In this document: piece after piece, positions 1 through 64,000 of the stretch
How the letters are laid out: every line of letters begins with the position of its first letter
How positions within the stretch are numbered: the stretch's first letter is position 1
Assembly: GCA_000165345.1 (NCBI GenBank)
Contig: CM000431.1
Location: forward strand, 928,001 to 992,000
Length of the DNA: 64,000 nt
Direction of reading: 5' to 3'
The notes under the pieces: generated by a model
What the model was told of the DNA's origin: nothing
Seen by the model: only the letters and a program-made list of their open reading frames with translations
Database searches by the model: none
Translations under genes and position numbers: made by a program

Positions 1-1
1 C

Positions 2-115
2 ATGGAGGATTATGGAAATATTTTGAATGAATTAGGTTATTTTGGAAATATAGGAGAACTTCAAAATTTGGAGATGTTGGAAAATCTCCAAGGACTTGGC
101 CAAATAGCAGTTTAG
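2..115 (+). CDS. Possible 3' end of an upstream gene extending beyond the window. The open frame from position 2 reads ...MEDYGNILNELGYFGNIGELQNLEMLENLQGLGQIAV before a TAG stop.
   Basis: Open frame from the window edge to a stop at 113-115. No homology recognised, and it is too short to judge. Confidence 0.15.
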   Translation: MEDYGNILNELGYFGNIGELQNLEMLENLQGLGQIAV

Positions 116-402
116 TAAATTGATTCATAAAATGAAATAATAGTGTATTGGCGCCACATATGCATGTAATTTTTGCATTTATTCATTAAATTGTTTGCAT
201 TTTAATTTCATAAATTTTTAAAGTGATTCAAATTTTTCAAATTATTTTTTTCCTCAATATTGGGTGAGTTTATAGTTTAGAGAATATATTTTTGATTCTT
301 TTCTCTCTTTTTCCTTTCTTTCTTATATGTTTTATTCTAAATTATTATTATTATTATTATTCATTTTTTCTAATAAAAACAAATGGTTACCGCTCAACGT
401 GG

Positions 403-413
403 TTGGCGGGAAA
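403..413. promoter_or_regulatory. E2F-like site TTGGCGGGAAA upstream of the 941..2581 gene. A second GGCGCC lies at 150-155.
   Basis: It matches the E2F consensus TTTSSCGC in reverse complement, in a 5' intergenic region. Confidence 0.3.
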
Positions 414-940
414 TATGATATTTAATAATAAATATGAAAAAGCAGAGGAAAATAATGTGAGGTAAATAAAACAAACCCCACTGAAAAAGGACGGATAAAT
501 TAATATATATTTTTTTGAAAAAATTTTTATTATTGAAAGGAATATTAAATTCGCAAAGTAGAAGGAGGGAGTAAGAAAAAATATACAGAGTTGATTTTTA
601 GTGCTAAATTTGGTATTTTGAGACTACTCTGGGTTTGAAAAGAAAACTATTATAATATAAATTCAGCTTGATAATGGAATAAGTATTATTAATATATATA
701 TATGTATATATGTATTTTCCCCTTCTTCTTTTTATCTTATTTAAATAGTAATATTCTTGAACAAGTTTAATTTCTGTATAAAGTTAATAATTAATATTAA
801 GAGTGGTCCTGAATAAGAGCTAATACAAGATATTTTTGATTTTACATCGCAATAATTAGATTTAAAAAAAAGCTTCATTTTAATAAAAAAAATAAAAATA
901 AAATAAATTACAATATTTATATTTTAATGAAAAATTTAAT

Positions 941-2581
941 ATGAGTACTTTTTTAAGAGGTCAATCTCAGATTATGGGAATCAAACCATTATTCCCGGTA
1001 AAACCGTTACTATCAATTTCTTCACCAGATTTTGAGCAAATTTGGAAAGAGGTGAAATGGGATACAAAAAGAGTAAATAGCACATTAGATTTGTTTTCAA
1101 GATTTTGCAAGGATGATTTAGATATTTTACCATATGACTCTACTTCCAATGATATTAATTCAAATAGCGGAGGAGGAATAAACCATTCACAGTTAATGTC
1201 AAACCATAGACTAATGGCATTGTTAAAGTCAATAGCTATAGTTGGTACAGATAGTGATGATTTTAATAACATGGACTTTTTCACAAGAAATGACTTATGC
1301 GTAATAATGACAGGAATTCCTTATATTGACAAAAAGAACTTTCTAAGGTTAATGTGTCTTTTAGACAGATCTACTCCTCACACAACGACTTCACCAGCTG
1401 GAATTTCAAGATTAAAGTTGGTTTTTTCTTATTATGATTGGGGTTGGAAAGGGTATCTGGATGAGTTTGATTGGAAGAGATTAAGAAGTGATATTTTGAA
1501 TTTGACTTATTATGGAAAGTTATACGATACAAATAATAATAGCCATGATTTAAAATCTAGATTAAATGGAACAAACAAAAAAGGAGGTCCAATGCCAGAA
1601 ACTTTAGAGGAAGGACTTAAACAACTTAGTCAAGAAATATCTATTAGATCCTTAAAAAGTACCAATAGTGGATCAAAACTTTTAAAGAATGATAGTATAC
1701 ATATTTCTATTAATGCTAGTAGTACTAGTAATATGAATAGTAATGGTGGCCATTCAGAATATAGCTATTTTGATAATAATCATAATTTTACTGCATCAGT
1801 TCCTTATTCAGTTCAAAACAATGATTTAATCATTGATTTTCCACTTTTTATTAAATTGGTTGAATATAGAATAATTAAAGGAACGTCACAAATCTTACGT
1901 ATTGAACTTCCTGGTAGAGATCAAGAAGAATTTATTGCTAGAAGCATCTTAATAAATGGTGGGAGTATTTTCTTAGATAATTATAAGAATGATAATGCTC
2001 ATTATTCCCCTGATAAGTCTAGTAAAGCTTCTATATATAATCCAATTTCATCTTCAGCACAAAATATTAAATCTGAAATGAACTCACCATCAAAAATTAA
2101 CAATGTTGAGAATGAAGAATTAGATAATATTGAGAAGAAAAAACAAATCATTACTGAACAAATCCAAGAACTAGATAATGAATTAAATAGTCTCAAGATT
2201 TCCATAAAGAATTCACATCTTCCATCAAACTCCCTAGGTATTGATATTTCAAATTTGAATGGAGATACCACTTCAAAGAGTGCAATGGAATCCATTTTTG
2301 GGCCTCCCCCTGAAGATCTACATGGAATTTTCTGTGATCAGCCCAATGATCAACAAGATTTGGCATTTTCCTCTATTGTAGTTCCTTCTTCTTCCACACC
2401 AATTAGGAAGTCAAGATCAATAAGATCAAATGCAATCCCCATAACTCCTATTACAAAAAATGATTCAATCTCGGAACACGCCCACGACTCTAATTCTTTC
2501 ATTGCTGAAAGAAGTAGCACAAATGACTTTCCAAATAATGTTAATAATACAGAACTTGCGGGCCCGCCTATTTTACTTTAG
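941..2581 (+). CDS. Hypothetical protein of 546 aa with N/S-rich low-complexity stretches.
   Basis: Long ORF in an AT-rich genome where stop codons are frequent. Codon usage resembles neighbouring genes. No recognisable domain. Confidence 0.45.
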   Translation: MSTFLRGQSQIMGIKPLFPVKPLLSISSPDFEQIWKEVKWDTKRVNSTLDLFSRFCKDDLDILPYDSTSNDINSNSGGGINHSQLMSNHRLMALLKSIAIVGTDSDDFNNMDFFTRNDLCVIMTGIPYIDKKNFLRLMCLLDRSTPHTTTSPAGISRLKLVFSYYDWGWKGYLDEFDWKRLRSDILNLTYYGKLYDTNNNSHDLKSRLNGTNKKGGPMPETLEEGLKQLSQEISIRSLKSTNSGSKLLKNDSIHISINASSTSNMNSNGGHSEYSYFDNNHNFTASVPYSVQNNDLIIDFPLFIKLVEYRIIKGTSQILRIELPGRDQEEFIARSILINGGSIFLDNYKNDNAHYSPDKSSKASIYNPISSSAQNIKSEMNSPSKINNVENEELDNIEKKKQIITEQIQELDNELNSLKISIKNSHLPSNSLGIDISNLNGDTTSKSAMESIFGPPPEDLHGIFCDQPNDQQDLAFSSIVVPSSSTPIRKSRSIRSNAIPITPITKNDSISEHAHDSNSFIAERSSTNDFPNNVNNTELAGPPILL

Positions 2582-3081
2582 CATAATATTTAATTTTGCT
2601 TGTATACAAAATATATTTGAAGATAATGATAAATTAATAGAAATATAAACCCTAAATTGAACTAGAATAATAATTATTTTAGGTTATGCCGTTATTTAAG
2701 TTAACTTTTTTTGTATTTATTTATTAATAAATGAGTGTCAGTAAATATATTTGAAACCAACTCATATACAGCAATACTTTTGTTTCTTTGTTTATTGCAT
2801 GCAAAGTAAAAATAATTGTGGGAGCTTTGCCGCGCATTTAATTAAAATATTAGTAATAATAGTTGATTCATTCAATAACATTGTAATATATTGGATGAAT
2901 TTGTAGTTATATTGAAGATTAAATTTGAATTGAGTTCATATGATTGTTTTCCAATATATCTAAGCTGATTAAGGTTGCGTATATTTATATATACATATTT
3001 ATGCAAATTGAGTTTGTAATCTTGTGCAATAATATAATACTTTGAAAAAAAATTACCATTACTATATGGCAAATTGATTTC

Positions 3082-3638
3082 TTGAGAAAAACTACTATGA
3101 ATGAAAGTATTGGAGAATTAACAACAATTCCGATCATATATTCGAAACAACACAAAGAAAGACTAGTTCTACTTGAATTCCAGGGATCTTTAAGTATATC
3201 TAAATTGAATACAGAAACTGGGGAAATGATTAATTCTGAAAACAATGACGATTTTAATGACACAGTTATTGGTCAATTGATTAACTTTGATAAAATCTCT
3301 CAAAGTTTAAATAATCCTGAAATTGTCAATCCATTAGAATCTGCAATTCAATATTCTAAAAACAACCCAATAGAACTTAAGGTGGGATACCACAAACTTA
3401 TTGGCAAAGTAAGTTAAATTTTTCTTTTCATTAATAAAAATACTCATAATTTATTACCTCTAATTTTTCTACTACCAATAATATTAAAATATCATTCTAG
3501 TTAGTGAAACTAGAAAAACCTTTAGCCGTCATTCAAAATTCCTCAGAAACACAAGAAAAAGATAAAAGTCACTTAAATATATATGATATTATTCATTTTA
3601 AACTAGTTTTTGAATCTAGACCTTTATTTTCTTCTTAA
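3082..3638 (+). CDS. CTF8: Ctf8-like protein (chromosome transmission fidelity 8, a subunit of the alternative RFC-Ctf18 complex). Two exons: join(3082..3408, 3501..3638).
   Basis: The ORF 3082..3417 ends just after a GTAAGT donor at 3409. A T-rich intron and an AG at 3499-3500 follow. Exon 2 continues in frame as LVKLEKPLAVIQ...FKLVFESRPLFSS to a TAA at 3636-3638. The spliced protein has LLEFQGSL, then YHKLIGK|LVKLEKPLAV, then LVFESRP. Human CHTF8 has the matching LMELQGEI, HHILYGKIIHLEKPFAV and LFKTRPKP (established family knowledge). The human sequence is quoted from memory. Confidence 0.5.
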
Positions 3639-4019
3639 TTATATACAATTTGGACAATATATTGAGTTATTGTATGTGTTATTGCCATAATTATAATTGC
3701 CACATAAATTACATATAACGAGTTCGCAATTACTGCATTCTGATAATTTGCAATTAGCGTTATCGCAAGTACTTCTATCGCAATACCCACATTTTACTTT
3801 TTCGATATTCAAATTACTCTTATTCAGAGATCTTCTATTACATAGAGAACAATATTCTTTGATTATTTGGTTCAAATTCTTTTGGCTTTGAGTTAAACAC
3901 CATACTGTATGCTTTTGTTTATTATCTTTATCAATAACTCTCTCTGATTTTTTAATTGTATTAAAGTTTGTTTCATTTTCGTAATCATAATTTCTTTCTC
4001 TTTTCATTTTTTTCCCCAC
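3639..4019 (-). CDS. Small cysteine-rich protein of 126 aa with a putative zinc-binding C-terminus.
   Basis: Minus-strand ORF. The C-terminal 50 aa carry about 12 Cys in CxxC/CxC spacing (CGYCDRSTCDNANCKLSECSNCELVICNLCG...YCPNCI). It lies tail-to-tail with the Ctf8-like gene. Confidence 0.35.
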   Translation of the reverse strand: MGKKMKRERNYDYENETNFNTIKKSERVIDKDNKQKHTVWCLTQSQKNLNQIIKEYCSLCNRRSLNKSNLNIEKVKCGYCDRSTCDNANCKLSECSNCELVICNLCGNYNYGNNTYNNSIYCPNCI

Positions 4020-4644
4020 TTTCTTACTTAATTATTGAATCTCCAATTCGAAATCCAAATAGATTCTTCCTCATGCTATGGGTGAATTAATTCAAAAAAA
4101 TAAAATAAAATAATCCAATTGATGAAAACTCTAATTTAACTTAATGAATGAAAGATATTACTCACTGTAGATAAGATAATTGAAAGTGGAACAAGTAACC
4201 CAACTTTCTCTATCTTACTCAATTCACAATATCCGAAGTAATTAATCGTTAAAATAATTTCTTTTTAAACCGATTTATTATTATTACTTTTATTTATTTT
4301 TTTTTTTATATTTTTTAAATTACGTAATTATTTATTAATTTCAGAACATGTGGGGAAATGTGCAAGAAAAGACACGTAAGTGCATGAATTTCGGTGCATG
4401 CAATATAAATTAGCAATCAAATTACAAAAAAATCATATTTGTCCGGTACTCTAATAAATCTATATAATTAATTTGAGTAAAACTTATATTAAACATCTTT
4501 TTGAGAATGAATACATCAATTTATATTGAGCATTTTTGGTAGAAAATTAATTTTAATAATTAGTTCAAGATAACTACAAAGAAATTATTAAATTTGTGAG
4601 TAAACTGGATGAAATTAAGACTATTTACTTTAATAACTTATTAA

Positions 4645-7600
4645 TTGGGAATATTTAAGCTGGAAATTAACTTTTTAATAACATTTAATAAAATGAATTC
4701 TCTTGATTTACAAGTTAATGGAATGACATGTACGTCATGTGCTACTACAATAAAAAACTTATTATTACATTACAAATTTGTAAAAGATGTTGAAATAAAT
4801 ATCATTTTAAATAGTGTACGTGTAATATTGAATAAGAAAATCACACTTGATGAAAGAAAAAAGATTTGTGACACAATTAACAATGCAGGATTTATTTGTT
4901 TATTAAAGTCAAGTACAATAATGAATGACATGTTAACTTTAAGTATTGATGACCTTAAGTTAGAAGAAAGAAGTTTAGAAAGTGAAATAATTTATGGAAG
5001 TTCAAAAGATATAGCTGAACAAATTTTGAACAGTAAAGGAATAAAGTTTTTAAAATTACATCAAATACCAACAGAAGAGATGAAATTAATAGTAAAAGCA
5101 TTAGAAAATAAAGCTGGAATTATTACTATAATAAGTTATTTGAAGTGGGGACAATTATGCATTTTATTTGATGAAAATCAGATTACTATAACGCAGATAC
5201 AAGAAATTCTAGAGAAATCTGATATTTGGATGCTAAGTTATATGAAATTCTATTGTTTATTTGGTAAGGAAAAGCTTTCATGTGTAAACAATCTTAAAAT
5301 TAAATGTATTTTCCGTTTAAATTCTGATAGAGAAGGTATTAGCATAATACAAAAGATATATAATTGTTTAAGACGAAGAAATGCAAATATTGAGTTCAAT
5401 AAAGATTTTACAGCAAGTATTGGTTGTATTGTAAGTGGAATCTTTGGGATTTACAATGTATCCGTTGAAAGAATGAATGAAAATAATTTGGAGAGAAATC
5501 TTGTTCTAATGATTTGCATTGATTATAATCCTTACTTTATTTCTGGGAGGAATCTATTAAAATATATGAATGATGAAGTTTTAAAAAACTACGTTAATGA
5601 ACCAATTCTAGATGAACAAATTAATGAAAATAAATTGAGAAAGCAATACTCACATAGGTTAGTGAATTCAATGCAAATTATTACAAAGTGTAATTTGGAT
5701 GAAAGTGTTAATTACTCAAGCCTGCAAAAAATTAAAGATAAGGAGTCTCGATATTATGTTATTTGTTTTACAATTTCTTTAATTTTAACTATTATGGTAC
5801 TATTATATAATTTCTTGGGTGATAAACCCTTTATGTCCAAGTTTACAAGAATTATCTCTTTTAATACAATCAAATCTTTGCAAGATCAAACAGGATTATC
5901 TGGTATTAGTTGGAAATATTTGATAAATTTAATATTAGTCACAGTAGTGGTATATTTATGTGGATATACATTTCATAAGAAAGGAATCAAAAGTATGCTA
6001 TATTTGAATCCAAATATGTATAGCTTAATTTCACTTGGAACAAATACATGCTATTTGTATTCACTTTATATGATGATTTATATAGCAATAATATCTTCAA
6101 AAGGTCCTGAAAATACAAAAATATATTCAGATAAGTTACCCAATTTTTTTGATATTGCTTGTATGCTTATCACAATAAGCTTATTTGGAAGAATTTTGGA
6201 TGTACATTCAAATCTACTGATATTAAGAATTATTAATAATAATAGTAATAAAAATGAAGTTGGTGAAAATGGAGATTCCATGAGGTATAATATAAAAGAT
6301 AATTTTCAATTACTTGGTGAAACTAAATTTGAATCACTTGAAAAAGTTTATTATCATTTTTCAAACTCTGAGAATTGTCAGGTATTACCTTTAGCATCTC
6401 CAAAAGATTTAAAGAAAAATAAGGAATTCCGATCAAAATATAAAAATACAGAAATTGGACAAAAAATGAATACTATGAGCATAGACTCAATTTGTTTGGA
6501 TGATATTTCACCTCAATCTATGGAAATGAAGGAACAGAGCTCAATTATTAATAATATAGTAAATGTTGATTTAATAGATTTGGGGGATGTTATTATTTTA
6601 AAAAAGGATGAAATTGTACCATATGATGGAATTGTTATTTCTAATGATATCGCAGTTTTGGATGAATCAATGATTACTGGTGAAAGCAGAATCATTGAAA
6701 AATTATATGGAAATTTTATATCCAGTGGAAGTAGAGTATTATCTGATAATGTATTCATATTTGTTACTGAAGTAGGAACTGAAAGTACTCTTGGAAAGAT
6801 TCAAAAGTTAAAAATAAAAGCAAGAGAGAGTCAAATAGAGTTACCTGGAATTATTGATATATTTTCCAGATATTTTGTACCTTCAATCATATTATTATCT
6901 TTATTGGCTTTTGTTGTTTGGTTCTTATTAGCTTATTATGACAAAGTGGATCCAGCTAGAATGTTTAATATTGACAGAATAAACTTTAATACAGAATTTG
7001 ATAATATATTTAAAGAATTTCCAATTTCATCCAGAGTTATGTTTGCACTGCATTTCTCACTTTCAATATTGGCAATATCTTGCCCATGTGTTATTGGTAT
7101 TACAGTTCCTATTGCTGTACTTATTTCAACTTCTTTAACTTCAAAAAAGAATATATTGGTACAAAACACAAATATTTTCAATAATATAGGATTTATTGAT
7201 AATATAGTTTTTGATAAAACTGGTACTTTGACAAATGGAAGACCAACTGTCAAATCTATTATTATTGATCATGAACATATTCAAGAAATAATAAGTACTA
7301 CATTTAATAATGGTTACAGTTCAAAATGGGAAAAGTCGACTGATATAGATTTTTCTAATTCTTCTATTGAAACATTTTATATTAATAAGAATTCTAATAT
7401 TCAAGAAAAAAATATTGTTTTTGAAGAATTATTCGAATCTTATTTAAAGTTTTGGTGGATTATTGGATCTTGTGAATATTATAATAATCATCCAGCTGGA
7501 AATGTATTAAGATCTTTCTCAATTCGTCTATTTAATAATAAAGAACAATATAAGTTTACTCAACCTATTGATTGTAAATATATTCCAGGAGTAGGAATGA

Positions 7601-8797
7601 CTTGTATTATTAATAGCATGAAAGTTTTAATTACAAATCAATATAAGCATCTTGATCAAGATTTCAGTTTAGTTTCAGTCAATTCTAAAGATTATAATCA
7701 TTATCTAAAGAGTCCATCTAATACTTTAGAAATTTCTTTAGATAGTCCTGAAAATAAGAGTACAGAATATTCATCATTATATTTGCAGAATTGGCTTAAA
7801 TATTGGTCTAAAAAAGGATCAATGATTATTTACATTTTTATTGGTGATATAAATAACTTCAGTGATAATGAACATGGATTAATTAATGCCAAAAATATGA
7901 AATTAGTTGGTGCAGTTTCTATGATTGATGAACCAATGTTTGGAGTAGAGTCTACAATTAATTATATGAAAAAATATGTAACAGATCAAATATGGTTGTG
8001 CTCTGGTGATTCTTTTTATACATCAAATTCAATTGCGTCAATGGTAAGTTTATTAAAAGAAAAATTCAATAATTTTTGAATAACTTAATATATTTTTAAT
8101 TAAAGGTTGGAATAGATTATGATAAAATTATGAGTAATTCAACTCCTAATGATAAGCTTCATCTTATTCAAGATCTTCAATTAAATAAGGAATTAGATAA
8201 GATATCTAATATTGACTTAAATGAAGAAAAAACAGATAAAGAGTTCTTCAAATCTTTTGATTTAGAATTTCCTGAAAAGAATGAAGAAAATATAAAGAAA
8301 AAACAAAAAAAATCCAAAAAAAATCTAAAAAAAGTAATGATGATTGGAGATGGAATAAATGATTCAGCTTCAATAGAAGCTGCTGACATTGGAATATTAT
8401 TAGGAAAAGGCGGGATAAATAATTTTACGCATGCAGATGTAATAATATTGTCAAATTATCAAAATAATATTAAATTCTTATTTAAGCTTGGAAGGTAAGT
8501 TAAAAAGAGTAAATTAGGAAATTTTGAAGATGAGATTTTTGAGTTGTTTTTTTCCTTCTGATTTACTTAATAATTTATTGATTTAATAACTTTATTATTA
8601 TTATTATTAGAGAAGCACATAAAGTAATTAATAGAAATTTAATATGGGCATATATATTCAATGTTTTGACTATTCCAATGGCGGCGGGAATTTTTTATCC
8701 CAATATAATTATTTCTCCCGTTGTTGCAGCATTTTTAATGCTATTAAGTTCAACAATTATTGTATTTTCAAGTTTAATTTTGTATAAATTTAGATAA
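4645..8797 (+). CDS. Heavy-metal (copper-type, P1B) P-type ATPase with three exons: join(4645..8043, 8106..8494, 8611..8797). The real start may be the internal Met at about 4693 (MNSLDLQVNGMTCTSC...).
   Basis: Exon 1 has an N-terminal HMA metal-binding motif GMTCTSCA. It also has the transmembrane CPC motif (SCPCVIGITVPIAV) and the phosphorylation motif DKTGTLT. The exon-1 ORF ends at a GTAAGT donor at 8044 and the acceptor AG is at 8104-8105. Exon 2 encodes the linker to the hinge and then MMIGDGINDSASIEAADIGI, the GDGxND hinge motif. A second GTAAGT follows at 8495 with an acceptor AG at 8609-8610. Exon 3 encodes the last transmembrane helices (NLIWAYIFNVLTIPMAAGIFYP...), ending with TAA at 8795-8797. 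The reading frame is continuous across both splices. Confidence 0.85.
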
Positions 8798-9359
8798 ATA
8801 AAGATAGAATTTTAAGAAGATAATAAAAATAATTTTTGAATAAAAGAGAGAAAAATAAATGAAATATGAATAATGTAAAATACTGCATGCATTATTGAAT
8901 GATTATATATATTTATAAAAAGATTATGTGGGTGCAAATTTCAAAAAAAAAGTTCAAATAAGAAAATTTAAAAGTTAGAGAGTCAGATAATAAAATAAAA
9001 TTAAAATGAATTATCTTTTTCTCTCTTTCTTATTTCATTAAGTTAAACATTATAGAATATTATAAAAGCTATCACTTATAAATGAGAAAATGGAGTTGAT
9101 TAAACAAATTTAAGAAGAAAAGTAAAAATAAATAAAATAACTAGTAATGTAAATGAAATATTTACTTAAATTGTGAATTTATATTATGACTATTAAATCT
9201 AGATATACTATTAAAAAAAAAAAAAAGTTTAGTGAGATTGTTGATCAGTATTTAGATATGTAGGAGGTACCTAATCTATATAGAAGATTATGAACCTATA
9301 ATATTACTTAAAAAACATAGGGAAAAGTGTGATTAATAAGTAAATAGACAATTGTTCTG

Positions 9360-9803
9360 TTAATCATTATTATTATTATCAGGCTTTTTCTTTGGGGCGG
9401 GCTTTGGTAAATTGACTCCCAAACATCTGGACATCTTTTGAACCAATATAGGGTTTGGAATAGCCTTTCCAGATTCATAATCATTAACAACACTAGCTTT
9501 TTCGTTAATCATTTGTGCAAGTTGAGCCTGAGTGAGCTTTTTTGCAACTCTAGCTTGTTGTAAAGCTCTAGAAAATTCCCCAGAAACTCTGAAGATACGA
9601 TAGTCACCAGTATCTTCGTCTAATTTGGCAGCATTTTGAGGGATATTTTGTTTAGTTGATGCATTTCTACCTCCAAGAAATTTTTTCTCGGTAATGATTT
9701 CTTCACCTTTTCTTCTTGCTTGATTAAGATCTTGTTCTTTTGATATTCCTTTTGGTCTAGAACCACCTTTTTTCCATACCACTTGATTCCAATCCTGACT
9801 CAT
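9360..9803 (-). CDS. MBF1: Multiprotein bridging factor 1 (MBF1/EDF1), a transcriptional coactivator with a helix-turn-helix domain.
   Basis: 147-aa protein with a conserved MBF1 N-domain and a C-terminal XRE-type HTH (LTQAQLAQMINEKASVVNDYESGKAIPNPILVQKMSRCLGVNL). Confidence 0.85.
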   Translation of the reverse strand: MSQDWNQVVWKKGGSRPKGISKEQDLNQARRKGEEIITEKKFLGGRNASTKQNIPQNAAKLDEDTGDYRIFRVSGEFSRALQQARVAKKLTQAQLAQMINEKASVVNDYESGKAIPNPILVQKMSRCLGVNLPKPAPKKKPDNNNND

Positions 9804-9886
9804 TTTTGAAATATGATTCAGTAGAGTAATTTTTTGTTAAACGTAATATAAATATTATTAATGAAATGAATTGTTCGTCAGTTAAA

Positions 9887-9960
9887 AATTCCCGCTAAAG
9901 GCGGGAAATGTCAATTAGACAATGTATTGTGGCTTAATGTGTGTGAGGGGCGGCGCCAAT
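9887..9960. promoter_or_regulatory. Divergent promoter region between MBF1 (minus) and the EF-hand gene (plus). It holds a palindromic E2F-like pair AATTCCCGCTAAAGGCGGGAAATG at 9887-9910 and GGGGCGGCGCCAAT at 9947-9960.
   Basis: Inverted TTCCCGC/GCGGGAA half-sites sit 5 nt apart. A GGCGCCAAT element follows. Both are GC islands in an AT-rich spacer. Confidence 0.35.
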
Positions 9961-10205
9961 CTGAAAAATTAATGCATTTACAAGTTAAATCAGTAAATTT
10001 AATTCTATTGTTAGAAAGGTTTGAGACTGAGATAGGAAAAAGGAGCGAGATAGTAGTAAAGTTTATAATTTAGAAATTATATATATTTGATCGATTATCC
10101 ACTAATACAAATAAGAAGAAATTTAAGGCTCAACTTTTCTATTCATAATTACAACTTCAAAAAGTTTGTTTGTGGTTTATAATTGAATAATAGTAATAAA
10201 ATAAT

Positions 10206-10991
10206 ATGTCATTAAATAAACAGAGTTTGAGGTTAAATGAGGCACAGCTAATAGCAGTAAGAGAGACTTTTGATTTAGCAGATGATGATTCAGATGGAAA
10301 GATTAACTTTGATCAGGTAAGTTATTTTTTTTGAAATCGTTGAATAAATATATAAAAAATATAAGATTAATAAAGTATATTACATATAATTTATAAGGAG
10401 TGAATCGATTATTCTGTTTTTTTATTTGACTAAATAATTTTACAGTAATTTTGTATGCTTTATATAAATGATTCATTTCCTAATAATAAATTATTATTAT
10501 TATTTTGAAAATATAATAAATAACTAATTAATTATTTTATTAACTCTGAAATGTTTTAGGCATGTATTCTGTTTAGAGTACTTGGGCAAACAATAACAGA
10601 CCGCGATTTAAAAACAGCATTGTTGGAAGGTTGGCCAGGACTTGATATTCAATCTGATGAAACTAAGGACAAAGGGTTTAAGAAAATAGATACAAGTTCA
10701 TTGGCTCCAATAGAATTTGATGCATTTATTAAAATTTTCAGAGCCAAATATAAGATTCCTTTTGATGAAGATACAATAATTGAAGCTTTTCAAGTTTTTG
10801 ATCCTGAAAATACAGGACTTATGCCAGCAAATTCTTTTGTAAAATTAATGACAACAACAGGAGAACCTGTTCCAGCAAATGATGTTGAAGATTTATTACT
10901 ACTTGCAAATGTTGATAAAGATGGCAAATTTGACTATACTCAATTAGCAAAGAGGCTTGTTGAAGGTCCCAAGAACGTTCGTGTTTTATAA
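10206..10991 (+). CDS. EF-hand calcium-binding protein, calmodulin or myosin-light-chain-like. Two exons: join(10206..10316, 10560..10991).
   Basis: Exon 1 reads MSLNKQSLRLNEAQLIAVRETFDLADDDSDGKINFDQ. It contains a canonical EF-hand loop (DDDSDGKINFDQ) and ends at a GTAAGT donor at 10317. The intron is 243 nt and very AT-rich. The acceptor AG at 10558-10559 joins in frame to the listed ORF 10620..10991 (ACILFRVLGQTITDRDLKTALLEGWPGL...), which has further EF-hand-like loops (DPENTG, DKDGKFDY). Confidence 0.6.
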
Positions 10992-11121
10992 TAAAAAATT
11001 CAAAAATTTTTCGAGTAAAATTTCATTTAGTAAATATAAACAAAGGAAGACATTAATTTTTTTCTTTTTTTTTAATACATGTCTATTATCTCTGCAATAA
11101 CGGTATTTCATAAATTGTTTA

Positions 11122-11170
11122 TCCACATGAGTGCATGCATGAAAATTTGCATCCACATGACGTAGTGCAT
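11122..11170. promoter_or_regulatory. Repeated TCCACATGA plus GTGCATGCATG elements about 1 kb upstream of Hsp90. TCCACATGA plus TGCATGCGTGCATGCAT recurs at 14572-14645.
   Basis: The stretch aTCCACATGAgTGCATGCATGaaaatttgcaTCCACATGAcgtaGTGCATG is visible. TGCATGCA is a motif reported as over-represented upstream of Cryptosporidium genes (established knowledge). Function is not verified here. Confidence 0.3.
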
Positions 11171-12125
11171 GATTGAATTAATTATTATAATGTAAGTTAG
11201 TAACGGTGATAAGTTAAATTGAGATTTGGACATAAAAAAAAGGAAATAAAGGTAAATTTGATGCTGAAAGAATGGGATAAGAAATTTGGGAGGAATACAA
11301 ATTTAGGTATTATGCAAGCGTGATACAAATAGAAAAGAGTCTTGAAGAAAAGCTTGCATACATGACTATTTCGTGGTAATTCAAGTTCTTTCAATAATAC
11401 AATTTATTCTTGAGAATACATATGAACAGTTAAGTTTTAAAATGGAATATTTAAATTTTCGACTTAAATATTCAGCAAAAAAAAATTAACAAAACGACAA
11501 GAAAACAATTTAATCTTATTTTCTATGCAATAAATCAACATTCACTAAAGTGTTGGGAAAGTTAAAAATAATCTGGAGAAGAAAATATTGTGAGGGTTAA
11601 TGGGGGGTTACGACGTTGTTAGAGTGGGATAGCAGAAAATGAATATTGAGAAGTAATACGATCATTTCCTTTCAATATAATGTCACAGATAACACAGTAA
11701 AAATATATTTAAATTAATTTCTGGCACTAATATTTAATACGCAATAAATATAACTAAGAGGGGAATTCAAGTAATTTTTTATGAGGGTATCGGTGAGACG
11801 GGTACGCAAGTATTGTCTCAACAATTACCCCCATTTAAAATAAAGTTAATAATCAAATTAAATAAATAGATAAGAATAATTAAATAGATAGTAGAATAGT
11901 AAAGACCGGAAATGCATAGACGTAAAAGTAAATATAGTTATATAATGCCAAATAAATGGTGAGATATTTAATAGATAAGTCAAGGGGGGGAAGTTTAAAT
12001 TAAAATTGAATAAAATAGGGGCAGGTGAGAGAAGAGATAAAATCATTCTATCAAAAAAAGGGTAATTTTCATTTTTTAAGAAAACTTGAAGATTTTTTAT
12101 TTCTATAAAACAAATAACCATCAAA

Positions 12126-14225
12126 ATGGTAGAGACTTTTGCATTCAATGCTGATATTCAGCAGCTGATGAGCTTGATCATCAATACTTTTTACAGCAAT
12201 AAGGAAATCTTTTTGAGAGAATTGATTTCTAATGCCTCCGATGCTTTAGACAAGATCAGATATGAATCCTTGACTGATCCAGAACAATTAAAGAGTAATG
12301 AGGAAATGCATATTAGAATTATTCCAGATAAAGTTAATAATACTTTAACTATTGAAGATTCTGGTATTGGTATGACTAAGAATGAGCTTATTAACAATTT
12401 AGGTACTATTGCTCGTTCAGGTACAAAGGCATTCATGGAAGCAATCCAAGCTGGTGGTGATGTTAGTATGATTGGTCAATTTGGTGTTGGTTTCTATTCT
12501 GCTTATCTTGTTGCTGATAAAGTTACTGTAATTACCAAACATAATGGTGATGAACAATACATTTGGGAATCATCAGCTGGTGGTTCATTCACTATTACTA
12601 ACGATACATCAGACAATAAGTTACAAAGAGGTACTAGAATCATCTTACACCTTAAGGAAGATCAATTAGATTATCTTGAGGAGCGTACCTTGAGAGATTT
12701 AGTAAAGAAGCACTCAGAATTTATCTCCTTCCCAATTGAACTTTCTGTTGAGAAGACTACAGAAAAAGAAATCACCGATTCTGATGTCGATGAGGAGGAA
12801 GAGAAGAAGGAGGGTGAAGATGGTGAAGATGCACCAAAAATTGAAGAAGTTAAAGAGAAGGAACCAAAGAAGAAGAAGATTACAGAAGTAACTCAATCGT
12901 GGGACTTACTTAACAAGAATAAACCAATCTGGATGAGAAAACCAGAAGAAGTTACTTTTGAAGAGTACTCTTCTTTCTATAAATCAATCTCAAATGATTG
13001 GGAAGATCCTCTCGCAGTTAAACATTTCTCAGTTGAGGGTCAATTAGAATTTAAGGCAATTCTCTTTATTCCAAGAAGAGCTCCATTTGATCTCTTTGAA
13101 ACCAGAAAGAAGAGAAACAACATTAAGCTTTATGTACGTAGAGTATTCATCATGGATGACTGTGAAGAATTGATCCCAGAATTCTTAGGATTTGTTAGAG
13201 GTGTTGTTGATAGTGAAGATCTTCCATTAAACATTTCAAGAGAATCATTACAACAGAATAAGATCCTTAAGGTCATCAAGAAGAACATTGTTAAGAAATG
13301 TTTGGAATTGATCACTGAAATTACTGAAAAGCCTGATGATTACAAGAAATTCTATGAACAGTTCAGTAAGAATCTTAAGTTAGGTATTCATGAAGATACT
13401 ACCAACAGAAATAAGATCAGTGAGCTCCTAAGATATCAAACATCAAAGAGTGGTGAGGAACTCATAAGCTTAAGAGAATATGTTGATAGAATGAAGGAAA
13501 ATCAAAAGGAAATTTACTACATTACTGGTGAATCTATTCAAGCAGTACAAAACTCACCATTCCTTGAGAAGCTTAGAAAGTTAGATTATGAGGTAATTTA
13601 CATGGTTGACCCAATTGACGAATACTGTGTACAACAAATGAAGGAATTCGATGGCAAGAAGTTGAGATGCTGTACTAAGGAAGGTCTTACTTTAGAGGAA
13701 ACTGCTGAGGAGAAGGAAGCCTTTGAAGCTCTCCAGAAGGAATATGAGCCTTTATGCCAGTTAATTAAAGAGGTTCTTCATGATAAGGTTGATAAGGTTA
13801 TCACATCTCAGCGTATTTCTGACTCACCATGTGTACTCGTTACATCTGAATTTGGATGGTCTGCAAATATGGAACGTATCATGAAGGCTCAAGCTCTTAG
13901 AGATACAAGTATGACATCTTATATGATGTCCAAGAAGACTATGGAAATTAATCCATATAACTCTATCATTACTGAGCTCAAGACCAAGATTGCCAATGAC
14001 AAGTCTGATAAGACCGTCAAAGACTTGATTTGGTTACTCTATGATACTTCCCTCCTTACTTCTGGTTTCTCATTAGAAGATCCAACTCAATTCTCATCCA
14101 GAATCAACAGAATGATCAAGCTCGGTCTTTCTATTGATGAGGAAGATATTGTTGATGATCTCCCACCTCTTGAACCAGTTAATGATGCAGAGCTCCAAGC
14201 ATCTAAGATGGAAGAGGTTGACTAA
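12126..14225 (+). CDS. HSP90: Cytosolic heat shock protein 90 (HSP90/HSP83).
   Basis: 699-aa single-exon ORF. It has the GHKL ATPase N-domain ([39 protein letters not shown]), a charged linker, and the conserved middle and C-terminal domains. It ends with the cytosolic Hsp90 co-chaperone docking motif MEEVD. Confidence 0.95.
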
Positions 14226-14689
14226 TTATTAAATTAGTACTTCAGAAAGAGAGGTAGAATTTGGGAATTTAAATCTGAATAATTTCATGGGGGGAAAAAA
14301 AGTTCGTGATTGAATAAAACCTAAAGAGTAATGTTATTTTTGAATTTACTTGGTAATTATAATTTCTATTATTGTAATTACTAATTTATTCAATTATTAC
14401 GTTGCTTATGCTCTGATAAAATAAGTCAAAATTAATTTATTTACAGTCATTAATGTGGCTTTTTTAGTTATTACTTAAAATAGTGATTAGAAAAGAAACT
14501 TAGTCCATAAATCATGCAAAAAAAACAGAAATCTTGCATTCTAATAGTCTTTTGTGTTTGCTGTTAATTTTGTCCACATGAAAAAAAGAGAATGTACACG
14601 TAAGTGAAGGATAAGTTGGTGAATGTATGCATGCGTGCATGCATATTATTGAAGGTGGTTAAGTAAAATGAAAAAAATTAAATCTAAAA

Positions 14690-17116
14690 TTATACAGGAA
14701 TATGTATATCTAATCTTCCAGCTCTAGTAATACTTTCATCTAGCTCAAGGATATGTTTGTTTGAAAATGCAATCACAATAACGTTTTGATTCTTCTTTTC
14801 AACATTATCTAAACAAAGAAGAAGAGTAGTGAGTAGAGTTCTGGAGTCATTGGAATTTTTTGAAGAAAATTGATCATCATTTTGGTTGTTTTCCAAGAAT
14901 ATATTAGACTGAATTAAGTTTTGTGAAGTCCAATTCAAATTAAACATATTTTTAATTTTTTCTTTATGTGAATTAATTCTAAAAGAAATATCATTAAATA
15001 AATTTGGTGAATAATTAATGAAATTTTGGTTTAATTTGGACTCTTTGGAATCATTTGTTAAGCTTAAATCCATATTTTCTTGAAAAGAGAAAGTATCTGT
15101 TTTATTATTTTGAATTATAAAATTATTTGAAATTACATCAATTCCTTCTAGAATAAGTATTGTAGGAATATTTGTATTGAATAGTTGCCTAATATTTTCT
15201 TCAGACTGTCCAACATAAGGACTTAATAAAGTAAGTATATGTTTTTGTACAAGCTTGTAATTAATATATTGTTTTTGGATATATTTAATTAATTCTTGCT
15301 TTACAATAGAAAGTTTACTTCCATTTAAGTTATTTCTACTATTATATATAAGTATTCTTGGAGTAAATTGTTGATTCATTATTTGGTTTATTTTACTATA
15401 TTCATTCTCAAACAATTTGTAAATTATTAATTGATCATTAACTTGTTGTAATATTGATTTAATACTCTCATCTTTAAAACTAAAATCTCCAGTATTTAAA
15501 GTATTAATCTTCCCATCAAATTTTTCCACAGCTCTATTCTTAAATAATAGCATTTCTTTCTCTTGCAAATAATTATTATATAATGTATTATCAATTACTA
15601 AATTTCTAAATAATATTTCCACTACTTTATAAATTAATTTTTTATCTGAAACTCCAAAACATACTCTAATTATCCAATTCACCATATTAATTCCTGTTAA
15701 ATCATCTCCATTTTTTAATAAATCTTCCTTTAATTGCTCAAAACTATGTTTGTTCAAACTTTGATAATACATTAATTCCAAAAATGTGTCATAATTTTTA
15801 TCTAATAATAAAATAGATATATATTCATTCAATTCCTTTTTTAACCTCAAATATCTACAAAGTAACTCCTTTTCATCCAATTCAGTCTCATTATTAATTT
15901 GTTCTAATAGTAATAATTTAACATTTACATGCGAACACTTGGCGCCAAATGTGTGGAAATTATTTCTTGTCATTAAACATTTTAGGTGGTAAGTATTATG
16001 AAAAGAAGGTTTGGAAGAAATATTATTTTTTTTAAAGATATTAACAAGTTCTGGTTTTTGTGAGTCATTGTATTCAATAAGAATCAGTTTTTTAATGCAA
16101 GTAAATTTTGAAAAATGTTCTTCTAGTTGATCAATTAAATTGTCATTAATTGACAAATTTGAAAAAGATGTAATATAATTATACATAAATATATTAATGG
16201 AAATTATATTTTCCAAATTTGAAATATTAAATCTTGTGATTTCCTCTAAAATATCTTTAACTCTCTCAATTATGTTATTTCTAATATTTTTCAAAACTTT
16301 TATGGAAATATTATTCTCCATTACGTATTTATTCAGAATATACGTAGTATCTAAATAAAAATAACTTAAAGCAATATTATTATTATTAATAATGTTTTTA
16401 ATATTATTAATATTTTTAACCATAAAACTTTCAATTTCTAAATTTTTTGATGTATTATTATTTGTGTTAGAATTAAAGTTTAATTGATTCACATTTGGGA
16501 TAATTAATAGGTTTGAAATAAATTTCATGTAGGTATTCTGAAATTCTTCAGAAATTAGTTTATTCTCTTTAATATATTGAATTTGAAAAAAGTAGTATTT
16601 TTCATTTATTAAAAAAGGTAGGATTAAATTATTGAGTATATCTTTTAAATTATATTCTGTTGAAATAAATTTTAAGTAGTAATAGAATTGCCTTTTTAGA
16701 CCCTCCACTAATAAATTCTTATAATTTAGTAAAAATATATCTGATTGAGTAGTTAATTGTGAAAAAAGAGGTCCAGAAAACACAATATCTGATATAATTG
16801 TTCTATTTGTAATATTTAAGCAATTCTCATTTTTTATATATTTAATATATCCTTTATTAAAATGGCTAATACAACTTAGCCCAGAATGAATATACACTAT
16901 ATCTTCTTTACAAGGATTAATATCATTATTAATTTTAAAAAAAATAAGAAATTTCAAATTTTCCAAATTTAACTCGAGTAAAATAATTCTATCATTCTTA
17001 ATATCATCAAAATCATTATTAGTCAATTTATTCACTAGTTCTCTACTAATTAAAGAAATCCCATCTTTGAGGTCTTCTCTAACCTCGATATTGCATGGTA
17101 TTATATATCTTTTCAT
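14690..17116 (-). CDS. AAA-family ATPase-like protein of 808 aa with a single degenerate AAA module. It is a putative pseudo-ATPase.
   Basis: The C-terminal approximately 200 aa align to a classic AAA domain. SPYVGQSEENIRQLF corresponds to the YVGESEKxVRxLF region after Walker A. ILILEGIDVI is Walker-B-like. LLTTLLLCLDNVEKKNQNVIVIAFSNKHILELDESITRAGRLD matches the second region of homology and keeps the arginine finger. The position where a GPPGxGKT Walker A is expected reads NSRNNLNGSKLS, which is non-canonical. The N-terminal half is unrecognised. The protein ends 6 aa after the SRH, so it may be truncated or have an unrecognised 3' splice. Confidence 0.45.
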   Translation of the reverse strand: MKRYIIPCNIEVREDLKDGISLISRELVNKLTNNDFDDIKNDRIILLELNLENLKFLIFFKINNDINPCKEDIVYIHSGLSCISHFNKGYIKYIKNENCLNITNRTIISDIVFSGPLFSQLTTQSDIFLLNYKNLLVEGLKRQFYYYLKFISTEYNLKDILNNLILPFLINEKYYFFQIQYIKENKLISEEFQNTYMKFISNLLIIPNVNQLNFNSNTNNNTSKNLEIESFMVKNINNIKNIINNNNIALSYFYLDTTYILNKYVMENNISIKVLKNIRNNIIERVKDILEEITRFNISNLENIISINIFMYNYITSFSNLSINDNLIDQLEEHFSKFTCIKKLILIEYNDSQKPELVNIFKKNNISSKPSFHNTYHLKCLMTRNNFHTFGAKCSHVNVKLLLLEQINNETELDEKELLCRYLRLKKELNEYISILLLDKNYDTFLELMYYQSLNKHSFEQLKEDLLKNGDDLTGINMVNWIIRVCFGVSDKKLIYKVVEILFRNLVIDNTLYNNYLQEKEMLLFKNRAVEKFDGKINTLNTGDFSFKDESIKSILQQVNDQLIIYKLFENEYSKINQIMNQQFTPRILIYNSRNNLNGSKLSIVKQELIKYIQKQYINYKLVQKHILTLLSPYVGQSEENIRQLFNTNIPTILILEGIDVISNNFIIQNNKTDTFSFQENMDLSLTNDSKESKLNQNFINYSPNLFNDISFRINSHKEKIKNMFNLNWTSQNLIQSNIFLENNQNDDQFSSKNSNDSRTLLTTLLLCLDNVEKKNQNVIVIAFSNKHILELDESITRAGRLDIHIPV

Positions 17117-17564
17117 TCAGTCCATCAATTTTGTTATTTTTTTCTTGATTTATTTCCATTTACATTTATAATACATTATTTTGAATGCATATTTTGTATG
17201 TAAACTTTATGTAAAATAAGATAATTTATATTCTACTTATTACGTGTAAAATATAATATATATTATACTAAGCGGCTAATTTCCTTATACAATATTTTAA
17301 TATATAAATTACAAGGAGGAAAAAAAATAGAAATAATAAGAATGAATTCGGGATAAAAAAAGAAATTATAGATAAAATCATAATCTCCAAATAACAAAAT
17401 ATAGAATCTATTATCCTTGATGTAGAATGCCTCTAACTTCTTTCAACAGGCCTTATTCAGTTTCACCTTCCTCTTAGACTATATAAGTACAGTCAAATCT
17501 ATAGAATAGACCTTAAATCATTCGAGTAAATCAATTACAAGATACTTTTCATCATTCGTATATG

Positions 17565-17613
<49 letters not shown>

Positions 17614-17711
17614 AATGATGTTAAATGGAAGGTATTCCAGATTAAAGACCGGAAATAAGCAAAAGAGGATGATGTTTTGAATTTGAGGTCGCTGATGAAG
17701 TATTAAGGATT

Positions 17712-18325
17712 TCATTGAAGAACCTTACGCTTTTGTTTCAAATTGGCTGCTCTAGCCTTACGAGCATCAAGCTGATCTTGTAATGCCTTCTCCTTAAGAT
17801 GTTCTGCCTTAGCGATGTGAATAGCTTCAATCAAGACTCTCTTATTCTTGTATTGGTTACCCTTTGATTTTAAGTAGAATTGTTTGTACATAGTCTTATT
17901 AATTTTGCCAGATTCACGATATTTACGTAAGAGACGTCTTAATACTCTTTGACGACGCATCCATAAGACCTTCTCTGGTCTTCTGGCATCCTTTGTACCT
18001 CTTCTTTTACCAAGACCCATAGAACGACCTTTTCTCTTAGCCTCATGGACTCTACTAATTCTAGCTCTTGAGTGAGTAGCAACAGCCTTCTTCAAGATCA
18101 AACCATCCTTGTATAATTTACGGATACTTTGACGAGAGTTCGCTGTTGAGATTGTGTCCATTTCAGTTGGGTCCAACCATACTCTATTTGCTCCACATTT
18201 TAAAACCTCCTTTGCTAAACGTTTTTGTAATATCAAAGGCTAATAATTTAAATAGAAACAAGATGAGTTAATATTATCCAGAATAAAGAAAATTTAAGAT
18301 TCAGGTGTGAAAATAAACTTACCAT
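17712..18325 (-). CDS. RPL19: 60S ribosomal protein L19e. Two exons: join(complement(18323..18325), complement(17712..18239)). The first exon is ATG only.
   Basis: The ORF 17712..18236 is L19e throughout ([45 protein letters not shown]...). It starts at a TTG and lacks an ATG. About 85 nt upstream on the minus strand lies ATG|GTAAGT. An acceptor ...ATTATTAG|CCT TTG ATA follows, giving [13 protein letters not shown]..., the normal L19e N-terminus. Confidence 0.85.
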
Positions 18326-19305
18326 TCTTACTAGTTATTTGATTCCTTTAATCAACGTGAAATTTAACTTTGATTTTTTTTTTAAAAAAAAAGTTTCCTC
18401 CTTTTTTTCCGGTGGATGTTTTTTTTCCCTTGAAGAATATTCACCTTAATTTAAAAAAGAAACAAAATATACTTATTGTCACGTGTATATTTTACGTTGA
18501 CTTTTAATTATTATATTATATTTACTTTAGTATATAATTTATTAATTATTTATTTAAACAAAAAAAAAATAAATATTTGTCTCGTCGGTACCGCTTTAAT
18601 GCCGGTCAATATATTATTATTTTCAAGAAGAAAAAAAAATATTTTTATTTTAAATAAAAATTGTCTCAAAAATGGGCGCCAATTATAACTTATGAATTGA
18701 ATATATAAATAATAATAAATGCATGAATTAGAGGAATTTTTTTTTTGTTCTTATTTAGAATTTCAATTGATAAATACAATTTTAAAATAAAGATTTAGTG
18801 ATATGAAATGAAGATAGAAGAAGATAAAACTTTTAATTGTTGATATTAAATCTTTATTAATTTCTTTTGAGTACTATGTTTTTTTTTTTCTTAATATAAA
18901 AAAAGTTATATACAAATTTAATACTCAATTATAATTATAAGGAAAAAAGATAAGCGCACACAAAATCTTTAGTTATTAAGTATTTATTAAAACCTCAAAG
19001 TTAAATAATATTGCATTATTTGTAAATTAGTATATTTAACCTTTTAAAAGGGTCCTATTTTAAATTGTATAAATAAAATGATTTATCGATTTCTAAAAAA
19101 AAAATCTTAACTTTAATAAGTTGGTCTTGTTAAATTACATTCAATAATTCTAAATAACTTATCTGAAAAATTTTAAAACCAAATATATTATGGCTAACAC
19201 GTAATATATTTATTAATGTAAAATAAAAAGGTTTGCACTTTACCGCCAAAAGTCTAAATAAATATTAATTTAAATATAGGAATAATTTGATCATTATAAA
19301 TTAAT

Positions 19306-20691
19306 ATGGATGGAATACAGGAAAATTTTTCAAAGACTTTAGATATTGATTGTAATTCATCCATTTCATCTGTAGTTTTGACAGAATTTTATGCATTTGT
19401 TGGTTTAATAGGAGAAGAATCAAATGTAAATGTATATTGTTATAAAGATCATGAAGATAATAAAGACAAGAATTATAAACCTAAATATATATTAGAAAAT
19501 AACCATGGTGGGATTTCAAAACTTGTTTTATCTCCCTGTAAGAATTTATTGATGGGTTTAACATGTTATGGATGGATATATATTTGGAATATTGAACAAT
19601 TAGGTAATAATACAAATAATGATGTTGAAATGAGTATAGAAGAAAATAATAATAAATCCAATATTAAGAGTAATATTAATGAATTAACCGAGGAAATTCC
19701 AGTGATAAAGCCAGATATATTCTTTATGAATGGCCATCCTGGTGATTCTATTTGTGTAGAATTTATTAATTCAAAAATAATAATAGCAGCTGGAATTAAT
19801 CCAGGCTCTAGTATTACTTTTATATCAGTAAAAACTGGAAAAAGAGTTGGTCAATATATTTCTAGAAAGAATGAAATATCAGGTCTAGCATGGCCAATGT
19901 ACTATAAATTTGATGAGAAAGAAATTAAAGAACAAAATTTTGAGCTTGCAGTATTTTCTTTTACAAACATTGCCATAGAAAGGTCAAGCTCAAGTGGAGG
20001 ATGTTGGATTGCTCTCGGTGGTTCTAATGGACTTATTACTTTAATATACCTACCATTTGCAACTATTTCAAAGTTTGAAAAGTTATATGAAACCATTAAT
20101 ATTGAAAATGAGGATATTAACTTGTCAAATACAGAATTTCTATGGAAATGCCATCAAGTTAGTGAATTATCTACAGAAATTAAATCATTAATATGGAGAC
20201 CTCGTAATAATAATAATACTGGATTATGTCTTGTATACGGTACCGATGATTCATTATTACGATATTGTTTTATTGAGGCTGAAAATAAAAATATTATGAT
20301 TAAAAAAGTTAATTTAGTAAAAATAACTGATGGCACTTCAACTTGTAGTGAAATTAATTCTATTTCTTTTCCTATGGATGGACAAAATAATTCTATTTTG
20401 GCTGTAGGATTTAATAGATTTTCATCAGCAAAAAGGCATCCAATATTTGCTACTTCAGAAAATTTGACCAAGAAATCTCAGTCATTTTCTTCATTTAAAG
20501 TTTATATTCAAGATGTTATAACTTATTCAAATAATAGTAACAACGCAACATCATCTACGTATACTCATTTCTATTGTATAGGAAATCATTATGATATAAT
20601 TACAAGTGTACATATTAGCCCATGCTGTAGATATATTGCTTCGTCTTCTATTGATGGACATGTACACATATATAAAAAATCAAAGGTTTAG
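19306..20691 (+). CDS. Hypothetical protein of 461 aa, possibly containing WD40 repeats.
   Basis: Long ORF. Segments such as LVLSPCKNLLMGLTCYGWIYIWNI and SPCCRYIASSSIDGHVHIYKK resemble WD-repeat ends (GH...WD-like). No confident family assignment. Confidence 0.4.
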   Translation: MDGIQENFSKTLDIDCNSSISSVVLTEFYAFVGLIGEESNVNVYCYKDHEDNKDKNYKPKYILENNHGGISKLVLSPCKNLLMGLTCYGWIYIWNIEQLGNNTNNDVEMSIEENNNKSNIKSNINELTEEIPVIKPDIFFMNGHPGDSICVEFINSKIIIAAGINPGSSITFISVKTGKRVGQYISRKNEISGLAWPMYYKFDEKEIKEQNFELAVFSFTNIAIERSSSSGGCWIALGGSNGLITLIYLPFATISKFEKLYETINIENEDINLSNTEFLWKCHQVSELSTEIKSLIWRPRNNNNTGLCLVYGTDDSLLRYCFIEAENKNIMIKKVNLVKITDGTSTCSEINSISFPMDGQNNSILAVGFNRFSSAKRHPIFATSENLTKKSQSFSSFKVYIQDVITYSNNSNNATSSTYTHFYCIGNHYDIITSVHISPCCRYIASSSIDGHVHIYKKSKV

Positions 20692-20771
20692 TAATTATAG
20701 ACTTCTTATATAGTAGAAAAAAAAAATTATAAACTTATAAATCCTAGCTCAAATTTCATTTAGTGTTATCG

Positions 20772-21182
20772 CTACTTAATTAAACCTTTTATATTTTTCA
20801 TTGAAGTTCCTATAACTTCTCCTCCAAGAATGATCTCATCTATAATTTTCATATACTTCTTATTATTGTAAATCACATCCACATCTGAAATATCACGTGA
20901 ATGACTTCCAAATGCTTCATTTATTAGTTGTATTGTTGCAAGCATAAGCAAAATATTCTCATCAAAATCTACTCCTGTTATCATGAATATTTTCTTATAT
21001 TTTTTAAATATAATTCGTGTATCTCCCAATGTAAAATAAGAAAGATGTTTTTCTTCTAGGCATGAAAGTCTTTCCTTTATAGCTTCCTGTAATCTATTTC
21101 TGTTTTCAATATTTTCTGAATTATACCACTTTGAAAATATTGTACTTCCACTTAAATTTTGAATAATAAAGAAATGGATCAT
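20772..21182 (-). CDS. Clathrin adaptor (AP) complex small sigma subunit.
   Basis: 136 aa. It opens MIHFFIIQN...SKWY and has ...IQLINEAFGSHSRDISDVDVIYNNKKYMKIIDEIILGGEVIGTSMKNI. This matches the sigma-adaptin core (NELxxLExIHxFVExLDxYFGNVCELDIIFNFxKAYxILDExLLGGExQETSKKNV, established family knowledge). Coatomer zeta is a weaker alternative. Confidence 0.7.
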   Translation of the reverse strand: MIHFFIIQNLSGSTIFSKWYNSENIENRNRLQEAIKERLSCLEEKHLSYFTLGDTRIIFKKYKKIFMITGVDFDENILLMLATIQLINEAFGSHSRDISDVDVIYNNKKYMKIIDEIILGGEVIGTSMKNIKGLIK

Positions 21183-21722
21183 TTTCTTTGTTTATTTTCC
21201 ACTTTTTATTAATTAATATTAGTACAATAATGAATACTGGTTCTCATTAAAATGTAAGAATTTTCAGAACTTCTTCATTTCAATAAATATTAGAAATTAT
21301 TTTATTCTTATTATTAAGACTTTTTCTTATAGAATTTTTTTATTTTATTTTTATTTTTTTAATCGTTTTTAGCTTGCAATTATGCCGGTATAGGAAATCG
21401 GACTTTTTAAAAAAAACATTTGCACCCCACATTTTACCGCCACACGTAATTAGTAATTTTTACATGAATTAATTAAACATGGGATATAATTATCAATGTA
21501 AAAATAAATTATTAAAAAAAAAAAAAAAAAAGTTGACAATAGAAATTCGTGGAAAAATTAATTTATAATTAAGAATTTTCATTCGAGAATATTAATAATA
21601 AGATTTCAATAATTTCAATCAAGTTTGAATTGAGGTGAAAAAGTGAAAATAGGGAACAGAAAAGGACTTGTGTGAATTGATGAATTCAAGAAAATTGCAT
21701 CTACAACTATTTTTGAGCTAAA

Positions 21723-24200
21723 ATGACCGGTAAATGCCTAGATTCATTATTTAATGAGGAAGATGATATGAATGAAATTATTGAAACAGAGGATTCAATT
21801 ATAGATTCAAAGGAAACAATTATTAATGAAAAAATATCCCTAGATAGTATTTTAGGAAGAGAATTAATGAGTAATGTTAAGAAAGATGAGAAAAGATCCA
21901 AAAAAATAAAGTTAGACTCAAATATTCAACAAAAGTTATCGTTTAATTTTGGGACTGGAAACACACCTTCTAGTGTTAATAAAAGTAAGCCTACAAAGCT
22001 TGAGAAAGTTCCAGAGAATGAGGAAAGTGGAGATTCTTGTACCAAGAATGGATCTGAAAGTTTAAGTAAAAAGATAAAACCTAGTAATGCAGGCCTCTTT
22101 TCACCATTTTCTATTAATATTACAACAGGAGATGAAGACATTCAAAGTCCAATGTTTGATCCTTGTAATATTAGCAAGGAAAAGATAATGGCAAAAGGGA
22201 AAAGTAATTCAATATTATTTTCTGTGTTGACTGATGCCTTTTCAAGGATAGAGCAACTAAAAGGAAGTGGATCTGGTAGCAAAAAGGGTTGTATAGTAAT
22301 CCTAGCAAATTTATTTCGACTGATAATACATCATAATCCAAGTGATTTAATTGATGCAGTTTATATTTGTATGAATAAAGTTGCTCCTGATTATGAAGGG
22401 AAAGAATCAGGAGTTGGTGATTCTATTCTAATAAAATGTATATCAGAGTCTTCTGATAAGTCAGAGAAGAGAATTAAAGAGGATCAAATTAGTGGAAAAT
22501 TTGAAGATTTAGGTGAAATTGCAGCAATCTGCAAGAAACAAATGAGGCTTCTTTTTGAACCACAAAGATTAACAATACACGATGTTTATAGTGACTTGTA
22601 TTCACTTACGGAGATCACAGGTAAACAATCTCAACAACTTAAGAAAGATAAGATCAAGAAATTATTAGTTTCTGGCAAACAGGATGAAGTTAAATATATC
22701 GTAAGATTTTTACAGGGAAGATTAAGAATTGGAATACAACAAACCACTGTTTATCAGGCATTAGCAAGCGCATTTGTGTTAACAAAGAATATTCCAGGGG
22801 ATAATTTGGCTAGTTTTTCTGATTATAGACTTGCAAAAAATGAGAAAAAATATAAGAATCTACAAGAATTAGATTGCGAAATACTCGAAATGGAAACCTC
22901 ACTTAGATCATCTCTTTGTCAGCTTCCAAATATCGAAAAGATCATTAATGTTGCCATTCAAGGAGCCTCTAGCGATGAAATTTCTGCTAAATGCAAACTT
23001 ACCACTGGAATACCTTGCGAACCTATGCTTGCAAGACCTACAAAAGGCATTCAAGATGTTCTAAATAGATTTGAAAACTTTCTTTTTACTGCTGAGTATA
23101 AATATGATGGTGAAAGAGCTCAAATACACGTATATAAGGACAAATCTAATAAAAGAGTGATTAAAATCTTCACTCGTAATTTAGAGTCTGCTACTGATAG
23201 GTATCCAGATTTGATTCAATATTTAAATCAATCACTCAATTCGAGTGTAGAAGATTGTATTTTAGACTCTGAAGTTGTTGCATACTCTAAAAGTGAGGAT
23301 AAGATTTTACCATTTCAAGTTCTGAGTACAAGAAAAAGAAAGAATGTTGCTTTTGATGATATACAGATACAAATATGTTTAATGCTTTTTGATTGCATGG
23401 GGTTTAATGGAGAATCTTTACTAAAAAAGTCACTCTTTGAAAGAAGACAATATTTGAGAAAATGTATCAATGAGGGTCAATCTGAGTATATTAAATTTAC
23501 TACAAGTACTGAAACTAATAAACTTGATCATTTAGATTCTTTCCTTTCTGAATCTATTGAAAATAATTGTGAGGGACTCATGGTTAAGACTTTGCATGAT
23601 AATGCAAGCTATGAACCTTCAAAAAGATCTCTTAACTGGTTAAAAATTAAGAAAGATTATGTGGATGGACTTACTGATAGTATTGATGTTGTTCCTATTG
23701 CAGCATGTTATGGAAAAGGTAAAAGAAATGGGGTTTTTGGAACTTTTCTATTAGCTGTTTACAATACAGAGGAGGAGGTATATGAAACTGTATGTAAGGC
23801 AGGAACAGGATTTTCTGATGAAATTTTACAATCGTTATACACAAGTTTGAAAGACCATATTATTGCAGAAGGTGCCCCAAAAAGTTACTATAAGTTTGAC
23901 TCAAGTGGACAATTATCTTCACTCAAACAAGATGTTTGGTTTGAACCAAAATTTGTATGGGAAGTTAAAGGTGCTGATTTATCACTATCTCCTGTGCATA
24001 CAGCAGCTATAGGCACTATTGATGAAAACAGAGGAATAGGACTTCGATTTCCAAGATTTATAAGAATTAGAGATGATAAGTCTCCAGAACAAGCTACTTC
24101 ATCAATTCAAATTATGGAAATGTATAACAGTCAATTGATAACTAATAATACAAAGAACGAGACCAATTTCAGTGATGATCAATTCCAAGAAGATGATTAG
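21723..24200 (+). CDS. LIG1: ATP-dependent DNA ligase I.
   Basis: 825 aa. It has the adenylation motif I, KxDGxR (EYKYDGERAQIHV), and downstream ligase motifs (CEGLMVKTL, NWLKIKKDY). The N-terminus is unstructured and has a PIP-like region. Domain order matches Lig1. Confidence 0.9.
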   Translation: MTGKCLDSLFNEEDDMNEIIETEDSIIDSKETIINEKISLDSILGRELMSNVKKDEKRSKKIKLDSNIQQKLSFNFGTGNTPSSVNKSKPTKLEKVPENEESGDSCTKNGSESLSKKIKPSNAGLFSPFSINITTGDEDIQSPMFDPCNISKEKIMAKGKSNSILFSVLTDAFSRIEQLKGSGSGSKKGCIVILANLFRLIIHHNPSDLIDAVYICMNKVAPDYEGKESGVGDSILIKCISESSDKSEKRIKEDQISGKFEDLGEIAAICKKQMRLLFEPQRLTIHDVYSDLYSLTEITGKQSQQLKKDKIKKLLVSGKQDEVKYIVRFLQGRLRIGIQQTTVYQALASAFVLTKNIPGDNLASFSDYRLAKNEKKYKNLQELDCEILEMETSLRSSLCQLPNIEKIINVAIQGASSDEISAKCKLTTGIPCEPMLARPTKGIQDVLNRFENFLFTAEYKYDGERAQIHVYKDKSNKRVIKIFTRNLESATDRYPDLIQYLNQSLNSSVEDCILDSEVVAYSKSEDKILPFQVLSTRKRKNVAFDDIQIQICLMLFDCMGFNGESLLKKSLFERRQYLRKCINEGQSEYIKFTTSTETNKLDHLDSFLSESIENNCEGLMVKTLHDNASYEPSKRSLNWLKIKKDYVDGLTDSIDVVPIAACYGKGKRNGVFGTFLLAVYNTEEEVYETVCKAGTGFSDEILQSLYTSLKDHIIAEGAPKSYYKFDSSGQLSSLKQDVWFEPKFVWEVKGADLSLSPVHTAAIGTIDENRGIGLRFPRFIRIRDDKSPEQATSSIQIMEMYNSQLITNNTKNETNFSDDQFQEDD

Positions 24201-24625
24201 TTTCCAAAGTGAAGAAAAAGAGACTAAATTGACTTCAATAATATCAGTTATTAATATTAAATAAAATGTCTAAATTAGCTAAACAATTTGTTTCTACCTA
24301 TAAAATTCCCAGTTAAAAATTGAAATTATAATTATTTCAAAGCTAAAAATATGTAGAAAGATATTCAAGAGCGAAAATAGCATAAGAGTTTCAAAAAACA
24401 TTAACAAATATGATAATAATAATTACTTGCCAACAGAAAGATGTGATAAATTATTGAATTTTCATCCCATTTCAAATAAATTTGAATTTGAAAGTTTGAA
24501 TGGAATTGTGTATTTAATGAATTTTTGGTATTTCTAATAATTGGTTCAGAATATGAATAATATTTATTGTTTCTAATTTACTTATTGAAATCCTCATAAT
24601 ATGAAGATATCTAGTATACATTCTT

Positions 24626-26404
24626 CTACAAGATATGATGGTCATTAAACCTGAAAGAATACTTTGCAATTTCTTGATAAAGATAAGATAATGTCATTTT
24701 ACATATTTTAACGTCAGCTTCTATTGGTAATTTTAACTTTTTTTGATTCTCTTTTTCAAAGACTTCAAAACCAGATAGTTGAAGAATCTCAATTCCTTGA
24801 CTAAATTGGCCAATCGAATTTTTAAATATTTCATTTTCAAGACTTACTATTCTATAGAAGGGGTTATTTGGAAATGAAATAACATTTTTAAGTATAATTA
24901 CAATATTTTTAAGACATTCATAAATCTTTTCTTTATTTTTGGAAGCTCTTTCTGAAAAAATACTTTGAATAATTTTAATAACTTTTTCTTCAAATTCAAG
25001 ATCAACAACTTTATCAATTGGAAATTGAATAATAGGCCTAACAGGACGAAGTTTTTCTGGAGTTGATTTAGTTTTATAATAAACCTCCTCAAACAAATCA
25101 AGAATAAATCCATCAAAAGTGAATCCAAATTTTCTTTCTGTAATAAATTGAATAACTTCAGATGGTTTATAACCTAATTCAATTAAAAATAATGCTACAA
25201 TATTAAGTGAATGGTAATCGCCAGTGTTATCTACTAATAATACAGATTTACGTAAATGATGTGTTTGTCTAATAATATTAACAACTCCCCAATAATCCGG
25301 AGTTTCTGTATTATAACAAGGAACGCTATAATATTTAATTTTTGAATTTTTTGGGAAATTGAAGATTTCTGGCTGATTTGTCAAATTAACAATTTTTGAT
25401 ATGTTAAACTTATCTTTATATTTATCCCAATCATTATGTACAAGTATTCCAATATCACAAGTAAGAACACAAAAGTGAGTGAGAATAGGAAACAAAGGAA
25501 TAGATTCACATGCAAATCTGGATGGTAAATTATTATCAGAAAATTCTGAACAAATTGGATTTTCATCAATACATCCCTCATATCTTGGACTAAGTGAAGC
25601 AAATCCTCCAGCTAAAATGAAAATACGCTCAGGTTTACAAGAACAACAATTCATTATATCAAGAAAAGTCTGTGATTCATGTGAAACACGATCACCTCTT
25701 ATTGAAGCATTTCCTTCCCAAAGATGATCAAAAAGTACAATTACCTTATTATTAATTTGTTCAAGAAGCCAACTATTTATTGTTCTTGAATATCTTAATA
25801 TTGCATCTGAATATTTACTACTATTAATTTTTTTAAAAGCTAGCTCATTACTACTTTCATAAATAGTAGTGCTTTGCCTGGAAAAGCTTCTAAAAGGTTG
25901 TAAAGCTCCTATTACAGTTCTTTTCATTAAAGCTCCTTTTGATGCAAGTCTAGCCATGGCTTCCTCTTCTTCACTATTGGCTTCTAATACTTTAACATCA
26001 AAATAAAAACTTTGTGAATCAACAAAAGTAATACCACAATTACCAAGTGGATTTGAATTCTTTGATTGAGCCCAAAGATTAAAGAACATATTTGGTGTTA
26101 TATATCTAACTTTAAACCAAGAATTTTCTACTTCAATTTCTTTCCATTGAAAAGTTAAATCTTCTAAAGATTTCCATGGTCTTGGTATTCTTTCTTTAAC
26201 AGATTTACTATTAAATGATGGAATTTCTAATACTTTTTCTTTTTTATGCTTAATTTTCTCACAACCATCATTTGATTTTGCATTTTTTTTATTTATTTCG
26301 GAATTATCATCATTTTCAGGAACTTTTTCTTTAATTATTGAATCATTCCTCAAAGACACATCATTTCTTGAATCTAATTTGGACTTGGAACAATTAGAAC
26401 CCAT
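24626..26404 (-). CDS. Putative pseudophosphatase (MK-STYX-like) with a rhodanese/CH2 domain, a catalytically inactive dual-specificity-phosphatase-like domain, and a C-terminal PUB domain. The N-terminus has a myristoylation motif.
   Basis: 592 aa. The N-terminus MGSNCSKS has Gly2 and Ser6, with Cys5 available for palmitoylation. The DUSP-like segment VLLVDNTGDYHSLNIVALFLIELGYK aligns with VLVHCxAGxSRSxT(I/V)xxAYLM. The catalytic Cys is replaced (HC becomes DN) and the Arg is replaced by His. The C-terminus (LKNIVIILKNVISFPNNPFYRIVSLENEIFKNSIGQFSQGIEILQLSGFEVFE) matches the PUB/PUG consensus KYRxIxxxNxxFxxxVxxxxGxxxxLxxxGF. Confidence 0.45.
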   Translation of the reverse strand: MGSNCSKSKLDSRNDVSLRNDSIIKEKVPENDDNSEINKKNAKSNDGCEKIKHKKEKVLEIPSFNSKSVKERIPRPWKSLEDLTFQWKEIEVENSWFKVRYITPNMFFNLWAQSKNSNPLGNCGITFVDSQSFYFDVKVLEANSEEEEAMARLASKGALMKRTVIGALQPFRSFSRQSTTIYESSNELAFKKINSSKYSDAILRYSRTINSWLLEQINNKVIVLFDHLWEGNASIRGDRVSHESQTFLDIMNCCSCKPERIFILAGGFASLSPRYEGCIDENPICSEFSDNNLPSRFACESIPLFPILTHFCVLTCDIGILVHNDWDKYKDKFNISKIVNLTNQPEIFNFPKNSKIKYYSVPCYNTETPDYWGVVNIIRQTHHLRKSVLLVDNTGDYHSLNIVALFLIELGYKPSEVIQFITERKFGFTFDGFILDLFEEVYYKTKSTPEKLRPVRPIIQFPIDKVVDLEFEEKVIKIIQSIFSERASKNKEKIYECLKNIVIILKNVISFPNNPFYRIVSLENEIFKNSIGQFSQGIEILQLSGFEVFEKENQKKLKLPIEADVKICKMTLSYLYQEIAKYSFRFNDHHIL

Positions 26405-26471
26405 TCTTGTAATACAAAAGATATTGATGATATAATTTTATTATTCAGGTTGAATTTTAATGGTAGTGAAA

Positions 26472-26512
<41 letters not shown>

Positions 26513-26822
26513 TCAACGAAACTTAACCTAAACTAATTATTATTATTCTTTTTTTTAATAACAATAATAATAATAATAATATAACTAAACTAGTATAAAT
26601 TTTTCAACTCAAATTTAGTAAAGTTATAATACAAGTATTTATTTCAAATATATTTACAGATTTCACTGGATCCAAATTTTGAATAATTATACAGCTCCAA
26701 TCTTGTTTATATTTGGAATTACCAAAGAAGAGTTAGTTATAGCGGAAATTATTGATAAGAATTATATAAAATATATATACATATATTATTTATTTATATA
26801 AACATATATATATATATATATA

Positions 26823-26856
<34 letters not shown>

Positions 26857-27857
26857 TATATATTTCAAGAAGGTTTGGAATCGGATTATAATTTCAAAAT
26901 TGCTTGGTTTATTGAAACTATTTATTACATATATATAATACTAATTTCCATATGCAGTCTTCTAAATTATAACAATGTTATTATTATTATTATTATATAT
27001 TACCTAAAGTTGGAATATACATAACCAAATTTGAACCTTATCAGTATATATGTAATTTTTTGTTTAAATAAAATACCAATTAATTATTAAAGTAATTTTC
27101 CAGTCTCCTTATTATGTCTTTAGCTCATTTAAATTGACTAGGCAAGTTGTTAGCCTCAAGAAATTTTGGGAATATTACTTTATAATAAAATGTTATGTTA
27201 ATCCCTCACCTAAATTAATCAAGTGCAAAAAAGGCCTCTTTTTACATTAAATTAAAAATTTATAATTAAATATTACTTCTTTATAATCCATTTATTCAAG
27301 ATATTAAAAAAGGCGGTATGCATGCAATTAGTGATATTATCATTTTGTGCTAATACCGGTATTAATAAAAATAATAATAATAAATAATATATAATGCAAT
27401 TATATATTATTATATTTATGGAAAAATTTTGAAATTAAAGAAAATATATTAATAAAGTTTTAATTCTAAATTTTGAAATTACATTAAAAAATTCCTGAAA
27501 AAAAAAATAATATATATATTTATATAAAGAGTTGTCAATTAATGAATTTTCATTTAATTCAATATTTAATTAATATTGATCGTGTGTTTTTTGAGCGGGA
27601 AAATTTTCCATATCTAGAAAAATTAAAATAATTTGGCAAATTAATATTAAAAATATTTTTTGATAATAAGAGGGGTATGGTGGGAATTTTGGTCAAAAAG
27701 AGCAAAAGAGAAGAAAGAAAAATATATTTTTTAAAAATTTAATTAAAGTTGAAATAAAATATAAATTTTATATATTAATATTAAGAATTTATTTGAAGAA
27801 TATTTAATAATTTTAATTTATCGAAATAAACTTCTCATTATTTGTAATTAAAGAGAA

Positions 27858-30800
27858 ATGACAACATTTTCTGTAGTATCAGAAAGACCAGATTTTCCTA
27901 AATTGGAAGAAGAAATCCTTGAATATTGGCGAAAAATCAATATATTAAAACTAACTCTTGAAAAAACAAAAGGAAGACCAAATTATTCATTTTATGATGG
28001 ACCTCCATTTGCTACAGGATTACCACATTATGGTCATATACTTGCAGGTACTGTTAAAGATGTAGTTACAAGATATGCAACTCAAAAAGGATATTATTGT
28101 GAAAGAAGATTTGGATGGGATTGCCATGGATTACCAGTAGAACATGAAATTGATAAACAATTAAATATCACAAGTAGAGAAGATGTTTTAAATAAAGGTA
28201 TAGATTTTTATAATGAATCATGTAGATCAATTGTATTAAGATATACTCAAGAATGGAAATCAACTGTTGAAAGAGTTGGAAGATTAATCGATTTTGATAA
28301 TGGTTATAAAACTATGGATTTAAATTTCATGCAAACTGTATGGTGGGTATTTAAACAACTTTTTGATAAGAATCTTGTTTATAGAGCTTATAGAGTAATG
28401 CCATATTCTACAGCATGTGCTACACCATTATCTAATTTTGAATGTAATTTAAATTATAAAGATGTTAATGATCCATCTGTAATTATTACATTTCCATTAT
28501 TAGAAGATCCAAATATTCAATTCTTAGCATGGACAACAACACCATGGACACTTCCTTCAAATGTTGCAATTGCTGTACATCCTGAAAAGAAATATTTATA
28601 TTTTAAAACTAATCATTCTAATGATATTACTTATGTTGTTGCTGAATCCAGATTAGAATGGGTACTTTCTGAACTTAAAATTAAAGAATATAATATCATT
28701 TCTGATTGTATTGGAGCAGAATTACATAATAAAAAAGTTATACCTTTATTTGATTATTTTAAAAATCATGAATCAAGTCATCAATTCTGGAAAATACTTG
28801 CTGATAATTATGTTACTGATAATACTGGTACTGGTATTGTACATATGGCTCCTGCTTTTGGTGAAGATGATTATAGAGTTTGTGTAAGTAATGGTATTAT
28901 TGATAATCATGGTACAAATTTACCATGTCCTATGGATTCTAATGGTAGATTTACTGAACCTGTTAATGATTTAAAAGGAATATGGTTTAAAGATTCTGAT
29001 AAAATTATTAAACAAGAATTAAAAAAAAAATCCAGATTATTAACTGATAATACATGTATGCATTCTTATCCTTTCTGTTGGAGATCTGATACACCTTTAC
29101 AATATAGAGCTGTTCCTTCTTGGTTTATTAATGTTGAATCTTTAAAAGATAAATTATTAATTAATAATGAAAAAACTAATTGGATTCCAAATTATGTTAA
29201 AGAAAAAAGATTTCATAATTGGTTACAAGATGCTAGAGATTGGTGTGTTAGTCGTAATCGTTTTTGGGGAACACCTATACCTATATGGGTATCAGAAGAT
29301 TATACAATTATTAAATGTATTGGTAGTATTGAAGAATTAAAATCTTTAGCATCCAATTTAAAAGATAAAGAAATTAATGATATACATCGTCATTTTATTG
29401 ATTATATTGAAATTCCTGATCCAAGAGGAAATAATTATCCACCATTAAAAAGAATTGAAGAAGTTTTTGATTGTTGGTTTGAATCTGGTTCTATGCCTTA
29501 TGCATCCATTAATTATCCATTTGAAAATCAAGAATTATTTAATAATATATTTCCTGCAGATTTTGTTGGTGAAGGTTTAGATCAAACAAGAGGATGGTTT
29601 TATACATTAATGGTATTATCAACAGCATTATTTGATCAACCAGCTTTTAAAAATATTATTGTTAATGGTTTAGTTTTAGCATCTGATGGTAAAAAAATGT
29701 CAAAAAGATTAAAAAATTATCCTGATCCATTAGATATTGTTAATAAATATGGTGCAGATTCTTTAAGATTATTTTTAATTAATTCACCAGTTGTTAGAGC
29801 AGAAACTTTAAGATTTAAAGAAGAAGGTGTAAAAGATGTTATTAAAGATGTATTACTACCATGGTATCATTGTTATCGTTTTTTTGTACAAGAAGCTATT
29901 AGATATGAAAATACTAATCATAATATAAAATTTAAATCAAATAAACAAGTAATAAAGAATACTAATAATATTATGGATAAATGGATATATTCTGAAGCTC
30001 AATCATTATTAAAATTTGTAAAGACTGAAATGGATGCTTATAGATTATATAATGTAACACCAAGATTAATATCATTTTTAGATACACTTTGTAATTGGTA
30101 TGTACGTTTAAATAGAGATAGAATGAGAGGTATTTATGGTATGAATGATACAAAGAATTCTTTAGAAATACTTTATCAAGTATTAATGTTAACAGTAAAA
30201 TTATTATCTCCATTTATACCATTTACATGTGAATTATTATATTCAAATTTAAAGAATGCTTTAATTGATGAATTAGAAGAAGAAAAGCCAGAAACTGTAC
30301 ATTTATTATTAATTCCAGAAGTTGAAGAAGAATTTATTGATAAAAAGATTGAAGAAGCAATAAATCAATTAAGAGAAATTATTGTAATGGGGAGAAATTT
30401 ACGTGAAAAAAAGAAAGTTAGTGTTAAAACACCACTAAAAAGTATTAATATTGTACATAAAGATAAATCAGTATTAGATTATTTAGTAGAATCAAAATTA
30501 ATAAATTATATTAAAGAAGAATTGAATATATTACAAGTAATAACAGATAATAATTCAGAATTTGAAAAGATTACAAAATTAGTAGCAACTCCAAATTTTA
30601 AAGTATTAGGTTCAAGATTAGGAAAATCTATGAAAGATGTAACAAATTATATTAAGAATGAAATGAATAATGAAATTATTCAACAATTTTTAAAAGATGG
30701 AACAATAAAGATTCATGGTTATGAATTAAATTTGGATGAAATAATTATTCAAACAGTTGTTGATAATAATTCTGTAATAGATATGAATAATGAGATAATT

Positions 30801-31160
30801 TATGAAGGTAGTTCTCAATTTGTGATTGGTTTAGATTTTACTTCTGATATAGAATTTGAGAATATGGCTTATTCAAGAGAATTAGCAAATAAGATTCAAA
30901 AGATACGTAAAGAGAAGAATATGGATCCAGATGCAAATGTAACAATTTATTTACAATTAATTTCTAATAAGAATGAATCAAAGAAATTTCATACAGTTAT
31001 GACATCTTATAATGATTATTTACAAAAGATTATTAGAAAGCCAATAAAGGAGATTTCAGATTCAGAATTATTGAATAGTATAAAAGATAGAATACTATTT
31101 GAATGTGAGATTGAAGTTGGAATGGATGATAAAGTTAATGTAATAGTGATAAAGAATTGA
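27858..31160 (+). CDS. Cytoplasmic isoleucyl-tRNA synthetase (class I).
   Basis: 1100 aa. It has the HIGH motif (PPFATGLPHYGHILAG) and the KMSKS motif (KMSKRLKNYPDP). The overall architecture, including the CP1 editing domain and the anticodon-binding C-terminal part, is typical of eukaryotic IleRS. Confidence 0.9.
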   Translation: MTTFSVVSERPDFPKLEEEILEYWRKINILKLTLEKTKGRPNYSFYDGPPFATGLPHYGHILAGTVKDVVTRYATQKGYYCERRFGWDCHGLPVEHEIDKQLNITSREDVLNKGIDFYNESCRSIVLRYTQEWKSTVERVGRLIDFDNGYKTMDLNFMQTVWWVFKQLFDKNLVYRAYRVMPYSTACATPLSNFECNLNYKDVNDPSVIITFPLLEDPNIQFLAWTTTPWTLPSNVAIAVHPEKKYLYFKTNHSNDITYVVAESRLEWVLSELKIKEYNIISDCIGAELHNKKVIPLFDYFKNHESSHQFWKILADNYVTDNTGTGIVHMAPAFGEDDYRVCVSNGIIDNHGTNLPCPMDSNGRFTEPVNDLKGIWFKDSDKIIKQELKKKSRLLTDNTCMHSYPFCWRSDTPLQYRAVPSWFINVESLKDKLLINNEKTNWIPNYVKEKRFHNWLQDARDWCVSRNRFWGTPIPIWVSEDYTIIKCIGSIEELKSLASNLKDKEINDIHRHFIDYIEIPDPRGNNYPPLKRIEEVFDCWFESGSMPYASINYPFENQELFNNIFPADFVGEGLDQTRGWFYTLMVLSTALFDQPAFKNIIVNGLVLASDGKKMSKRLKNYPDPLDIVNKYGADSLRLFLINSPVVRAETLRFKEEGVKDVIKDVLLPWYHCYRFFVQEAIRYENTNHNIKFKSNKQVIKNTNNIMDKWIYSEAQSLLKFVKTEMDAYRLYNVTPRLISFLDTLCNWYVRLNRDRMRGIYGMNDTKNSLEILYQVLMLTVKLLSPFIPFTCELLYSNLKNALIDELEEEKPETVHLLLIPEVEEEFIDKKIEEAINQLREIIVMGRNLREKKKVSVKTPLKSINIVHKDKSVLDYLVESKLINYIKEELNILQVITDNNSEFEKITKLVATPNFKVLGSRLGKSMKDVTNYIKNEMNNEIIQQFLKDGTIKIHGYELNLDEIIIQTVVDNNSVIDMNNEIIYEGSSQFVIGLDFTSDIEFENMAYSRELANKIQKIRKEKNMDPDANVTIYLQLISNKNESKKFHTVMTSYNDYLQKIIRKPIKEISDSELLNSIKDRILFECEIEVGMDDKVNVIVIKN

Positions 31161-31842
31161 ATATGATAGTATACGATAGGATAGGGTAGGATAAGGGATA
31201 ATGTTGTATTGTTTTGAATTGGATTTTACAATTGAAATTAATACAAATATGCATAATAAAAAGATTGAACAAGAAAATAAAATGACAGGATTAAATAAGA
31301 ATGAAAGAAAAGAAGAAAATTCTTTTAATTATTATAAAATAGATAGTAGTTTTTTTAATATTAATTAATAATAAAAATATGAACAATTTCTCAATTTGTA
31401 TTATATGAAGAGAATTTGTTAATATTTAATATTGTGTAACTATATTATCATAAACAATAAATCTAGATTTGAATATTTGTTTAACAATTTCTAAAGAAGT
31501 AAGACCCAAATTGAAATAATAATTACTTTGGAAATATGTTTCACATGGATTAATTAAAAAAAAAGAAATTATGTTATTAATAATAAGAAGAATCTTTTTC
31601 AATTAAATATTAAAAAATGTATAAGTTTTCTGTTTGGCGCCATAATCAAAAAAAGACAATGTTTGGGCGGTATAATTAGAAAAATAATAGAGACTGATAG
31701 AGTTAAAAAAAAAAAAAAAATAAAGATAAAAGGACAGAAAAGTAGTGACTCTCGTATTTATTTATTGACTTAAAAGGATCAAGATAGACGAGGATTTATT
31801 TTGAGGTAGTGAGAACGGAATATAATTAGAGGATAATCATCC

Positions 31843-33399
31843 ATGGGCAAACGTAAGGAATTAGAAGAGATGAGTGACGGCAAGATTGAGACTGTAATAA
31901 AGCCAGAAAGTAAGTCTCAGCCGATTGACACTTCAAACTGGCCGTTATTATTAAAGAATTATTCAAAGTTGAATGTTAGAACAGGGCATTATACTCCACT
32001 TCCATATGGTAATTCGCCTTTGAATAGAAATTTGGCAGATTATTTGAGTTATGGAATAATTAACCTTGATAAGCCAGCAAATCCATCATCCCATGAAGTG
32101 GTTGCATGGATTAAGAAGATCTTAAGATGTGAAAAGACAGGTCATAGTGGTACATTGGATCCAAAAGTTACAGGCTGTTTATTGGTTTGTTTAAATAGAG
32201 CAACAAGATTGGTAAAATCACAACAGAGTGCAGGTAAAGAATATGTCTGTATTGTAAGATTTCACTCAAGTGTTGGCGGTAAGTCAGCAGTGAGTAGATG
32301 TCTTGAAACTTTGACAGGAGCCTTATTTCAGAGACCACCAGTAATTTCAGCTGTTAAACGTCAGCTTAGAGTACGTTCAATATATGATTCTAAGCTTTTG
32401 GATTATGATGAAAAGAGGAACTTGGCTGTTTTTTGGGCAAAATGTGAGGCAGGGACATATATAAGAACAATGTGCGTTCATATGGGGTTGCTTTTAGGGG
32501 TTGGGGCTCATATGCAAGAATTAAGAAGGGTAAGAAGTGGTTGTTTATCAGAAAATGACAACATGGTAACAATGCACGATATTTTGGACGCTCAGTATAT
32601 GTTAGATAACTATAGAGATGAATCATATTTAAGACGTATTATTTCACCATTAGAATTACTTTTAACAGATTTACCAAGAATTGTAGTTAAGGATTCGTGC
32701 GTTAATGCAATTTGTTATGGCGCAAAACTTATGATTCCTGGTGTATTGAGATTTGATAATGGAATAGATGTTGGTACCGAAGTTGTAATGATGACAACAA
32801 AAGGTGAAGCTATAGCAATTGGTGTTGCTCAAATGACTACAGCTGTTATAGCTAGTGTAGATCATGGAGTAGTTGCTATAATAAAGAGAGTTATTATGGA
32901 GAGAGATACATATGATATGAGATGGGGACATGGTCCTAGAGCTTCTGAAAAGAAGAAGCTTATTTTAGGTGGAAAGCTTGACAAGCATGGAAAGCCAAAT
33001 GAGCAAACACCTGAATCCTGGCTTAAATACGAGGGTTATATTCCAAAGCTTACGGGCGATCATGATGATCAAAACGATGAGGGGAAAGATATTACAGGAT
33101 CAGGATTGGAATCAGAATCTAACTCTAATATAGAATCCAGCTCATCAAAAAAGAGAAAAGAAAAGAAAGAAACAAATGATGAGGAATCATCTTCATCATT
33201 TTCTTCTAAGAACAAAAAAGAAAAGAATAAGAGAAAGAGTACTGAGCCATTAAGTGAAAATGGAAGCAGTAGTAGCAGTAGTGATAGTAGTAGTAGCAAC
33301 AGCAGTAGTGATGATGAAAAGAGTAAATCCAAAGGGAAAAAGTCATCCAAAGATAAATCAAAGAAAAAAAAGAAACACAGTCGTATCAGTGAAGACTAG
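31843..33399 (+). CDS. CBF5: H/ACA snoRNP pseudouridine synthase Cbf5/dyskerin, with a K/S-rich C-terminal tail.
   Basis: 518 aa. The N-terminal motif [21 protein letters not shown] is dyskerin-like. The TruB catalytic region ([16 protein letters not shown]) and a PUA domain follow. A lysine/serine-rich tail is typical of Cbf5. Confidence 0.9.
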
Positions 33400-34288
33400 G
33401 GACTTTTACAAAGTTAGAATTCTTTTTCTATATCAAACAGGTGGATATACTATATTATGGCTATATTAATTTTCTAATTTACTCATGTCCACATTAATAT
33501 TCTTTACTTTTTCAAAAATAATTAAAATGTTCCCATTGAACATACTAATAGAACTTATTAGACTTTAAATATCATCTGAAATAGCTAATAAATCGCTTGC
33601 TAAGTTTTACAAGTACTATTTCTTTTAACTTTTTTGAGATTTATTTATTTTTTCTTTTTGAGATCGATTTGAGTTTGAATGGAGATAATTTTATTATTAT
33701 TATTGAATTGAGAAAAAATACTTTTAAAATAAATTAATATAGTGAAAAAAAAATTAAGTAAAAAAAATACGAGTTTCTAAATCTAGTATGTTCATAAATC
33801 TGTAGTATTTTTTAATGAAATTAAATTTTTCAAATGGCTTTAATAATAATGTAAAGTATTCTGGTACTCCATCATTTAGCATTAAATGACAATTAAAAAG
33901 CTTCCATGATTCCCGCCGGCGGCAACATGCAAAAATGTGGGTTTTGTGGGTTAGTGAGGGGAGAATAATCATTAAGCTAAAATATCAACAGGGAGGAATA
34001 CAAAGATAGTGAGAATTGGATCTTTGGAATAATTTTGCCACATTTTCTTTCGCTTGGCACTGTATCATCTTAGTAGGCTTTATCACGGTTGAATTTCCAG
34101 GTCTTATTATTTGATTAAAAGACAGCTTTTCGATCGATTAATTTTGAATTAATACTTGAAGCTCAGTCAAAATCCAAATTCTAAGGGTCAAGACTTATTT
34201 TCAAATAAAGGAGAGGCTAAGGAAAACTTATAAAGAGGATTTGATTAAATAATGCACTTTAGCTTTAGAGAATAAAGTAAAGTTCAAA

Positions 34289-35734
34289 ATGAGGTTGCAA
34301 TCCAAACAAAAATATCAGTTTCCTGATTTGGAGATGGGAGAGCTGATGAATGAGTTGGACATGTTAGGATTTGAAGTTGGAAGTAACTTTTGGGAAAGTA
34401 TTAACCATGAAATAGCAGTAGAACTTTATATGAACTGCTTGTCAATAGCATTAGAGATAGATACAGAGGATATTCGACCGGAAGAGTTAATAGGACAACT
34501 TCCATCTTCAGCTGCTGGAATAATATCTGAAAATGGAAAGAGTCAAATTAAACCAATAGGAAATTTGAGATTTTTACGTTACTGTAAGATCCTTTGGGTA
34601 ATGATAGGAATCGATGATTTTAGTATGAATGACATTTATAGACCAACTCCAGATAGAATTTATTCGTTCTTATGTGGATTTGTGAATTTGATGCGTTTCA
34701 AAGAAGATCGTTGGATGACTTATAAGAATGAGTTTTATGAAATTGAGGAAATTTTGGACTCTGTAGACAAATCTAATGAACAGATTAAACAAAAAAAAGA
34801 AGATTTGAATAATATTAGAGTAAGATATAACGAACAAAGTGGTGAAATTGCAAATAGGAGAAGGGATAATCAGGAATACCAGGAAAAGATGAGATCTTTG
34901 CACGGAGAATTTTTGCAAAATCAACAAGAACTTAAGAGATTAACACAGTCAGAGCATGATTTAAAGGAGCAGCTTAAAGATGTTGAGTTTAGGATTACCA
35001 CTGGAAATCAAGATATACAAGATTTAAAGGATCAAGTTGTTCAGTCCCCAGAAAGACTCAGAAATACTCTGGAAGAATTGAATAAATCTTTAGAGAATGA
35101 AAGAAAACAAATTGATCAAATTAGTATCAAAAATAATGAACTAAAGGAAAGACAAAATCTATTGCAAAAGACTGAAAAGAGGCTTGGTAAGGCAAAGACA
35201 TTCCTTGAACAAACTATTAGCGGAATTAAAGATGCAAACAATATTAAGCAATCAATCAAAGAAATCGAGCATCATATTGAGAAGGATAAATGGACAATTG
35301 AGCAAACTACAGAAGAAGAAAGGTTGCTTTTGCAAACTGTGGAACAGATTTCACTAAGAATTCAAAATAATCAACAACACTATGAGAGTTTAATTGAGGA
35401 GGCACAGACTTTACTTAATCAAGAGAAACAAAAGTTTGAGCAAGGACAGGAATTCCTTGATGTTCAAAGCAGTGAAGCATTTTCATTTGAGCGACAAGCA
35501 GAATTAATGGAAAAAGAGATCCAGAATTTAAAAGTATCTCATGAAAAGGCAATTAATGCACTCAATATTCAGCATAGCCAACTACTAAATGTTCTTACCA
35601 ATTATAAGAAACACTTAATCAGCAAACTGAATGACATAAACTCGAAGTATAACTTAAAGCTATTAGATGAAACATCCAAGGAAAATTCAACAATAAACTC
35701 TATAGAAAACACTATTGTGATGCAGCACAACTAG
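34289..35734 (+). CDS. NUF2: Kinetochore protein Nuf2-like (NDC80 complex subunit). It has an N-terminal calponin-homology-like domain and a long coiled coil.
   Basis: 481 aa. The N-terminal approximately 150 aa resemble the Nuf2 CH domain, including FSMNDIYRPTPDRIYSFLCGFVNLMRFKEDRW (compare the Nuf2 pattern DLxxPxxxRxxxxLSAxINFxxFRE). The rest is heptad-rich coiled coil. The size is right for Nuf2. Confidence 0.45.
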   Translation: MRLQSKQKYQFPDLEMGELMNELDMLGFEVGSNFWESINHEIAVELYMNCLSIALEIDTEDIRPEELIGQLPSSAAGIISENGKSQIKPIGNLRFLRYCKILWVMIGIDDFSMNDIYRPTPDRIYSFLCGFVNLMRFKEDRWMTYKNEFYEIEEILDSVDKSNEQIKQKKEDLNNIRVRYNEQSGEIANRRRDNQEYQEKMRSLHGEFLQNQQELKRLTQSEHDLKEQLKDVEFRITTGNQDIQDLKDQVVQSPERLRNTLEELNKSLENERKQIDQISIKNNELKERQNLLQKTEKRLGKAKTFLEQTISGIKDANNIKQSIKEIEHHIEKDKWTIEQTTEEERLLLQTVEQISLRIQNNQQHYESLIEEAQTLLNQEKQKFEQGQEFLDVQSSEAFSFERQAELMEKEIQNLKVSHEKAINALNIQHSQLLNVLTNYKKHLISKLNDINSKYNLKLLDETSKENSTINSIENTIVMQHN

Positions 35735-36315
35735 TAATTAAATTAAAAAATATATTCCAACCACTTATTTCAAATTTTATTATATTAAATCGATAAATTT
35801 AAATATAATTATAACTGTCTAAATCAATTTTTGTAATTAACTTATCCACCACTTTTCATACATTCATTCATGTTCTATTCTAACTTCCGTCAATGTTTAC
35901 CTAAATTCAGCTTTACAAGAAATGACTAAGGGGTAAAACCAATAAGGCGCCATTATTTGGCGGTAGACGTGGCGGCAAATTCCTTTTAAAAAATTATGGA
36001 CAAGATTGGGGAAAAAAAATAAACTGAAACTGTTGCTGAAGAGATTTATGCAATTTGAGAAGGTGATTAAACCGTTAATTCTCAGTGCATTTTCATGATA
36101 CTCTATTGGTTGAATATAGCGTAATATTTATACAAGATCTATGATTTTCTTTGATTAAGTGTGGAAACAATAATTGGCAATTTTAAGAATAAAGTGTTTA
36201 AAGATAAAAAAAAAAAAAAACTTTCTAATTATTCTGGAAGATAATATATACTGCTTTCATATAAGAACTGCCGACTTTCTCATTTCAAAAAAAATAGAGT
36301 GATTGTTTCGTAAAT

Positions 36316-36906
36316 ATGTTTCGTTGTAGAATCTGTACTGAGCCACCTTTTAGCCATTTTTTTAATTTGAGAATTTTTAATGGATATTTTTCTGATGAAA
36401 GGTCTAAAAAAACCCCTTACCAACTGAGTGAAGGAGATTCTGTCTATGATACTCAATCATATGGAAGCTCACTTTTAGCTACTCCATCCAACTTAAATTC
36501 ATTTGAGCCAAGAAGCTCTGAGGAAATTAATTCTATCTGTCTCAAATGGGAAAAATGTGTACATGAGAGAGGTAGGGAATTTTGGAGGACTTCAGAGTGT
36601 TTGATGGAGGTGCTTTCAGCAATAGCCCGGGGTGTTAACAATAACGATGACCCGATTTTGGGTGATCCCCAGAGATGTATTATGTGGTATGGACAGGTTT
36701 CGGCAATTGATGGATGTCCAGTCATAAGGATGAAGAGACCAGATGAGGTTGTTGAAACTCATACATATGTAAACAGAGCGTTAGTATTCTTGTATGCTAG
36801 CGATGAATCCTTTGAGGAGTTACAATTGAAGCCAAGAGTGGCATTCAATATGGCTTGTGGGAACCGTAGATGTGTTCATTTGCGTCATATATCTCTGGAC
36901 GACTAA
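36316..36906 (+). CDS. Hypothetical protein of 196 aa with N- and C-terminal CxxC pairs. It may be a zinc-ribbon protein.
   Basis: An ORF with noticeably higher local GC than its flanks. It has CRIC near the N-terminus and ACGNRRCVHLRH near the C-terminus. No family recognised. Confidence 0.35.
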   Translation: MFRCRICTEPPFSHFFNLRIFNGYFSDERSKKTPYQLSEGDSVYDTQSYGSSLLATPSNLNSFEPRSSEEINSICLKWEKCVHERGREFWRTSECLMEVLSAIARGVNNNDDPILGDPQRCIMWYGQVSAIDGCPVIRMKRPDEVVETHTYVNRALVFLYASDESFEELQLKPRVAFNMACGNRRCVHLRHISLDD

Positions 36907-37585
36907 CAGTATGGTTAATATGGAGTATTCATCATACGTAATAACAAATAGTAGTGATGATAGAAAGCTGTATATATTATATGCATGCTCTCCACTCGCT
37001 ACCGTATTTCATTTAAGAGCCAAGAAAAAAAAAATAATCAGAGTATTTCTTTTTTTTTTTTTTTTTAATTAACAATCTAAACAATCGAGTCTGAACTTCG
37101 ATATAAGCGTTGTTGAGGTGCTACTTAGCCATGAAGTATAATTACGCATGCATTAAACATTTTTATTTAATGCTTGATTTATCCAGTTCATTCAATTTAC
37201 AATGGGGAAATGTGAAGTCACAATCTAATCTTTCGAGGCTCTACTATTCAAATTTATTGATACTTAGACAGAAATCAGGCCTCCAATTAGAGCCAATAAG
37301 GTTTTGTATTCGGGTTTCTTATATGTTTGCGCGAAGTATTTATTAGAGTTCTTTTTGGTAACTTCTTTATTTACTCTTTTTTTTTGGTGTAATTAATTTA
37401 GCTCCTCTCCACACACACATGTATATCTTTTTAAATATTTCTCTCTATTCTTATCGTGTCTATTTATCTATGTTTAAAAGACTCTTAAAGCTTGTATTCA
37501 ATATCTTCTCATTCCCTTTCTCTACAAATGGTCTCTCTCTTGAACTCTCTTTAAAGTCATTTCAGACATTAAATTTTGGTCATCT

Positions 37586-37619
37586 CTGGCGCCAAACAAA
37601 GCCACATTGGCGCCAAAAT
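37586..37619. promoter_or_regulatory. Tandem GGCGCCAAA elements (CTGGCGCCAAAcaaagccacaTTGGCGCCAAAA) about 175 nt upstream of Snu114.
   Basis: Two copies of the palindromic E2F-type core TGGCGCCAAA lie 21 nt apart. Confidence 0.35.
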
Positions 37620-37792
37620 TAAACGAGTCAAGAATGATAATAAAGAACGTGCCTAAAGGAAACAAAAAATTTCTATATATATACAAATATATATATTTCT
37701 ATATATGTAGAAATATATGTAGAAATAAAGTAGAGTAATAATAATTAAGGCAAGAGTAATATTTAATAGCTCTGGGGGTTAATCATCTAAAG

Positions 37793-40700
37793 ATGGACTT
37801 GAATGATGTGTATGATGAATTTGGTAATTATATTGTGAAAGATGATAACGACTCAGAAGGAAGCGCAGATTGGGTGGGATCCGAAGAAACTTCAGATCCA
37901 GAAGATAGCCACAACAATAAAGATGGTGAAATTTTTGATCATGCCCAAAAAGAAGAGTCTGAAGATTCAGGAAGTGATATTTTTTCTGAAAATGAGTGGC
38001 AAAAGCATAAAGGACAAGTCAAAATACTTAATAAACAAAGCATAAAAGACGAGGATCATGAAATGACTCAGGAAACTGATGATGATAATAAGATTGTGCA
38101 ATTTGAAGATAAAGAGTATTATCCAGACCCATCTGATGTATATGGTGATGACGTTGAAATATTGGTACAAGAGGAAGACCACCAACATATAGATGAACCT
38201 CTCATTTCTCCCTTAAAAGAAAACAAATTTGACTTAATTGAAAAGAACCTTAAGGAAATGGAAACAACATTTTCTTATGAATTCTTGAGAGATTTAATGG
38301 ATAATTTGGAATTTGTTAGAAATATCTGTTTTATTGGTGAAATTCATTCTGGAAAAACCACATTCTTAGATATGTTGATTAAAAATACTCATTCTTACAA
38401 AGGAGATAAGAAAAATATTCCTTTACCGGAGAGATATTGTGATTCAAGAAAAGATGAACAGGATAGAGGAATTAGTATTAAAGCTTCTCCAATATCTTTG
38501 GTACTACCAAACTCTATGGATAAATCTTTCTTATTCAATATTTTAGATACCCCTGGTCATGTTAACTTTGTGGATGAAGCATGCATTTCAGTAAGAATTT
38601 CAGAAGGAGTTATACTTTTCTTGGACTGTGTTATTGGTTTAACTAAACAATTAGAAAGATTGCTTCATTATTGCTTATCAGAAGGGAAGAAGGTTGTTCT
38701 AGTAATTAATCAAATTGACAGACTTGTCTTAGAGTGTAGACTACCTCCATATGATGCTTATTTTAAACTTAAGCATTTAATCTCTGCAGTTAATAACTCT
38801 ATTTTGGAATTTGCATCTATTCATGGATTTAATACTGATGAAACTAGAAATTTATTATTTGGTCCAGAAAGAGGTAATGTTGGATTTGCATCTGGTAGAT
38901 ATAACTTTTTCTTCACTTTAAATTCATTTGCTAGAAAGTATTTAAAACATAATGGTATTACCAATAACTGTATTCTGATTGAAAAATCTCAACAATTATC
39001 TTTCAGATTATGGGGAGATTATTATTTTAATAAAGAAAATAATTCATTTGAAACAGACTCAAATGTTTCTCAAGATAGATCTTTTGTAGAATTTATCTTA
39101 AATCCAATATATAAGTTACTTGGATATACGGTATCGGAAGAAGATGATAAATTATCAAGCTTTTTGAAGACGGTTGGAATATATCTGACAAAGAAAGAAC
39201 TTAAATTAAATGTTAAGGAACGTCTTGAAATTGTATGTAAACGTTTCTTTGGAAATTCTGCCTCATTTACTGACTTTATCACAAAAAATATCCCAAATCC
39301 TATTCAAAGTGCTAGTGATAATGTTGAGAGAATATATACTGGGCCAATTAATGATAGAATATCATCATTTATGAGAAAATATGAAAGAAATAATTGTCCT
39401 TTAGTTGTTTTTATTATAAAACAATTCCACTCTGAAGATATGGAATCATTTTACTCATTTGGAAAGATATTTTGTGGGACTTTATCAAAAGGTGATCGTG
39501 TTAAAGTTCTAGGTGAATCTTTTTCCAAAGATGATCCTGAGGATTTTACTACGAGATATATTGATAATCTTTGGATCTTACAAAGTAGGTATAAAGTAGA
39601 AGTTACAAGTGTACCTGCAGGAAATTGGGTACTAATTTCAGGTCTTGGAAGCTCTGTAACAAAACCATGTACATTAATTGGACATAATTCATTTATTAAG
39701 GATGATGAAATATATCCTTTACGTAATATTAGGCTTTTGAATAAGAGTGTAATAAAGTTAGCTCTTGAACCACATAATCCAGCAGATTTACCAAAAATGC
39801 TTGAAGGGTTAAAAAGTATTTCAAAAGCTTACACATGTTCAGTGACAAAAGTAGAGGAGAATGGAGAACATGTTATGTTTGGTACAGGAGAATTACAGAT
39901 GGATTGTATGATGCATGATTTAAGATGTTTATATGGAAATTTGGATGTAAAAGTTTCAGATCCAATGGTACATTTTTGTGAGACTGTTTTAGAGAAATCA
40001 GTAGTGAAATGTTTTGGAGATTCAACTAATGGATTGAATAGACTTTATATTACATCAGAACCTTTAGATCGAGGTATTTCAGATGAATTGGAGAATGGTA
40101 TAATGAAAGTTTCAATTTCAGATACTAAAGATCCAAAATATTATGGTAATTTATTAGCAGAGAAATATGGTTGGGATAAGCTTGCAGTAAAGTCATTATG
40201 GGCATTTGGACCAGATCCTAGCATAGGAAGTAATGTTTTATTGGATGATACTTCTTCTATAACAGTTGATAAAAAACTTTTATATGATGTTAAGGATGAT
40301 ATAATTCAAGGATTTAACTGGGCAGTTAAAGAAGGTCCTTTACTTGAAGAGCCAATAAGAAATGTAAAATTTAAGATACTTGATGTAAACTTATCTTCTG
40401 ATAAAGTTAGTAGGGGGACAGGGCAAATAGTTCCAGCATCTAGAAGAGCTTGTTACACATCGATGTTTTTAGCATCTCCAAAGATTTTGGAACCAATTAG
40501 TCTAGTAGAGATAATATGCCCATCAGGTTTGGATGAATTTATTAATAATATAGTATCAAAAAGAAGAGGCCATGCAGGCAAGGAAATTCCAATTCCTGCT
40601 TCACCATTAGTTACAATACTAGCATTTGTTCCAGCAATAGAAACCTTTGGATTTGAAACAGATTTAAGAATTCATACAAGCGGACAAGCATTTTGTACAA

Positions 40701-40900
40701 GTTGTTTCGACCACTGGGCAATAGTTCCAGGTAATCCATTGGATAGGAATATTTCATTAAGACTTTTAGAGAAAGCTCCTATTCCACATTTAGCTAGAGA
40801 TTTTCTTCTTAAAACAAGAAGAAGAAAAGGTCTAAGTGATGATGTTAATATTCAAAACTTTATCACTTGTCCAGAACTTATTAAAGCTTTGAATTATTAA
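37793..40900 (+). CDS. SNU114: U5 snRNP 116-kDa GTPase (Snu114/EFTUD2), an EF-2-like spliceosomal GTPase.
   Basis: 1035 aa. The acidic N-terminal extension begins MDLNDVYDEFGNYIV, the Snu114 hallmark. Then come the G1 motif GEIHSGKT and the G3 motif LDTPGHVNF. EF-2 domains II-V follow (ELQMDCMMHDLR..., GQIVPASRRACYTS). Confidence 0.8.
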   Translation: MDLNDVYDEFGNYIVKDDNDSEGSADWVGSEETSDPEDSHNNKDGEIFDHAQKEESEDSGSDIFSENEWQKHKGQVKILNKQSIKDEDHEMTQETDDDNKIVQFEDKEYYPDPSDVYGDDVEILVQEEDHQHIDEPLISPLKENKFDLIEKNLKEMETTFSYEFLRDLMDNLEFVRNICFIGEIHSGKTTFLDMLIKNTHSYKGDKKNIPLPERYCDSRKDEQDRGISIKASPISLVLPNSMDKSFLFNILDTPGHVNFVDEACISVRISEGVILFLDCVIGLTKQLERLLHYCLSEGKKVVLVINQIDRLVLECRLPPYDAYFKLKHLISAVNNSILEFASIHGFNTDETRNLLFGPERGNVGFASGRYNFFFTLNSFARKYLKHNGITNNCILIEKSQQLSFRLWGDYYFNKENNSFETDSNVSQDRSFVEFILNPIYKLLGYTVSEEDDKLSSFLKTVGIYLTKKELKLNVKERLEIVCKRFFGNSASFTDFITKNIPNPIQSASDNVERIYTGPINDRISSFMRKYERNNCPLVVFIIKQFHSEDMESFYSFGKIFCGTLSKGDRVKVLGESFSKDDPEDFTTRYIDNLWILQSRYKVEVTSVPAGNWVLISGLGSSVTKPCTLIGHNSFIKDDEIYPLRNIRLLNKSVIKLALEPHNPADLPKMLEGLKSISKAYTCSVTKVEENGEHVMFGTGELQMDCMMHDLRCLYGNLDVKVSDPMVHFCETVLEKSVVKCFGDSTNGLNRLYITSEPLDRGISDELENGIMKVSISDTKDPKYYGNLLAEKYGWDKLAVKSLWAFGPDPSIGSNVLLDDTSSITVDKKLLYDVKDDIIQGFNWAVKEGPLLEEPIRNVKFKILDVNLSSDKVSRGTGQIVPASRRACYTSMFLASPKILEPISLVEIICPSGLDEFINNIVSKRRGHAGKEIPIPASPLVTILAFVPAIETFGFETDLRIHTSGQAFCTSCFDHWAIVPGNPLDRNISLRLLEKAPIPHLARDFLLKTRRRKGLSDDVNIQNFITCPELIKALNY

Positions 40901-41247
40901 TTAGTTAATATTACTTAAATAGACTTAGAATATAACAACTGATATAATAAAAATAGTAAAGACTCGTGTATTTAAGAACAACAAATCTCAATTAAATAAT
41001 AATTAAAAAAAAATGATATTATTTTTACTGATAATATAACAAATAGTCTGTAAATTCTACCATTAGTCCTAATAATATGAGTTTGGATTACGTGGTGTAA
41101 TTCCAATGTGGATAATTATTAAAGCAGTATCAGACAAATTACGTCAGATAAAAGAATAAATATCCGCAATCTCAATAATAAGAATAAAATTCTATGATGA
41201 AATAACCTTTAGATTAAGGTAATTAGATAGTGATTGGACTGATAAAT

Positions 41248-41577
41248 TTACTCGTATGATCTTATGATATCAGAATCACCTGGGTCTGTAACAGTCATGC
41301 AGCTAACACGATATAGTTTACCACAAGAGGTACCTAAATCATTGTTACCACCTTGGAAATGGTGAACACCAATCTTGGAGAGCATTGCATAGTATTCAAT
41401 TTCGGATCTTCTTAGAGGAGGGCAGTTGTTTGAGATTATAACCAAACGAGCAGTACCATTTCTGATAGATTTAACAGTTGAACGGTATCCAAGACAGACC
41501 TTACCACTCTTCATGACAAGTTGTAAGCGACTGGTCATACCTTCAGATTTACCCTTAGATGAACCCTTCTTGGCCAT
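41248..41577 (-). CDS. RPL30: 60S ribosomal protein L30e.
   Basis: 109 aa. It has [69 protein letters not shown] and [10 protein letters not shown], which is near-canonical L30e. Confidence 0.85.
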
Positions 41578-42360
41578 TTTTATTTATTCCTCTTCACAAA
41601 CTAAGATCTGAGTCTTGAAATTATTTTAACTTTTTTCTTTTAGATAACTTATTTCAATTTCTTGAAACTCGTCTTGTTTAAGAATAATTAGTTATTTCCC
41701 AATAATTTGTCTAATTGGACTCGCGCCATAAACAAAAAAATATAAATTCTTTTTTCTTTTAAAATTATTATTTAATTAAATGTATAATATATGATGTATA
41801 TATATTTTATATATAAATATATATAAAATATATATTATAAATTTGTACCTGAATTTTTTTTTGTGTATTATAATCTCTATAGACTATTACTATTTATTTA
41901 TTCTTCGCGTCTCATTTCTTTTATAATAATTAAAAACAAAATACCGCCAAAACTAGACACGTGTATTGGCGGGTTTTATTTGGAAATTACTTAAAAATAT
42001 TGCTAGTGGCGATAATATTTTACATGTAAAAAAAAAACAGAGCACACTAAAATACTTGTAAAGGGGGGAAATAGAAAATAAAAAAATTATAAATAATTTT
42101 TTAAAAATAAGAAAAGTGGTGCATTTGATTGAAAAAAAGAACTTTATTCCGAGATTATGATGTTGTTGGTGTTCTTGACTAATTCAGAATAAGAAGAAAG
42201 TGTTAATTTAGGAAGAAACCTACAGAAAGGGTCGAATTAAATATAATAAATAAGTAATTAATTATTATTGGAAGGATAATTGTGCGAAGTTTATGAAATT
42301 AGAGGTCAATACGAATTAATTTTGAGTTTTTATCATTATCATTGAATTAAAGTAATAGTC

Positions 42361-45300
42361 ATGAATTTAACCAATGAGAATATTTCAAACCAGGGCCAGG
42401 AGATTTCAAGGAATGGGAATTTTGAGATAATTGATAATGGGAAATCCGAAGATAATAGTAAGGAAATAATTCTTGAGAAATGTAGGGTAAAAGTTTCTTC
42501 AGATGGAGTTTATGAATCATTGCCAGTTGAAAGAAAAAGTATCGATGCTAAATCCAGTGAGAAGGCAAGCGATAAAATTCAAGGGGATACTGTTTTTGAA
42601 GTTTTACCTAGATCAGAGTCTAATGCAGATGCAAGTTATAATAAAGCTGGTGACTTTGTTAATGATATCGGGATTTTTGAGTCATTACCAAAATCAACTT
42701 CTGATGCTGATTATAAGTATAATGAAAGGGTGGATATTACACAAGATAGGATTGTTTTTGAAGTATTACCACGCTCTGATAATATTGTTCACTATGATAA
42801 TGACACCAGTAATGAATCTTCTATTAAAGTAAATGAAATGATTAAAAAGAAGGAGTCAGAATTGAATAATATTTTAAAAGAGCAGAAAATTGATGGAGAT
42901 ATTACTAGTAGAAATGGGAATATAGAAAATGATCCTACTTTAGGTTTAAGTATTTATAACGAAGAATCAGTTTCTCCTCCATCTGAAACTTCGATGACCA
43001 TTTTTGAGAATTTACCAATTAAGAAAGAAAATATCGATATCGATAACGAGTTTCAATCAAATTCTATTTTATCAGACAATAATATAATTGAGAATCATCA
43101 ATCAATTTTTGAAACTGCAAACTTGTCCAGATCAAATAGTTCTTCTCATATTTCTAGCTTAAAGGATGGTGAGGAAGCTGAAAGACTAACGAGTAATGAA
43201 GTGAGTGAGCATAGTGAAATTAGTAATGATGAATGCGAAAAAGATCTAAAAAGTAATTTTGAGCTTAATAATCAATTAATTACTGATTTTAATCAAGATG
43301 TAAAAACTCAAGATAAAAAAGAGCTTTCACCACAAGTTGAGAGCAAAGCAAATCTTAATATTGTTGTAAATAGTGAGAAGTCGGTCTTTGAGGTAGTTCC
43401 ATCTGAACAATCAAGAGCTGATATTGGGTATAATTCCAAAATACCACTAAGTTTTGATGAAAGGACGGTTTTTGAATCAAAGCCTGTAGCGAATTCAAAT
43501 GCAGATGTTAGCTATAATTCAAAGGTTGGTATCACAAAAGCAGAAGAAAGGTCAGTATTTGAGTCATGTCCAATTACTGATTCGAAGGCAGATGTTAGTT
43601 ATAATTCAAAATTTCAGCCAAGAAAAGACGAAAAAATTATATTTGAATCGAATCCAATTGCTAACTCGAATGCAGATGTTGGATACAATACAAAAATTGG
43701 CTTAGAAAGACAGGAAAAGTCAACTTACGAATCAATCCCTACTATCGGGGTAGTAGCAGATGTTAGCTACAAATCCAAAGCACAAACTAATTCTGGAAAT
43801 GAAAAGTCTATTTTTGAATCTGTTCCAATTTCCAATTCAATAGCTGATGTCAGTTATAATTCTAAATCACAGCCTATTAAAGAAGAAAAGGTTGTATTTG
43901 AATCAATTCCATCAGAAAATTGTAAGATAGATGTGAGTTATAATTCCAAGTTGGATTTGAAAGGACAGGAAAAGTCAGTATTTGAATCCAATCCTATGAT
44001 GACTTCCAATGCTGATGTAGGTTACAATTCAAAGCCAGAAATAAATTTGAATGAGAAATCCGTCTTTGAGTCGGTTCCATCCAATATTTCAAAAGCCGAT
44101 GTGAGTTATAACTCGAAAATAACTAATACTTCTGAGAAGTCAATCTTTGAATCGGAGCCAATAAAAAATGTTAATATAGACGTGAGTTATAATTCCAAGT
44201 TGGATTTGAAAGGACAGGAAAAGTCAGTATTTGAATCCAATCCTATGATGACTTCCAATGCTGATGTAGGTTACAATTCAAAGCCAGAAATAAATTTGAA
44301 TGAGAAATCCGTCTTTGAGTCGGTTCCAACCAATATTTCAAAAGCTGATGTGAGCTACAACTCTGTAGTAGCCAATACTTCTGAGAAGACCATTTTTGAG
44401 TCAGAACCAAGAAGGAACTCAGTGGCGGATGTAAGCTATAACTCCAGTTTGATTCCTATTTCTAAGGATGAAAAGACTGTATTTGAATCCAATCCAAATG
44501 TTGATTCAAAGGCAGATGTTAGTTATAATTCTAAAATAGAATTAAAAAAAGACGAAAAGTTTGTATTTGAGTCAAATCCTAATGTTGATTCTAATGCAGA
44601 TGTTAGTTATAATTCAAAGCTTCAGCCAAGAAAAGACGAAAAATTCATATTTGAATCTAATACGACAGTTAACTCTAAGGCAGATGTTAGTTATAATTCA
44701 AAATCTGAACCTAAAATGAACGAGAAGTCCGTATTTGAGTCCAGTCCAATTCTTAGCTCAGTTGCAGATGTTGGGTACAACACCAAAGGAGTTGGTATGA
44801 CTCAAGAAAAATCTGTCTACGAATCAGTTCCAATTAGTAAATCTAAAATAGATGCTGGCTATGATACAAAGTTGGACTTTACTCATGAAAATAATAAAAC
44901 TATATTTGAATCAAACCCATCTTGTGAATCTATTGCGGATGTTGGATATAATTCAAAGATTGAAACAAGAACAGAAGAAAAATCAGTTTATGAGTCAAAT
45001 TACGATAAAGTTTCTAAGGCTGATGCTAGATATAATTCAGATTCAAGCCAAATCTATCCTCCAGAGAAGATGGTATATGAATCAACTCCTGTTGTTGGAT
45101 TAGCTGTGGATGCAAGGTTTGCAGATCAAAACAATACAAACGAAGAGAAGCAAACAGTTTTTGTATCTCTTCCAAGGTCTGAGTCAGTTTTTGATGCAAG
45201 CTACTCGTTAAATAATGAATATAGGCAGGAAAAGACAATATTTGAGTCAGTACCCAATACAAAAGGGATCAGAATAGATGCAAGATCCAGTGATACCTCT

Positions 45301-45384
45301 GAAATAATGAATTTTCAGTCTAAGACAGTTTTTGAATCAGTACCCAAACAGTCTTATGCTGATGCAAAAAGCGGGAATATATAG
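42361..45384 (+). CDS. Tandem-repeat protein of 1007 aa. The first 330 aa or so are non-repetitive except for three degenerate repeat copies. About 24 tandem 27-29-aa repeats follow, with consensus EKSVFESxPxxNSxADVSYNSK(x5-7). No signal peptide is evident.
   Basis: Direct reading of the translation shows the periodicity (...SVFESNPMMTSNADVGYNSKPEINLNEK / SVFESVPSNISKADVSYNSKITNTSEK / SIFESEPIKNVNIDVSYNSKLDLKGQEK ...). The repeat family is not one I recognise. Confidence 0.6.
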   Translation: MNLTNENISNQGQEISRNGNFEIIDNGKSEDNSKEIILEKCRVKVSSDGVYESLPVERKSIDAKSSEKASDKIQGDTVFEVLPRSESNADASYNKAGDFVNDIGIFESLPKSTSDADYKYNERVDITQDRIVFEVLPRSDNIVHYDNDTSNESSIKVNEMIKKKESELNNILKEQKIDGDITSRNGNIENDPTLGLSIYNEESVSPPSETSMTIFENLPIKKENIDIDNEFQSNSILSDNNIIENHQSIFETANLSRSNSSSHISSLKDGEEAERLTSNEVSEHSEISNDECEKDLKSNFELNNQLITDFNQDVKTQDKKELSPQVESKANLNIVVNSEKSVFEVVPSEQSRADIGYNSKIPLSFDERTVFESKPVANSNADVSYNSKVGITKAEERSVFESCPITDSKADVSYNSKFQPRKDEKIIFESNPIANSNADVGYNTKIGLERQEKSTYESIPTIGVVADVSYKSKAQTNSGNEKSIFESVPISNSIADVSYNSKSQPIKEEKVVFESIPSENCKIDVSYNSKLDLKGQEKSVFESNPMMTSNADVGYNSKPEINLNEKSVFESVPSNISKADVSYNSKITNTSEKSIFESEPIKNVNIDVSYNSKLDLKGQEKSVFESNPMMTSNADVGYNSKPEINLNEKSVFESVPTNISKADVSYNSVVANTSEKTIFESEPRRNSVADVSYNSSLIPISKDEKTVFESNPNVDSKADVSYNSKIELKKDEKFVFESNPNVDSNADVSYNSKLQPRKDEKFIFESNTTVNSKADVSYNSKSEPKMNEKSVFESSPILSSVADVGYNTKGVGMTQEKSVYESVPISKSKIDAGYDTKLDFTHENNKTIFESNPSCESIADVGYNSKIETRTEEKSVYESNYDKVSKADARYNSDSSQIYPPEKMVYESTPVVGLAVDARFADQNNTNEEKQTVFVSLPRSESVFDASYSLNNEYRQEKTIFESVPNTKGIRIDARSSDTSEIMNFQSKTVFESVPKQSYADAKSGNI
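43933..44430 (+). repeat. Two tandem near-identical copies of a 249-bp unit. Each unit holds three protein repeats and lies inside the repeat-protein CDS.
   Basis: The stretch gtgagttataattccaagttggatttgaaaggacaggaaaagtcagtatttgaatccaatcctatgatgacttccaatgctgatgtaggttacaattcaaagccagaaataaatttgaatgagaaatccgtctttgagtcggttcca... occurs at 43933 and again at 44182. Only a few substitutions separate the copies over about 180 bp. Confidence 0.8.
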
Positions 45385-45451
45385 ATTTTCAATTTGAGTT
45401 AAAATTTAGATTCAAATAATACAATTATAAAAATGTTCTTTCTAATGAGAT

Positions 45452-47605
45452 CTATTCCTCAGTTTTTTTGTCTTGGGGTGTGGGGTAAGTAACTTGTGTA
45501 ATAACCTTTGGACTATCATCAGTTTTGAGATTCTCCGATTGAATTACTTGTTGCATAGCTTGGGAAGCTTCAAAACCGAGTCTAACTGGTTCCTTATTTA
45601 CATGAAGGTAGAGTAGATAGGATGAGGGGGTAGATTCTGGATGTTCTTTTGATTCTTCTGTTTGATTTTCATCTTTGCAATCTTCCACAGTAGCTTGAGT
45701 AATTTTGTTTACAGCATGTACTGTTGTATAGTCTAATTTACCTTGAGAATCAATATTTGGCCAAACAACTGCGAAACCTTTCTTAGGTTTTATTTTGATT
45801 CCAGCATAAGGGAAGTCTAATTCTCCTCCATTTTCAACATCAGAAAGGAAAACTGAAATTGTATGAGTTCTATTATCTCCATCATGGTGTTCTTTAATGT
45901 AATCATTGACGGAATATTTGTGTACCAGGATTGGCTCCATATAAAGATTGCTAGAGTCTACAAGAATTCCAAGCCTATTTTCAATCTGTCTAATAAGAGG
46001 AGTTTCTTCTGGTTGAATACAGGCAGTTGAAGATCTACAAAAATCCTCATCTTCATCTTGTTCATTTTTATAATCTTGATCATCTGTTTTTTCATCTTTA
46101 ATTTCATCAGTTTCGGATTTCTTGCTTTCTTTTTTGGCTATTGATATCTTTGAATCCTCTAGTCTATCTTGGACAAGGGAAATAATCTCATCACATTCAT
46201 CTTGGTTTAGAGCATTTGGGATAATAAATATCTTAGGATTAACCTTACTGGCAACTATTCTCTGTAAAAGAGCAGGTTTCTTGTTTTTACTAATATCAAT
46301 TTCGGAATTGTTATTTAATGGCTCGGTACCGATTGTCGCTTGAATACCATGTTGTCTTAATAATTGAGCTGCAGCATTTAGTTGACTAGCGATAAATTGT
46401 TGTTGCTGTTGTTTGATCATTGCCTCAATCTTTGACATGTCAGTGGTTGGCTGCATAATATTTGGTTGAATAGACTCTGGAATAACGGCATTTCCCATAT
46501 TTGGAACAGCTCCAGCTCCAAGATTCACTCCTGGAATATTCATTCCTGAGATATTCAACCCTGCAGCAGTGCCAATTCCTGGAATACCACCAAGAGATCC
46601 AAGAGCTGCACTTGAAATCTGATTTGCAGTCTGTGAAGACGAACCTACATCTTTTGTTGGAATTAAATTGGGGTTTCCCAAGAATGCAGCAAGCTGAGGA
46701 GTTAGCTGAGATTGTGTAGCTGAAGCAGCTCCAACTGGTAAGTTAGCGCTTCCAGGCATTACACCAGTTACTCCTGTTGGAGCCCCTAAATTCCCTGGGA
46801 TTCCTGAAATTCCTGGAATTCCAGCAAGAGAACCCAAGGAATGCCCGGCATTGGTAGCCTGGCCCAAGTTTTGTGGAGCAACAGAAGCAGAAGCAGAGGA
46901 TGGGGATTGCTTGCTCTCAGCTGAATTAGTATTGGAAGCGGTCTGAGTATTATTTTGAAGTTCGGATAGAGCCAAAGCAATCTTTTGTTTCTGCATCCAA
47001 GTAGCCAAGTTCAAATCTTGTCCTTGAATACCACACAAATTAGGTACTCCTGCCTGCATATTTGGAAATTGAATTGGCTGTAAAGTTGGTTTCTGAACAT
47101 TTAAGCCCAAAGAAGCAAGGACATTGGGGTCTAACGCTCCAACTGGTGGAATGTTATAACTTGTGGTTGTAGAGCTTGGAATCATATTATTCAAATTTAA
47201 GGTTGCTCCCAAGGTCTGAGCTGGAATTCCAGAACTAAGACCAAGTCCAAGACTTGGAGTATTCGCTATACCGGGAGGTATCTGGTCTTTTGAAGCATTA
47301 ATTTGCATTCTCATCATAAATTGTTGTAATTGTTCCATATTCATTGCAGACATTGGGAATTGAGATGTGGGGATGTTTGTTGCTGTAACTCCACTTCCTG
47401 GCTTTCCTACTTGAGTATTATCAGCTGTAATTCCTGTTCCACTAGTTTGCCCTTGTAATAAATTATTAGTTTCTAATTTTGAAGTATCTGATTCTGAAAT
47501 AGGTACCATATTAATATAGGTACCTAATAACTTAGGTTCTGGCGGTGTGACTCCTCTAATAACATTCTTTGTTTCTTCATTAACGCTTGAATTATTTTCA
47601 GACAT
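45452..47605 (-). CDS. Prolyl 4-hydroxylase-like 2-oxoglutarate/Fe(II) oxygenase. It has a long G/S/A/N/Q-rich low-complexity N-terminal region.
   Basis: 717 aa. The C-terminal approximately 200 aa carry P4Hc-type motifs. There is an HxD facial triad (HHDGDNRTHTISVFLSDVENGGELDFPY), then KPKKGFAVVWPN, and a distal His (HAV). The N-terminal 380 aa or so are low complexity. Confidence 0.55.
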   Translation of the reverse strand: MSENNSSVNEETKNVIRGVTPPEPKLLGTYINMVPISESDTSKLETNNLLQGQTSGTGITADNTQVGKPGSGVTATNIPTSQFPMSAMNMEQLQQFMMRMQINASKDQIPPGIANTPSLGLGLSSGIPAQTLGATLNLNNMIPSSTTTSYNIPPVGALDPNVLASLGLNVQKPTLQPIQFPNMQAGVPNLCGIQGQDLNLATWMQKQKIALALSELQNNTQTASNTNSAESKQSPSSASASVAPQNLGQATNAGHSLGSLAGIPGISGIPGNLGAPTGVTGVMPGSANLPVGAASATQSQLTPQLAAFLGNPNLIPTKDVGSSSQTANQISSAALGSLGGIPGIGTAAGLNISGMNIPGVNLGAGAVPNMGNAVIPESIQPNIMQPTTDMSKIEAMIKQQQQQFIASQLNAAAQLLRQHGIQATIGTEPLNNNSEIDISKNKKPALLQRIVASKVNPKIFIIPNALNQDECDEIISLVQDRLEDSKISIAKKESKKSETDEIKDEKTDDQDYKNEQDEDEDFCRSSTACIQPEETPLIRQIENRLGILVDSSNLYMEPILVHKYSVNDYIKEHHDGDNRTHTISVFLSDVENGGELDFPYAGIKIKPKKGFAVVWPNIDSQGKLDYTTVHAVNKITQATVEDCKDENQTEESKEHPESTPSSYLLYLHVNKEPVRLGFEASQAMQQVIQSENLKTDDSPKVITQVTYPTPQDKKTEE

Positions 47606-48033
47606 ATTTAAAAGTCTTATTATTTCAGCTTAGCAGTTTTGTTCAACTTTAATTTCCTTAAATTAATATAAAATAATGAAAATAGCAATATCTATAACGT
47701 ATTAAAGCAAATTTTAATGTCTTTAGTACTTAAAAGCTCAAAACCTAAATCAACAGTAATTTTATCTTTTTATTCAGGCCTTTAATTTAACCAAAAAACT
47801 GAAATATCTTTTTAAATATATTAACATGGGGCCCCCTCAAAAATCTAAAAAGTTGGCGCCTTTTCGGTTCTAATGTTATAAAACCTGCAACCCTGGAAAA
47901 AATAAAATAATTTTTTGAATGTAACAAAAGTGTGATGAAAAAAATATATACGAATTGAATAAATAGAGAATAGTGTGCTTACTAATATAAGTTTAGGTAA
48001 AAACTAGGAATTATATATTTTGAATTTTGTAAA

Positions 48034-49593
48034 TTATCTAACAAATTGTCTATTGTCATTTTTATCTCTAACACCATATGGATTAGAAGCAGAAAATTTA
48101 TGGCCGGATTTAAAATATGGATTGCTACTTTTATTCTTAGATTTGTTACCTGCATTTCTAGAAGCTTTTCCACCCGATTTTAAATTTAAGTCAACTTTAG
48201 GAGGCGTACTGAACCCAAAACTGAATGCAATTTGCTGTAAATCAAGAGAATATACATTAAATGCATCTTTGAGTGCATGAGAAGCATAAGAATGTAAATA
48301 TGCTCTGTAGGCATCTCTAGCTGAACAGTGGAGATGATAGTTCTTTTCAATAAGCCTTTCGAGCTGATTTTGAACATTAGCAACTTTATTTTTTCCAAAA
48401 ACATATTCATTTAATGGAATATTCATCTTTTTAAGATATTGAAGGAAGGCAATTTCTTCAGGAAGAAGGAATAATAAGGCTTTTCCAGTACCACCAGCTC
48501 CTCTTGCGGTTCTTCCAACTCTATGAATATATTCTCTAGGATCATCAGGAGGGTCATATTGAACAATCCAATCAACATTTGGAATATCTAAACCCCTTGC
48601 AGCAACATCAGTACATAATAATAAACCTTTATCAGCTGAACAAAAATCATAATAAGTTTGCATTCTAGAAGTTTGTTTCTTCTTTCCATGTATTGATGAG
48701 CAAGTTAAATCTACATAATTAAATAATTCTTCATGAAATTTGGTTGACATACAGCTACTAAAGAAGACCATAACTTTTTTATCTCTATTCTTCTTAAGAA
48801 ATGTATATAATAGCAAGAATCTTTGATTAGCTTGAGCTATAACATATCCTTGCTCAAGTCCTGAAACTGTTGCAATAGAAGAAGTATTTTTAGATTCAAC
48901 AAGAACTGGATTTTTAAGTGAAAGTCTAACAAGATCAGCAACTTTAGTTGTCTGAGTAGCAGAAAAAAGAGAAGTTTGTCTTTCTTTTGGAAGTAATTTA
49001 ATAATTTGATTCATTTCTTCTTCAAAACCAATTTCTAGAATTCGATCAGCTTCATCTATAACTAGATTCAATAAATTTTTAAATAAGAATTGTTTTGTAT
49101 TCTGTAAGTGATCTAAAAGTCTTCCAGGAGTAGCCACTAATATATTAACACCTTTAGAAAGCTTTTCTGCTTCAGTTCTCCTATTTGCTCCTCCCATAAC
49201 CAAACCATGAGTTTGTGGTAAATATTTACAAAGCTCTCTGCATACTTCATAAATTTGGAGACTTAATTCTCTAGTTGGTGAAATGACAATAACACCAGTT
49301 CCATTTCTAGGTAAGAATTCTACATTATATAGTAGATTTGCCGCAGGAATTAAGAACGCTAAAGTCTTACCTGAACCAGTCTTTGCAGCTCCTAAAACAT
49401 CCTTACCATTTAAAATTCGAGGAATTGCTTTTGCTTGAATTTCTGTCATAGTTTCCATCCCCATTTCTTTAAGGGCTTTTTTTAGTTGGTCACAAATATT
49501 TGATGATTCAAATTTCACATCACTAAAATATTCTGATGACTTTTCATTTTCATTTGTATTGTTTTCGTTCTTTTTTTGTTCCTCCCCAGACAT
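48034..49593 (-). CDS. HAS1: DEAD-box ATP-dependent RNA helicase of the Has1/DDX18 type, involved in ribosome biogenesis.
   Basis: 519 aa. It has the Q motif, motif I ([15 protein letters not shown]), motif II (VIDEAD), SAT and HRVGRTARG. The C-terminal basic tail is typical of Has1. Confidence 0.85.
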
Positions 49594-49741
49594 CTTGACA
49601 ATTTTAAGTAATTTAAAATATTTCTTCTTTTCTTATTATTTTTCCCAAGAAAAAATGAATCCTAGATTATCTTTTTTTTTCAATTGTCAAAATCTGACGA
49701 TCTTTTACTTAATTATTATTATTTGGAAATATTTGTTCTCC

Positions 49742-50192
49742 ATTGGCGCCAATATTAAAATCTTAGAGAGGAAATATTTACTTCTAAAGAAAGAAAGAGA
49801 GAAAAGAAAAGGAATTTTTTTCTTAGATAACTTCAGTGCGGAATCTAGGTAATCTTGACATATTATAGAATTTAACATAAAAATAAACACATAAACATTT
49901 AGATATACTAAATTGTTTCATATAGTGTGAAATAAGAAATTTAATTTTTTTTTTTCAGACATTTAGTTTCTAATTAAACAAGAAAGATCACACTATTTTC
50001 TGTAGGAGAATTTTTAACTGTTTAATATAAAACTTTAAGTAAATGGGAATTAATTTTAAACATATTATTATTATCTTTTCTTTTAATTGCACTTTTACAT
50101 GAAAATTGCAAACAAAAAAAAATTAATGGTCAGATTTACCCGCCTAGGCGCCAATTCCAATTTGAAGTAATTTTGAGACAGCTGTCTCAAAA
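49742..50192. promoter_or_regulatory. Divergent promoter between the Has1 helicase (minus) and RPL27A (plus). It holds ATTGGCGCCAAT at 49742-49753, TAGGCGCCAATT at 50145-50156, and a perfect 22-nt palindrome TTTTGAGACAGCTGTCTCAAAA at 50171-50192.
   Basis: The motifs are read directly. The palindrome has a CAGCTG (E-box-like) centre. Confidence 0.35.
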
Positions 50193-50493
50193 ATTTTCTA
50201 ATATTTAAGTTACTCCATGATTAGAGTAATAAATTATTTGTTAAGTGTGATTTTGCGGCACTAACTAAATATTATAAGAATTGATAGTCCAATTTGTATA
50301 TTTATAAAGTATGTGTCTCAGTATGATTAATATTAGTTAAAGTAAATTTATTAGGTTTGTTATATAAAAATAAGCTAAATTTAACTAGGGTAATTTATTT
50401 CTCAGACGTTATTTTCAAGAGGAAAAAAAAAATAAAATTTGGTTGACCCGAAGTTAATCATAAAGAATTGTTTTTCAAGAGATTCTTTAAGAA

Positions 50494-51114
50494 ATGACAA
50501 CAAGGTAAGTAATATAAAAATTTAAGCAGATTAACAATAGGATGCTTTGTTTAAAGGATCAAGATTATGATCCTCTACAAGACTCTTTAGTCTATTACGT
50601 AACAATCTCCAATTGTTGATCTGTTTTATACATTAATTAAACATTTCTAACTAATATTTATCTTTATAATTCTAGATTCAAGAAGAACAGAAAGAAGAGA
50701 GGACACGTATCAGCCGGTCATGGTCGTGTAGGTAAACACAGAAAGCATCCTGGTGGTCGTGGTGCTTGTGGTGGTTTAACACATAAGAGAAACTGGTTTG
50801 ACAAGTACCATCCAGGCTACTTTGGTAAAGTTGGTATGAGATATTTCCACAAAAGGCTAAACAAGATGTACTGTCCTACTGTCAATGTTGAAAAGTTATG
50901 GACTTTGGTGTCAAAGAACACTCTTGAACACTACAAGTACAATAACAAGACTGACAAGGCTCCAATTATTGACTGTACTAAGTCTGGTATCTTTAAGGTC
51001 TTAGGTGGAGGTAATCTACCCAATCTTCCAGTTGTTGTCAGAGCTAGACACTTCTCTAAGAAGGCTGAGAAGAAAATTAAGGAGGCCGGTGGTATCTGCG
51101 TATTAAGTGGATAA
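50494..51114 (+). CDS. RPL27A: 60S ribosomal protein L27a (uL15). Two exons: join(50494..50504, 50676..51114). The first exon is 11 nt.
   Basis: The listed ORF 50836..51114 has no ATG until codon 54, yet it is L27a throughout. The upstream in-frame sequence reads [29 protein letters not shown].... ATG ACA ACA AG|GTAAGT at 50494-50510 plus the acceptor AG at 50674-50675 gives [14 protein letters not shown]..., the canonical L27a N-terminus. Confidence 0.8.
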
Positions 51115-52282
51115 ACATATAGGCTAGAATATGTAAAGGGTGGTTTATCAATAATCATCTTTGAATAACTTGTATTTAATCCAGAGTTCAAACATCTAGA
51201 AGCTTTAGTGTATAATTACTATAGCCTAACAAGTTATAGTAATATATTCATTCAGCTTGAAATATTTTTTTTTAACCACCCTTTTATTTTGGGAGATTAC
51301 TATATTTAGTCTTCTCCTTTATTTTAAAGGAGAGATGCACTTTACTATGGACAATACAAGTCTTTGAACATTATAACTAGTAGTGGTGCTGCTTTTATTT
51401 TCTACTATGAACTTAAAATCTAGTACATTATTTCTATATGTTTTTTACTCCTATCTTTTCTTCCCTTTCTTCAAACTAACTAGTACTCTTGTCTAAGTTA
51501 TTGTCCATGAATTTAAAGAGGAATTAATTTTGCCGCCCATACATTCAATCAGGTGTGCATATTATTTAATATAATTATTATTTGAATTATATACATGCAT
51601 TATTTTAGAGTTCTTTTTTCAAAAAAAGTGTCATTTTAATCTTTTATTAACATTCTAATTAATACAAACCTTTGTTATCTTAATAATATACATGTAATAA
51701 TTCTTACTTGTCAATTTTACGAACATATTTAAACTCCTTGCATGATTTTTAGTGGCTTAGATCTATTATTAAGGTATCTAGCGCCAACCTCTAATCCGAG
51801 AAGAGGACTTTAGGCGGACAAAAATAATTATGTTTTTTTGAATAAGTTAAATTGTTGGCAAAAAAAAAAAAAAAAAAGGTTAAATCAGTATTGACTTTTG
51901 GTTATTATAAAATAACTTTTTTTTTGAAATTCAGGTTCATATATCAAGTATTCAACAAAAGTTTATATGGACAGTCTTTGTGAGTATTATTTCAAAACTT
52001 ACAAGTAATTAATAAGTTTCGAAGGAATTAAAAGTTTGCATTACATTTGTACATAATTAGAAAAACAATTCTATAAACTATAAGGTATTCTTTATAAATA
52101 TCTTAATAGAGGGATACAATATATATATTAATAAAGAGATTCAAAGAAATAGGTGGATAACCTGAACGCAAATCTCATTTTGACGAGATTTTTCCAACGT
52201 TAATTATTTTTTCCATTATTTACTCGAATTTTTTTTTGCCGTCCATTTCATTATAGAATAAAATTTAAAAAAAGAAAGAAAA

Positions 52283-53602
52283 ATGCAAGGTGTTAATGTA
52301 AATGTTTATAATAGACAAAAGTCCTATGGAACTACATCAGCCGGACATGCTTATGGTATGACATCAGGACTTTCCATGCAAACAGTGCAAGATATGGCAG
52401 GTGTTTCTGGAAGTTATATGAATACTGATACATTTTCAACTAAAGATTATGCTGATCCAATCATATTTGACAATAAGAAATCGTTCTTTAATAGCATTAA
52501 ATTTAAAAGATTTAAAAAAAGATATGCAGGAGTTTTAGGGTTTGCTATTTTAATTTGTTTCTTGATTGGTTTTTACTTGATTTTATTTTCAGCAAAACAT
52601 CCAACTTCTAAGATATCTAAAAATAAATCTGTTTTTGAAGATGAACATATACAATTTACTCATGATGATTTTCTTGGACATAGTGGTGCTAGACATGGAT
52701 TAAATTCAAATGAAAAAGATTCTCATAGTAATGATTGGTCAGATTTTGAAGATGATTGGATTGATGAACATGATTTCTTAGAGGAAGAGATTGATGATGT
52801 TGAAGATTCTGAACATGGACATTCTCATTACGCTAAAATGATTAATGAAATGGATAGTCATCATCATGATAATGGTTCTCCTATAGAAACTTCATTTGAT
52901 GCATCGCCAAAACCACTCAAAAGTACAGATGATTTGGATACTCATAAAAATAATGAGCAAGTCATACAAACTACTGATAAACTTCCAAATGAAGTTCATG
53001 GTACAGTTCCACCAAAACCATTAACTGAGATACCTTCTCATGAAGAAAGTATTGTTTACTTCCCAAAAACAATTCATTTACTTGGAAGAATTGGTGATGA
53101 CTCAGCAGTTAATGGTAAATACAATGTAATGATGCATCCTTATCATGAAGAAAGTCCTTGGATTCATGGTGGAAGACTAATTTGGTATAAGACAGGAAAG
53201 AACTCTTCTAATAATTATTATATATTTTACGAAAAGAAGTTACATAATTGGGTTTTGACAGATAAATTTGATCTTGATAATCCAAATCCTATAGCCTTTT
53301 TACCAGATCATGGAGTAATGCCAGTTAAAGGAGTTGGTAAACATGGATGCAAAGCTCAACATTACTGGTATTTCAGAGAAAAAACTTCAGATAATTCTCA
53401 TAAACTTGTAATGGATAGATCAGTTTTAGTTACTGACAATGGAATTTTACTTGATTCACTTCCAGATCACGAACATAGAAAAGGACCATCTACAAATCAA
53501 GAAGTGATAGGACTCAAATTGCACAAGAACCAAATACATATAGATCACAAGTACTATAGTGACAAGTATTCTGGTAGACACCAAATTGATAATCCCTACT
53601 AA
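52283..53602 (+). CDS. Hypothetical single-pass membrane protein of 439 aa. Its acidic segment is His-rich.
   Basis: The ORF has a hydrophobic helix (YAGVLGFAILICFLIGFYLILFSA) after about 80 aa. A D/E/H-rich stretch follows (HGHSHYAKMINEMDSHHHDNG). No family recognised. Confidence 0.4.
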   Translation: MQGVNVNVYNRQKSYGTTSAGHAYGMTSGLSMQTVQDMAGVSGSYMNTDTFSTKDYADPIIFDNKKSFFNSIKFKRFKKRYAGVLGFAILICFLIGFYLILFSAKHPTSKISKNKSVFEDEHIQFTHDDFLGHSGARHGLNSNEKDSHSNDWSDFEDDWIDEHDFLEEEIDDVEDSEHGHSHYAKMINEMDSHHHDNGSPIETSFDASPKPLKSTDDLDTHKNNEQVIQTTDKLPNEVHGTVPPKPLTEIPSHEESIVYFPKTIHLLGRIGDDSAVNGKYNVMMHPYHEESPWIHGGRLIWYKTGKNSSNNYYIFYEKKLHNWVLTDKFDLDNPNPIAFLPDHGVMPVKGVGKHGCKAQHYWYFREKTSDNSHKLVMDRSVLVTDNGILLDSLPDHEHRKGPSTNQEVIGLKLHKNQIHIDHKYYSDKYSGRHQIDNPY

Positions 53603-53925
53603 TTATATTGCAAAAGCAGTCGTTACTTATATACAAAACTATTACTAATCTATAAATAATGGTTAATAACATTAAGAAGATAACATTTTATCTCCTCTAT
53701 ACTTGATCTTACTGAATTAATAAATCCTTTCTTAATGATATAATTAGATTTCTTTCACTAATTGAAATTTTTATATAGAAATATGTTTTTTGTTTCATTA
53801 AATGGTAATTTTGACAAATATTTTCCATCTTTCTTCATCTCATATTCTCCTTTTTGACTTTGGTATTTGTTTATTAAGTGAATTTTAATCCAATTCTAAA
53901 ACGATTTTTCATTAGTTTTATTAAA

Positions 53926-54825
53926 CTAATTCTGAGTCAGTAAAGTTAGGAATTTAATAGCTTGACTACATACAAATGTATCAGGTATTTTTTCTGGTGG
54001 TATAACTAAAAATTCTTCATTATTATCTTTAACAAAACCACATGCCATTAAAATCTCTATTGATCCTTGGTATTTGAGTACTTTTGACTCAAAAGTTGGG
54101 TTCTTTAAACGAATTCTCTTATACTTTTCTTCATAAGGATGACTATGAACATTGTTAATATATGTTTTAAGTAGATTAAAGCATGTCATTATACCCTGTA
54201 AATCTTTTGATCTATATTCTTTATTCATTCGATTACAATAATATGCAACCTTTTCTTTATTTCCTTTTGGAACTTCGTTTGTTTTTTCTTCAGGATAAGG
54301 ACATCCAAATCTTTCTTCCCATTCTTCCTTAAGTAAGCTTAATTGACGTTGTCTTTCAACTTCATGAGCATTCTTTTCTTTAGCTGCTTTTTCAATATTT
54401 CGAATCCTTTCTGCTTCTTCAAGCTTTCTTTGAGCTTCTAATAATTGCTTTGTAGAAGCTATTCTACGTTTTTCTTTCTCAATTTCTTCTTCTTTTTCTC
54501 TTTGTATACGTAATTCTCTAGCTCTTCTTTGCAATTCTTTTGCTTTTTCAAGAGCTTCTTCATCTGTTAATTTGGGTGCCCCTGGAATGCTATCAGAACC
54601 AGAAATTTCAATTATAGGTTCCTTAATAGAATCATCCTTAGAATTCTCTTCAAGCCAAGTTACTGCATTTTCTAGTCCTTTATTTCTAGTAAAGAAAATG
54701 GCTTTTTCTGATTCTACTTGGCCAAAACCCATTTCCATTAAAGAGTTAAGTAGGTTTTTATCAACGTAATTTTTTATATCATCACAATTATCACTAATAT
54801 TTGTTGGTTTTTCAGTATCTGTCAT
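53926..54825 (-). CDS. UBA plus coiled-coil plus PUB domain protein, a putative p97/Cdc48 adaptor.
   Basis: 299 aa. The N-terminal UBA-like segment reads LLNSLMEMGFGQVESEKAIFFTRNKGLENAVTWL. The centre is an E/K/R-rich coiled coil. The C-terminal PUB domain has the signature YEEKYKRIRLKNPTFESKVLKYQGSIEILMACGF. Confidence 0.6.
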   Translation of the reverse strand: MTDTEKPTNISDNCDDIKNYVDKNLLNSLMEMGFGQVESEKAIFFTRNKGLENAVTWLEENSKDDSIKEPIIEISGSDSIPGAPKLTDEEALEKAKELQRRARELRIQREKEEEIEKEKRRIASTKQLLEAQRKLEEAERIRNIEKAAKEKNAHEVERQRQLSLLKEEWEERFGCPYPEEKTNEVPKGNKEKVAYYCNRMNKEYRSKDLQGIMTCFNLLKTYINNVHSHPYEEKYKRIRLKNPTFESKVLKYQGSIEILMACGFVKDNNEEFLVIPPEKIPDTFVCSQAIKFLTLLTQN

Positions 54826-55466
54826 TTTTGACTCTAATACTATTCTTTATATTATTAATAATTTTAAAAATCTTGTATAATTTTGTTTGTTGATTGTAAA
54901 CAATTAATTCAAGATTATACCTTTTTTTTTAACAAGCCTAATAAACAAAATTACAAGCTTTTATTATGAATTCTTGAACTTTATCTCTATTTATATGAAA
55001 TTTAAATAAATATTATTTATAATATAAATTTAAATAATATTTATATTTTTTTATTAGATCGAGTTTATGACGTAATTATTATTATTTTTTTTTTTAAATA
55101 ATTTATTGCCATTACGTGTCCCGTTTTACCGGCATGTAAATCTTAAACTGGTTTTCCCCCCACTTGCAAGGGAAAAAATTAATAACATTACACGTAATAA
55201 AAATATTAATAGTTTTGTGGGAAAAAAAAAATTGGAAATTATAATATAGACTAAGACTAATTAAATTCAAGAACTATCTATGATGTACTGAGTTTTTCTT
55301 TTTTACCAAGAAAAATTTCTGTTTGAAGTTTGAATTAAGTAATTCTTTTCAATAGTGCATTTTGGAGGGATTTACTTACCTACCTTAAATATATATTAAT
55401 CAATTAATGTATAACAGTCTATTACTAAGATTTATTAACAATTAGATATTGAAATTTCAAAGGTAA

Positions 55467-58398
55467 ATGGCAAGATTATCACTACATCCAAGAATATTTG
55501 AATCCGAGTATTCGGCAGAAACAGTAAGTTCAAAAGGAAGTTTTGATCATTAGATTTTTTTTTTTTCTATTGGTCTATCTTCTATATACCTATTTTTTCT
55601 TTTTTTTTGAACCAAATTACTCTCATATAAAATTATTGAAATAGGATAATTATTTAGAAGAAAATGTATCAAATTTGAATAAAAATGGCTGGTCTGGAAG
55701 GAAGATACAAAAATCAGTTTTACCAAATAAAAGAAGATCTATTTCTATTGGACAAAGTAGAAATGATGACTCTGAAACTACTAGACTTTCAAGAACATCT
55801 ATCAATTTGAAGGGACAAATAGATCAAAATAAATCATTTTTTTCAAAAAGCTCGTCAGATCAACTACCAAATGAAGAACTTGATAAGCTTTGTAATCAAT
55901 GCTTAAATCTACTTAGACAAAATAAAATATCTTCAAAGAATGCATTTGATATCCTTCTAATTGATCACTTAAATGATATTGTAAATGTACAAGATTCTCA
56001 AAATGAAGAAGAAAAATCAAATATAATTAAAAAAGAAAACAAAGAGAATGTTTCTAAAATTAACAATAATTCAAAAGAAAAGAATATTGAAATAGATAAA
56101 TCAAAGATGAATAAAGGAGAATTTCATAATGAGATGATAAGCTCAGAAACAACCTCTCAGGATACTAATTTTCAAAAATTCCAAAGAGCTGCAGTAACAT
56201 TGGAAGCATCAGCTAGAATATATGGATATAGAGTAGATTCGACATTTGATAATGCTTATAGGATTTTATCTAACATAAAAAGTGGACAAATTTTAGCTAG
56301 AAATGATTCAGATTGTGAAGAAGATGAAAAAGATCAGCAAGAAGATGATTCTTCTGGTAATAGATTAGAAGAGTCAAGTAAGAAGAAAAAATATAAAAGA
56401 AACTTGATTTTTTCTGGAGAAAATAATACTATAGTGAGCAATCCAGAATCTATTACATTAAAGGAGTTTGAAAAAACTAAAGAAATGAGTGAGAAGCCAT
56501 TTTTTGTTAATTTTTTGAATGATAAGGTTAAAATAGATAATATTAGATTTGGATTAGACTATAATAATATTGGTTCAATTTCATCAATGCTAATGAATAA
56601 CTTGGAATTGAAAGATTCATTATATAATAGAGACAAATCAGCTTCACTTACATTTAATATATCAGGAAGGAATAATTTGATAAATAGTAATAACTTTTCA
56701 TGTTCAACAATTTGTAAAGATGAATTATTCAAAGTAAATAAGAAAACATTGGATTTACTTCTTCCAAATCCAAATGAAAATTTTGGCAAGGATATTAGTA
56801 ATATTGTTTGCCCAAATTTATCAAGGATTTTTGATTCAATTCAAGAAATTACAGAGAATTATGGTGATATTAAACAAGTTAAAGATTCAACTTCTATTGA
56901 GGAATATCAACTAAATGAACAAGTAATTAGGAGATTTTTTGAATTTACTGATCCATCATTTGAGAATGATTCATTAGAATCTGAGAATAACTTTTTGAAG
57001 AAACATAGTCAGAGCATGGATGATATTGAATATGTGAATGAAAATCAAGATCTTGAATTTTTGAATAATTTTGAAGAGGAGGAGAAGGTGGAGCTTAATA
57101 TGGGATTACAAGATTTTCAAATGCATGTTGAGAGAGTTATTAAAGATTTGAATAAGACTGAATCTTCTGAACATATTTTAGAGGATTTAGATCAAAACAA
57201 AGATATTGAGATTGAAAAAAAGTCTGGTGAATTTAAGTTCAGTAAGATTGGCGATGTTCTTGATTTTCTAGCTAAAAAATCAACCAAAAGTTTAGAATTT
57301 TTCAACGAAAGAAAAAAAGGGGAAAAAAGTAATAGTGTATTTGGACAAAAGTTAAGATCAAAATCAGAAAATACGAATTTTGAAATTCCCTCTCCATTAT
57401 TAACCAATAATATATTTAATGGTATTGAATGGATGAATAATTTACCAAAGATTAAACAAACTCAAATAAACTCAAGTAGATCAAAAACTAAAAACTTATC
57501 AAGTAACAAGTTATTTGTTGGAAAGAATAGTACTACTTCAATATTTAACTATAACTTGAACCACTTATTTTGTCTGGCAAATCTTACTGGAGTTAAAATA
57601 AACTTAAGATCAATACATAAAGCTGAGAATTCAGAAGAAACTGCTGGTCAAAATTACATTACAAATGATATACTAATAAAGACAAACAACTCACAACATA
57701 TTAATAAGAATATCTTAAATAATTCTATGAGTGAACAAACAGATCTTATGGTAAATCATTGCGAAATTGAAGATCTTATGCAAGTTGAAAGTTATCTCCA
57801 ACCATTAAGCCAAGAGGAATTCTCTATAGATAATGGCAAAGATATTCTTATTCAAAGTAAATTATTATTACCATTTGATGAAGATAAGATTTCCGATACA
57901 GATATCCTTCTTGAAAAAAGTTCAAAGTCTCTTCATGTTAGAGATGAATACAACAGCTCATTAAAATTCTCCAAGTCATCAAATCATGTTGATATCGATT
58001 TAATCAAGAATGTTTTGAAGAATTCGATTCAGATTCTACAATCAGACGATTCCAATTCTTTGACATTATTTAATATTATAAATCAATCAGTAAGTTTTTT
58101 AAATAGTAATTTGTGGAATATACTTTCTGTATTTATTTCGCAAATTGTTATTATATATTAATTCAAACTTGACCACTTTCATTCTTTTTTATAGAGAAAA
58201 TTATTACAACAAGATGGTTTAAACTCCGTTTCAACTGGAATATTTTTTATTTGTATTTTACATATTTGTAATGAAAATAATTATTCTCTAAACTTATCAG
58301 ATCAAAACGCAAATTCTGACTCACCTATTGAATTAAATTCAGAAAATTATGTTCATATAATGCTTAATTTAAATTCATCCGTGGATTTACAGAAATAA
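55467..58398 (+). CDS. Condensin complex subunit 2 (kleisin CAP-H/Barren/Brn1). Proposed three exons, approximately join(55467..55523, 55646..58089, 58195..58398), each boundary plus or minus 1 nt.
   Basis: The listed ORF 55675..58161 contains the conserved Barren motif NFQKFQRAAVTLEASARIYGYRVDSTFDNAYRIL (compare NFxxASCTLDASxKIYxxRVDSVHxxxYKVL). That ORF ends ...SQIVIIY, six codons after GTAAGT at about 58090. Splicing to the AG at about 58193 continues as RKLLQQDGLNSVSTGIFFICILHICNENNYSLNL.... This matches the kleisin C-terminal winged-helix (AFxxLLHLANExxLxL). The stop is TAA at about 58396-58398. An upstream ATG exon (MARLSLHPRIFESEYSAET|GTAAGT) joined to the AG at about 55644 is plausible but weaker. 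Confidence 0.55.
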
Positions 58399-59326
58399 GT
58401 TAATCATCCTCTTTTTCAACATTTCTATAAATAAATATTATACATATGATAATATATTAAACAATGTTCAAATAAATATAAACAAATCATTATAGAATTT
58501 ATTACTCTGAATTATATCAATTAAACTAATGCTTGATATTTATATTTTATTTTATTTTTCTTCTGCCTATAAATTCCACGTGTATAAATATTGTAATTTA
58601 ATAGATATATAATGCTTAAATTTGTTTCATAATTCTTCCTTCTATTTGCTATTATTAAAACTGTAATCGAAATAAAAAAAAAAAATCACTTATTTTTTTT
58701 TCTAATAATACCAATGGACATAGAGAATTAACAATTAAAGAAAAAAAGGTGTTTATAATATATTATTTCATGTTAAATTAGCATTTGCTGTAAGAAAGAA
58801 AAAAAAATTGCATGAATAGGCGGTAACATACATGTAATTTTTTTTTCCTATAAATATATTTTAATTTAAATTTTTTATTTGATCATCTTTATTAGCTATT
58901 AATGTAAATTAAAAAAGATACGTTTATGCTTTAATAGTTATAGTTCATTGTTAATATATTACTTAACTCATCAATAGTTTTAAAAGAGTCATAATATTAT
59001 AAATCTCAACAAATCACTTTCTTCATTCCCCTCCCCATTTTCCTTTTATATTTAACATAAATAAAATAATGTAAATGAGGTTATTTGGCGGTAAAATTTT
59101 AAAATATGTAATATTTTAATATAGACGTAAATAAATAGTAATAAAGCAAGTTCAAGGGAAAATTCTGAAAATATTTGGATAATCTAGAAAGTAATTTTGG
59201 AATAAAGTGTTAAAACTGTGCTTTGAAGAATTGTAAATATATTTATATAAATACATATATATATTTTCTTTTTTCTTTTTTTGTAGGTTAAGAGTGGTTT
59301 AATGAGTAAAGTAGGGAATTTTTAAA

Positions 59327-59866
59327 ATGCTTAAGAAATTTTCAACTGAAAATATATCATCTCAGAATCAGGTAAAATCATCTGTACAAAGATCAATTAA
59401 AGCTAATATTCTTGCTTTATATCCTTTATTGGAGCAAGTTATTGATGATATTTTACCAAAAAAAGAAAATATTATTTTATCTAAATGTTCTGGACATTTT
59501 CAATTTATTGTTTTAGATTCTATTCCATTATTCTTTCAACAAAGAGATGGTCCGTGGTTTCCAACTTTACGTCTTCTTCATAAATATCCCGATATGATGC
59601 CTACTATGCAAGTTGATAAAGGTGCAATTAAACATGTATTAAAAGGGTCTAATATAATGTGTCCAGGTTTAACTTCACCAGGAGGAAGAATGGAACAAGT
59701 TGAACAAAAACAAGTTGTTAAAATTGTTGGAGAAGGATGCCAAAATGCATGTGCTATTGGCATAACAACTATGAGTACTGATGAGATTAGACAAATAAAT
59801 AAAGGAGTATGTATTGAAAATGTTCATTATTTAAATGATGGACTTTGGAATGTTCATAAATTTTAG
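59327..59866 (+). CDS. MCTS1: MCT-1/Tma20 family translation re-initiation and ribosome-recycling factor, with a PUA domain.
   Basis: 179 aa. It has strong matches to MCTS1: FFQQRDGPWFPTLRLLHKYPDMMPTMQVDKGAIKHVLKGSNIMCPGLTSPGG and, at the C-terminus, NKGVCIENVHYLNDGLW. Confidence 0.8.
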   Translation: MLKKFSTENISSQNQVKSSVQRSIKANILALYPLLEQVIDDILPKKENIILSKCSGHFQFIVLDSIPLFFQQRDGPWFPTLRLLHKYPDMMPTMQVDKGAIKHVLKGSNIMCPGLTSPGGRMEQVEQKQVVKIVGEGCQNACAIGITTMSTDEIRQINKGVCIENVHYLNDGLWNVHKF

Positions 59867-60192
59867 TTCACTATTATAGTCTCCTACTTATTTTTGCTCC
59901 AAGATATATTTGATTTCATACTATTTAATTTATATAAATTTATTATTTCTAATTACACCTTTTAAATTTGAATTAAATATTTAAATTATTATTATTTTTA
60001 TTTTCTGAATTTGTGGGGTTTAAATTTTAATTTATTTAAAATTAAAAAAAAAAATTCGTGTAATTAAATAAATACGTATTGAGGGGGCTCAAAATAGCAC
60101 CAAAATATTAATAAACTGTTAACTAAAATTCTATAAAGAAAAAATGGATCTTCAATAACTGAAATTAGAATTTCTAAATCAAATTAACGAAA

Positions 60193-62592
<2,400 letters not shown>

Positions 62593-62605
62593 ATTCTAAA
62601 AATAA

Positions 62606-64000
62606 TGAATAACTATGGGATTTTTGAGTTAAATGAACATGCTGATAGGGTTGTAGTTTATCTTTATCTGGATAAAGATTTATTTATACAATTTGGCTCT
62701 TATATGGATTCTTTTAATACACTTGATTCTAAAGATAAATGTTTAGAAACAAGTATAATATTTAATAATGGCAAATTATGGTTAGAGGTAAAGGGAACTT
62801 TAGATAAACAAAATTCGAATTCTAAGTTTAGTGGATCTATGGAAGACATAATAATTTTAAATAATAATCAGTTTAATTTAGAGAAGCAATTATCATTTTC
62901 AAATTTTAAAATTTTTTTAAAACTTCCAAATCGTCTTCAAGTACAGGATGTTTTATCTGTTAGTTATTACCATGATAATATTCCAAGCAAAATTTCCACT
63001 GGATCTGAAATTAAAACTCAAGAGGCTACTCCCATCTTATTTTCAAGAATTGTTTTAAGTTTGAAAAATAAACTTTCTCTACTTACCTTATCTACTTTAG
63101 TTACTGATCAAAGCTGGGACCAGCCAAATGAATTAACTTTTATTGAAAAAGATGAGTCTGTTTGTCTGGATCTCGAAACATCACTGTTAAATCATTTACT
63201 AATCAAAAAACCTGATGATCATGAAGATTTAACAAATAAATTAAATATAAACTGTAAAAAATGTGGTTTTTTGCTTTCAGAATACTATGAAAATTGGGTA
63301 ACTGCTCCACTTCCAAGTGAAATGTTTATTCATGGTTCAGAAATGCTTACATGTGATAACTGTCATCCTGTACTTTCATCAAATTCTTCAACTTATTGCC
63401 ATCATGATTTTGGAGCAAGACCAAATTGGATATGCTTAGGAAACTATCATATTTCTATTCATACAAATAACGCTTCACTTGATCATCTACTTTTTCAGAA
63501 AGAGAGTGATTCAATTCTAGACCAAACTATAGAGACTTTTTTCATTAATGATATCAACAATATTTACTATTCTGGAAAAAAAGTTCTGTATTCATTATTT
63601 TGTCAAAACTGTGGTGATAAACTCGGTTGGAAAAATTATCAAGATAATCACATCAATTTTTGGAAATCAAAAGTTCTACTTAATCTTATCTCTAATCAAA
63701 AAGTTGTCTCAACTCTTTTTGCAAACTATTCCATTGCTTCTCTAGCTATACATTATATTGAAAAGTACTTAAAACAATACTCAAAGTTATATATTATAAA
63801 TTCAAACGAAATGGGGGATATCAAAAATAAAGACGCCATTTCTATATATATTATTAAAAAGAATGTTATTAAACTAAAGACTCAGCTCTTTATTGGCTGT
63901 TTATTTGAACATATTGAGTCGCAAGCTCAACTATATAATAAAAGATCTATTATATATAATTCTATCAAAATCTCCTATAATTTAGATACTGGTGACGTCA
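62606..64000 (+). CDS. Partial CDS running off the 3' end of the window, at least 465 codons. It is absent from the ORF track. The product is a Cys-containing hypothetical protein, possibly a HECT-like/UBE3D-type E3-related protein.
   Basis: ATG at 62606 opens MNNYGIFELNEHADRVVVYLYLDKDLF.... By manual translation I hit no stop through position 64000. CxxC pairs appear repeatedly (CKKCGF...CDNCHP...CQNCGDKLGW). It is probably missing from the track because it lacks a stop inside the window. Confidence 0.4.

Follow-up and report, generated by a model that had tools for sequence, protein, structure and literature searches.

The canonical E2F/DP site of animals and plants is TTTSSCGC, with a palindromic form TTTGGCGCCAAA and, in Arabidopsis, the form TTTCCCGCC. 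In these organisms, E2F sites are found mainly at genes for G1/S, replication, and mitosis, and they are under the control of Rb-family pocket proteins.

Within Apicomplexa, E2F/DP genes and an E2F-like motif have been reported together only in Cryptosporidium (PMC3734150, PMC12246861). C. parvum has two E2F genes, cgd1_1560 (cgd1_1570 in the 2013 paper) and cgd6_1430, and two DP genes, cgd7_3650 and cgd8_1850 (PMC3734150, PMC12246861, bioRxiv 10.1101/2025.01.17.633476), all of which lie outside the DNA analyzed here; no Rb orthologue has been reported in the genus (PMC3734150). Motifs 3 (DTTGSCGCCH) and 4 (TTTGGCGGGAAV) of Oberstaller 2013 are the most abundant upstream motifs of C. parvum, present in 163 of 200 expression clusters comprising 2,379 genes, ribosomal protein genes included; according to the same paper, Bankier 2003 and Mullapudi 2007 had already noticed the motif (PMC3734150). 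E2F is also the top motif in ATAC-seq peaks from sporozoites, many of which are bidirectional promoters (preprint, bioRxiv 10.1101/2025.01.17.633476). On protein-binding microarrays, C. parvum AP2 domains select TGCAT, CACACA, and G-box motifs; the same paper classes the E2F motif with those recognized by non-AP2 proteins (PMC4117751). A 2025 review points out that functional validation is lacking for most regulatory components of Cryptosporidium (PMC12246861).

We analyzed a 64-kb stretch of Cryptosporidium parvum DNA (the window) that is 99.99% identical to the IOWA-ATCC chromosome CP044420.1. Its GC-rich boxes are the already published E2F-like motif, the commonest upstream motif of this organism: comparison with the published Cryptosporidium motifs matches them to Oberstaller motifs 3 and 4 (PMC3734150), both in sequence and in their location upstream of C. 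parvum genes. To this the present analysis adds that individual sites are conserved in C. canis, C. felis, C. ryanae, C. xiaoi, and, in part, C. andersoni, that convergent spacers lack sites, and that a GGCGGT(A) variant recurs.

Form and enrichment of the boxes

A preliminary description of the window had reported GC islands resembling E2F sites in AT-rich spacers. All 13 of its example positions contain the sequence ascribed to them, and the islands are real, with a GC content of 40-80% in the boxes compared with 18-31% in the 100-bp flanks. Rfam families (at the gathering score) and tRNA models gave no match anywhere in the 64 kb, ruling out a structured RNA gene or tRNA as the source of the islands.

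To quantify enrichment, we compared motif counts with dinucleotide-preserving shuffles (100-1000 per test). The excess over these controls is strong, and no shuffle reached the observed counts: in the window, GGCGCC occurs 12 times (0.36 expected), GGCG[C/G][C/G/T]A (GGCGSBA) 37 times (1.45 expected), and the canonical E2F consensus TTTSSCGC 12 times (0.87 expected). When the analysis is restricted to promoter-side spacers, the core patterns number 16 against 0.44 expected, a count equalled in 0 of 1000 shuffles. A de novo k-mer ranking of the spacers places GGCGCCAA/TTGGCGCC as the top 8-mer that is not of low complexity, enriched 358-fold.

The 29 intergenic sites have the consensus TT-GGCG[G/C][C/G/T]-AA(A/T), with an A immediately 3' of the core in 26 of them. 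This consensus corresponds to the canonical E2F/DP site, TTTSSCGC on either strand: the sites have the core expected of it ([C/G]GCGC[G/C] or GGCGGG, with TTTSSCGC on one strand), flanked by a T-rich 5' and an A-rich 3' side. Some are palindromic or doubled, as had been described, for example at Has1 and Snu114 (Table 1). The boxes TTGGCGCCAA / TTGGCGGGAAA are confirmed as strongly non-random, conserved promoter elements.

Placement relative to genes and conservation

Spacers were classified from NCBI gene calls; promoter-side spacers make up 24% of the window, and seven spacers are convergent (3'-3'). Promoter-side spacers hold 29 of the 38 core matches, and none of the seven convergent spacers holds any. 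Of the 20 promoter-containing spacers, 13 have the strict motif, which is missing from all 7 convergent ones; when variants are counted, about 16 of 21 upstream regions carry a site. The earlier statement that the motif occurs in nearly every promoter is thus overstated, while a share of two-thirds to three-quarters stands. No E2F-like site was found in the spacers 122aa/P-ATPase and UBA-PUB/Cnd2 (condensin) or upstream of HSP90, AAA808, and the 799-aa gene; with five upstream regions lacking it, the motif is therefore not a universal core promoter element.

All distances were counted to the ATG of the downstream gene. Sites lie about 170-750 bp upstream (174-749, median about 350), and none is closer than 177 bp to the stop codon of the upstream gene. 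Sites were also counted at syntenic loci of C. canis, C. felis, C. ryanae, C. xiaoi, and C. andersoni. Pooled over the six species, which are related and not phylogenetically independent, the promoter-side spacers (43.2 kb) hold 65 sites; the convergent spacers (6.8 kb) hold 0, where about 10 would be expected at the promoter rate. In coding sequence the motif is at or below expectation, even in the GC-rich C. canis (2 versus 4.8). The location of the sites, mostly upstream of genes rather than 3' or in coding sequence, is that expected of an E2F/DP site.

Table 1. Position, context, and conservation of E2F-like boxes in the window
Box	Position	Strand	Context	Orthologous loci
ATTGGCGCCACA, E2F-like (148-157, TTGGCGCCAC)	147..158	.	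791 bp upstream of 546-aa gene (941..2581, +)	
TTGGCGGGAAA, E2F-like, published motif 4 type	403..413	+	536 bp upstream of 546-aa gene	
TTTGCCGCGC, canonical E2F consensus	2826..2835	+	270 bp upstream of Ctf8 (3097..3638, +)	
Cluster: inverted pair TTCCCGC / GGCGGGAAA, then GGCGGCGCCAAT	9887..9960	.	divergent MBF1/EF-hand spacer	
TTGGCGCCAAAT, perfect palindrome	15939..15950	.	inside AAA808 coding sequence	
TGGGCGCCAATT	18673..18684	+	divergent RPL19/WD40 spacer, 350 bp upstream of RPL19 (minus strand)	GGCGCC site also kept in C. felis and C. ryanae
Variant TTTACCGCCAAAA (reverse strand GGCGGTAAA)	19239..19251	-	64 bp upstream of WD40 gene	
Composite TTTTACCGCCACACGTAA: GGCGGT-type E2F-like variant (TTTTACCGCCACACGT) adjoining ACACGT	21432..21449	-	APsigma/LIG1 spacer	CCGCCACACGT common to C. 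felis and C. ryanae
Composite AAGGCGGTATGCATGCA: E2F-like variant joined to TGCATGCA box	27310..27326	+	PUB592/IleRS spacer	composite retained in C. felis and C. ryanae
GAGCGGGAAAA	27593..27603	+	263 bp upstream of IleRS	
TTTGGCGCCAT and TGGGCGGTA	31633..31672	+	207 and 177 bp upstream of Cbf5	retained in C. felis and C. ryanae
ATTCCCGCCGGCGGCAA, back-to-back sites	33909..33925	.	about 375 bp upstream of Nuf2	
Triple site AGGCGCCATTATTTGGCGGTAGACGTGGCGGCAAAT	35945..35980	+	upstream of 196-aa gene	TTGGCGGTAAGACATGGCGG near-invariant across five species
Doubled CTGGCGCCAAA ... ATTGGCGCCAAAAT (whole, CTGGCGCCAAACAAAGCCACATTGGCGCCAAAAT)	37586..37619	+	205 and 184 bp upstream of Snu114	doubled in C. 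canis (~22-bp spacing); single in C. felis, C. ryanae, C. xiaoi
CTCGCGCCAT	41720..41729	-	145 bp upstream of RPL30 (minus strand)	GGCGCCAAA at the orthologous position in C. canis
Inverted pair ATACCGCCAAAAC ... ATTGGCGGGTTTT	41941..41977	.	RPL30/1007-aa spacer	aligns with invariant ACCCGCCAAAAC ... GGCGGG block in four other species
TTGGCGCCTTTT	47853..47864	-	250 bp upstream of 717-aa (2OG-oxygenase-like) gene, minus strand	one GGCGCC site in the spacer retained in 5/5 species
Palindromic ATTGGCGCCAAT	49742..49753	.	152 bp upstream of Has1 (minus strand)	conserved in every species examined
Doubled site TTTACCCGCCTAGGCGCCAATT	50135..50156	+	about 350 bp upstream of RPL27A	CCGCC-N-GGCGCCA arrangement common to C. 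canis and C. felis
TTTGCCGCCC, weaker E2F-like	51529..51538	+	751 bp upstream of 439-aa gene	
TAGCGCCAAC, weak half-site-like	51779..51788	+	503 bp upstream of 439-aa gene	
Variant TAGGCGGTAAC	58817..58827	+	508 bp upstream of PUA-domain gene	
Variant TTTGGCGGTAAAA	59084..59096	+	240 bp upstream of PUA-domain gene	
GAGGCGCCAAAT	62272..62283	+	within 799-aa CDS; 331 bp upstream of next gene (62605, +)	

In C. canis, C. felis, C. ryanae, and C. xiaoi, the motif is retained in the same spacers, where it often forms invariant blocks in otherwise diverged sequence, with the invariant columns falling on the E2F core. In C. andersoni few orthologous sites are kept, and 2 strict sites are found in 3.1 kb against 0.04 expected. 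Together, the consensus match, promoter-side specificity, and cross-species conservation support the E2F-like reading put forward in the preliminary description.

Two boxes in the table lie within genes. The one in the 799-aa coding sequence precedes a gene whose 5' spacer is just 12 bp; it probably belongs to an embedded promoter or else is internal to a polycistron. The palindrome in AAA808 has no obvious promoter role and may be due to chance or to an internal promoter. A further in-gene match, ATGGCGGCGGGAAT at 8678-8691, codes for the P-type ATPase motif PMAAG.

The genes that carry sites include translation and ribosome-biogenesis genes (RPL19, RPL30, RPL27A, IleRS, Cbf5, and Has1) and also Snu114 and MBF1, as had been reported. 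Sites described at replication and mitosis genes hold for Nuf2; the condensin gene Cnd2 lacks a site, and LIG1 has only a variant of the GGCGGT type. Because translation and ribosome-biogenesis genes have sites just as Nuf2 and Ctf8 do, use of the motif is broader than cell-cycle genes, in agreement with the earlier suggestion. The classical preference of the E2F regulon for cell-cycle, replication, and mitosis genes is not seen in the window, a mismatch that bears on the regulon and not on the identity of the site.

Candidate binding proteins and alternative explanations

In our judgment the boxes are very probably an E2F-like cis-regulatory element of Cryptosporidium promoters, putatively bound by E2F/DP and general rather than cell-cycle-specific. 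The element would be a 10-12 bp site, TTGGCG[C/G][C/G]AA(A), often palindromic (TTGGCGCCAA) or doubled. In the most likely mechanism, winged-helix heterodimers of E2F and DP would bind its pseudo-symmetric GCGC/GCGG core, the T/A flanks would add affinity, and the bound heterodimer would mark the neighboring promoter or open it, with each gene of a divergent pair usually having a site of its own. The open chromatin at the motif in published ATAC-seq data (bioRxiv 10.1101/2025.01.17.633476) bears on such binding indirectly. Such an element would serve housekeeping, translation, and some replication and mitosis genes as a general promoter element and not as a cell-cycle-specific switch. We infer both the binding protein, E2F/DP, and the sense of its action, whether activation or repression.

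It is unlikely that these functional promoter elements are bound by a different factor, such as an uncharacterized ApiAP2 domain, a zinc-finger protein, or another GC-box binder, with the resemblance to E2F sites being coincidental. Core and flanks match the E2F consensus in both published forms, the palindromic sites suit a dimer on a symmetric GCGC core, the C. parvum AP2 domains tested bind other motifs (PMC4117751), and the joint occurrence of motif and E2F/DP genes only in Cryptosporidium among Apicomplexa (PMC3734150, PMC12246861) also speaks for E2F/DP. On the other side, E2F/DP are putative binders of these sites (PMC12246861), E2F gene expression does not follow that of the motif-bearing ribosomal protein genes (PMC3734150), and the GGCGGT-type variants and composites with ACACGT or TGCATGC hint at additional partners.

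Still less probable is a property of the DNA itself, in which GC islands exclude or position nucleosomes or act as replication or recombination signals. The sharpness of the GC spikes and the coincidence of boxes with open chromatin in sporozoite ATAC-seq (bioRxiv 10.1101/2025.01.17.633476) would fit such a property, but the GGCG[C/G][C/G] core and its A flank are kept in C. canis and C. felis despite spacers of 34-46% GC, other GC-rich words show no comparable enrichment, and the invariant columns coincide with the E2F core rather than with GC content at large. Picking GC words out of AT-rich DNA by eye carries a general risk of chance patterns, and coding constraint accounts for a few of the in-gene matches, as in the P-type ATPase; yet chance or composition as the origin of the boxes is already refuted by the shuffles and by the conservation of orthologous sites, with convergent spacers empty in six species, and we give it practically no weight.

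Comparison with known E2F and apicomplexan motifs

The E2F-like element may once have been a cell-cycle switch and have since turned into a genus-wide default element that defines promoters, with putative E2F/DP binding; we hold this idea, most of which has already been proposed in the literature, only tentatively, at somewhat less than even chances. If it is correct, one or two boxes per gene would have been fixed throughout the radiation of the intestinal species and would establish promoters that are open and often bidirectional. In spacers reduced to a few bases, boxes would persist in the upstream coding sequence, as at 62272-62283, and genes without boxes would be served by another element (ACACGT-containing, G-box). 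Such repurposing fits with individual sites being conserved and with their absence from 3'-3' spacers.

The closest described system is that of Oberstaller motifs 3 and 4, from which the boxes show no essential difference: organism, the two sequence forms, upstream location, and breadth of targets including ribosomal protein genes are all the same, and the share of upstream regions with the motif in the window (about 65-75%) compares with 2,379 of 3,281 genes in the published clusters. With the E2F/DP sites of animals and plants, the boxes share core, T/A flanks, promoter-proximal location, and a frequently palindromic or doubled arrangement. In contrast to those sites, the boxes of the window are found at the majority of housekeeping and translation genes, and the promoter of a condensin subunit has none. 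The ribosomal protein gene motifs of other apicomplexans, the G-box of Plasmodium and piroplasms and the TRP-2/TGCAT-like motif of Toxoplasma, which are ApiAP2 binding motifs, are likewise short conserved boxes at co-regulated translation genes in compact AT-rich genomes, but differ in sequence and in the family of the DNA-binding protein. The presence of E2F-like boxes at RPL19, RPL30, and RPL27A agrees with the substitution of regulators that has been proposed (PMC3734150, PMC4117751).

E2F-like boxes are enriched and, among spacers, promoter-side

We compared the counts of the short GC-rich boxes with those expected from dinucleotide-preserving shuffles. Across the whole window, GGCGCC was observed 12 times (0.36 expected), the broader core GGCG[C/G][C/G/T]A 37 times (1.45 expected) and the textbook E2F consensus TTTSSCGC 12 times (0.87 expected); in the promoter-side spacers only, [C/G]GCGC[G/C], GGCGGG or CCCGCC gave 16 matches against 0.44, a count reached in 0 of 1000 shuffles. 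An unbiased ranking of spacer k-mers, with A-runs and AT repeats excluded, placed GGCGCCAA/TTGGCGCC as the top 8-mer (358-fold enriched), followed by the related words ATTGGCGC, TGGCGCCA and TGGCGGTA, and also by TGCATGCA and ACACGTAA. All four pattern tests and this ranking thus indicate that the boxes are real and well above chance, and we give next to no credence to a chance origin. Each box forms a GC spike (40-80% GC, versus 18-31% in the flanks), and all 13 example positions in the preliminary description contain the sequences it gave. RNA genes were ruled out as the origin of these GC islands, which have no Rfam family or tRNA match in the 64-kb window.

The gene map was taken from the C. 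parvum IOWA-ATCC chromosome CP044420.1 (GCA_015245375.1), where the Cbf5-like protein (31843-33399) has an exact match: positions 2126-63602 agree with three stretches of CP044420.1 at 99.99-100% identity, and the NCBI gene calls on these stretches, transferred via exact anchors, gave 29 models. They include Ctf8, a P-type ATPase, MBF1, an EF-hand protein, HSP90, RPL19, a WD40 protein, AP sigma, LIG1, a PUB-domain protein, IleRS, Cbf5, Nuf2, Snu114, RPL30, Has1, RPL27A, the condensin subunit Cnd2 and a PUA protein. Promoter-side spacers (at least 20 bp, with at least one promoter side) number 20 and total 15.5 kb; the other partitions are 7 convergent 3'-3' spacers (2.3 kb) and genes (46 kb). 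Two C. parvum assemblies disagree on the P-type ATPase (4693-8797), giving 1247 aa (end 8498) or 1308 aa (end 8797); the longer model is supported by the frame at 8600-8797, which encodes conserved C-terminal membrane segments including PMAAG. The repeat protein of the preliminary description is the gene we label 1007-aa, where BLAST self-hits reveal an internal tandem duplication (43546-44410; ~610-bp segments, 255-bp offset, 77% identity) and Pfam matches apparently arise from low-complexity sequence.

Promoter-side spacers make up 24% of the window but hold 29 of the 38 core matches. Alignment of these 29 on the core gives the consensus TT-GGCG-[G/C]-[C/G/T]-A-A-(A/T), with an A immediately 3' of the core in 26. 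The boxes take the forms TTGGCGCCAA and TTGGCGGGAAA, with a variant GGCGGTAAA; three sites are full palindromes (TTGGCGCCAA), and several are doubled or tripled (see table). Strict motifs occur in 13 of the 20 promoter-side spacers and in 0 of the 7 convergent ones. Sites in tandem spacers are found 174-749 bp 5' of the ATG (median ~350) and always at least 177 bp from the preceding gene's stop codon. The two genes flanking a divergent spacer usually each have a separate site.

Two apparent regularities were set aside. Asymmetric GGCGCC sites in C. parvum mostly have their A-rich flank facing the downstream gene; we claim no orientation bias, since orthologous sites in C. ryanae and C. xiaoi are reversed (by inspection of site lists rather than a formal count). 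Similarly, GGCGCCAAT, in which the box overlaps CCAAT, occurs five times in C. parvum, but the orthologous sites elsewhere read GGCGCCAAA or GGCGCCAT, so the overlap is not conserved.

Within gene models we found 7 core matches (0.95 expected). The match in the P-type ATPase is explained by coding constraint on the PMAAG motif, and a hidden promoter was rejected there. For the two sites inside the gene labeled 799-aa, which a spacer of only 12 bp (62593-62604) separates from the following gene, either a coding-embedded promoter or an internal position in a co-transcribed polycistron is plausible; such polycistrons have been described for Cryptosporidium (bioRxiv 10.1101/2025.01.17.633476). Candidate explanations for the palindrome in the gene labeled AAA808 are chance, internal promoter activity and an antisense promoter.

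Coordinates of boxes and related features in the window
Position	Feature	Location	Relation to genes
2563	core match	inside a gene	534 bp upstream of Ctf8
8678-8691	core match	P-type ATPase coding sequence	encodes conserved PMAAG motif
9887-9960; 33909-33925; 35945-35980; 37586-37619; 50135-50156	doubled or tripled sites, 8-25 bp spacing
11602-11607; 11984-11990	G-runs GGGGGG, GGGGGGG	HSP90 upstream
15939-15950	TTGGCGCCAAAT, perfect palindrome	AAA808 coding sequence (minus-strand gene)	~1.2 kb from the AAA808 start codon
27310-27326	composite GGCGG(T/G)-N-TGCATGC	PUB592-IleRS spacer
41965-41995	TTTATTTGGAAA.TAC block	RPL30-1007-aa spacer	just after GGCGGG
49742-49753	Has1 site		152 bp from Has1
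50135-50156	RPL27A site		~350 bp from RPL27A
62272-62283	GAGGCGCCAAAT, E2F-like	799-aa coding sequence	331 bp upstream of gene at 62605 (+)
62561 (box 62556-62570)	CGCGCG box	799-aa coding sequence	44 bp upstream of gene at 62605 (+)
4372; 14596; 17240; 19197; 21442; 55112; 55190	ACACGTAA/TTACGTGT

Promoters with and without a box

The preliminary description placed E2F-like boxes at nearly every promoter, which is too strong. If the recurrent GGCGGT(A) variant is counted along with the strict forms, as is the canonical TTTGCCGCGC 5' of Ctf8, then Ctf8, LIG1/AP sigma and the PUA gene also qualify, and the total rises to ~16 of 21 upstream regions. Five regions lack E2F-like sites altogether: the 122aa/P-ATPase spacer, HSP90 upstream, AAA808 upstream, the UBA-PUB/Cnd2 spacer and 799-aa upstream. 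Condensin, listed there as a box-bearing gene, therefore drops out. Upstream of HSP90 we observed G-runs instead, in agreement with the G-box published 5' of C. parvum heat-shock genes (PMC3734150).

A further word, ACACGTAA/TTACGTGT, occurs seven times in the window, with 6 occurrences in promoter-side spacers (0.16 expected), mostly at promoters without a strict E2F box: P-ATPase, AAA808, WD40, LIG1 and Cnd2 (twice). As a substitute motif where the E2F-like site is missing it was rejected, because LIG1 is the one locus where it is conserved across species, in the form of the composite CCGCCACACGT. The strings ACGT, CACGT and ACACG were not found in Oberstaller 2013 (PMC3734150), nor CACGT or ACGTG in the 2014 Oberstaller paper (PMC4117751).

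Conservation of individual sites across species

Using the Snu114 and LIG1 orthologues, we located loci with full synteny in C. canis, C. felis, C. ryanae, C. xiaoi and C. andersoni. In these five relatives the orthologous spacers have the same type of site, about as far from the genes as in the window, and individual boxes of the window are conserved singly in at least four other species. One GGCGCC site 5' of the 2OG-oxygenase-like gene is retained in 5 of 5 intestinal species. The Has1 site is likewise present in each of these five, all of whose loci reach Has1. For RPL27A, the CCGCC-GGCGCCA pair is present in the relatives with fetched loci extending that far, C. canis and C. felis. Upstream of Snu114 we scored presence per spacer rather than per aligned position: the sites fall out of register in MAFFT because their positions shift among species.

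Alignment reveals invariant blocks amid diverged sequence: TTGGCGGTAAGACATGGCGG 5' of the gene labeled 196-aa, and ACCCGCCAAAAC ... GGCGGG then TTTATTTGGAAA between RPL30 and the 1007-aa gene. Within the latter, C. parvum has ACCGCC and the other species CCCGCC, which shows GGCGGT to be a variant derived from the E2F-like site. The adjoining TTTATTTGGAAA.TAC block (alignment A2) does not vary among C. parvum, C. canis, C. felis, C. ryanae and C. xiaoi and may mark a start site or serve a second factor. Between the gene labeled PUB592 and IleRS, an E2F-like box is fused to an AP2_1 box, and this composite is kept in C. parvum, C. felis and C. ryanae (L016 15524; L017 15068).

Enrichment persists in C. 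canis and C. felis, where spacers are 34-46% GC and coding sequence is at or below expectation. The loci themselves range in GC from 28% in C. parvum to 43% in C. felis and 49% in C. canis (L011), with gene order and boxes still conserved. Pooling the six species gives 65 sites in 43.2 kb of promoter-side spacer versus 0 in 6.8 kb of convergent spacer, where the promoter rate would predict ~10; the species are related, so no formal probability attaches to this comparison. C. andersoni, the most distant, has shorter spacers and retains few orthologous sites: 2 strict sites (0.04 expected), plus weaker ones. This small sample hints at weaker E2F reliance in the gastric clade.

A putative E2F/DP site with a published counterpart

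The boxes match the E2F/DP consensus in both classical forms, in line with the E2F-like reading of the preliminary description, and their palindromic core would suit binding by a dimer. The E2F/DP genes lie outside the window; C. parvum has two E2F proteins (cgd1_1560, cgd6_1430) and two DP proteins (cgd7_3650, cgd8_1850), and Cryptosporidium is the sole apicomplexan genus reported to retain them (PMC3734150; bioRxiv 10.1101/2025.01.17.633476; PMC12246861). Among motifs in sporozoite ATAC-seq peaks, E2F predominates, and over half of these peaks are bidirectional promoters (bioRxiv 10.1101/2025.01.17.633476). A different factor occupying the same boxes is unlikely: on protein-binding microarrays, the C. 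parvum AP2 domains tested bound TGCAT, CACACA or the G-box, not the E2F-like site (PMC4117751). We consider a purely DNA-structural role very improbable. Together with the absence of Rfam and tRNA matches, these observations lead us to conclude that the boxes are probably general-use promoter elements bound by E2F/DP. Our data show the motif together with its enrichment, promoter-side restriction, position and conservation; we infer the binding protein, as we do the direction of regulation.

An E2F-like motif appears to organize most Cryptosporidium promoters. It is therefore key to understanding how genes are expressed in this important diarrhoeal pathogen, and possibly to manipulating their expression. 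The well-defined conserved sites upstream of Snu114, between Has1 and RPL27A, and between RPL30 and the 1007-aa gene are suited to reporter mutagenesis and binding assays. Specialists would be unsurprised, and the boxes make no long-open question newly testable: motif and breadth of use are already published, so no new concept is added. The novelty is modest: per-site cross-species footprints, the complete lack of sites in 3'-3' spacers, and the GGCGGT variant.

E2F-like motifs are the commonest putative binding sites in C. parvum, overrepresented 5' of 163 of 200 expression clusters (2,379 genes), ribosomal protein genes included, with no link to a single expression time (PMC3734150, which refers to previous observations in Bankier 2003 and Mullapudi 2007). 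The proposed use beyond cell-cycle genes is accordingly correct and established, having been repeated and extended in 2025 (bioRxiv 10.1101/2025.01.17.633476; PMC12246861). In the same catalogue (Oberstaller 2013, PMC3734150), motif 3, DTTGSCGCCH, is overrepresented in 114 clusters and motif 4, TTTGGCGGGAAV, in 47; these are exactly the two sequence forms first noticed here. The share of upstream regions with a box, 65-75% in the window, matches the published ~72% of genes genome-wide (PMC3734150).

What the first reader, a model, noticed from the sequence alone, without database searches (positions are those of the whole stretch)
8044..8797. The Cu-ATPase C-terminus (GDGxND hinge and last transmembrane helices) is only recovered by splicing two short 3' introns
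The 1144-aa ORF stops before the obligatory GDGxND motif and before the final transmembrane helices. Splicing restores a complete P1B-ATPase. The first intron is GTAAGT at 8044 to AG at 8105. The second is GTAAGT at 8495 to AG at 8610. The frame is preserved across both. Exon 2 also carries a K-rich insertion (KKKQKKSKKNLKK) just before GDGIND. An intronless gene model here would give a truncated, non-functional-looking transporter.
Basis: partly seen in the sequence, partly recalled or inferred. Interest (0 to 1): 0.55.

Follow-up and report, generated by a model that had tools for sequence, protein, structure and literature searches.

The report
Two real introns in Cryptosporidium copper pump gene

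Summary

- **Coordinates.** They are exact. The ORF is 4645..8079 (1144 aa from TTG, 1128 aa from ATG 4693). Intron 1 is GTAAGT 8044 to AG 8105 (62 nt). Intron 2 is GTAAGT 8495 to AG 8610 (116 nt).
- **Spliced product.** Splicing gives a 1308-aa open CDS ending at 8797. It is 100% identical to C. parvum QOY42726.1/WRK31615.1. The unspliced ORF is 100% identical to the older C. parvum Iowa II model XP_001388127.1.
- **Homology across junctions.** Alignments to solved Cu-ATPases (LpCopA, AfCopA, HMA4, ATP7B) run across both junctions without a gap. The TIGR01511 Cu-ATPase score rises from 177 to 230 to 293 bits with 0, 1 and 2 introns removed, and reaches profile position 541 of 542.
- **Conservation.** In eight other Cryptosporidium loci both introns sit at the same codon positions with GT[AG][AT]GT...YAG ends. 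Their lengths take any value mod 3 (54-88 nt and 70-116 nt). Exon 2 changes length only in multiples of 3. Exon 3 is always 187 nt, with dN/dS of 0.02-0.08.
- **What exon 3 encodes.** It carries the last two membrane helices with the Cu-site motifs N-x6-FN-x4-P and M-x2-SS.
- **Transcript evidence.** I could not obtain any for this gene.
- **Residual point.** At least five conflicting public protein models exist for this gene, and most lack the last two helices.

The parts
4693..8043 (+). Exon 1 of the Cu(I) P1B-type ATPase gene (CpATPase2 / 'P-type ATPase 2'), residues 1-1117. It carries the HMA domain with GMTCTSC (res 10-16), helices MA, MB and M1-M4, TGES (662), CPC (797), DKTGT (841) and HP (933).
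   Evidence: ORF listing. Pfam HMA, E1-E2_ATPase and Hydrolase hits. Motif and hydropathy scan. 100% identical to XP_001388127.1 over this part.
8044..8105 (+). Intron 1: 62 nt, phase 0, GTAAGT...TTAAAG, 11% GC, with an in-frame TGA at 8077.
   Evidence: Same position in 8 other Cryptosporidium loci, lengths 54-88 nt with any value mod 3. Nucleotide identity to orthologous introns is 0.48-0.69, well below the neighbouring exons.
8106..8494 (+). Exon 2: 389 nt, residues 1118 to the first two bases of codon 1247. It encodes VGIDYDKIMSNSTPNDK..LQ, the genus-specific insertion, and the GDGIND hinge (8346-8363).
   Evidence: Exon 2 length in 7 other species is 389-416 nt and always 3n+2. dN/dS is 0-0.07 for its last 50 codons wherever it is calculable.
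8184..8321 (+). Genus-specific ~46-residue insertion in the P domain (residues 1144-1189) between ..DLQ and KKVMMIGDGIND.
   Evidence: The HMA4 alignment jumps from query 1143 to 1190. The multiple alignment with ATP7B, bacterial CopA-like proteins and Galdieria HMA5 shows the same gap.
8495..8610 (+). Intron 2: 116 nt, phase 2 (splits codon AG|A, Arg1247), GTAAGT...TTATTAG, 18% GC, with TAA at 8496 when read through.
   Evidence: Same position in 7 other species, 70-104 nt with any value mod 3, donors GTAAGT, GTATGT or GTGAGT. Identity falls to 0.42-0.60 in all species except the closest, C. meleagridis (0.82).
8611..8797 (+). Exon 3: 187 nt including stop TAA 8795-8797, residues 1247 (third base) to 1308. 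It encodes the last two membrane helices M5 (about 1257-1275) and M6 (about 1279-1297), with N-x6-FN-x4-P (8636-8677) and M-x2-SS (8738-8752).
   Evidence: It aligns to LpCopA 3rfu up to residue 731 of 736. It is 187 nt in all 7 other species that have it, with dN/dS 0.02-0.08.

Best explanation
The window is Cryptosporidium parvum (IOWA type). Positions 4693-8797 (+) hold the single-copy copper-transporting P1B-type ATPase gene known as CpATPase2 or 'P-type ATPase 2'. It has three exons separated by two ordinary short spliceosomal introns, 8044-8105 and 8495-8610. Removing intron 1 joins the P-domain segment ...SIASM to VGIDYDK...GDGIND. Removing intron 2 joins ...FKLG(R) to EAHKVINRNL... and adds the last two membrane helices. 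These helices carry the conserved Asn (M5) and Met/Ser-Ser (M6) residues that, together with the CPC motif of M4, form the Cu(I) site of this class of pump. Shown here: exact coordinates, an open spliced frame, identity to a deposited protein, homology across both junctions, and conservation of both introns with purifying selection on exons 2 and 3 across the genus. Inferred: that the introns are actually spliced in vivo (literature statement only) and that the pump exports Cu(I) (by family membership).
For: The spliced CDS is open and gives 1308 aa. It is identical to QOY42726.1/WRK31615.1, and the unspliced ORF is identical to XP_001388127.1 of C. parvum Iowa II. PDB phmmer alignments to ATP7B, HMA4, LpCopA and AfCopA are continuous across both junctions and run to the C-terminus of those chains. 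With 0, 1 and 2 introns removed, NCBIfam TIGR01511 gives 176.8, 229.8 and 293.3 bits and TIGR01525 gives 191.8, 258.7 and 302.9 bits. The two-intron model reaches TIGR01511 profile position 541/542. Pfam Hydrolase is 21.6 bits unspliced (below the 26.4 cut-off) and 46.9 bits spliced. In eight other Cryptosporidium loci the introns occupy the same positions with GT[AG][AT]GT...YAG ends. Lengths are 54-88 nt and 70-116 nt with all residues mod 3, and every spliced CDS is open and ends ...LYK[FY]R*. Intron identity falls towards shuffled background while exons stay at 0.68-0.97. Exon 2 lengths are always 3n+2, and exon 3 is always 187 nt. dN/dS of exon 3 is 0.02-0.08. The flanking genes in the window also have GTAAGT...YAG introns (3409-3500 and 10317-10559). 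Baptista et al. 2022 state that the introns of the IOWA-ATCC annotation are 100% supported by RNA-seq (PMC8744675).
Against: No transcript sequence for this gene was seen. A protein search with the spliced C-terminus found no product from a spliced transcript assembly. Exact searches for both exon-exon junctions in JGI metagenome contigs found nothing. Scores against TIGR01511 and TIGR01525 stay below NCBI's curated cut-offs (397 and 346 bits). This is probably because of the large apicomplexan insertions and the bacterial calibration of those models. The M5 'YN' signature reads 'FN' in every Cryptosporidium species examined.
Confidence: 0.95

Rival explanations
1. The gene really ends at the TGA at 8077, as in the Iowa II RefSeq model. 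The downstream GDGIND and helix-coding pieces are decaying remnants or separate small genes, as annotated in C. ryanae and chipmunk genotype I.
For: Public annotations do this. XP_001388127.1 has 1128 aa. Exon 2 is called as a separate 126-aa or 129-aa protein in two species.
Against: Exons 2 and 3 are under strong purifying selection in the spliced frame (dN/dS 0.02-0.08). They keep constant or 3n-variable lengths across the genus. A stand-alone exon 2 ORF would start at ATG 8130 and cut off the conserved VGIDYDKI. Exon 3 has no in-frame ATG ahead of the conserved EAHKVINRNL. A P-type ATPase without GDGxND and M5/M6 lacks part of its phosphorylation domain and ion site (established knowledge of the family).
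Confidence: 0.02
2. The two interruptions are assembly or sequencing frameshift errors rather than introns.
For: Each interruption changes the reading frame by 2 nt. The first published CpATPase2 record (AAD25542.2) is equivalent to deleting only 23 nt, 8077-8099.
Against: The same interruptions, 54-116 nt long with canonical GT...AG ends, occur in nine independent assemblies of different species. Alignments to other Cu-ATPases show nothing missing or extra at the junctions once the segments are removed. The 23-nt gap in AAD25542.2 has TG...AA ends and leaves 13 residues (VSLLKEKFNNFLK) with no counterpart in other Cu-ATPases.
Confidence: 0.01
3. The introns are real but are partly retained as a regulated event, giving truncated or insertion-bearing isoforms alongside the full pump.
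For: In C. canis, C. bovis and the species in SRR31861040, intron 1 is a multiple of 3 with no stop, so retention would insert 18-24 residues in frame. Baptista et al. report only three putative alternatively spliced genes in C. parvum.
Against: In C. parvum both introns carry in-frame stops. Intron sequences are not conserved at the protein level. No data here speak to isoforms.
Confidence: 0.02

Closest known systems
C. parvum IOWA-ATCC 'p-type ATPase 2', QOY42726.1 / WRK31615.1 (1308 aa), and C. meleagridis KAK9173688.1 (1309 aa)
   Same: The C. meleagridis protein uses the homologous two introns.
   Different: Nothing. This is the same gene and the same model.
CpATPase2 as first published (LaGier, Zhu & Keithly 2001, Gene 266:25; AAD25542.2, 1260 aa) and the Iowa II RefSeq model XP_001388127.1 (1128 aa)
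   Same: Same locus and same protein over exon 1. CpATPase2 is cited as a Cu-ATPase seen at the plasma membrane and on cytoplasmic membranes of sporozoites (PMC3308323).
   Different: AAD25542.2 equals the genome with only 8077-8099 removed (23 nt, TG...AA), has one K-to-Q difference, and stops at ...KLGR, so it lacks exon 3. XP_001388127.1 removes no intron and lacks GDGIND and M5/M6.
P1B-1 copper ATPases with solved structures: L. pneumophila CopA (3rfu), A. fulgidus CopA (3j08/3j09), rice HMA4 (8q73), ATP7B (7si3, 7xuk)
   Same: One N-terminal HMA domain with CxxC, TGES, CPC in M4, DKTGT, HP, GDGIND, N-x6-(Y/F)N-x4-P in M5 and M-x2-SS in M6. Whole-protein E-values are 1e-42 to 9e-56.
   Different: There are large lineage-specific insertions: about 80 extra residues between M2 and the A domain, N-domain insertions, and 46 residues before GDGIND. 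Phe replaces the M5 Tyr of the YN pair in all Cryptosporidium species examined.

Membership tests
P1B-1 (Cu+) P-type ATPase | DKTGT phosphorylation motif and TGE(S) actuator motif | tested here: met
   DKTGT at residue 841 and TGES at 662. Pfam E1-E2_ATPase scores 105.8 bits against a cut-off of 28.1. TIGR01494 (P-type ATPase) scores 160.5 bits against a cut-off of 62.3.
P1B-1 (Cu+) P-type ATPase | GDGxND hinge motif in the P domain | tested here: met
   GDGIND at residue 1198 (8346-8363), present only after intron 1 is removed. Pfam Hydrolase scores 46.9 bits spliced and 21.6 bits unspliced, against a cut-off of 26.4.
P1B-1 (Cu+) P-type ATPase | CPC motif in M4 | tested here: met
   SCPCVIG, with CPC at 797, inside a hydrophobic segment at 792-810.
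P1B-1 (Cu+) P-type ATPase | M5 signature N-x6-YN-x4-P (signature recalled from Arguello 2003, from memory) | tested here: inconclusive
   NLIWAYIFNVLTIP at 1256-1269. Spacing, Asn and Pro are kept, but Tyr is Phe in all 8 Cryptosporidium sequences, while the 4 outgroups and LpCopA, AfCopA and HMA4 have YN.
P1B-1 (Cu+) P-type ATPase | M6 signature M-x2-SS | tested here: met
   MLLSS at 1290-1294, encoded by exon 3 and aligned to the LpCopA M...SS motif. M188, S191 and S192 are invariant in alignment A1.
P1B-1 (Cu+) P-type ATPase | N-terminal heavy-metal-associated domain with CxxC | tested here: met
   Pfam HMA scores 27.1 bits against a cut-off of 24.8, over residues 6-67, with GMTCTSC at 10-16.
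P1B-1 (Cu+) P-type ATPase | Eight membrane helices (MA, MB, M1-M6) | tested here: inconclusive
   A Kyte-Doolittle scan gives seven segments at or above 1.6, at about 356, 409, 486, 728, 792, 1257 and 1279. M1 (about 448-470) falls below the threshold. No dedicated topology predictor or structure model was run.
P1B-1 (Cu+) P-type ATPase | Score above the curated cut-off of the Cu-ATPase subfamily HMM (TIGR01511) | tested here: not met
   293.3 bits against a cut-off of 397, and TIGR01525 gives 302.9 against 346.25. These models are calibrated on bacterial and archaeal proteins, and the query carries several long insertions. The best-scoring families are still the Cu and heavy-metal subfamilies.
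P1B-1 (Cu+) P-type ATPase | Cu(I)-dependent ATPase or transport activity | not testable with these tools
   Only the literature statement that CpATPase2 is a Cu-ATPase (PMC3308323). The primary paper is not held.
Spliceosomal (U2-type GT-AG) intron | GT...AG ends with a donor consensus like the organism's other introns | tested here: met
   Both introns run GTAAGT...AG. The introns of the two neighbouring genes in the window are also GTAAGT...TAG.
Spliceosomal (U2-type GT-AG) intron | Removal restores an open frame and uninterrupted homology | tested here: met
Spliceosomal (U2-type GT-AG) intron | Orthologous position conserved, with sequence and length free of coding constraint | tested here: met
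   Nine species examined. Intron lengths take every value mod 3, and intron identity is near shuffled background in the distant species.
Spliceosomal (U2-type GT-AG) intron | Junction-spanning transcripts | not testable with these tools
   None found in the searchable collections. There is only the general statement in PMC8744675 that all CpIA introns have RNA-seq support.

The most novel reading that the evidence does not exclude
All Cryptosporidium species examined replace the M5 Tyr of the Cu(I)-site 'YN' pair with Phe, and all carry a ~46-55-residue charged insertion next to the GDGxND hinge. These could mean the pump has an altered metal site or a lineage-specific regulatory loop, rather than being a plain CopA/ATP7-like exporter. 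Separately, the in-frame, stop-free intron 1 of C. canis, C. bovis and one unnamed species could allow functional intron retention.
Probability: 0.07. Interest if true: 0.3.

Novelty: already known. Interest (0 to 1): 0.08.

Why it matters
It has little importance as a discovery. The gene has been described since 2001, and the correct three-exon model is already deposited for C. parvum IOWA-ATCC and for C. meleagridis. The practical value is as an annotation warning. The RefSeq Iowa II protein, the original CpATPase2 record and most models in C. hominis, C. tyzzeri, C. canis, C. felis, C. bovis, C. ryanae and chipmunk genotype I are truncated, split or carry read-through intron sequence. Anyone modelling, expressing or targeting this transporter from those records would be working with a pump that lacks its last two membrane helices and part of its copper site.

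Tried and rejected
1. I looked for direct transcript evidence. A protein search with the spliced C-terminal 217 aa returned only exon 2 as a stand-alone ORF from genomic assemblies, and no spliced product.
2. Exact searches for both exon-exon junction sequences in JGI metagenome contigs found nothing.
3. The primary CpATPase2 paper (PMID 11290416) is not held. No supplementary tables of Baptista et al. 2022 are held, so gene-level RNA-seq support could not be checked.
4. An Rfam scan of 7900-9000 at E<=1 found no RNA family in or around the introns.
5. GTAAGT enrichment was rejected as evidence. The hexamer is not over-represented in the window.
6. Alternative acceptors were considered by reading the sequence. 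AG at 8114-8115, 8611-8612 or 8614-8615 would each give an intron length that breaks the frame (from the sequence and the stop map).
7. I chose not to run a structure prediction. The 1308-aa protein exceeds the size limit, and the sequence-level evidence was already decisive.

Full report
**What is in the sequence**

The coordinates in the finding are exact. The mechanical ORF runs 4645..8079 and is 1144 aa from a TTG. From the first ATG at 4693 it is 1128 aa and ends ...SNSIASMVSLLKEKFNNF*. GTAAGT sits at 8044 and an AG ends at 8105, a 62-nt interval. GTAAGT sits at 8495 and an AG ends at 8610, a 116-nt interval.

Joining 4693-8043, 8106-8494 and 8611-8797 gives 3927 nt with no internal stop, encoding 1308 aa. 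Each intron is 3n+2 nt long, so the three exons lie in three different genomic frames. Only the spliced CDS is continuous. The introns are 11% and 18% GC, against about 25% for the exons.

The hexamer GTAAGT is not in itself more frequent than chance. There are 19 on the + strand against about 25 expected, and one lies within exon 1 at 5431. What carries weight is where these two copies lie.

**Identity of the locus**

A search with the spliced protein returned only Cryptosporidium proteins at high identity. The cluster listing showed thirteen models of the same gene. Three comparisons settle the identity:

- The spliced model is 100% identical to C. parvum QOY42726.1/WRK31615.1 (1308 aa).
- The unspliced ATG ORF is 100% identical to C. 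parvum Iowa II XP_001388127.1/EAZ51455.1 (1128 aa).
- A model that removes only intron 1 is identical to KAL5369729.1 (1247 aa).

The window is therefore C. parvum, and the gene is the one published as CpATPase2 (LaGier et al. 2001, cited in PMC3308323). Baptista et al. 2022 produced the IOWA-ATCC annotation, apparently the source of QOY42726.1 (named CPATCC_001398; the paper's gene ids carry the CPATCC prefix). They state that its introns are 100% supported by RNA-seq (PMC8744675). Isaza et al. 2015 report that C. parvum introns have a mean length of about 99 nt and 22% GC (PMC4637869), and these two fit that description.

**Homology across the junctions**

phmmer against PDB chains aligns ...SIASM|VGIDYDKIMSNSTPNDK..LQ to HMA4 ...SIAKEVGIG--TVFAEIDPVGK..LQ. 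It aligns ...FKLGR|EAHKVINRNLIWAYIFNVLTIPMAAG to LpCopA ...[30 protein letters not shown]. There is no gap at either junction, and the alignment runs to residue 731 of 736 in LpCopA.

Family-model scores with 0, 1 and 2 introns removed (cells marked – were not run):

| Model | 0 introns | 1 intron | 2 introns | Curated cut-off |
|---|---|---|---|---|
| TIGR01511 (Cu-ATPase) | 176.8 | 229.8 | 293.3 | 397 |
| TIGR01525 (heavy-metal ATPase) | 191.8 | 258.7 | 302.9 | 346.25 |
| Pfam Hydrolase | 21.6 | – | 46.9 | 26.4 |

The two-intron model reaches TIGR01511 profile position 541 of 542. Pfam Hydrolase is below its cut-off for the unspliced ORF and above it for the spliced protein.

The spliced protein has the following motifs:

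- GMTCTSC at residue 10
- TGES at 662
- CPC at 797
- DKTGT at 841
- HP at 933
- GDGIND at 1198
- N-x6-FN-x4-P at 1256-1269
- M-x2-SS at 1290-1294

The last two hydrophobic segments (about 1257-1275 and 1279-1297) lie wholly in exon 3.

**Comparative test of the introns**

I fetched the orthologous loci of C. meleagridis, C. canis, C. felis, C. bovis, C. ryanae, chipmunk genotype I and two unnamed species from read-archive assemblies. Gene order is conserved: Ctf8-like, a small minus-strand gene, the ATPase, MBF1 on the minus strand, then an EF-hand gene.

- **Position and ends.** In every locus both interruptions are at the same codon positions. Donors are GTAAGT, with GTATGT in C. bovis intron 2 and GTGAGT in C. 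ryanae intron 2. Acceptors are YAG or AAG.
- **Intron lengths.** Intron 1 is 54, 54, 62, 72, 72, 73, 83, 86 or 88 nt. Intron 2 is 70, 78, 83, 92, 95, 99, 104 or 116 nt. All residues mod 3 occur.
- **Exon lengths.** Exon 2 is 389-416 nt and always 3n+2. Exon 3 is 187 nt everywhere.
- **Open frames.** After splicing at the homologous sites every species gives an open frame ending ...LYK[FY]R*.
- **Nucleotide identity to C. parvum.** Exons stay at 0.68-0.97. Introns fall to 0.42-0.64 in the distant species, near the 0.40-0.56 obtained with shuffled introns.
- **Selection.** Nei-Gojobori dN/dS for exon 3 is 0.02-0.08.

This is the pattern expected of real introns between coding exons. It rules out the ideas that exons 2 and 3 are relics, separate genes or products of assembly error. 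The two flanking genes in the window have introns of the same type, at 3409-3500 and 10317-10559, both GTAAGT...TAG.

**The K-rich stretch**

KKKQKKSKKNLKK (residues 1181-1193) is the end of an insertion of about 46 residues (1144-1189) between ..DLQ and KKVMMIGDGIND. Bird ATP7B and two bacterial CopA-like proteins lack the insertion, and Galdieria HMA5 has only a much shorter one at this point. It is present, in frame and variable (about 46-55 residues) in all Cryptosporidium species. An inner block, NKEFFKSFDLE, is partly conserved. It is therefore coding sequence, not a third intron.

**State of the public records**

For essentially the same DNA there are at least five protein models:

| Length | How it is built | Accession(s) |
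|---|---|---|
| 1128 aa | No intron removed | XP_001388127.1 |
| 1247 aa | Intron 1 only | KAL5369729.1; likewise C. meleagridis POM84230.1, C. hominis OLQ18963.1, C. tyzzeri TRY52582.1 |
| 1228 aa | Intron 1 plus a 57-nt in-frame removal of 4730-4786, which deletes the CxxC copper-binding motif | WKS77124.1 |
| 1260 aa | A 23-nt gap 8077-8099 with TG...AA ends, and no exon 3 | AAD25542.2 |
| 1308 aa | Both introns removed | QOY42726.1, WRK31615.1 |

In C. canis, C. bovis and one unnamed species, intron 1 happens to be a multiple of 3 without a stop. The deposited proteins read through it. In C. ryanae and chipmunk genotype I, exon 2 is annotated as a separate small protein.

**What could not be done**

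No transcript evidence for this gene could be reached. No spliced product appeared in the protein collection. Neither exon-exon junction sequence occurs in the JGI metagenome contigs. The primary 2001 paper and the 2022 supplements are not held. An Rfam scan found nothing in the introns.

**Verdict**

The mechanism is ordinary cis-splicing of two short GT-AG introns in a known gene, and the exact model is already public. Novelty is 'already known' and interest is low. One side observation may deserve a specialist's glance: the genus-wide Tyr-to-Phe change in the M5 'YN' pair of the copper site.

Noticed in passing
window 4693-8797 (whole gene): At least five conflicting public protein models exist for this one gene from near-identical DNA: 1128, 1228, 1247, 1260 and 1308 aa. 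Only the 1308-aa model (QOY42726.1/WRK31615.1) contains the last two membrane helices. The RefSeq Iowa II protein XP_001388127.1 is the truncated intronless model.
   Followed up: yes
window 4730-4786: Two public models (WKS77124.1 and C. hominis KAL3129194.1) lack the same 19 residues near the N-terminus. For WKS77124.1 I showed that this equals splicing out a 57-nt in-frame segment (GTACGT...AAAAG). The removal deletes CTSCATTIKNLLLHYKFVKD, including the CxxC copper-binding motif of the HMA domain. The Pfam HMA match is continuous over residues 6-67 when the segment is kept, so this 'intron' looks spurious.
   Followed up: partly
window 8654-8659 (residues 1262-1263, FN): The conserved M5 'YN' pair of Cu(I) P1B-1 ATPases reads 'FN' in all eight Cryptosporidium sequences examined. 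LpCopA, AfCopA, HMA4, bird ATP7B, Galdieria HMA5 and two bacterial homologues all have YN.
   Followed up: partly
window 8184-8321: There is a genus-specific charged insertion of ~46 residues in the P domain just before GDGIND. It is 46-55 residues in other species and always changes length in multiples of 3. A further ~80 extra residues lie between M2 and the A domain (about residues 505-612) relative to rice HMA4.
   Followed up: partly
window 3097-3638 (+) and 10206-10991 (+): Both plus-strand neighbours also carry one GTAAGT...TAG intron each. The Ctf8-like gene has its intron at 3409-3500 (92 nt). The EF-hand protein gene has its intron at 10317-10559 (243 nt). Three intron-containing genes therefore sit within 8 kb, in a genome where about 90% of genes are reported to be intronless.
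   Followed up: partly
window 9360-9803 (-): An MBF1 (multiprotein bridging factor 1) homologue of 147 aa lies immediately downstream on the opposite strand. It is syntenic in all the Cryptosporidium loci fetched that extend that far downstream.
   Followed up: no
L002 5849-5902, L004 5912-5983, L008 5007-5078: In C. canis, C. bovis and an unnamed species (SRR31861040), intron 1 is 54 or 72 nt with no in-frame stop. Deposited and predicted proteins read straight through it, adding 18-24 spurious residues after ...ASM (VSFRKSNY..., VSFISSIK..., VSFNASSA...).
   Followed up: yes
L005 5973-6362, L006 5930-6310: In C. ryanae and chipmunk genotype I, exon 2 of the ATPase is annotated as an independent small protein (129 aa 'P-type ATPase 2' and 126 aa 'E1-E2 ATPase family'). 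Exon 3 is not annotated at all.
   Followed up: yes

Follow-up and report, generated by a model that had tools for sequence, protein, structure and literature searches.

A phase-0 spliceosomal intron directly after the start codon of the ribosomal protein gene RPL19 in Cryptosporidium parvum

The window (the whole stretch of DNA analysed, 64 kb in length) carries on its minus strand the gene of the C. parvum cytosolic ribosomal protein eL19 (RPL19), and it is nearly certain (probability of about 97%) that one canonical U2-type, phase-0 start codon intron of 83 nt separates the initiator ATG of this gene from the CCT codon that continues its reading frame (Table 1). In the proposed sequence of events, transcription would start at or upstream of position 18435, giving a first exon composed of the 5' UTR and the AUG; the spliceosome would cut out 18322..18240 by means of the GUAAGU, a predicted branch-like site UUAAC and the UUAG; and the mature mRNA, with its first AUG joined to the conserved PLILQKRLA... 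frame, would be translated into a 176-aa eL19, the synthesis of which would require splicing. Over 6.6 kb, the window shows 99.97% identity with CP044420.1, a contig of GCA_015245375.1; this assembly belongs to C. parvum IOWA-ATCC, and GCA_007210665.1 is that of C. tyzzeri UGA55 (Baptista et al., PMC8744675).

Table 1. Features of the RPL19 locus in window coordinates (L006, L007 and L008 are transcript contigs discussed in the text)
Feature	Position	Strand	Remarks
Exon 1: 5' UTR of at least 110 nt and ATG	18323..18435	minus	Matches nt 1-113 of L008 at 100% identity
Initiator ATG, sole coding part of exon 1	18323..18325	minus	Context AAGAATG; first AUG of the spliced mRNA
Phase-0 GT-AG spliceosomal intron, 83 nt	18240..18322	minus	Missing from contigs L006, L007 and L008
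5' splice site GTAAGT	18317..18322	minus	Same in each of the nine species
Putative branch-point motif TTAAC (YTRAY)	18267..18271	minus	Starts 32 nt before exon 2; predicted from the motif
3' splice site AG (TTATTAG)	18240..18241	minus	Intron ends in ...CATCTTGTTTCTATTTAAATTATTAG, with a T-rich tract before the AG
Exon 2, coding part: codons 2-176 and TGA stop (17714..17712)	17712..18239	minus	Pfam and PDB matches
3' UTR to the poly(A) site near 17351	17351..17711	minus	C. tyzzeri transcripts L006 and L007
(TA)21 microsatellite in the 3' UTR	17610..17569	minus	
AAA-ATPase-like gene, 808 aa	14690..17116	minus	Region of the fused C. hominis records is 14690..18325

The signals of the intron can be read directly from the DNA, and the position of the initiator ATG was obtained both by reading the strand and by a script check. 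GTAAGT stands directly 3' of this ATG, the donor nonamer being GTAAGTTTA, and exon 2 opens with CCT TTG ATA TTA CAA AAA CGT. The earlier note, made from the letters and a list of open reading frames, had described an L19e frame that begins at TTG and has no in-frame ATG at its N-terminus, with a minus-strand ATG/GTAAGT 83 nt upstream and an acceptor fused in frame to CCT TTG ATA; this description proved exact to the base throughout. In the six-frame list the L19e ORF spans 17712..18236, with a TTG start at 18236. The frame cannot be extended contiguously any further, since an in-frame TAG (18242..18240) abuts the CCT on its 5' side. Joining the ATG to 18239..17712 gives 531 nt in a single frame, which encodes a 176-aa eL19 with the C-terminus ...KVLQ. 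Splicing is obligatory for eL19, because an unspliced RNA translated from this AUG meets a stop after 25 codons, and Met26 is preceded by no other in-frame AUG.

With 83 nt and 21.7% G+C, the intron is typical in length and composition of the introns of C. parvum, which average 84-99 nt and 22% G+C (PMC4637869). Its donor, its acceptor, the YTRAY motif, its removal from transcripts and its length and composition are all those of a canonical U2-type GT-AG intron. The initiator ATG at 18325 is the sole minus-strand ATG between 18724 and the L19e ORF, and no other ATG or donor was found upstream of it within the 400 nt searched. The segment 18326..18723 of the minus strand thus comprises about 400 nt free of any ATG in a genome of 28% G+C, and a rough estimate from base composition gives about seven ATGs expected there by chance. 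Such a depletion would fit selection against upstream AUGs within the 5' UTR and promoter region.

Transcript evidence for the junction comes from contigs assembled from public runs. Three short contigs (L006, L007 and L008) encode the 176-aa eL19 contiguously. Contig L008 (ENA ERZ21846244, 737 nt) agrees with the window at 100% identity: nt 1-113 correspond to 18435..18323 and nt 113-736 to 18240..17617, exactly 83 nt being missing between the two blocks. Contigs L006 and L007 (Logan SRR29943337 and SRR29943416) come from C. tyzzeri, with 99.8-100% identity to UGA55, and have the same junction, and L006 ends in non-templated A's near window position 17351, where the genome reads CGAATTC. The RNA origin of these contigs is itself deduced: they are taken to be derived from mRNA because the intron is lost precisely and, for L006, because of the poly(A) tail. 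As L008, the C. parvum contig, reaches only 17617, the poly(A) position is taken from the C. tyzzeri contigs L006 and L007. The alignment at the junction is ambiguous by 1 nt (the G of ATG or the G of AG), and the ambiguity is settled only by the GT-AG placement, the alternative boundaries being GG...TA. In C. xiaoi, transcript contigs L015 and L016 read ...GGATAATAAG-ATG-CCC, which joins position 1483 of L014 to 1759/1760 and removes an intron of 276 nt; the 5' UTR of the C. xiaoi transcripts is at least 230 nt long.

The 5' part of L008 follows the genome without a break as far as the ATG, so that exon 1 measures at least 113 nt, and transcription is estimated to start at or upstream of 18435. 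The 5' UTR in L008 contains no ATG, and therefore the first AUG of the spliced mRNA is the one that opens the eL19 frame. The check that had been proposed for the junction, split reads spanning 18239/18323, is in effect answered at contig level by L008, and the same junction is present in the C. tyzzeri and C. xiaoi contigs. The "3-nt first exon" of the earlier note stands as regards the coding part, which is 3 nt long, and does not stand as regards the exon as a whole, which is at least 113 nt long and includes at least 110 nt of 5' UTR. A micro-exon of 3 nt was accordingly rejected, exon 1 in L008 being collinear from 18435 to 18323.

The 3' UTR contains a (TA)21 microsatellite, the length of which differs between the window, another C. 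parvum assembly (L001, in a gapped alignment) and the C. tyzzeri transcripts; this repeat may be a polymorphic marker.

The spliced 176-aa product is identical to the C. parvum 60S ribosomal protein L19 of three records (QOY42731.1, KAK9173693.1 and KAL5369734.1), and the same protein is found in C. meleagridis (POM83284.1). Comparison with solved ribosomes aligned residues 1-174 to residues 1-174 of Toxoplasma eL19 (5xxb_Q, E = 1.1e-65) and, likewise, residues 1-174 to 1-174 of P. falciparum eL19 (3j79_T). The normal L19 start that had been predicted from the sequence is that of the annotated C. parvum protein and matches both apicomplexan proteins residue 1 to residue 1. Pfam searches identified PF01280, the L19e N-terminal domain, with 86.2 bits (cut-off 25, profile positions 3-52 of 53) and PF25476 with 108.2 bits (cut-off 25). 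Codons 2-25 are near-invariant in Cryptosporidium and match the Toxoplasma and Plasmodium eL19 from residue 1. The protein contains 15.3% lysine. An initiator methionine that precedes proline at position 2 is a substrate expected to be cleaved, according to the specificity of methionine aminopeptidase, and the initiator Met of eL19 is expected to be removed before Pro2; if it is removed, exon 1 would give no residue to the mature protein.

The organisation of the locus was compared in nine species, namely C. parvum (the window), C. tyzzeri, C. meleagridis, C. ubiquitum, C. canis, C. bovis, C. ryanae, C. xiaoi and C. muris. The arrangement ATG/GTAAGT...AG/CCN fused to PLILQKR is present in all nine genomes, each with a YTRAY motif 23-35 nt before the acceptor, and the unspliced read-through from the ATG meets a stop after 3-36 codons in every one of them. 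The intron is 83 nt long in C. parvum, C. tyzzeri and C. ubiquitum, 82 nt in C. meleagridis, 85 nt in C. canis, 138 nt in C. muris, 274 nt in both C. bovis and C. ryanae and 276 nt in C. xiaoi; between clades the intron sequence is otherwise unrelated, over this range of 82-276 nt. The deposited C. andersoni model contains ...SFEM/PLILQ, the same junction. At the five genomic loci that contain the protein, a called gene of 613-614 nt holds a CDS of 531 nt, which leaves the same intron of 82-83 nt.

Two short blocks upstream of the ATG are kept in C. parvum, C. tyzzeri, C. meleagridis, C. ubiquitum and C. canis, with diverging flanks. One of them, ACACGTGACAATAAG, contains CACGTG and lies at 18472..18486 of the minus strand; the other, CATCCACCGGAAAAA(AAGGAGGAA), lies at 18404..18418 of the minus strand, within the 5' UTR transcribed in L008. 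A search of the 64-kb window for further copies, made as a test for a shared promoter element, found each block only once. The two blocks may be promoter or 5' UTR elements.

Outside the genus, the comparison used deposited gene models only. The annotated eL19 gene of Cystoisospora suis reads ATG/GTAAGT, with an intron of about 1.16 kb (L017 256..1422), and that of Vitrella brassicaformis reads ATG/GTAAGC, with an intron of about 314 nt (L018 1501..1817); in both, exon 2 resumes at residue 2. The Eimeria media gene (L019) has no intron at this position and encodes one extra residue (MQSLRLQ). On the basis of these models, the post-ATG position of the intron probably predates Cryptosporidium, and the distribution suggests an ancient RPL19 intron with lineage-specific loss. 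A stronger version, that the intron is older than the split between apicomplexans and chromerids and survived the massive intron loss in Cryptosporidium as splicing at this point is functionally required (for intron-dependent high expression or for a retention-based feedback by eL19), is considered improbable.

In yeast RPL30, exon 1 consists of the 5' UTR and the AUG, and the L30 protein binds a kink-turn in its own pre-mRNA and blocks splicing. An addition to the start codon intron reading, and not an alternative to it, would be that the RPL19 intron has been kept for regulation, either by RPL30-like autoregulation of splicing by eL19 or by enhancement of expression. The position is kept throughout the genus and also in the annotated genes of Cystoisospora and Vitrella, the unspliced RNA cannot make eL19 and encodes only a 25-aa peptide, about 90% of C. 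parvum genes are without an intron (PMC4637869), and start codon introns as a class are unusually well conserved in position (PMC1626468). Against this, the intron is no better conserved than 4-fold synonymous sites in comparisons of C. parvum with three species: the identities of intron and 4-fold sites are 0.93 vs 0.87 for C. meleagridis, 0.73 vs 0.84 for C. ubiquitum and 0.58 vs 0.59 for C. canis. Moreover, the intron shows no relation between clades in length or sequence, the folding of the exon 1/intron RNA is no better than that of shuffled sequences (z = 0.05), and Eimeria media is missing the intron at this position. With no excess conservation in the intron and no signal of RNA structure, an RPL30-like regulatory element is not claimed for RPL19, and a regulatory reason for the retention of the intron appears quite unlikely.

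Among the readings that dispense with the start codon intron, the simplest assumes no intron at all and a start at Met26 (MDTISTANS...), the first in-frame ATG of the contiguous ORF, from which a protein of 149 aa would be made. Such a start needs no splicing, and models of this kind have been deposited in GenBank for C. hominis TU502 (XP_665419.1, 149 aa) and for C. canis, C. bovis and C. ryanae (148-149 aa), all starting at Met26. However, half of the N-terminal domain would be lost, the coverage of PF01280 being reduced to positions 28-52 of 53 and its score falling from 86 to 30.5 bits; codons 2-25 are conserved as coding sequence, unlike an untranslated region; and the spliced transcripts place an in-frame AUG upstream of Met26, as the first AUG. 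The species with Met26-truncated models all have ATG/GTAAGT...AG/CCN upstream, and these models were rejected because of the PF01280 coverage and the alignment from residue 1. A start at Met26 is accordingly very improbable.

No greater likelihood attaches to a start codon provided by another upstream exon or donor, for example from an ATG further upstream or through a non-GT donor. Two deposited models are of this form: that of C. xiaoi uses ATG/GC, 20 nt downstream of the true donor, and nevertheless gives the right protein, and that of C. muris has a 27-nt first coding exon encoding an alternative 9-residue N-terminus, MILPYFYNF, followed by a 42-nt intron. The C. xiaoi transcripts, however, use ATG/GTAAGT and not the annotated donor. 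In C. muris, the conserved donor would join ...TTCGAAATG to CCG and the rival first exon would join ...TATAACTTT to CCG; other species share ATG/GTAAGT but lack the alternative ATG with its GTTAAT donor, and the ...FEM/PLILQ of the C. andersoni model fits the conserved junction. In C. parvum itself there is no alternative ATG over the 400 nt upstream, and the 5' UTR of L008 runs collinearly to the ATG. Least probable of all is a non-AUG start at the TTG (18236) of an unspliced mRNA, which is listed by the six-frame ORF finder and has a counterpart in a 174-aa version, MILQKR..., found in the protein collection as automatic calls on Logan contigs, but which is artefactual, coming from an ORF finder with the bacterial code run on eukaryotic DNA, ignores a Pro codon that precedes the TTG and is conserved and joined to ATG in transcripts, and would be preceded by an upstream AUG in a good context (A at -3) that would catch scanning ribosomes.

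The start codon intron has been handled inconsistently in public genomes. The gene model with this intron is present in the current annotations of C. parvum, C. hominis, C. tyzzeri, C. meleagridis and C. ubiquitum. The 2004 record of C. parvum Iowa II (EAK89245.1 / XP_626926.1) is a "partial" protein of 175 aa with no Met, because the ATG was not found; the C. serpentis model is also "partial" and has no Met, and the C. andersoni model carries a 23-residue N-terminal extension. Together with the records marked "missing start Met" or truncated to Met26, these models bear out the remark that gene finders easily miss a first exon whose only coding bases are the ATG. Two C. hominis records of 548 aa and 575 aa (PPA65461.1 and OLQ18967.1) are fused to the neighbouring AAA-ATPase gene; the fusion point lies near the C-terminus of RPL19 (...ANLKQK/QQINNEIELDEKELL...) and leads into the interior of the downstream AAA-ATPase-like gene. 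The C. hominis fusions look artefactual, of a kind that Baptista et al. (PMC8744675) ascribe to overlapping RNA-seq reads in this compact genome. An exact look-up of the corrected full-length proteins of C. muris, C. bovis, C. ryanae and C. canis found none of them in a collection of 15 billion proteins, and the corrected models of these four species rest on conservation. The practical value of the locus is that of an annotation check on models that disagree across public Cryptosporidium genomes, as errors in the RPL19 models spread into tables of orthologs and into phylogenomic matrices built with ribosomal proteins.

The 64-kb window was also scanned for further start codon introns of the form ATG/GTA(A/T)G(T/A). 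Rfam and tRNA scans of the window returned no matches. The 9-mer ATGGTAAGT has only two copies in the window, both strands taken together, with 0.56 expected. The second copy, at 8041, marks an apparent 62-nt intron at the plus-strand site 8041..8105, in a P-type-ATPase-like gene, with the splice deduced from the reading frame only; the site reads ...SIASM/gtaagttta...ttaaag/VGIDYDK..., shares the donor nonamer GTAAGTTTA with RPL19 and is followed downstream by a GDGINDS motif, and GTAAGT is also found at 8486. This site was rejected as a start codon intron, its ATG being the last codon of an internal exon and not an initiator. Two plus-strand sites, 30136 and 52353, read ATG/GTATGA, which is a weaker donor, and have a possible AG acceptor 116-122 nt downstream; after the possible acceptor, these candidates have long open frames of 301 and 374 codons.

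Several known systems can be set beside the C. parvum gene. Like coding micro-exons, RPL19 has 3 coding nucleotides upstream of the intron, and ab initio gene finders are defeated in the same way; unlike them, its exon 1 is a first exon with no upstream intron, and its length of at least 113 nt means that no special micro-exon mechanism is needed. As in yeast RPL30, a ribosomal protein is encoded and the first exon ends with the AUG; unlike in RPL30, the exon 1/intron boundary bears no sign of conserved structure, or of conserved sequence beyond the splice signals. The deposited C. parvum model (QOY42731.1 on CP044420.1) does not differ from the gene described here, having the same protein and the same span of 614 nt (531 nt of CDS and 83 nt of intron). 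The post-ATG intron of RPL19 is thus already known, both as an exact gene model and as an intron class, and as a discovery it matters little, the class being textbook-level for ribosomal protein genes. A survey of vertebrates, arthropods, fungi and plants, which included no apicomplexans, showed a sharp excess of phase-0 introns between codons 1 and 2, named "start codon introns", in genes of short, lysine-rich, conserved proteins without a signal peptide, ribosomal proteins being strongly over-represented among them (Nielsen & Wernersson 2006, PMC1626468). The RPL19 intron resembles this class in its phase 0 directly after the ATG, its conserved position and its host, a lysine-rich ribosomal protein of 176 aa; compared with the survey, the apicomplexan gene adds one more lineage with the same pattern.

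Follow-up and report, generated by a model that had tools for sequence, protein, structure and literature searches.

A complete single-exon gene occupies positions 42361..45384 of the forward strand in the window, by which we mean the whole stretch of 64,000 nucleotides that was analysed, and it encodes a protein of 1007 residues between an ATG start and a TAG stop. The open reading frame is not extendable upstream, because an in-frame stop lies six codons before the ATG, and this start codon is kept in the orthologue P0001. The initial annotation had left room for an assembly artefact, which is excluded since the DNA of the reading frame, repeats included, is 100% identical in two independent C. 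parvum assemblies, GCA_015245375.1, corresponding to C. parvum IOWA-ATCC (PMC12179316), and GCA_048859185.1. Two NCBI C. parvum assemblies have a gene annotated for the same protein, and a look-up found the exact protein on four contigs altogether. Counting from Hsp90, which we take to be cgd3_3770, leads to a putative gene identifier of about cgd3_3890-3900. The VNTR 'Cgd3_3850' was considered as this gene and discarded: the locus is a hexanucleotide repeat, and the Methods of the source paper give it as cgd2_3850. In respect to composition the protein is acidic (pI 4.69) and rich in serine, glutamate, asparagine and lysine, being neither threonine-rich (4.4%) nor proline-rich (4.1%). Its N-terminus is hydrophilic and the Kyte-Doolittle maximum over 19 residues is just 0.57, which rules out a transmembrane helix; indeed, no signal peptide, transmembrane segment or GPI-like tail is found in the 1007 residues. 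The charge-hydropathy analysis places the protein on the disordered side of the boundary (H 0.416 versus 0.426), although its composition is borderline.

Motif anchors reveal 30 tandem units in the protein, 24 of which are regular and six degenerate, the latter being twice the three degenerate N-terminal copies initially reported. A non-repeat leader which is kept in P0001 (residues 1-49; 42361..42507, forward strand as for all features below) precedes a cluster of four degenerate units (residues 50, 78, 105 and 132; 42508..42810), of which VFEVLPRSESNADASYNK is an example. Two relic units, also located by the motif anchors and reading IFENLPIK... and IFETANLS..., lie in the central region (residues 214 and 249; 43000..43158), followed by an acidic, serine-rich linker which is free of units, as inferred from anchors and composition (residues 267-338; 43159..43374). 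The main array, delimited by the anchors and further supported by AF2 models and pN/pS, spans residues 339-1007 (43375..45381) and comprises 24 units of 27-30 residues, in agreement with the large tandem-repeat protein of about 24 units previously proposed, for which 27-29 residues per unit had been given. Among the 23 full units a length of 28 residues prevails (14 units), the others having 29 (five), 27 (three) or 30 residues (one), whereas the last unit has 18. The unit pattern is EK[ST]-[VI]-[FY]-E-S-x-P-x3-S-x-A-D-V-[SG]-Y-N-S-K followed by a variable spacer, and around 11 residues per unit are unconserved. The core, previously described as invariant, is indeed recognisable but only nearly invariant, most positions being kept in 17-23 of the 24 units: in the first half V/I occurs in 23, F in 20 (Y in 4), E in 23, S in 23 and P in 22, and in the second half S in 18, A in 17, D in 22, V in 17, S/G in 21, Y in 21, N in 19 and S/T in 21. 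Clearly, this recurrence is not a matter of composition, as the motif [VIT][FY]E[SV].P is found 25 times in the protein versus 0.013 expected (2000 shuffles, with a maximum of 1), and the six frames of the remainder of the window yield one stray match only. At the DNA level, TRF reports periods of 84/87 bp and, as also evidenced by the comparison of units, a tandem duplication of 249 bp, i.e. three units, with 91% identity (43916..44410). The terminal unit, SKTVFESVPKQSYADAKSGNI (45319..45381), ends in ...SYADAKSGNI* and carries the only C. parvum copy of a last-unit signature, A[HD]AK[AS]G. A neighbouring gene encodes a 2OG-oxygenase, for which the conserved proline of FESxP would be a putative target of hydroxylation.

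A search for orthologues, as suggested in the initial annotation, identified syntenic orthologues in C. andersoni and in a third Cryptosporidium species, the only two recovered by a full-length homology search, along with the apicomplexan and dinoflagellate relatives described below. The orthologue P0001 is 57% identical over residues 1-286, starting from residue 1; the N-terminal units 1-3 and units 1-3 of P0001 match each other best in both directions and in collinear order, the relic units at residues 214 and 249 are the reciprocal best matches of its units 5 and 6, and an equivalent N-terminal degenerate cluster is present in C. andersoni. In the orthologue whose C-terminal array is complete, 14 units are counted, versus 24 in C. 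parvum. The core of the array is under purifying selection, with a pN/pS of 0.23 in the conserved columns versus 0.67-0.86 in the variable ones, and synonymous sites are saturated (pS around 0.75). This saturation, combined with a DNA identity between units of only about 60%, indicates that the array is old and not a slippage-prone minisatellite. The 249-bp duplication, through which units 13-15 match units 16-18 (units 14 and 17 being 100% identical), stands alone in the array as a recent event and is the sole plausible hotspot for a change in repeat number. The polymorphism in repeat number between isolates that had been regarded as likely thus finds no support, since the array is old and the two compared assemblies are identical over the reading frame.

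The family extends well beyond the genus, and a restriction to Cryptosporidium finds no support. Using a profile built from the units (family motif [ST]-V-F-E-S-x-P-x2-3-S-x-A, with a period of 26-30 residues) we retrieved 38 proteins at E<=1e-3, 12 of which at E<=1e-10, with values for members outside the genus ranging from 4.8e-26 to 1e-3. These comprise Toxoplasma TGME49_205320, Plasmodium proteins described as 'conserved unknown', Rhytidocystis and many dinoflagellates. Reversing the search, phmmer with the P. yoelii protein P0017 recovered the Cryptosporidium orthologue P0001 (E=2.6e-6), and the profile and reverse searches together yield one match per apicomplexan genome; a two-unit alignment profile run against a word-indexed database gave no match. 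The core [ST]-[VI]-[FY]-E-[SN]-x-P-x2-3-[ST]-x-A is present both in the 30 units of the window protein and in the family consensus, derived from 183 distinct non-Cryptosporidium units, and the spacer sequence is unconserved (<0.7 bits). Outside Cryptosporidium 73% of the spacings (n=162) are of 26-30 residues with a mode of 27, some dinoflagellate members having spacings of 38-45. Hydrophobicity in the second conserved segment (strand 2 below) alternates in the family consensus (A9, V11, H/Y13). The signature A[HD]AK[AS]G occurs in 9 of 35 members, carried by the last unit in each, and is common to C. parvum, C. andersoni and the dinoflagellates and Rhytidocystis. A polybasic tract before unit 1 together with an acidic C-terminal tail is seen in 13 of the 35 members, and in none of the three Cryptosporidium proteins; being confined to those 13, the two may be characteristic of certain lineages and not of the family. 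Apart from the spurious match considered below, no Pfam domain or solved structure was found for family members, and none of these has been characterised. These results define the family by the core [ST]-V-F-E-S-x-P-x2-3-S-x-A-[DA]-[VA], the 26-30-residue period and a distinct last unit, and the gene under study is apparently the single-copy Cryptosporidium member of this unnamed repeat family of Myzozoa.

Some of the proteins retrieved were set aside as false positives of the profile, namely P0010, a saposin, and P0025 and P0031, which resemble translated DNA repeats; likewise, a tubulin-tyrosine-ligase-like domain at the N-terminus of P0023 is unsupported by Pfam. The sole domain fusion seen is with UDPGP in P0015, encoded on a metagenome contig of 2 kb.

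Concerning its location, hyperLOPIT places the Toxoplasma relative TGME49_205320 in the cytosol (p ~0.999), and this relative is dispensable in tachyzoites. By analogy, the C. parvum protein is probably soluble and cytosolic, which together with the missing signal peptide and transmembrane segment agrees with the intracellular, non-secreted protein proposed at the outset. The roles then put forward fare less well: a cytoskeletal or apical-complex scaffold is at odds with a relative that fractionates with the cytosol and with an acidic protein (pI 4.7), and nucleic-acid binding is disfavoured by the same acidity and by the lack of any matching domain. Neither of the two identifiers searched for occurs in the supplementary data of the P. 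falciparum spatial proteome. In the part of the Toxoplasma XL-MS supplement that was examined, K401 is found cross-linked to K401 in the repeat peptide TVFESQ[K]SLTSTADFR, a hint of self-association, although identical repeat peptides of one and the same molecule could have been joined; that same part lists no cross-links of TGME49_205320 to other proteins.

We have modelled blocks of repeats with AF2, using MSAs that are pseudo-alignments of blocks and not of orthologues. Two runs, on different blocks and with different MSAs, agree on a pattern of two β-strands per unit, with a pLDDT of 67.6 and a pTM of 0.60 in the first, and 75.6 and 0.71 in the second, in which 25 residues reach at least 90. 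Only one of the five networks was confident in each run (75.6, 56.0, 43.9, 42.5 and 38.7 in run 2). The solenoid that the initial annotation had suggested looking for is thus predicted, yet with one network in five confident and with a method known to over-predict β-solenoids for repeat sequences. According to this prediction, each unit would form one strand-turn-strand coil, strand 1 being xSVFES and strand 2 ADVSYNSK, and the coils would stack into a right-handed β-solenoid rod in which the F, A, V and Y positions form internal ladders and the invariant E, D, N and K positions a repetitive surface. At the canonical 4.8 Å per coil, 24 coils would extend over approximately 11-12 nm; the number of units would set the length of the rod, which would be multivalent and may self-associate. 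The longest array seen in the family is that of C. parvum. Strand 1 is conserved on both faces, which a simple packing argument leaves unexplained.

Were strand-turn-strand coils to stack in this way, a rod-like multivalent scaffold would be the most likely mode of action. We tentatively favour, at not quite an even chance, a soluble and cytosolic scaffold of this kind, belonging to the VFESxP-repeat family of Myzozoa. A structured repeat is suggested by the conserved period in spite of a free spacer, the alternating strand 2, the position-specific last unit and the purifying selection. A more specific proposal, which taken as a whole we consider rather doubtful, is that the VFESxP units of 27-28 residues represent an undescribed class of eukaryotic β-solenoid, ancestral to Myzozoa and forming a capped cytosolic rod, which Cryptosporidium would have expanded five-fold to 30 coils and which would self-associate or present a periodic acidic/polar surface to a ligand.

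The same features may be read otherwise, as it is conceivable, if somewhat unlikely, that the array is intrinsically disordered, with linear motifs strung along it. Every core of 16 residues (SVFESxPxxSxAD) would then serve independently for docking or modification by a single conserved partner or enzyme of the cytosol, and the protein as a whole would be a multivalent sponge or a scaffold for condensates. Such a chain would account for the hydrophilic character, which falls on the disorder side in the Uversky plot, the restriction of conservation to a short core (<0.7 bits in the spacers), the irregular spacings of some family members and the low confidence of four in five AF2 networks, considering also the solenoid bias of the method; moreover, we ourselves read the conserved S-x-A-D as matching the minimal CK2 consensus (S-x-x-D/E). 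However, the 26-30-residue period is kept from dinoflagellates to apicomplexans even though the spacers are free, and this counts against independent motifs, which need no fixed spacing, as do a distinct terminal unit conserved in position and the hydrophobic alternation of the second segment. By eye, and to our knowledge, the core fits none of PAM2, LC8 TQT, 14-3-3 (mode 1), RVxF, SxIP, LxVP, LIR and nebulin SDxxYK. A fixed period with a free spacer is the ruler-like pattern expected of a lattice binder comparable to tau or SPM1, in line with the scaffold of the initial annotation, with one unit per period of microtubules or some other periodic polymer belonging to the pellicle or the apical complex, and apicomplexans have microtubule proteins with tandem repeats, such as SPM1 with its 32-residue repeats. 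We nevertheless find this improbable: TGME49_205320 is assigned to the cytosol (p ~0.999) and not to cytoskeletal or IMC classes, besides being dispensable, the window protein is acidic, Pfam gave no match to microtubule- or actin-binding repeat families at E<=10, and the PDB chains, including apicomplexan cytoskeletal cryo-EM entries, contain no family member.

Two further explanations are much less probable than these. A large repeat array in a parasite, with 24 versus 14 units between species, might suggest a secreted or surface mucin-like antigen, with a number of units that immune selection would cause to vary from isolate to isolate, and 5 of 9 C. parvum genomes are reported in one paper to carry an insertion in 'cgd3_3900, uncharacterized protein', cgd3_3900 being only a candidate identifier for this gene. 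This reading, to which we assign very little weight, is largely refuted by the lack of a signal peptide, transmembrane segment or GPI-like tail, by a composition that is not Thr/Pro-rich, by identical DNA in both compared assemblies, by units that are old and under purifying selection, and by relatives in free-living dinoflagellates. Equally, the sole Pfam match would imply anti-sigma-E domains, since PF03873 (RseA_C) scores 56.7 bits on the whole protein versus a cutoff of 23 (E=2.8e-15) and is also precomputed for P0001. However, single units reach 18.8, 13 and <10 bits, all below this cutoff, they match positions 2-24 of the 55 in the profile only, and the non-array part of the protein has no match to it; E. 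coli RseA, taken as a control, is matched over positions 1-55 and has RseA_N as well. RseA is a bacterial membrane protein, and both RseA_N and the transmembrane segment of its architecture are absent in the window protein. The resemblance lies in the first 24 profile positions, where E. coli RseA reads roughly ETPVFNTLPMMGKASPVSLG and the repeat EKSVFESNPMMTSNADVGYN. RseA_C membership failed on every count and was rejected as a false positive arising from a whole-protein score summed over repeats, which leaves practically no chance of genuine anti-sigma-E domains. The repeat hence belongs to no described family, as the initial annotation had stated, Pfam giving this spurious match only and the PDB sequences nothing.

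What was a 'hypothetical protein' is therefore a member of a family that can be defined by its profile, its fixed period and its cap signature, and in which no member has an established function, fold or partner. The family is conserved throughout a clade to which the parasites of malaria, toxoplasmosis and cryptosporidiosis belong and which is, by our own estimate, roughly a billion years old. The analysis also flags a systematic database error, as Pfam RseA_C exceeds its threshold on VFESxP-repeat proteins. If true, a β-solenoid would be an unusual cytosolic β-helix repeat in eukaryotes and a test case for the solenoid bias of AF2. The practical weight is limited for now, considering that tachyzoites can dispense with the Toxoplasma member and that nothing so far ties the Cryptosporidium protein to virulence.

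The closest comparison is with TGME49_205320 and Plasmodium proteins such as P. yoelii YYC_04069, P. fragile AK88_02458 and P. cynomolgi PCYB_032710 ('conserved Plasmodium protein, unknown function'), which share with C. parvum the unit core (in these relatives TVFESQ..S.A[DH].R.GE), a period of 27-28 residues, a single gene per genome and the lack of signal peptide, transmembrane segment and Pfam domain. They differ in having around 4-6 units versus 30, long low-complexity N-termini and, in Toxoplasma, the polybasic tract before unit 1, and in many units the conserved proline is replaced by Q, R or L. As these relatives are themselves uncharacterised, they lend a location, the cytosol, and dispensability in tachyzoites, but not a function. 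The dinoflagellate and Rhytidocystis proteins (e.g. Tripos fusus EP00419_P078253, Pyrodinium bahamense EP00418_P019251, Rhytidocystis EP00921_P012691) share core and period, whereas they have 3-14 units, a gap of two residues instead of three between P and S and, unlike Cryptosporidium, both a poly-K/R tract preceding unit 1 and an acidic tail (SESEYETDDE) behind the last unit.

SPM1 is a basic, microtubule-bound protein of the Toxoplasma subpellicular microtubules whose repeat would differ from VFESxP, and a separate homologue of SPM1, with around five repeats, exists in Cryptosporidium. The Toxoplasma protein was reportedly described in 2012, by Tran and co-workers, as having 32-residue tandem repeats. 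It would resemble the C. parvum protein in being apicomplexan, in having tandem units of around 30 residues and in a unit number that varies between genera. The β-solenoid analogues, namely the autotransporter passenger UpaB (6bea), SufB/SufD, the curli protein CsgA (8enq/8c50) and the β-helix of CAP/TBCC/RP2, have 5-11% identity to the C. parvum protein and no sequence relationship, so that they illustrate a fold class only, and this as a prediction. With respect to them, the C. parvum coil would be longer, its 28 residues including a long unconserved arc, and while most of the analogues are secreted and bacterial, the C. parvum protein is eukaryotic and probably cytosolic.

The open reading frame of the repeat protein (42361..45384, + strand) spans 1007 codons without interruption, with an in-frame stop 6 codons on its 5′ side and a start codon that is kept in an orthologue. 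Motif anchoring resolves the protein into 30 units, 24 of which are regular and extend from residue 339 to the C-terminus, in agreement with the roughly 24 tandem repeats reported in the initial annotation. The first third contains 6 degenerate units, 4 clustered at residues 50–150 and 2 relics at residues 214 and 249, so the degenerate N-terminal copies noted earlier are present but number 6 rather than 3. Among the 23 full units a length of 28 residues prevails (14 units), followed by 29 (5), 27 (3) and 30 (1). The core previously termed invariant is indeed highly occupied across the 24 units, but not absolutely so (E and S in 23/24, P and D in 22/24, F in 20/24 with Y in 4/24). The protein holds 25 matches to the pattern [VIT][FY]E[SV].P, compared to 0.013 expected from shuffles, and the remainder of the window has practically none. 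The protein has a pI of 4.69 and a hydrophilic N-terminus, and no hydrophobic segment is observed, the Kyte-Doolittle maximum being 0.57 over 19-aa windows, which is in line with the proposed lack of an obvious signal peptide or transmembrane helix.

Comparison with other assemblies evidences that 13 kb of the window are identical to CP044420.1 of GCA_015245375.1, the C. parvum IOWA-ATCC long-read assembly (PMC12179316), and that in GCA_048859185.1 the ORF is 100% identical in DNA. This identity indicates that the gene is real, the ORF and its repeats being recovered unchanged, and excludes the assembly artefact that had been considered; at the same time, the available assemblies do not bear out the polymorphism in repeat number that had been anticipated. 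An insertion was described in 5 of 9 C. parvum genomes for cgd3_3900, an ‘uncharacterized protein’ (PMC7718795, PMC4746124), which by gene order could be either the repeat gene or its low-complexity neighbour, and is an unverified hint of polymorphism. One paper names a VNTR marker ‘Cgd3_3850’ in its Results and cgd2_3850 in its Methods (PMC7718795, PMC4746124).

The repeat protein is securely assigned as a greatly expanded Cryptosporidium member, intracellular and non-secreted, of an unnamed myzozoan repeat family. A 37-column profile made from 48 units was compared with 1.84 billion representative proteins and yielded 38 at E≤1e-3, of which 3 are artefacts (P0010, a saposin protein, and P0025 and P0031, which resemble translated DNA repeats), while the remaining matches have the unit in tandem. 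Their sources are Toxoplasma gondii (TGME49_205320), Plasmodium relictum, P. fragile and P. yoelii (annotated as conserved, unknown function), the marosporidan Rhytidocystis, the dinoflagellates Tripos and Pyrodinium, and entries from metagenome (JGI/IMG) and Logan assemblies; matches counted without source look-up have a composition like that of dinoflagellate sequences. Using the P. yoelii protein as query, phmmer returned one orthologue per Plasmodium species, each annotated as of unknown function, and recovered the syntenic Cryptosporidium orthologue P0001 (E=2.6e-6). The orthologue search suggested in the initial annotation thus gives relatives in Toxoplasma, Plasmodium and 2 other Cryptosporidium genomes, and also in dinoflagellates. 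No Pfam repeat family was matched in the 19 members scanned, the sole real domain being a UDP-glucose pyrophosphorylase (UDPGP) fragment, and PDB sequences hold no family member and no profile match, in line with the unrecognised repeat family of the initial annotation.

The 183 distinct non-Cryptosporidium units share the consensus [QPK]-[ST]-V-F-E-S-x-P-x-x-S-x-A-[DA]-[VA]-x-[HY], the second half of which alternates in hydrophobicity, with about 11 unconserved spacer residues. The period is conserved, 73% of 162 spacings falling at 26–30 aa (mode 27), and a signature A[HD]AK[AS]G, found in 9 of 35 members, is in all 9 borne by the last unit; the single C. parvum copy also lies in its last unit. 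In 13 of the 35 members, among them P0003, P0007, P0011, P0012, P0015, P0023 and P0028, unit 1 is directly preceded by a poly-K/R tract (≥6/10 residues), and many dinoflagellate sequences have an acidic SESEYETDDE-type tail after the last unit. Neither element is found in the Cryptosporidium family proteins, from whose lineage both would have been lost, if ever present. In the dinoflagellate-like P0018, P0030, P0033, P0034 and P0036 some units are spaced 38–45 aa apart owing to an inserted helix-like segment of the form A-x-x-L-I-x-x-A-A-x-E; this second recurrent element is absent from Cryptosporidium. The UDPGP fragment, the C-terminal part of that domain, lies upstream of the repeats in P0015 (JGI metagenome, 515 aa) and may reflect either a genuine fusion or run-on of the ORF.

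Regarding the age of the C. parvum array, TRF detects 84/87-bp periods matching only 60–75% and a single 249-bp duplication (91% identity), and equal-length units have a median DNA identity of 0.60. Synonymous differences among units are saturated (pS ∼0.75), and conserved core columns have a pN of 0.18 and a ratio of 0.23, compared to 0.86 in variable core columns and 0.67 in spacers. Saturation together with the low core ratio indicates that the array is old and maintained by selection on the core, and these data argue against a slippage-prone hypervariable minisatellite. The sole recent event is this duplication, which covers 3 units, unit 14 being identical to unit 17. By comparison, the array of P0026 (911 aa, from an AT-rich organism), with 11 near-identical 27-aa units (GTYENQPSATSGAHVRSGSSGVQKMDS), was amplified recently.

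Within the genus, homology search identified 2 relatives, P0001 (764 aa, 49% identity, from the Logan assembly of SRR31860986) and C. andersoni cand_028250, which is partial as its contig stops within the repeat gene. Upstream, both loci share Snu114/EFTUD2 and L30e, and downstream of P0001 (locus L003) a 2OG-oxygenase-like gene and a DEAD helicase follow, as in the window. The architecture is kept, with 24 C-terminal array units in C. parvum, 14 in P0001 and at least 2 in the truncated C. andersoni protein. When C. parvum is compared with P0001, edge units 1–3, 5–8, 12–13 and 27–30 pair as reciprocal best matches in collinear order, and units 14–26 mostly resemble their own paralogues, which indicates that units are gained or lost in the array interior.

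The neighbouring 717-aa gene (45452..47605, − strand) combines a low-complexity, Q/G/S/P-rich N-terminal half with a 2OG-Fe(II) oxygenase domain at its C-terminal end (PF13640), whose 26.4 bits fall slightly short of the cutoff of 27. The two genes are arranged tail-to-tail with 67 nt between them, an adjacency also seen at L003; conceivably, the neighbour may be a candidate hydroxylase with the repeat protein, which has a near-invariant Pro per unit, as putative substrate. On the other side, L30e (41248..41577, − strand) is separated by a 783-bp AT-rich divergent intergenic region (41578..42360; 19-bp AT repeat ×1.9 at 41798–41834), presumably a promoter region common to both genes. Further upstream (12126..40900), the order Hsp90, DNA ligase I, isoleucyl-tRNA synthetase, dyskerin/Cbf5, Nuf2 and Snu114/EFTUD2, all housekeeping, suggests no functional cluster with the repeat gene. 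A 799-aa ORF (60193..62592, + strand) with a sub-threshold match to the acidic repeat Trypan_PARP (30 bits, cutoff 100) is probably a further low-complexity acidic repeat protein.

Structure prediction with AF2 relied on pseudo-alignments of repeat blocks. For units 7–12 (in-register MSA of 6 sequences) two strands per unit are predicted, xSVFES and ADVSYNSK (pLDDT 67.6, pTM 0.60), and the same pattern results for units 19–24 using 18 sequences including dinoflagellate and other distant blocks (pLDDT 75.6, pTM 0.71, 25 residues ≥90). A solenoid, as considered in the initial annotation, is what AF2 predicts, but only 1 of 5 networks was confident in each run, and AF2 is prone to assigning such folds to repetitive sequences. 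We tentatively favour a beta-solenoid rod, which would act as a multivalent, possibly self-associating scaffold. Its serious, less probable rival is a disordered array of linear motifs, since the composition is borderline; however, three sequence features that do not depend on AF2, namely a period conserved despite free spacers, alternating apolar positions and a distinct terminal unit, fit better with a folded repeat than with free motifs. That the protein binds a periodic lattice is improbable and ranks after the motif array, and its readings as a secreted antigen, RseA or an artefact are effectively excluded.

Among the relatives, data exist for TGME49_205320, entered solely as hypothetical in Toxoplasma datasets. 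The hyperLOPIT atlas lists 655 aa, pI 5.3, no signal peptide or TM segment, and a cytosolic location (probability ∼0.999). XL-MS places it among homodimer candidates, the best cross-link being K401-K401 inside the repeat peptide TVFESQ[K]SLTSTADFR, which could equally be a bond between adjacent identical repeats. Pull-downs recovered it on a BKI-1708 matrix, alongside numerous RNA-binding proteins, as well as with PFKII, and provide weak, non-specific leads. Its CRISPR fitness score of +0.85 indicates that it is dispensable in tachyzoites, and the family, with this dispensable member, is a cleanly defined orphan group, amenable to testing, in parasites of importance.

The repeat gene is already in public assemblies, unannotated or hypothetical; apparently undescribed are the family itself, its wide phylogenetic range, its conserved period and cap unit, and the false Pfam label. 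Over the full-length protein RseA_C (PF03873) reaches 56.7 bits (cutoff 23), with no match in the N-terminal third, and it is a precomputed match on P0001. Single units score 18.8, 13 or <10 bits, and the identity was rejected as a chance likeness to a short segment, summed over >20 repeats, which automated annotation and public pipelines will spread. Genuine RseA matches positions 1–55 of the profile and carries RseA_N, whereas the repeat units match only positions 2–24 of 55.

Follow-up and report, generated by a model that had tools for sequence, protein, structure and literature searches.

The repeat-protein gene and its surroundings

The window, i.e. the whole stretch of 64,000 nt of DNA that was analysed, contains a gene on chromosome 3 of Cryptosporidium parvum with an extended array of tandem repeats. 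The following features are needed for its description:

41248-41577, minus strand: upstream neighbour, a gene of the L7Ae family
42361-45384, plus strand: intronless gene encoding an uncharacterised repeat protein of 1007 aa, C. parvum IOWA-ATCC chromosome 3 (ORF list and translation)
43375-45381, plus strand: contiguous repeat array of approximately 24 tandem units of 27-30 aa (motif-anchored parsing and unit identity matrix)
45452-47605, minus strand: downstream neighbour, a prolyl 4-hydroxylase-like gene

In NCBI assemblies a gene of 1007 residues is called at the position 42361-45384. Motif-anchored parsing revealed the unit consensus EKSVFESxPxxxSxADVSYNSKxxxxxx. The final unit of the array is a partial one of 18 aa, and four to six degenerate units are present upstream of the main array (aa 47-260). 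At the DNA level the 24 units are well diverged, with a mean pairwise identity of 59% (range 44-85%).

A homologue search with the repeat protein gave two matches only, and when ten remote homologues were scanned, no Pfam domain was found apart from one UDPGP fragment. The Pfam match to RseA_C (E 2.8e-15) was rejected as spurious, because it sums weak matches to the repeat motif and no single stretch passes. The best hit of a sequence search against PDB had an E value of 0.24. An AlphaFold2 model of units 7-12, which is of low to moderate confidence (pLDDT 64.6, pTM 0.63), predicts two beta strands per unit. Foldseek found no match to it in PDB below E 0.1, and the weak matches were mostly beta-helices. 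These weak matches suggest that the repeat protein may fold as a solenoid. In the protein cluster collection the proteins of the neighbouring genes are present, but neither the exact 1007-aa product nor its 924-aa allele (see below) nor any orthologue was found there. Database and literature searches for the repeat-protein locus yielded no cgd or CPATCC identifier and no publication.

Two adjacent 249-bp blocks with a nearly identical core

In the array, two consecutive blocks of 249 bp stand out. Their parts are:

43933-44181, plus strand: copy 1 of a three-unit block, running from the 3' part of unit 7 through units 8 and 9 into the 5' part of unit 10
44182-44430, plus strand: copy 2 of the block, running from the 3' part of unit 10 through units 11 and 12 into the 5' part of unit 13
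43933-44079, plus strand: exact tract of 147 bp, the same as 44182-44328 (offset-249 mismatch list)
43933-44105, plus strand: core of 173 bp, very probably homogenised, paired with 44182-44354 (distance matrices)
44106-44181, plus strand: 76-bp tail of copy 1, very probably unconverted, paired with 44355-44430
44134-44217, plus strand: unit 10, a hybrid (unit listing)

The initial annotation had described the two blocks as almost identical over about 180 bp, as encoding three protein repeats each, and as more alike than other repeat pairs. Our measurements agree with this description. Base-by-base comparison at an offset of 249 showed two mismatches in the 173-bp core (44080 and 44097) and none in the 147-bp tract, and each block encodes 28+28+27 aa, which correspond to three protein units. 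When all 190 non-overlapping pairs of three-unit blocks were ranked, the pair of copy 1 and copy 2 was at the top with 89% identity, against a mean of 60% (sd 6%). Tandem Repeats Finder reported a head-to-tail repeat at 43916-44410 with a period of 249, 2.0 copies, 91% matches and zero indels, and a repeat search paired 43897-44145 with 44146-44394 at 90%, the next-best copies reaching 62%. After the 147-bp tract, the second-longest exact self-match of the gene is 23 bp.

The identity is unevenly distributed over the blocks. The 76-bp tails of the two C. parvum copies differ at 28 sites (63% identity), and units 7, 8 and 9 are 80, 100 and 88% identical to units 10, 11 and 12, respectively. In 200,000 permutations of 30 mismatches over 249 sites, exact runs never reached 147 (maximum 92), and the analytic upper bound for such a run by chance is about 1e-11. 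At third codon positions the copies differ at 1 of 57 sites in the core and at 15 of 26 sites in the tail. Since the identity of the core reaches synonymous sites, it is not due to selection at the level of the protein.

Unit 10 is composed of two different halves. Its 5' half (EKSIFESEP...) resembles unit 13, while its 3' half (IDVSYNSKLDLKGQ) equals that of unit 7. Together with the unit length pattern 28-28-27 followed by 28-28-27, this hybrid constitutes the signature of an old duplication. Judging from this pattern, unit 10 may represent the junction of an old unequal crossover.

Both blocks are present in related species

Orthologous loci were retrieved via the neighbouring genes. C. hominis, C. 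tyzzeri and Cryptosporidium chipmunk genotype I all possess both 249-bp blocks at the corresponding position, and their gene diverges from that of C. parvum by 2.5-16% (16% in chipmunk genotype I). In the assembly of C. ubiquitum a run of N is located inside the array, which is hard to assemble.

The tails and the cores of the blocks behave differently. In each of the four species, 26-31 of the 76 tail sites differ between copy 1 and copy 2. The orthologous tails, in contrast, differ at 1-3 sites among C. parvum, C. hominis and C. tyzzeri (in either copy) and at 11-13 sites when compared to chipmunk genotype I. For the copy-1 tail of C. parvum, 1-2/76 differences to C. tyzzeri and C. hominis and 11/76 to chipmunk genotype I were counted. 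Thus, the duplication predates these species. For the 173-bp core, comparison of copy 1 with copy 2 gave 2 differences in C. parvum, against 9 for C. hominis, 10 for C. tyzzeri and 15 for chipmunk genotype I. Between species, 7-15 differences were found among C. parvum, C. hominis and C. tyzzeri, and 21-28 to chipmunk genotype I. In C. parvum, and likewise in chipmunk genotype I, the two core copies clearly resemble one another more than either resembles any orthologue, while C. hominis and C. tyzzeri show about as many differences within as between species. All four species share the core boundaries.

Furthermore, lineage-specific substitutions occur in both copies of the core. Three C. hominis-specific substitutions are present in both copies (43950/44199, 44009/44258 and 44086/44335), as is one substitution specific to C. 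parvum (44043/44292), and in chipmunk genotype I many lineage-specific substitutions are common to both copies. The locus combines mosaic identity between the copies, orthology of the tails and a core that evolves in concert.

Probable recent gene conversion in an old duplication

The initial annotation had attributed the second block to a recent unequal crossover or replication slippage event. According to this explanation, the 249-bp unit was duplicated in C. parvum and the copies are too young to have diverged, and the very high identity across 147-173 bp would be expected. The one-copy allele of C. parvum and the one-copy gene of C. meleagridis, both described below, could also be read as the state before the duplication. 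However, a fresh copy would match over all 249 positions, while 76 bp of them are 37% different, and the second copy is not absent from the sister species: the copy-1 tail has orthologues in C. tyzzeri, C. hominis and chipmunk genotype I. A variant of this explanation, in which the other assemblies are contaminated with C. parvum DNA, is ruled out by the gene divergence of 2.5-16%. We consequently regard a recent duplication as highly improbable. The sharp confinement of the identity to 147-173 bp, and not to all 249 bp, indicates that the gene conversion is recent and not the duplication.

Alternatively, purifying selection at the nucleotide level could keep the core alike, for example if it harboured a structured RNA, a regulatory site or an antisense product. 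The core boundaries common to the four species would be in line with this possibility. Yet the core lacks conservation between species: C. parvum and C. hominis differ there at 9-10 of 173 sites, C. parvum and chipmunk genotype I at 21-25 of 173, which is at or above the gene average. Substitutions common to both copies within a species are a signature of conversion and not of constraint. In addition, no Rfam family was detected at E up to 0.1 across positions 41000-46000, and the gene contains no inverted repeats of at least 40 bp. We give hardly any credence to such selection.

Very probably, therefore, the two blocks originated by an ancient in-frame tandem duplication of three 28-aa units (249 bp), and intragenic (non-allelic) gene conversion then made their central 173 bp alike again on repeated occasions, the latest of them in the C. 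parvum lineage. Only C. parvum and the chipmunk lineage clearly demand a conversion of their own. The pattern in the cores of C. hominis and C. tyzzeri could be partly explained by a single ancestral conversion followed by lineage-specific drift. The exact tract of 147 bp is the largest possible extent of the latest conversion in C. parvum. Copy 2 was probably the donor and copy 1 the recipient in this species, as suggested by three informative sites: at 43964-5 and 44034, copy 1 carries the state of copy 2.

A shorter allele in short-read contigs

The initial annotation had also proposed that the site varies in length and that short-read assemblies collapse there. Concerning the first point, we found an allele of 924 aa, which lacks exactly 249 bp, in Logan short-read contigs from 18 samples, which are possibly many runs of one strain (the named runs DRR729258 and DRR729259 belong to the DRR7292xx series). 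This allele was read from de Bruijn-graph contigs. It consists of the left flank of copy 1, the exact tract and the continuation of copy 2, so that the crossover falls within the exact tract at 43933-44079. The copy-1 tail (44106-44181), which is unique to the long allele, is missing from these contigs. The contigs thus suggest a variation in length, with two states seen (two copies or one copy).

Concerning the second point, the ends of 22 Logan contigs coincide precisely with the first or last 31-mer that is unique next to the exact tract, which implies two copies. In C. parvum the last base before the break is 43962 (43932+30) and the first base after it is 44299 (44329-30), and in C. hominis one contig begins with the first unique 31-mer past a 32-bp repeat. 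The Logan pipeline breaks at repeated 31-mers and does not collapse them. Difficulties of short-read assembly at this site are therefore real in the form of breaks, while collapses were not demonstrated. Since breaks at 43962 and 44299 occur reliably in short-read assemblies of C. parvum, the gene models are truncated in most public short-read data.

Both the duplicate and the short allele could, in principle, be artefacts of assembly: the duplicate in the reference could be mis-assembled, or the 924-aa allele could be a short-read collapse with no real polymorphism in C. parvum behind it. In favour of an artefact, all occurrences of the 1007-aa product are in chromosome-level assemblies, none in a Logan contig, and the array is difficult to assemble, as illustrated by C. 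ubiquitum. Against an error in the reference, the gene is base-for-base identical in the separately fetched chromosome-level assemblies GCA_015245375.1 and GCA_048859185.1, and the exact 1007-aa product is present on four contigs longer than 1 Mb. Moreover, both copies are found in four species, including C. hominis (assembly TU502_2012), and short-read contigs branch exactly where a two-copy genome predicts. Against a collapse, the same pipeline breaks here in 22 contigs and at the 32-bp repeat in C. hominis. A contig that runs through the site implies that the copy-1-specific path of 102 bp (44080-44181) is absent from the graph of that sample. The run-through contigs also have a flanking haplotype of their own: they carry the private variants 43279 T>A and a deletion at 42132, and they lack the variants at 40939 and 41240 which are present in two-copy contigs of that run series. 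Taken together, an artefact is unlikely.

A gene of 924 aa with one copy of the block was also read in C. meleagridis (GCA_001593445.1, which we take to be a short-read based assembly). In a second C. meleagridis assembly the same Snu114 protein is located on a contig of 1.09 Mb. Because the two-copy form is older than C. parvum, C. hominis, C. tyzzeri and chipmunk genotype I, the single-copy state is derived.

We lean to the view that the 249-bp block is a true two-state structural polymorphism of C. parvum (1007/924 aa), generated by deletion between gene-converted repeats, and that C. meleagridis suffered the same loss independently. In some isolates one block seems to be lost by way of the exact tract, and homogenisation would then be a cause of the deletion.

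Proposed course of events

C. parvum is an obligately sexual parasite, and the history of the locus may be envisaged in four steps. First, the blocks 7b-8-9-10a and 10b-11-12-13a with the hybrid unit 10 would have arisen when units 7 and 13 of an older array underwent unequal crossover. This would have taken place before the split of C. parvum and chipmunk genotype I. Second, the blocks would have diverged, including the 76-bp tail, which was presumably never converted since then and is now 37% different. Third, misaligned homologous repair, possibly by synthesis-dependent strand annealing or meiotic conversion, would have copied one core over the other at least once per lineage. The last such event in C. 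parvum would have covered at most 147 bp and spanned at least 43964-44034, with copy 2 as the probable donor. Fourth, the resulting perfect direct repeat of 147 bp could have served as a substrate for unequal crossover or single-strand annealing, by which exactly 249 bp (83 aa) would be lost in frame, giving the 924-aa allele. The one-copy architecture of C. meleagridis would have been reached independently.

Implications and comparison with known systems

Where gene conversion is active, the identity of tandem copies does not date their duplication, and at this locus the unconverted tail of 76 bp provides an internal control. If the two-state polymorphism is true, the central units of a conserved SVFESxP-repeat protein represent a length-variable region driven by recombination, and the locus offers a simple, gel-resolvable lineage marker, the length of which is perhaps under selection. 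The in-frame indel of 249 bp apparently distinguishes haplotypes of C. parvum, and gel electrophoresis could be used to score it. The mechanism is ordinary and the locus was not found described in the literature. As the mechanism is textbook knowledge and the protein is uncharacterised, the finding has little significance beyond this locus.

Concerted evolution by gene conversion is known for tandem repeats of the circumsporozoite and merozoite surface proteins of Plasmodium, for repeats of bacterial surface proteins, and for rDNA and other arrays. Like in those cases, the paralogues described here are closer than orthologues, the tracts have sharp boundaries, species-specific substitutions occur in both copies, and units are gained or lost in frame. 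In contrast to those arrays, homogenisation is limited here to one pair of three-unit blocks while the rest of the array is well diverged, and the unconverted tail serves as an internal clock by which the old duplication can be told apart from the recent conversion. Unlike those proteins, the C. parvum repeat protein has no known surface or antigenic role.

It is established in recombination biology that direct repeats undergo deletion by unequal crossover or single-strand annealing. The short allele is the exact product expected from recombination inside the perfect 147-bp repeat, and the deletion is known here from this product and not from its pathway.

Finally, the locus can be compared to the mini- and microsatellite loci used for typing of Cryptosporidium. 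Those treated in PMC4746124 include ML1, ML2, TP14, MSB, CP47, MSC6-7, 5B12 and cgd2_3850, and the motifs shown for them in the parts consulted are of 2-6 bp, with alleles a few bases apart. The name Cgd3_3850, which also appears in that paper, was considered for the present locus. The Methods write cgd2_3850, so that probably a different locus is meant. Our literature search found no publication in which the repeat locus at 42361-45384 was used for typing. Like the established loci, it is a coding tandem repeat of C. parvum with a copy number that apparently depends on the isolate and that could be sized by PCR. Unlike the 2-6 bp motifs shown for them, it changes by a step of 249 bp, with two states seen.

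The repeat-protein gene and its array

The window belongs to chromosome 3 of Cryptosporidium parvum. The gene studied here is flanked by ORFs that match exactly the C. parvum Snu114-type GTPase, Nuf2 protein, DEAD-box helicase and prolyl 4-hydroxylase-like protein, and a 22-kb stretch of the window is 100% identical to CP044420.1 of GCA_015245375.1 (IOWA-ATCC assembly). Its features are:

42361-45384, + strand, intronless repeat-protein ORF, 1007 aa
about aa 339 to the C-terminus, + strand, array of 24 contiguous units, each 27-30 aa long, the last one partial
43933-44181 and 44182-44430, + strand, copies 1 and 2 of a 249-bp block

The units have the consensus EKSVFESxPxxxSxADVSYNSKxxxxxx and are numbered along the array; the N-terminal region contains a few additional degenerate units. 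The first and last units (42361-42900 and 45140-45384) are the conserved ones, with TVFEVLPRSESNADASY... on the N-terminal side and TVFVSLPRSESVFDASY... and TVFESVPKQSYADAKS on the C-terminal side, and terminal units are still recognisable in the C. andersoni protein (P0045). Variation in unit number between species concerns the central units.

In the AT-rich intergenic tracts beside the gene there is a (TA)n-rich microsatellite, and C. parvum assemblies and contigs differ there by several short indels or homopolymer lengths. The positions concerned are 41783-41839, 41854, 42097, 42132, 47908 (a 4-bp insertion relative to IOWA-ATCC), 37040 (a 2-bp insertion relative to IOWA-ATCC), 55555 and 51860. 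At position 45449 the window and its own assembly have G, while all other C. parvum loci aligned there have A.

Two adjacent blocks share an almost identical core

Tandem Repeats Finder reported 43916-44410 with a period of 249, 2.0 copies, 91% matches and no indels. In a repeat search 43897-44145 and 44146-44394 were 90% identical, the next-best in-register copies reaching 62%. Base comparison at offset 249 revealed that 43933-44079 equals 44182-44328 exactly over 147 bp. The core of each block (43933-44105 and 44182-44354) differs by 2 mismatches in 173 bp, while the remaining 76 bp, the tail, contain 28. A run of this length is not expected by chance: it was reached in none of 200,000 shuffles of 30 mismatches across 249 sites (maximum 92), and the analytic bound is approximately 1e-11.

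Each block encodes three protein units (28+28+27 aa), and units 7, 8 and 9 are 80, 100 and 88% identical to units 10, 11 and 12 at the DNA level. Among 190 pairs of three-unit blocks the two copies are a clear outlier (89% versus 60 ± 6%), and the 24 units have a mean pairwise DNA identity of 59% (range 44-85%). The initial annotation, which described two nearly identical three-repeat blocks in an otherwise diverged array, was right in these respects.

The duplication is old

The same annotation attributed the second copy to recent unequal crossover or slippage. We obtained orthologous loci via the flanking genes.

Product length and block copies at the locus
C. parvum, window and chromosome-level assemblies: 1007 aa, 2 copies
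C. parvum, 18 contigs of the Logan short-read set: 924 aa, 1 copy
C. hominis UdeA01: 1007 aa, 2 copies
C. hominis TU502 (2004): contig spans the gene in part, 2 copies
C. hominis TU502_2012: 1007 aa, gene length only
C. tyzzeri: 979 aa, 2 copies
Chipmunk genotype I: 1014 aa, 2 copies
C. meleagridis UKMEL1: 924 aa, 1 copy

Both blocks are present at the orthologous position in C. hominis UdeA01, C. tyzzeri and chipmunk genotype I, where the longest exact offset-249 runs are 33, 65 and 68 bp, respectively. In each of these species and in C. parvum the two tails differ at 26-31 sites. Copy 1 tails differ at only 1-3 sites among C. parvum, C. hominis and C. tyzzeri and at 11-12 sites from chipmunk, and copy 2 tails follow the same pattern; gene-wide, C. 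parvum diverges by 15.8% from chipmunk genotype I and by 2.5% from C. hominis. Since paralogous tails are far apart and orthologous tails close, the ancestor shared by C. parvum and chipmunk genotype I must have carried both blocks in an already diverged state.

Judged from the sequences, the split into core and tail is decisive for the age of the duplication. A recent duplication should show uniform identity across the unit and a second copy missing from sister species; the 28 tail mismatches and the orthologous blocks and tails in the three other species contradict this. A single old unequal crossover would have duplicated three units, with which the length pattern 28-28-27/28-28-27 and the hybrid nature of unit 10 are consistent. 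The 3' half of unit 10 equals unit 7 and its 5' half resembles unit 13, suggesting that unit 10 is the crossover junction.

Gene conversion keeps the core alike

In the core the pattern of the tail is reversed. Differences between the two copies number 2 for C. parvum, 9 for C. hominis, 10 for C. tyzzeri and 15 for chipmunk, whereas comparison of orthologous cores gives 7-15 differences among the first three species and 21-28 against chipmunk. Substitutions specific to C. hominis (43950/44199, 44009/44258, 44086/44335) and to C. parvum (44043/44292) are found in both copies, as are many specific to chipmunk genotype I. Protein-level selection as the cause of core identity is ruled out by synonymous positions, the copies differing at 1 of 57 third codon positions in the core and 15 of 26 in the tail. 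Selection at the nucleotide level is ruled out because the core varies between species; Rfam contained no family matching the gene region. The pair was positive in all four conversion-tract tests applied. As read from these substitution patterns, non-allelic gene conversion has made the cores evolve in concert, which accounts for their near-identity, and the latest event is C. parvum-specific. At 43964-5 and 44034, where outgroups tell the copies apart, C. parvum copy 1 has the copy-2 state, which makes copy 2 the probable donor. The converted tract spans 43964-44034 at the minimum and 43933-44079 at the maximum.

A one-copy allele in short-read contigs

The exact 1007-aa product is confined to four chromosome-level contigs. 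Contigs from 18 Logan samples (DRR729258, DRR729259 and 16 similar places) traverse the gene minus exactly 249 bp, in the order copy 1 left flank, single exact tract and copy-2 continuation, which is exactly what recombination within the 147-bp tract would yield. Since 44080-44181 is absent from this allele while its orthologues are present in other species, the short allele is derived from the long form and not ancestral.

The initial annotation also expected short-read assemblies to collapse here. Further Logan contigs terminate exactly at the branch points expected of a two-copy genome at k = 31: ten start at 44299 (44329 − 30; L005, L016 and 6 similar, L017 and 1 similar) and twelve stop at 43962 (43932 + 30; L019, L020 and 10 similar). 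In C. hominis, too, a Logan contig begins at the first 31-mer that is unique again past a 32-bp repeat. The site is thus a trouble spot, but the pipeline breaks at it and does not collapse it. The one-copy contigs differ in their flanks: 43279 T>A and the loss of 1 bp at 42132 are private to them, and the variants at 40939 and 41240, which two-copy contigs of the same series of runs have, are missing. We consider the 924-aa allele, as observed in assembled contigs, probably genuine overall; the samples may be non-independent. Length variation of the proposed kind is probable, with one- and two-copy forms among C. parvum contigs of uncertain independence, and the earlier interpretation as a whole is partly supported.

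Remodelling elsewhere in the array

In C. meleagridis the architecture is also one-copy but the sequence is its own, differing from C. parvum at 15 core sites; this is an independent loss if its assembly is right. In its gene (L010 contig, 10528-13302) one additional unit near unit 4 stems from two hybrid units similar to units 16-17, and units 14 and 15 are fused; this array was remodelled independently. The gene matches itself exactly over 56 bp at offset 759. In C. tyzzeri (L009 contig, gene 10534-13473) units 4 and 5 are fused as EKIIFESNPIANSNADVSYKSKAQSNSGN, an 84-bp in-frame loss via adjacent-unit recombination that explains the 979 aa. Central units differ in C. ubiquitum and at a further species' locus (L015, 764 aa). 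Such gains and losses show that the whole array evolves through unequal recombination.

The C. ubiquitum locus (L014, 14151-16890) has a 70-base N run within the array, another assembly casualty, and an annotated product of 872 aa inconsistent with the locus span; no 27-aa NTSEK unit was seen in this N-containing array. A second, weaker similarity links 43536-43780 and 44544-44788 (units 2-4 and 14-16; 76% identity, with 85% for units 3 and 15 and 81% for units 14 and 15), and at offset 843 the short allele matches itself exactly over 28 bp. The similarity of units 2-4 and 14-16 could reflect an older conversion or duplication spanning 12 units.

The repeat protein

Pfam gave no credible family for the protein, an RseA_C match adding up sub-threshold matches to the repeat motif, and a PDB sequence search found no relative. 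When 1.8 billion representatives were scanned in full with HMMER, only 28 matches emerged, other proteins of SVFESxP...A repeats; a Pfam scan of 10 of them yielded no domain except one UDPGP fragment, and none for the repeat itself. The 28 representative clusters (including P0047-P0071) apparently come from G+C-richer organisms and repeat this short motif, SVFES/TFES-x-P...S.A, with spacers that vary. These proteins may form an undescribed repeat family. AlphaFold2 predicted two beta strands per unit for units 7-12 with modest confidence (pLDDT 64.6, pTM 0.63), and Foldseek with this model gave no match below E 0.1, the weak ones being mostly beta-helix proteins. It is tempting to speculate on a beta-solenoid or hairpin stack. 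A 15-billion-protein cluster collection lacks the protein, its 924-aa allele and any orthologue and includes all neighbours, and the contig index (find_encoding_contigs) does list the gene; the absence is a database quirk and not biology.

Comparison with known systems

Our literature search found no paper describing the 249-bp block locus. In the available text of PMC4746124 one VNTR locus goes by Cgd3_3850 in the tables and Results but by cgd2_3850 in the Methods, apparently a naming inconsistency that might misdirect anyone searching for markers on chromosome 3. As a newly found instance of an otherwise ordinary mechanism, the block pair is of use as a warning and perhaps as a simple marker. 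While the C. parvum mini- and microsatellites in the available text of PMC4746124 have motifs of 2-6 bp, this locus changes in steps of 249 bp. The mechanism itself is a textbook one: a coding tandem array evolves in concert, and the direct repeats thus homogenised then undergo a deletion between them.

Follow-up and report, generated by a model that had tools for sequence, protein, structure and literature searches.

Exon structure of a condensin I kleisin gene model in Cryptosporidium parvum

Introduction

A long frame on the plus strand of Cryptosporidium parvum DNA encodes the Barren signature of condensin kleisins, and it raises the question of whether this single open frame is the whole gene or whether its two ends lie in further exons. 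The window analyzed here is a stretch of 64,000 nucleotides (contig CM000431.1, positions 928,001 to 992,000 of the forward strand), and all positions below are counted from its first letter. It is composed of AT-rich eukaryotic DNA with ~20–40% GC. The frame in question is open from 55645 to an in-frame stop at 58159–58161, and is entered in the list of open reading frames as 55675–58161, 828 aa, with a TTG start. An initial sequence-only reading had proposed that a 3′ intron has to be removed to regain the conserved C-terminal winged helix, and that a 5′ exon beginning at 55467 is probably needed as well. We examined both proposals at the level of the gene model, the orthologous loci and the encoded domains.

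Structure of the gene

The three-exon model with two predicted spliceosomal GT–AG introns is confirmed, and its splicing is supported by comparative genomics, by the restoration of a domain and by deposited evidence-based models. Exon 1 (55467..55523, + strand, 57 nt, phase 0) is composed of an ATG, read directly at 55467–55469, and 18 further codons (MARLSLHPRIFESEYSAET). It is followed by intron 1 (55524..55644, + strand, 121 nt, 21% GC, phase 0), which runs from a GTAAGT donor at 55524 through poly-T tracts to AATAG. The acceptor AG (55643–55644) is part of the TAG that opens the long ORF. Exon 2 (55645..58089, + strand) contributes 815 codons and forms the kleisin body. Intron 2 (58090..58194, + strand, 105 nt, 21% GC, phase 0) has the form GTAAGT...TTTTTTATAG, with the donor exactly at 58090 and a T-rich tract leading to TATAG and the AG at 58193–58194. 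Exon 3 (58195..58398, + strand) holds 67 codons and the TAA at 58396–58398; its translation contains ...GIFFICILHICNENNYSLNL... and is predicted to complete helix 2 of the winged-helix domain and to add its helix 3 and β-wing. The spliced coding sequence of 2706 nt yields a protein of 901 aa.

The donor near 58090, the T-rich tract and the AG near 58193 lie where the sequence-only reading had placed them, and the stop of the long frame falls inside the intron-like segment, as it had stated. Its coordinates are right apart from the length of intron 1, for which it gave 122 nt. The actual length of 121 nt sets the start of exon 2 at 55645 and therefore resolves the 1-nt disagreement with the frame of the ORF list that the reading had reported.

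Both introns, at 121 and 105 nt, 21% GC and GTAAGT...YAG, are typical compared with the genome averages of 99 nt and 22% GC for C. parvum introns (PMC4637869). In addition, the frame of exon 3 is more than a chance opening, because a 67-codon open frame has a chance probability of ~0.0009 at the local intergenic composition and open runs in the 928 nt of downstream spacer reach 40 codons at most.

Conservation of the introns within Cryptosporidium

Sister annotations may be copied from each other, and the raw orthologous DNA was therefore tested for intron divergence and frame. Each protein was mapped back to its own locus in seven annotated species, namely C. parvum, C. meleagridis, chipmunk genotype I, C. 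ubiquitum, C. canis, C. bovis and C. ryanae. All seven have the 57-nt exon 1 and an intron at each of the two positions. In this order of species, intron 1 measures 121, 114, 107, 104, 95, 51 and 53 nt and intron 2 measures 105, 108, 85, 85, 88, 53 and 59 nt, so that the length differences between species are mostly not multiples of three. All donors are GTAAGT, except for GTAGGT in intron 1 of C. canis. Reading through an intron leads to an in-frame stop or a frame shift in every species. For intron 1, the outcome is a shifted frame in C. ryanae and an in-frame stop in each of the other species. The length of intron 2 is divisible by three in C. parvum and C. meleagridis, and read-through there ends after 23–24 codons within the intron.

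The exons are free of gaps and more similar than the introns when compared with the three closest relatives (C. meleagridis, chipmunk genotype I and C. ubiquitum). Particularly, exon 1 retains 88–98% nucleotide identity to these three, whereas the adjacent intron and the upstream DNA reach only 55–69% in chipmunk genotype I and C. ubiquitum. Against C. ubiquitum alone, exon 1 is 88% identical with 0 gaps and intron 1 is 59% identical with 25 gaps, while the values for exon 3 and intron 2 are 83% with 0 gaps and 63% with 30 gaps, respectively. The divergence of the introns from C. ubiquitum is similar to that of the flanking intergenic DNA.

Both intron positions recur in the DNA of C. felis, and upstream there is a homologous but unannotated segment coding for MARLSLHPRR. 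The QS|VS donor of intron 2 is also found in C. felis. Two unannotated Logan ORFs, which come from further Cryptosporidium-like genomes, contain it as well and run on past it into junk; the Logan-derived proteins (P0002, P0006, P0009 and P0021–23) are ORFs called on genomic contigs without splicing and do not represent cDNA. Across the genus, the two positions are conserved while sequence and length drift free of coding constraint, a pattern that marks them as probable GT–AG introns of Cryptosporidium.

Exon 1 and the N-terminal kleisin motif

The product of exon 1 is composed of 19 residues that are conserved within the genus (M-x-RLS[LI]...) and match no Pfam profile. The proposed 5′ exon from 55467 is thus real, 57 nt long and genus-conserved, but it restores no kleisin domain. 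As a refinement, exon 1 is best read as a start codon with a short genus-conserved tail that lies outside the N-terminal kleisin domain. It is nevertheless required, because the next in-frame ATG (residue 174, at 56107 within exon 2) falls beyond the first half of the N-terminal motif.

This motif is encoded by exon 2 in two parts. The first (55780..56004, + strand, residues 65–139) includes LRQNKISSKNAFDILLIDHLNDIV, is invariant across 10 Cryptosporidium sequences and matches Pfam Cnd2 profile positions 25–119 with an E-value of 6.1e-5; within it, residues 110–131 align to yeast Brn1 39–60. The second (56170..56289, + strand, residues 195–234, FQKFQRAAVTLEASARIYGYRVDSTFDNAYRILS...) is the Barren signature, which had been located within the main ORF and indeed lies in exon 2 and aligns to Brn1. 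It is fully invariant in the genus, and residues 193–230 align to Brn1 69–105 (NINFQKASATLDGCIKIYSSRVDS from Brn1 residue 69). Judged from these alignments, the product of exon 2 carries the N-terminal helical kleisin motif, the region that binds the SMC2 neck in Brn1.

The C-terminal winged helix

The predicted C-terminal winged-helix domain (57994..58368, + strand, residues 803–892) is split by intron 2 after residue 834. In a fragment scan against Pfam, the spliced C-terminus matches Cnd2 profile positions 704–755/764 with an E-value of 2.6e-5, and no Cnd2 match is obtained for the C-terminus without splicing. The C-terminal Cnd2 match thus exists in the spliced form only, which bears out the claim that the 3′ intron must be removed to obtain the winged helix.

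The exon 2/3 junction is also crossed by alignments to proteins of known structure. The Chaetomium Brn1 C-terminal domain in complex with the Smc4 head (6qj2_B) aligns over the junction without a gap (...LTLFNIINQS|RKLLQQDGLNSVSTGIFFICILHICNE...), and 6yvu_C aligns across it as well. With a profile built from the genus, the match to 6qj2_B improves to an E-value of 0.002, and the same profile aligns yeast Brn1 635–738, including the upstream S(K/R)xSxxVD(I/V)xxxK motif.

An AlphaFold2 model of residues 774–901 has a mean pLDDT of 71.6, with 84–94 in the core, and contains helices at 803–820, 827–840 and 848–862 and strands at 865–869 and 888–892, which form a two-stranded wing. The junction of exons 2 and 3 lies within helix 2 of this model, so that exon 3 provides all of helix 3 and the wing as well as the last part of helix 2. 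When the model was compared with the PDB by Foldseek, the top four entries were yeast Brn1 chains (probability 1.00, TM 0.49–0.55, 24–28% identity), followed by the winged helices of ORC1, PadR/LmrR, Fur and MukF; the E-values of the PDB sequence and fold comparisons are modest, from 0.002 to 0.02. Together, the profile match and the predicted fold support a winged helix, the SMC4-head-binding region in Brn1, that is complete only once intron 2 is removed.

Family assignment and proposed function

The locus is very probably the C. parvum condensin I kleisin gene (CAP-H/Brn1/Barren/Cnd2), located on the + strand and encoding 901 aa after two introns are spliced out. The spliced protein scores 64.5 bits against Pfam Cnd2 (PF05786; cutoff 29.8, E-value 1.1e-17) in three stretches, compared with 51.3 bits for the unspliced ORF. 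This alignment, which the sequence-only reading had named as a check, covers both the N-terminal and the C-terminal kleisin regions of the spliced protein. The best stretch (residues 196–414 against profile positions 118–311) spans the Ycs4-binding region. All sequence matches in the PDB are condensin subunit 2/Brn1, and the Pfam scan gives no CAP-H2 (CNDH2) or Rad21/Rec8 family at E-values up to 1.

Among the closest known systems is the Brn1 of Saccharomyces cerevisiae and Chaetomium thermophilum (6yvu_C, 7q2y_C and 6qj2_B; kleisin-γ). The N-terminal NKI..KN...LID and FQ.A..TL....KIY..RVDS motifs align to it, as do the VD...K... and ST..FIC.LHL.NE motifs of the C-terminal winged helix, and the fold predicted for the C-terminus of the Cryptosporidium protein matches as well. 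The overall sequence identity between the two is very low. Unlike Brn1, the Cryptosporidium protein has ~55 low-complexity residues (~140–194) inserted between the N-terminal motifs, and its C-terminal wing contains a loop of ~18 residues that is predicted with low confidence. Moreover, in comparison with Brn1 the sequence gives hardly any sign of the central HEAT-binding motifs: 6q6e_A matches residues 194–292 weakly, with an E-value of 0.1, and neither the Pfam scan nor the PDB sequence comparison gives a match to the CAP-G/Ycg1 "safety belt" segment.

By analogy with condensin in yeast and humans, the helices near the N-terminus would bind the neck of SMC2 and the C-terminal winged helix would bind the ATPase head of SMC4, while the middle of the kleisin may recruit the HEAT subunits CAP-D2/Ycs4 and CAP-G/Ycg1. 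These contacts would close the tripartite ring, which may then act in chromosome compaction and resolution during nuclear division. [quoted passage not shown] The genes of SMC2, SMC4 and the HEAT partners are located outside the window.

Alternative readings of the locus

The locus could also be read as a collinear gene, whose product is the unspliced ORF (55645 or 55675 to 58161) that ends in ...NQSVSFLNSNLWNILSVFISQIVIIY and lacks the winged helix. This is exactly the form in which EAZ51458.1 (838 aa, "partial") and CUV05336.1 (840 aa) were deposited, but such a gene has no ATG start, loses the C-terminal Cnd2 match and would end in a 23-residue tail that is not conserved, since in other species its frame is shifted or an early stop cuts it short. 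It is also contradicted by the conserved open winged-helix exon 105 nt further downstream, with its low probability of arising by chance, and has been superseded in later annotations; we consider it extremely improbable. A gene in which only the 3′ intron is real, with translation starting at Met174 or in a different upstream exon, would fit the small size of exon 1 (57 nt, no Pfam profile position matched) and the different 5′ ends of the annotated C. felis and C. andersoni models. Against a spurious exon 1 stand the retention of its ATG and of a GTAAGT or GTAGGT donor in the seven annotated species, even the distant C. bovis and C. ryanae, the homologous segment upstream in C. felis DNA, and the gap-free similarity of the exon in the three closest species beside poorly conserved neighboring DNA in two of them. 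A start at Met174 would, moreover, remove the first half of the N-terminal kleisin motif, and we regard this reading as highly unlikely.

It is further conceivable that both forms are made, and that regulated retention of intron 2 yields some kleisin without the winged helix, unable to close the ring on SMC4. The in-phase length of intron 2 in C. parvum and C. meleagridis, with its early stop on read-through, would suit such a role. The read-through peptide is, however, not conserved and gives way to a frame shift in other species, and the strong GTAAGT donor and polypyrimidine–AG acceptor argue for efficient splicing, so that production of both forms seems improbable. A still more specific version, in which retention would serve as a regulated switch to a kleisin that binds the SMC2 neck and the HEAT subunits and does not latch the SMC4 head, is given very little credence here. 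If true, the retained-intron kleisin might counteract closure of the condensin ring at particular stages, during the unusual nuclear divisions of the parasite. The three-exon gene with both introns removed is the reading followed below.

Relation to deposited annotations

The three-exon structure is already known: it is present in current public annotations, and the locus offers no new biology. The 901-aa product is identical over its full length (100% identity, 100% coverage) to "Condensin complex subunit 2 [Cryptosporidium parvum]" (P0001; QOY42748.1, WKS77146.1 and WRK31637.1). [quoted passage not shown] The related locus tags CPHLJ_3g3960 and CHM_3g3960 suggest that the gene is cgd3_3960. 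In the literature, no main-text mention of "cgd3_3960" was found; the tag appears just once, in a supplementary table, where its row lists an identity of 0.955 between C. hominis and C. parvum (PMC4637869).

The 2004 Iowa II model (EAZ51458.1/XP_001388130.1) belongs to the same locus and corresponds to the frame from 55645 to the stop at 58159–58161. It equals the exon 2 product up to its own residue 815, and differs from the spliced product in lacking exon 1 (and with it a start codon) and exon 3, and in carrying a spurious 23-aa tail from intron 2. CUV05336.1, from C. hominis UdeA01, is the counterpart of this unspliced model. With an earlier re-annotation, the fraction of genes that contain introns grew from 4.3% to 10.8% (PMC4637869), and the IOWA-ATCC annotation introduced more than 1,500 gene-structure updates from RNA-seq, full-length cDNA and cross-species homology (10.1101/2021.01.29.428682).

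The value of the exercise is mainly one of quality control, in that a reading of the raw sequence recovered a model that the 2004 and C. hominis UdeA01 annotations got wrong and that evidence-based re-annotations corrected only later. At least one public annotation still carries the error, as the winged-helix exon is absent from the C. felis model (GCA_014529505.1). Kleisin phylogenies or interaction modelling that use the truncated proteins would miss the SMC4-binding domain.

Rejected candidates and neighboring genes

Several other candidates were considered and set aside. A third intron within the low-complexity residues ~140–194 (GTAAAT near 55979, CTCAG near 56160) was rejected because exon 2 is one open frame in all nine loci compared, despite strong divergence and length changes in this segment. 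Alternative acceptors for intron 1 (AG at 55536, 55540, 55553 and 55657) and for intron 2 (AG at 58106 and 58196) are too near the donor or out of frame. Weak Pfam matches to ResT-TelK_cat (E-value 0.13), WYL_3, Crust_neurohorm and Bac_GDH_CD are far under their cutoffs and were taken as chance. Across the whole window, a tRNA scan and an Rfam scan at gathering thresholds found nothing, and a mir-308 match in the upstream intergenic DNA from a permissive Rfam scan was dismissed as sub-threshold (21.9 bits against 60). The gene order around the locus is conserved, with a UBA/PUB gene on the minus strand followed by Cnd2 and a PUA-domain gene, both on the plus strand.

Condensin kleisin locus in C. 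felis and C. andersoni

The C. felis condensin locus (L006; GCA_014529505.1, JABXOJ010000010.1, with the segments concerned at about 1583-1640 and 4045-4270) is represented by a deposited condensin subunit 2 model (P0010) of 801 aa. At its C-terminal end, ...NIIKHSVS, this model runs on into the conserved 3' intron and translates its GTAAGT, and it therefore lacks the winged-helix exon. This exon, REILSEERENSVTTGIFFICMLHICNEEGY...QQK*, is found in the C. felis DNA downstream of the end of the model. At the other terminus, the model uses a non-conserved 5' exon, and the conserved MARLSLHPRR... exon is found in the C. felis DNA starting at position 1583 of L006.

The condensin ortholog of the gastric-lineage species C. 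andersoni and its neighbourhood are located on LRBS01000054.1 (1501-4458 and 4577-5302). In its annotation, the 3' intron lies at the homologous position and is 204 nt long, and there is also an additional 5' intron and a differing N-terminus. Moreover, an RRM-domain gene lies between the condensin and PUA genes in C. andersoni, whereas the intestinal Cryptosporidium species have none at this place.

Low-complexity insertion in the N-terminal kleisin motif

The N-terminal kleisin motif of the C. parvum protein is split into two halves by a Lys/Asn/Glu-rich low-complexity insertion of about 55 residues (residues ~140-194, window 56005-56169). In yeast Brn1, by contrast, the two halves are only about 8 residues apart. 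An intron was considered for this segment and rejected. The insertion varies in sequence and length across Cryptosporidium, while the frame is always kept, and it is therefore coding sequence rather than an intron.

Conserved block upstream of the condensin gene

The spacer between the divergent UBA/PUB and condensin genes harbors a non-coding block, TTACGTGTCCCGTTTTACCGGCATGTAAATCTTAAACTGGTTTTCCCCCCAC (window 55112-55163, also 55052-55080), which is kept in eight Cryptosporidium species, including the distant C. bovis and C. ryanae, and is conserved in part in C. andersoni. The surrounding spacer is unalignable among the compared species. The block contains GCATGT, the reverse complement of which (ACATGC) matches the published AP2_1-like motif ACATGY, and CCCCAC, the reverse complement of which (GTGGGG) matches the G-box G.GGGG. 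The G-box is bound by the ApiAP2 protein cgd8_810 (PMC3734150). In addition, ACCGG occurs twice, at a distance that differs among species. A 14-mer of the block is found only once in the window, and Rfam returned no match for the block. The block is probably a bidirectional promoter element common to the UBA/PUB and condensin genes.

Repeat-containing ORFs

Two further plus-strand ORFs in the window contain repeats. The ORF at 42361-45384 (1007 aa) includes imperfect tandem repeats (43471-44749) with a unit of 84-87 nt (28-29 aa) and a higher-order unit of 249 nt at 91% identity, which suggests a repeat-containing protein. In the ORF at 60193-62592 (799 aa), a GAGCCT-type hexamer recurs about 46 times (61034-61335), with a super-unit of 30 nt, and these copies would encode a Glu-Pro/Leu-rich dipeptide-like repeat.
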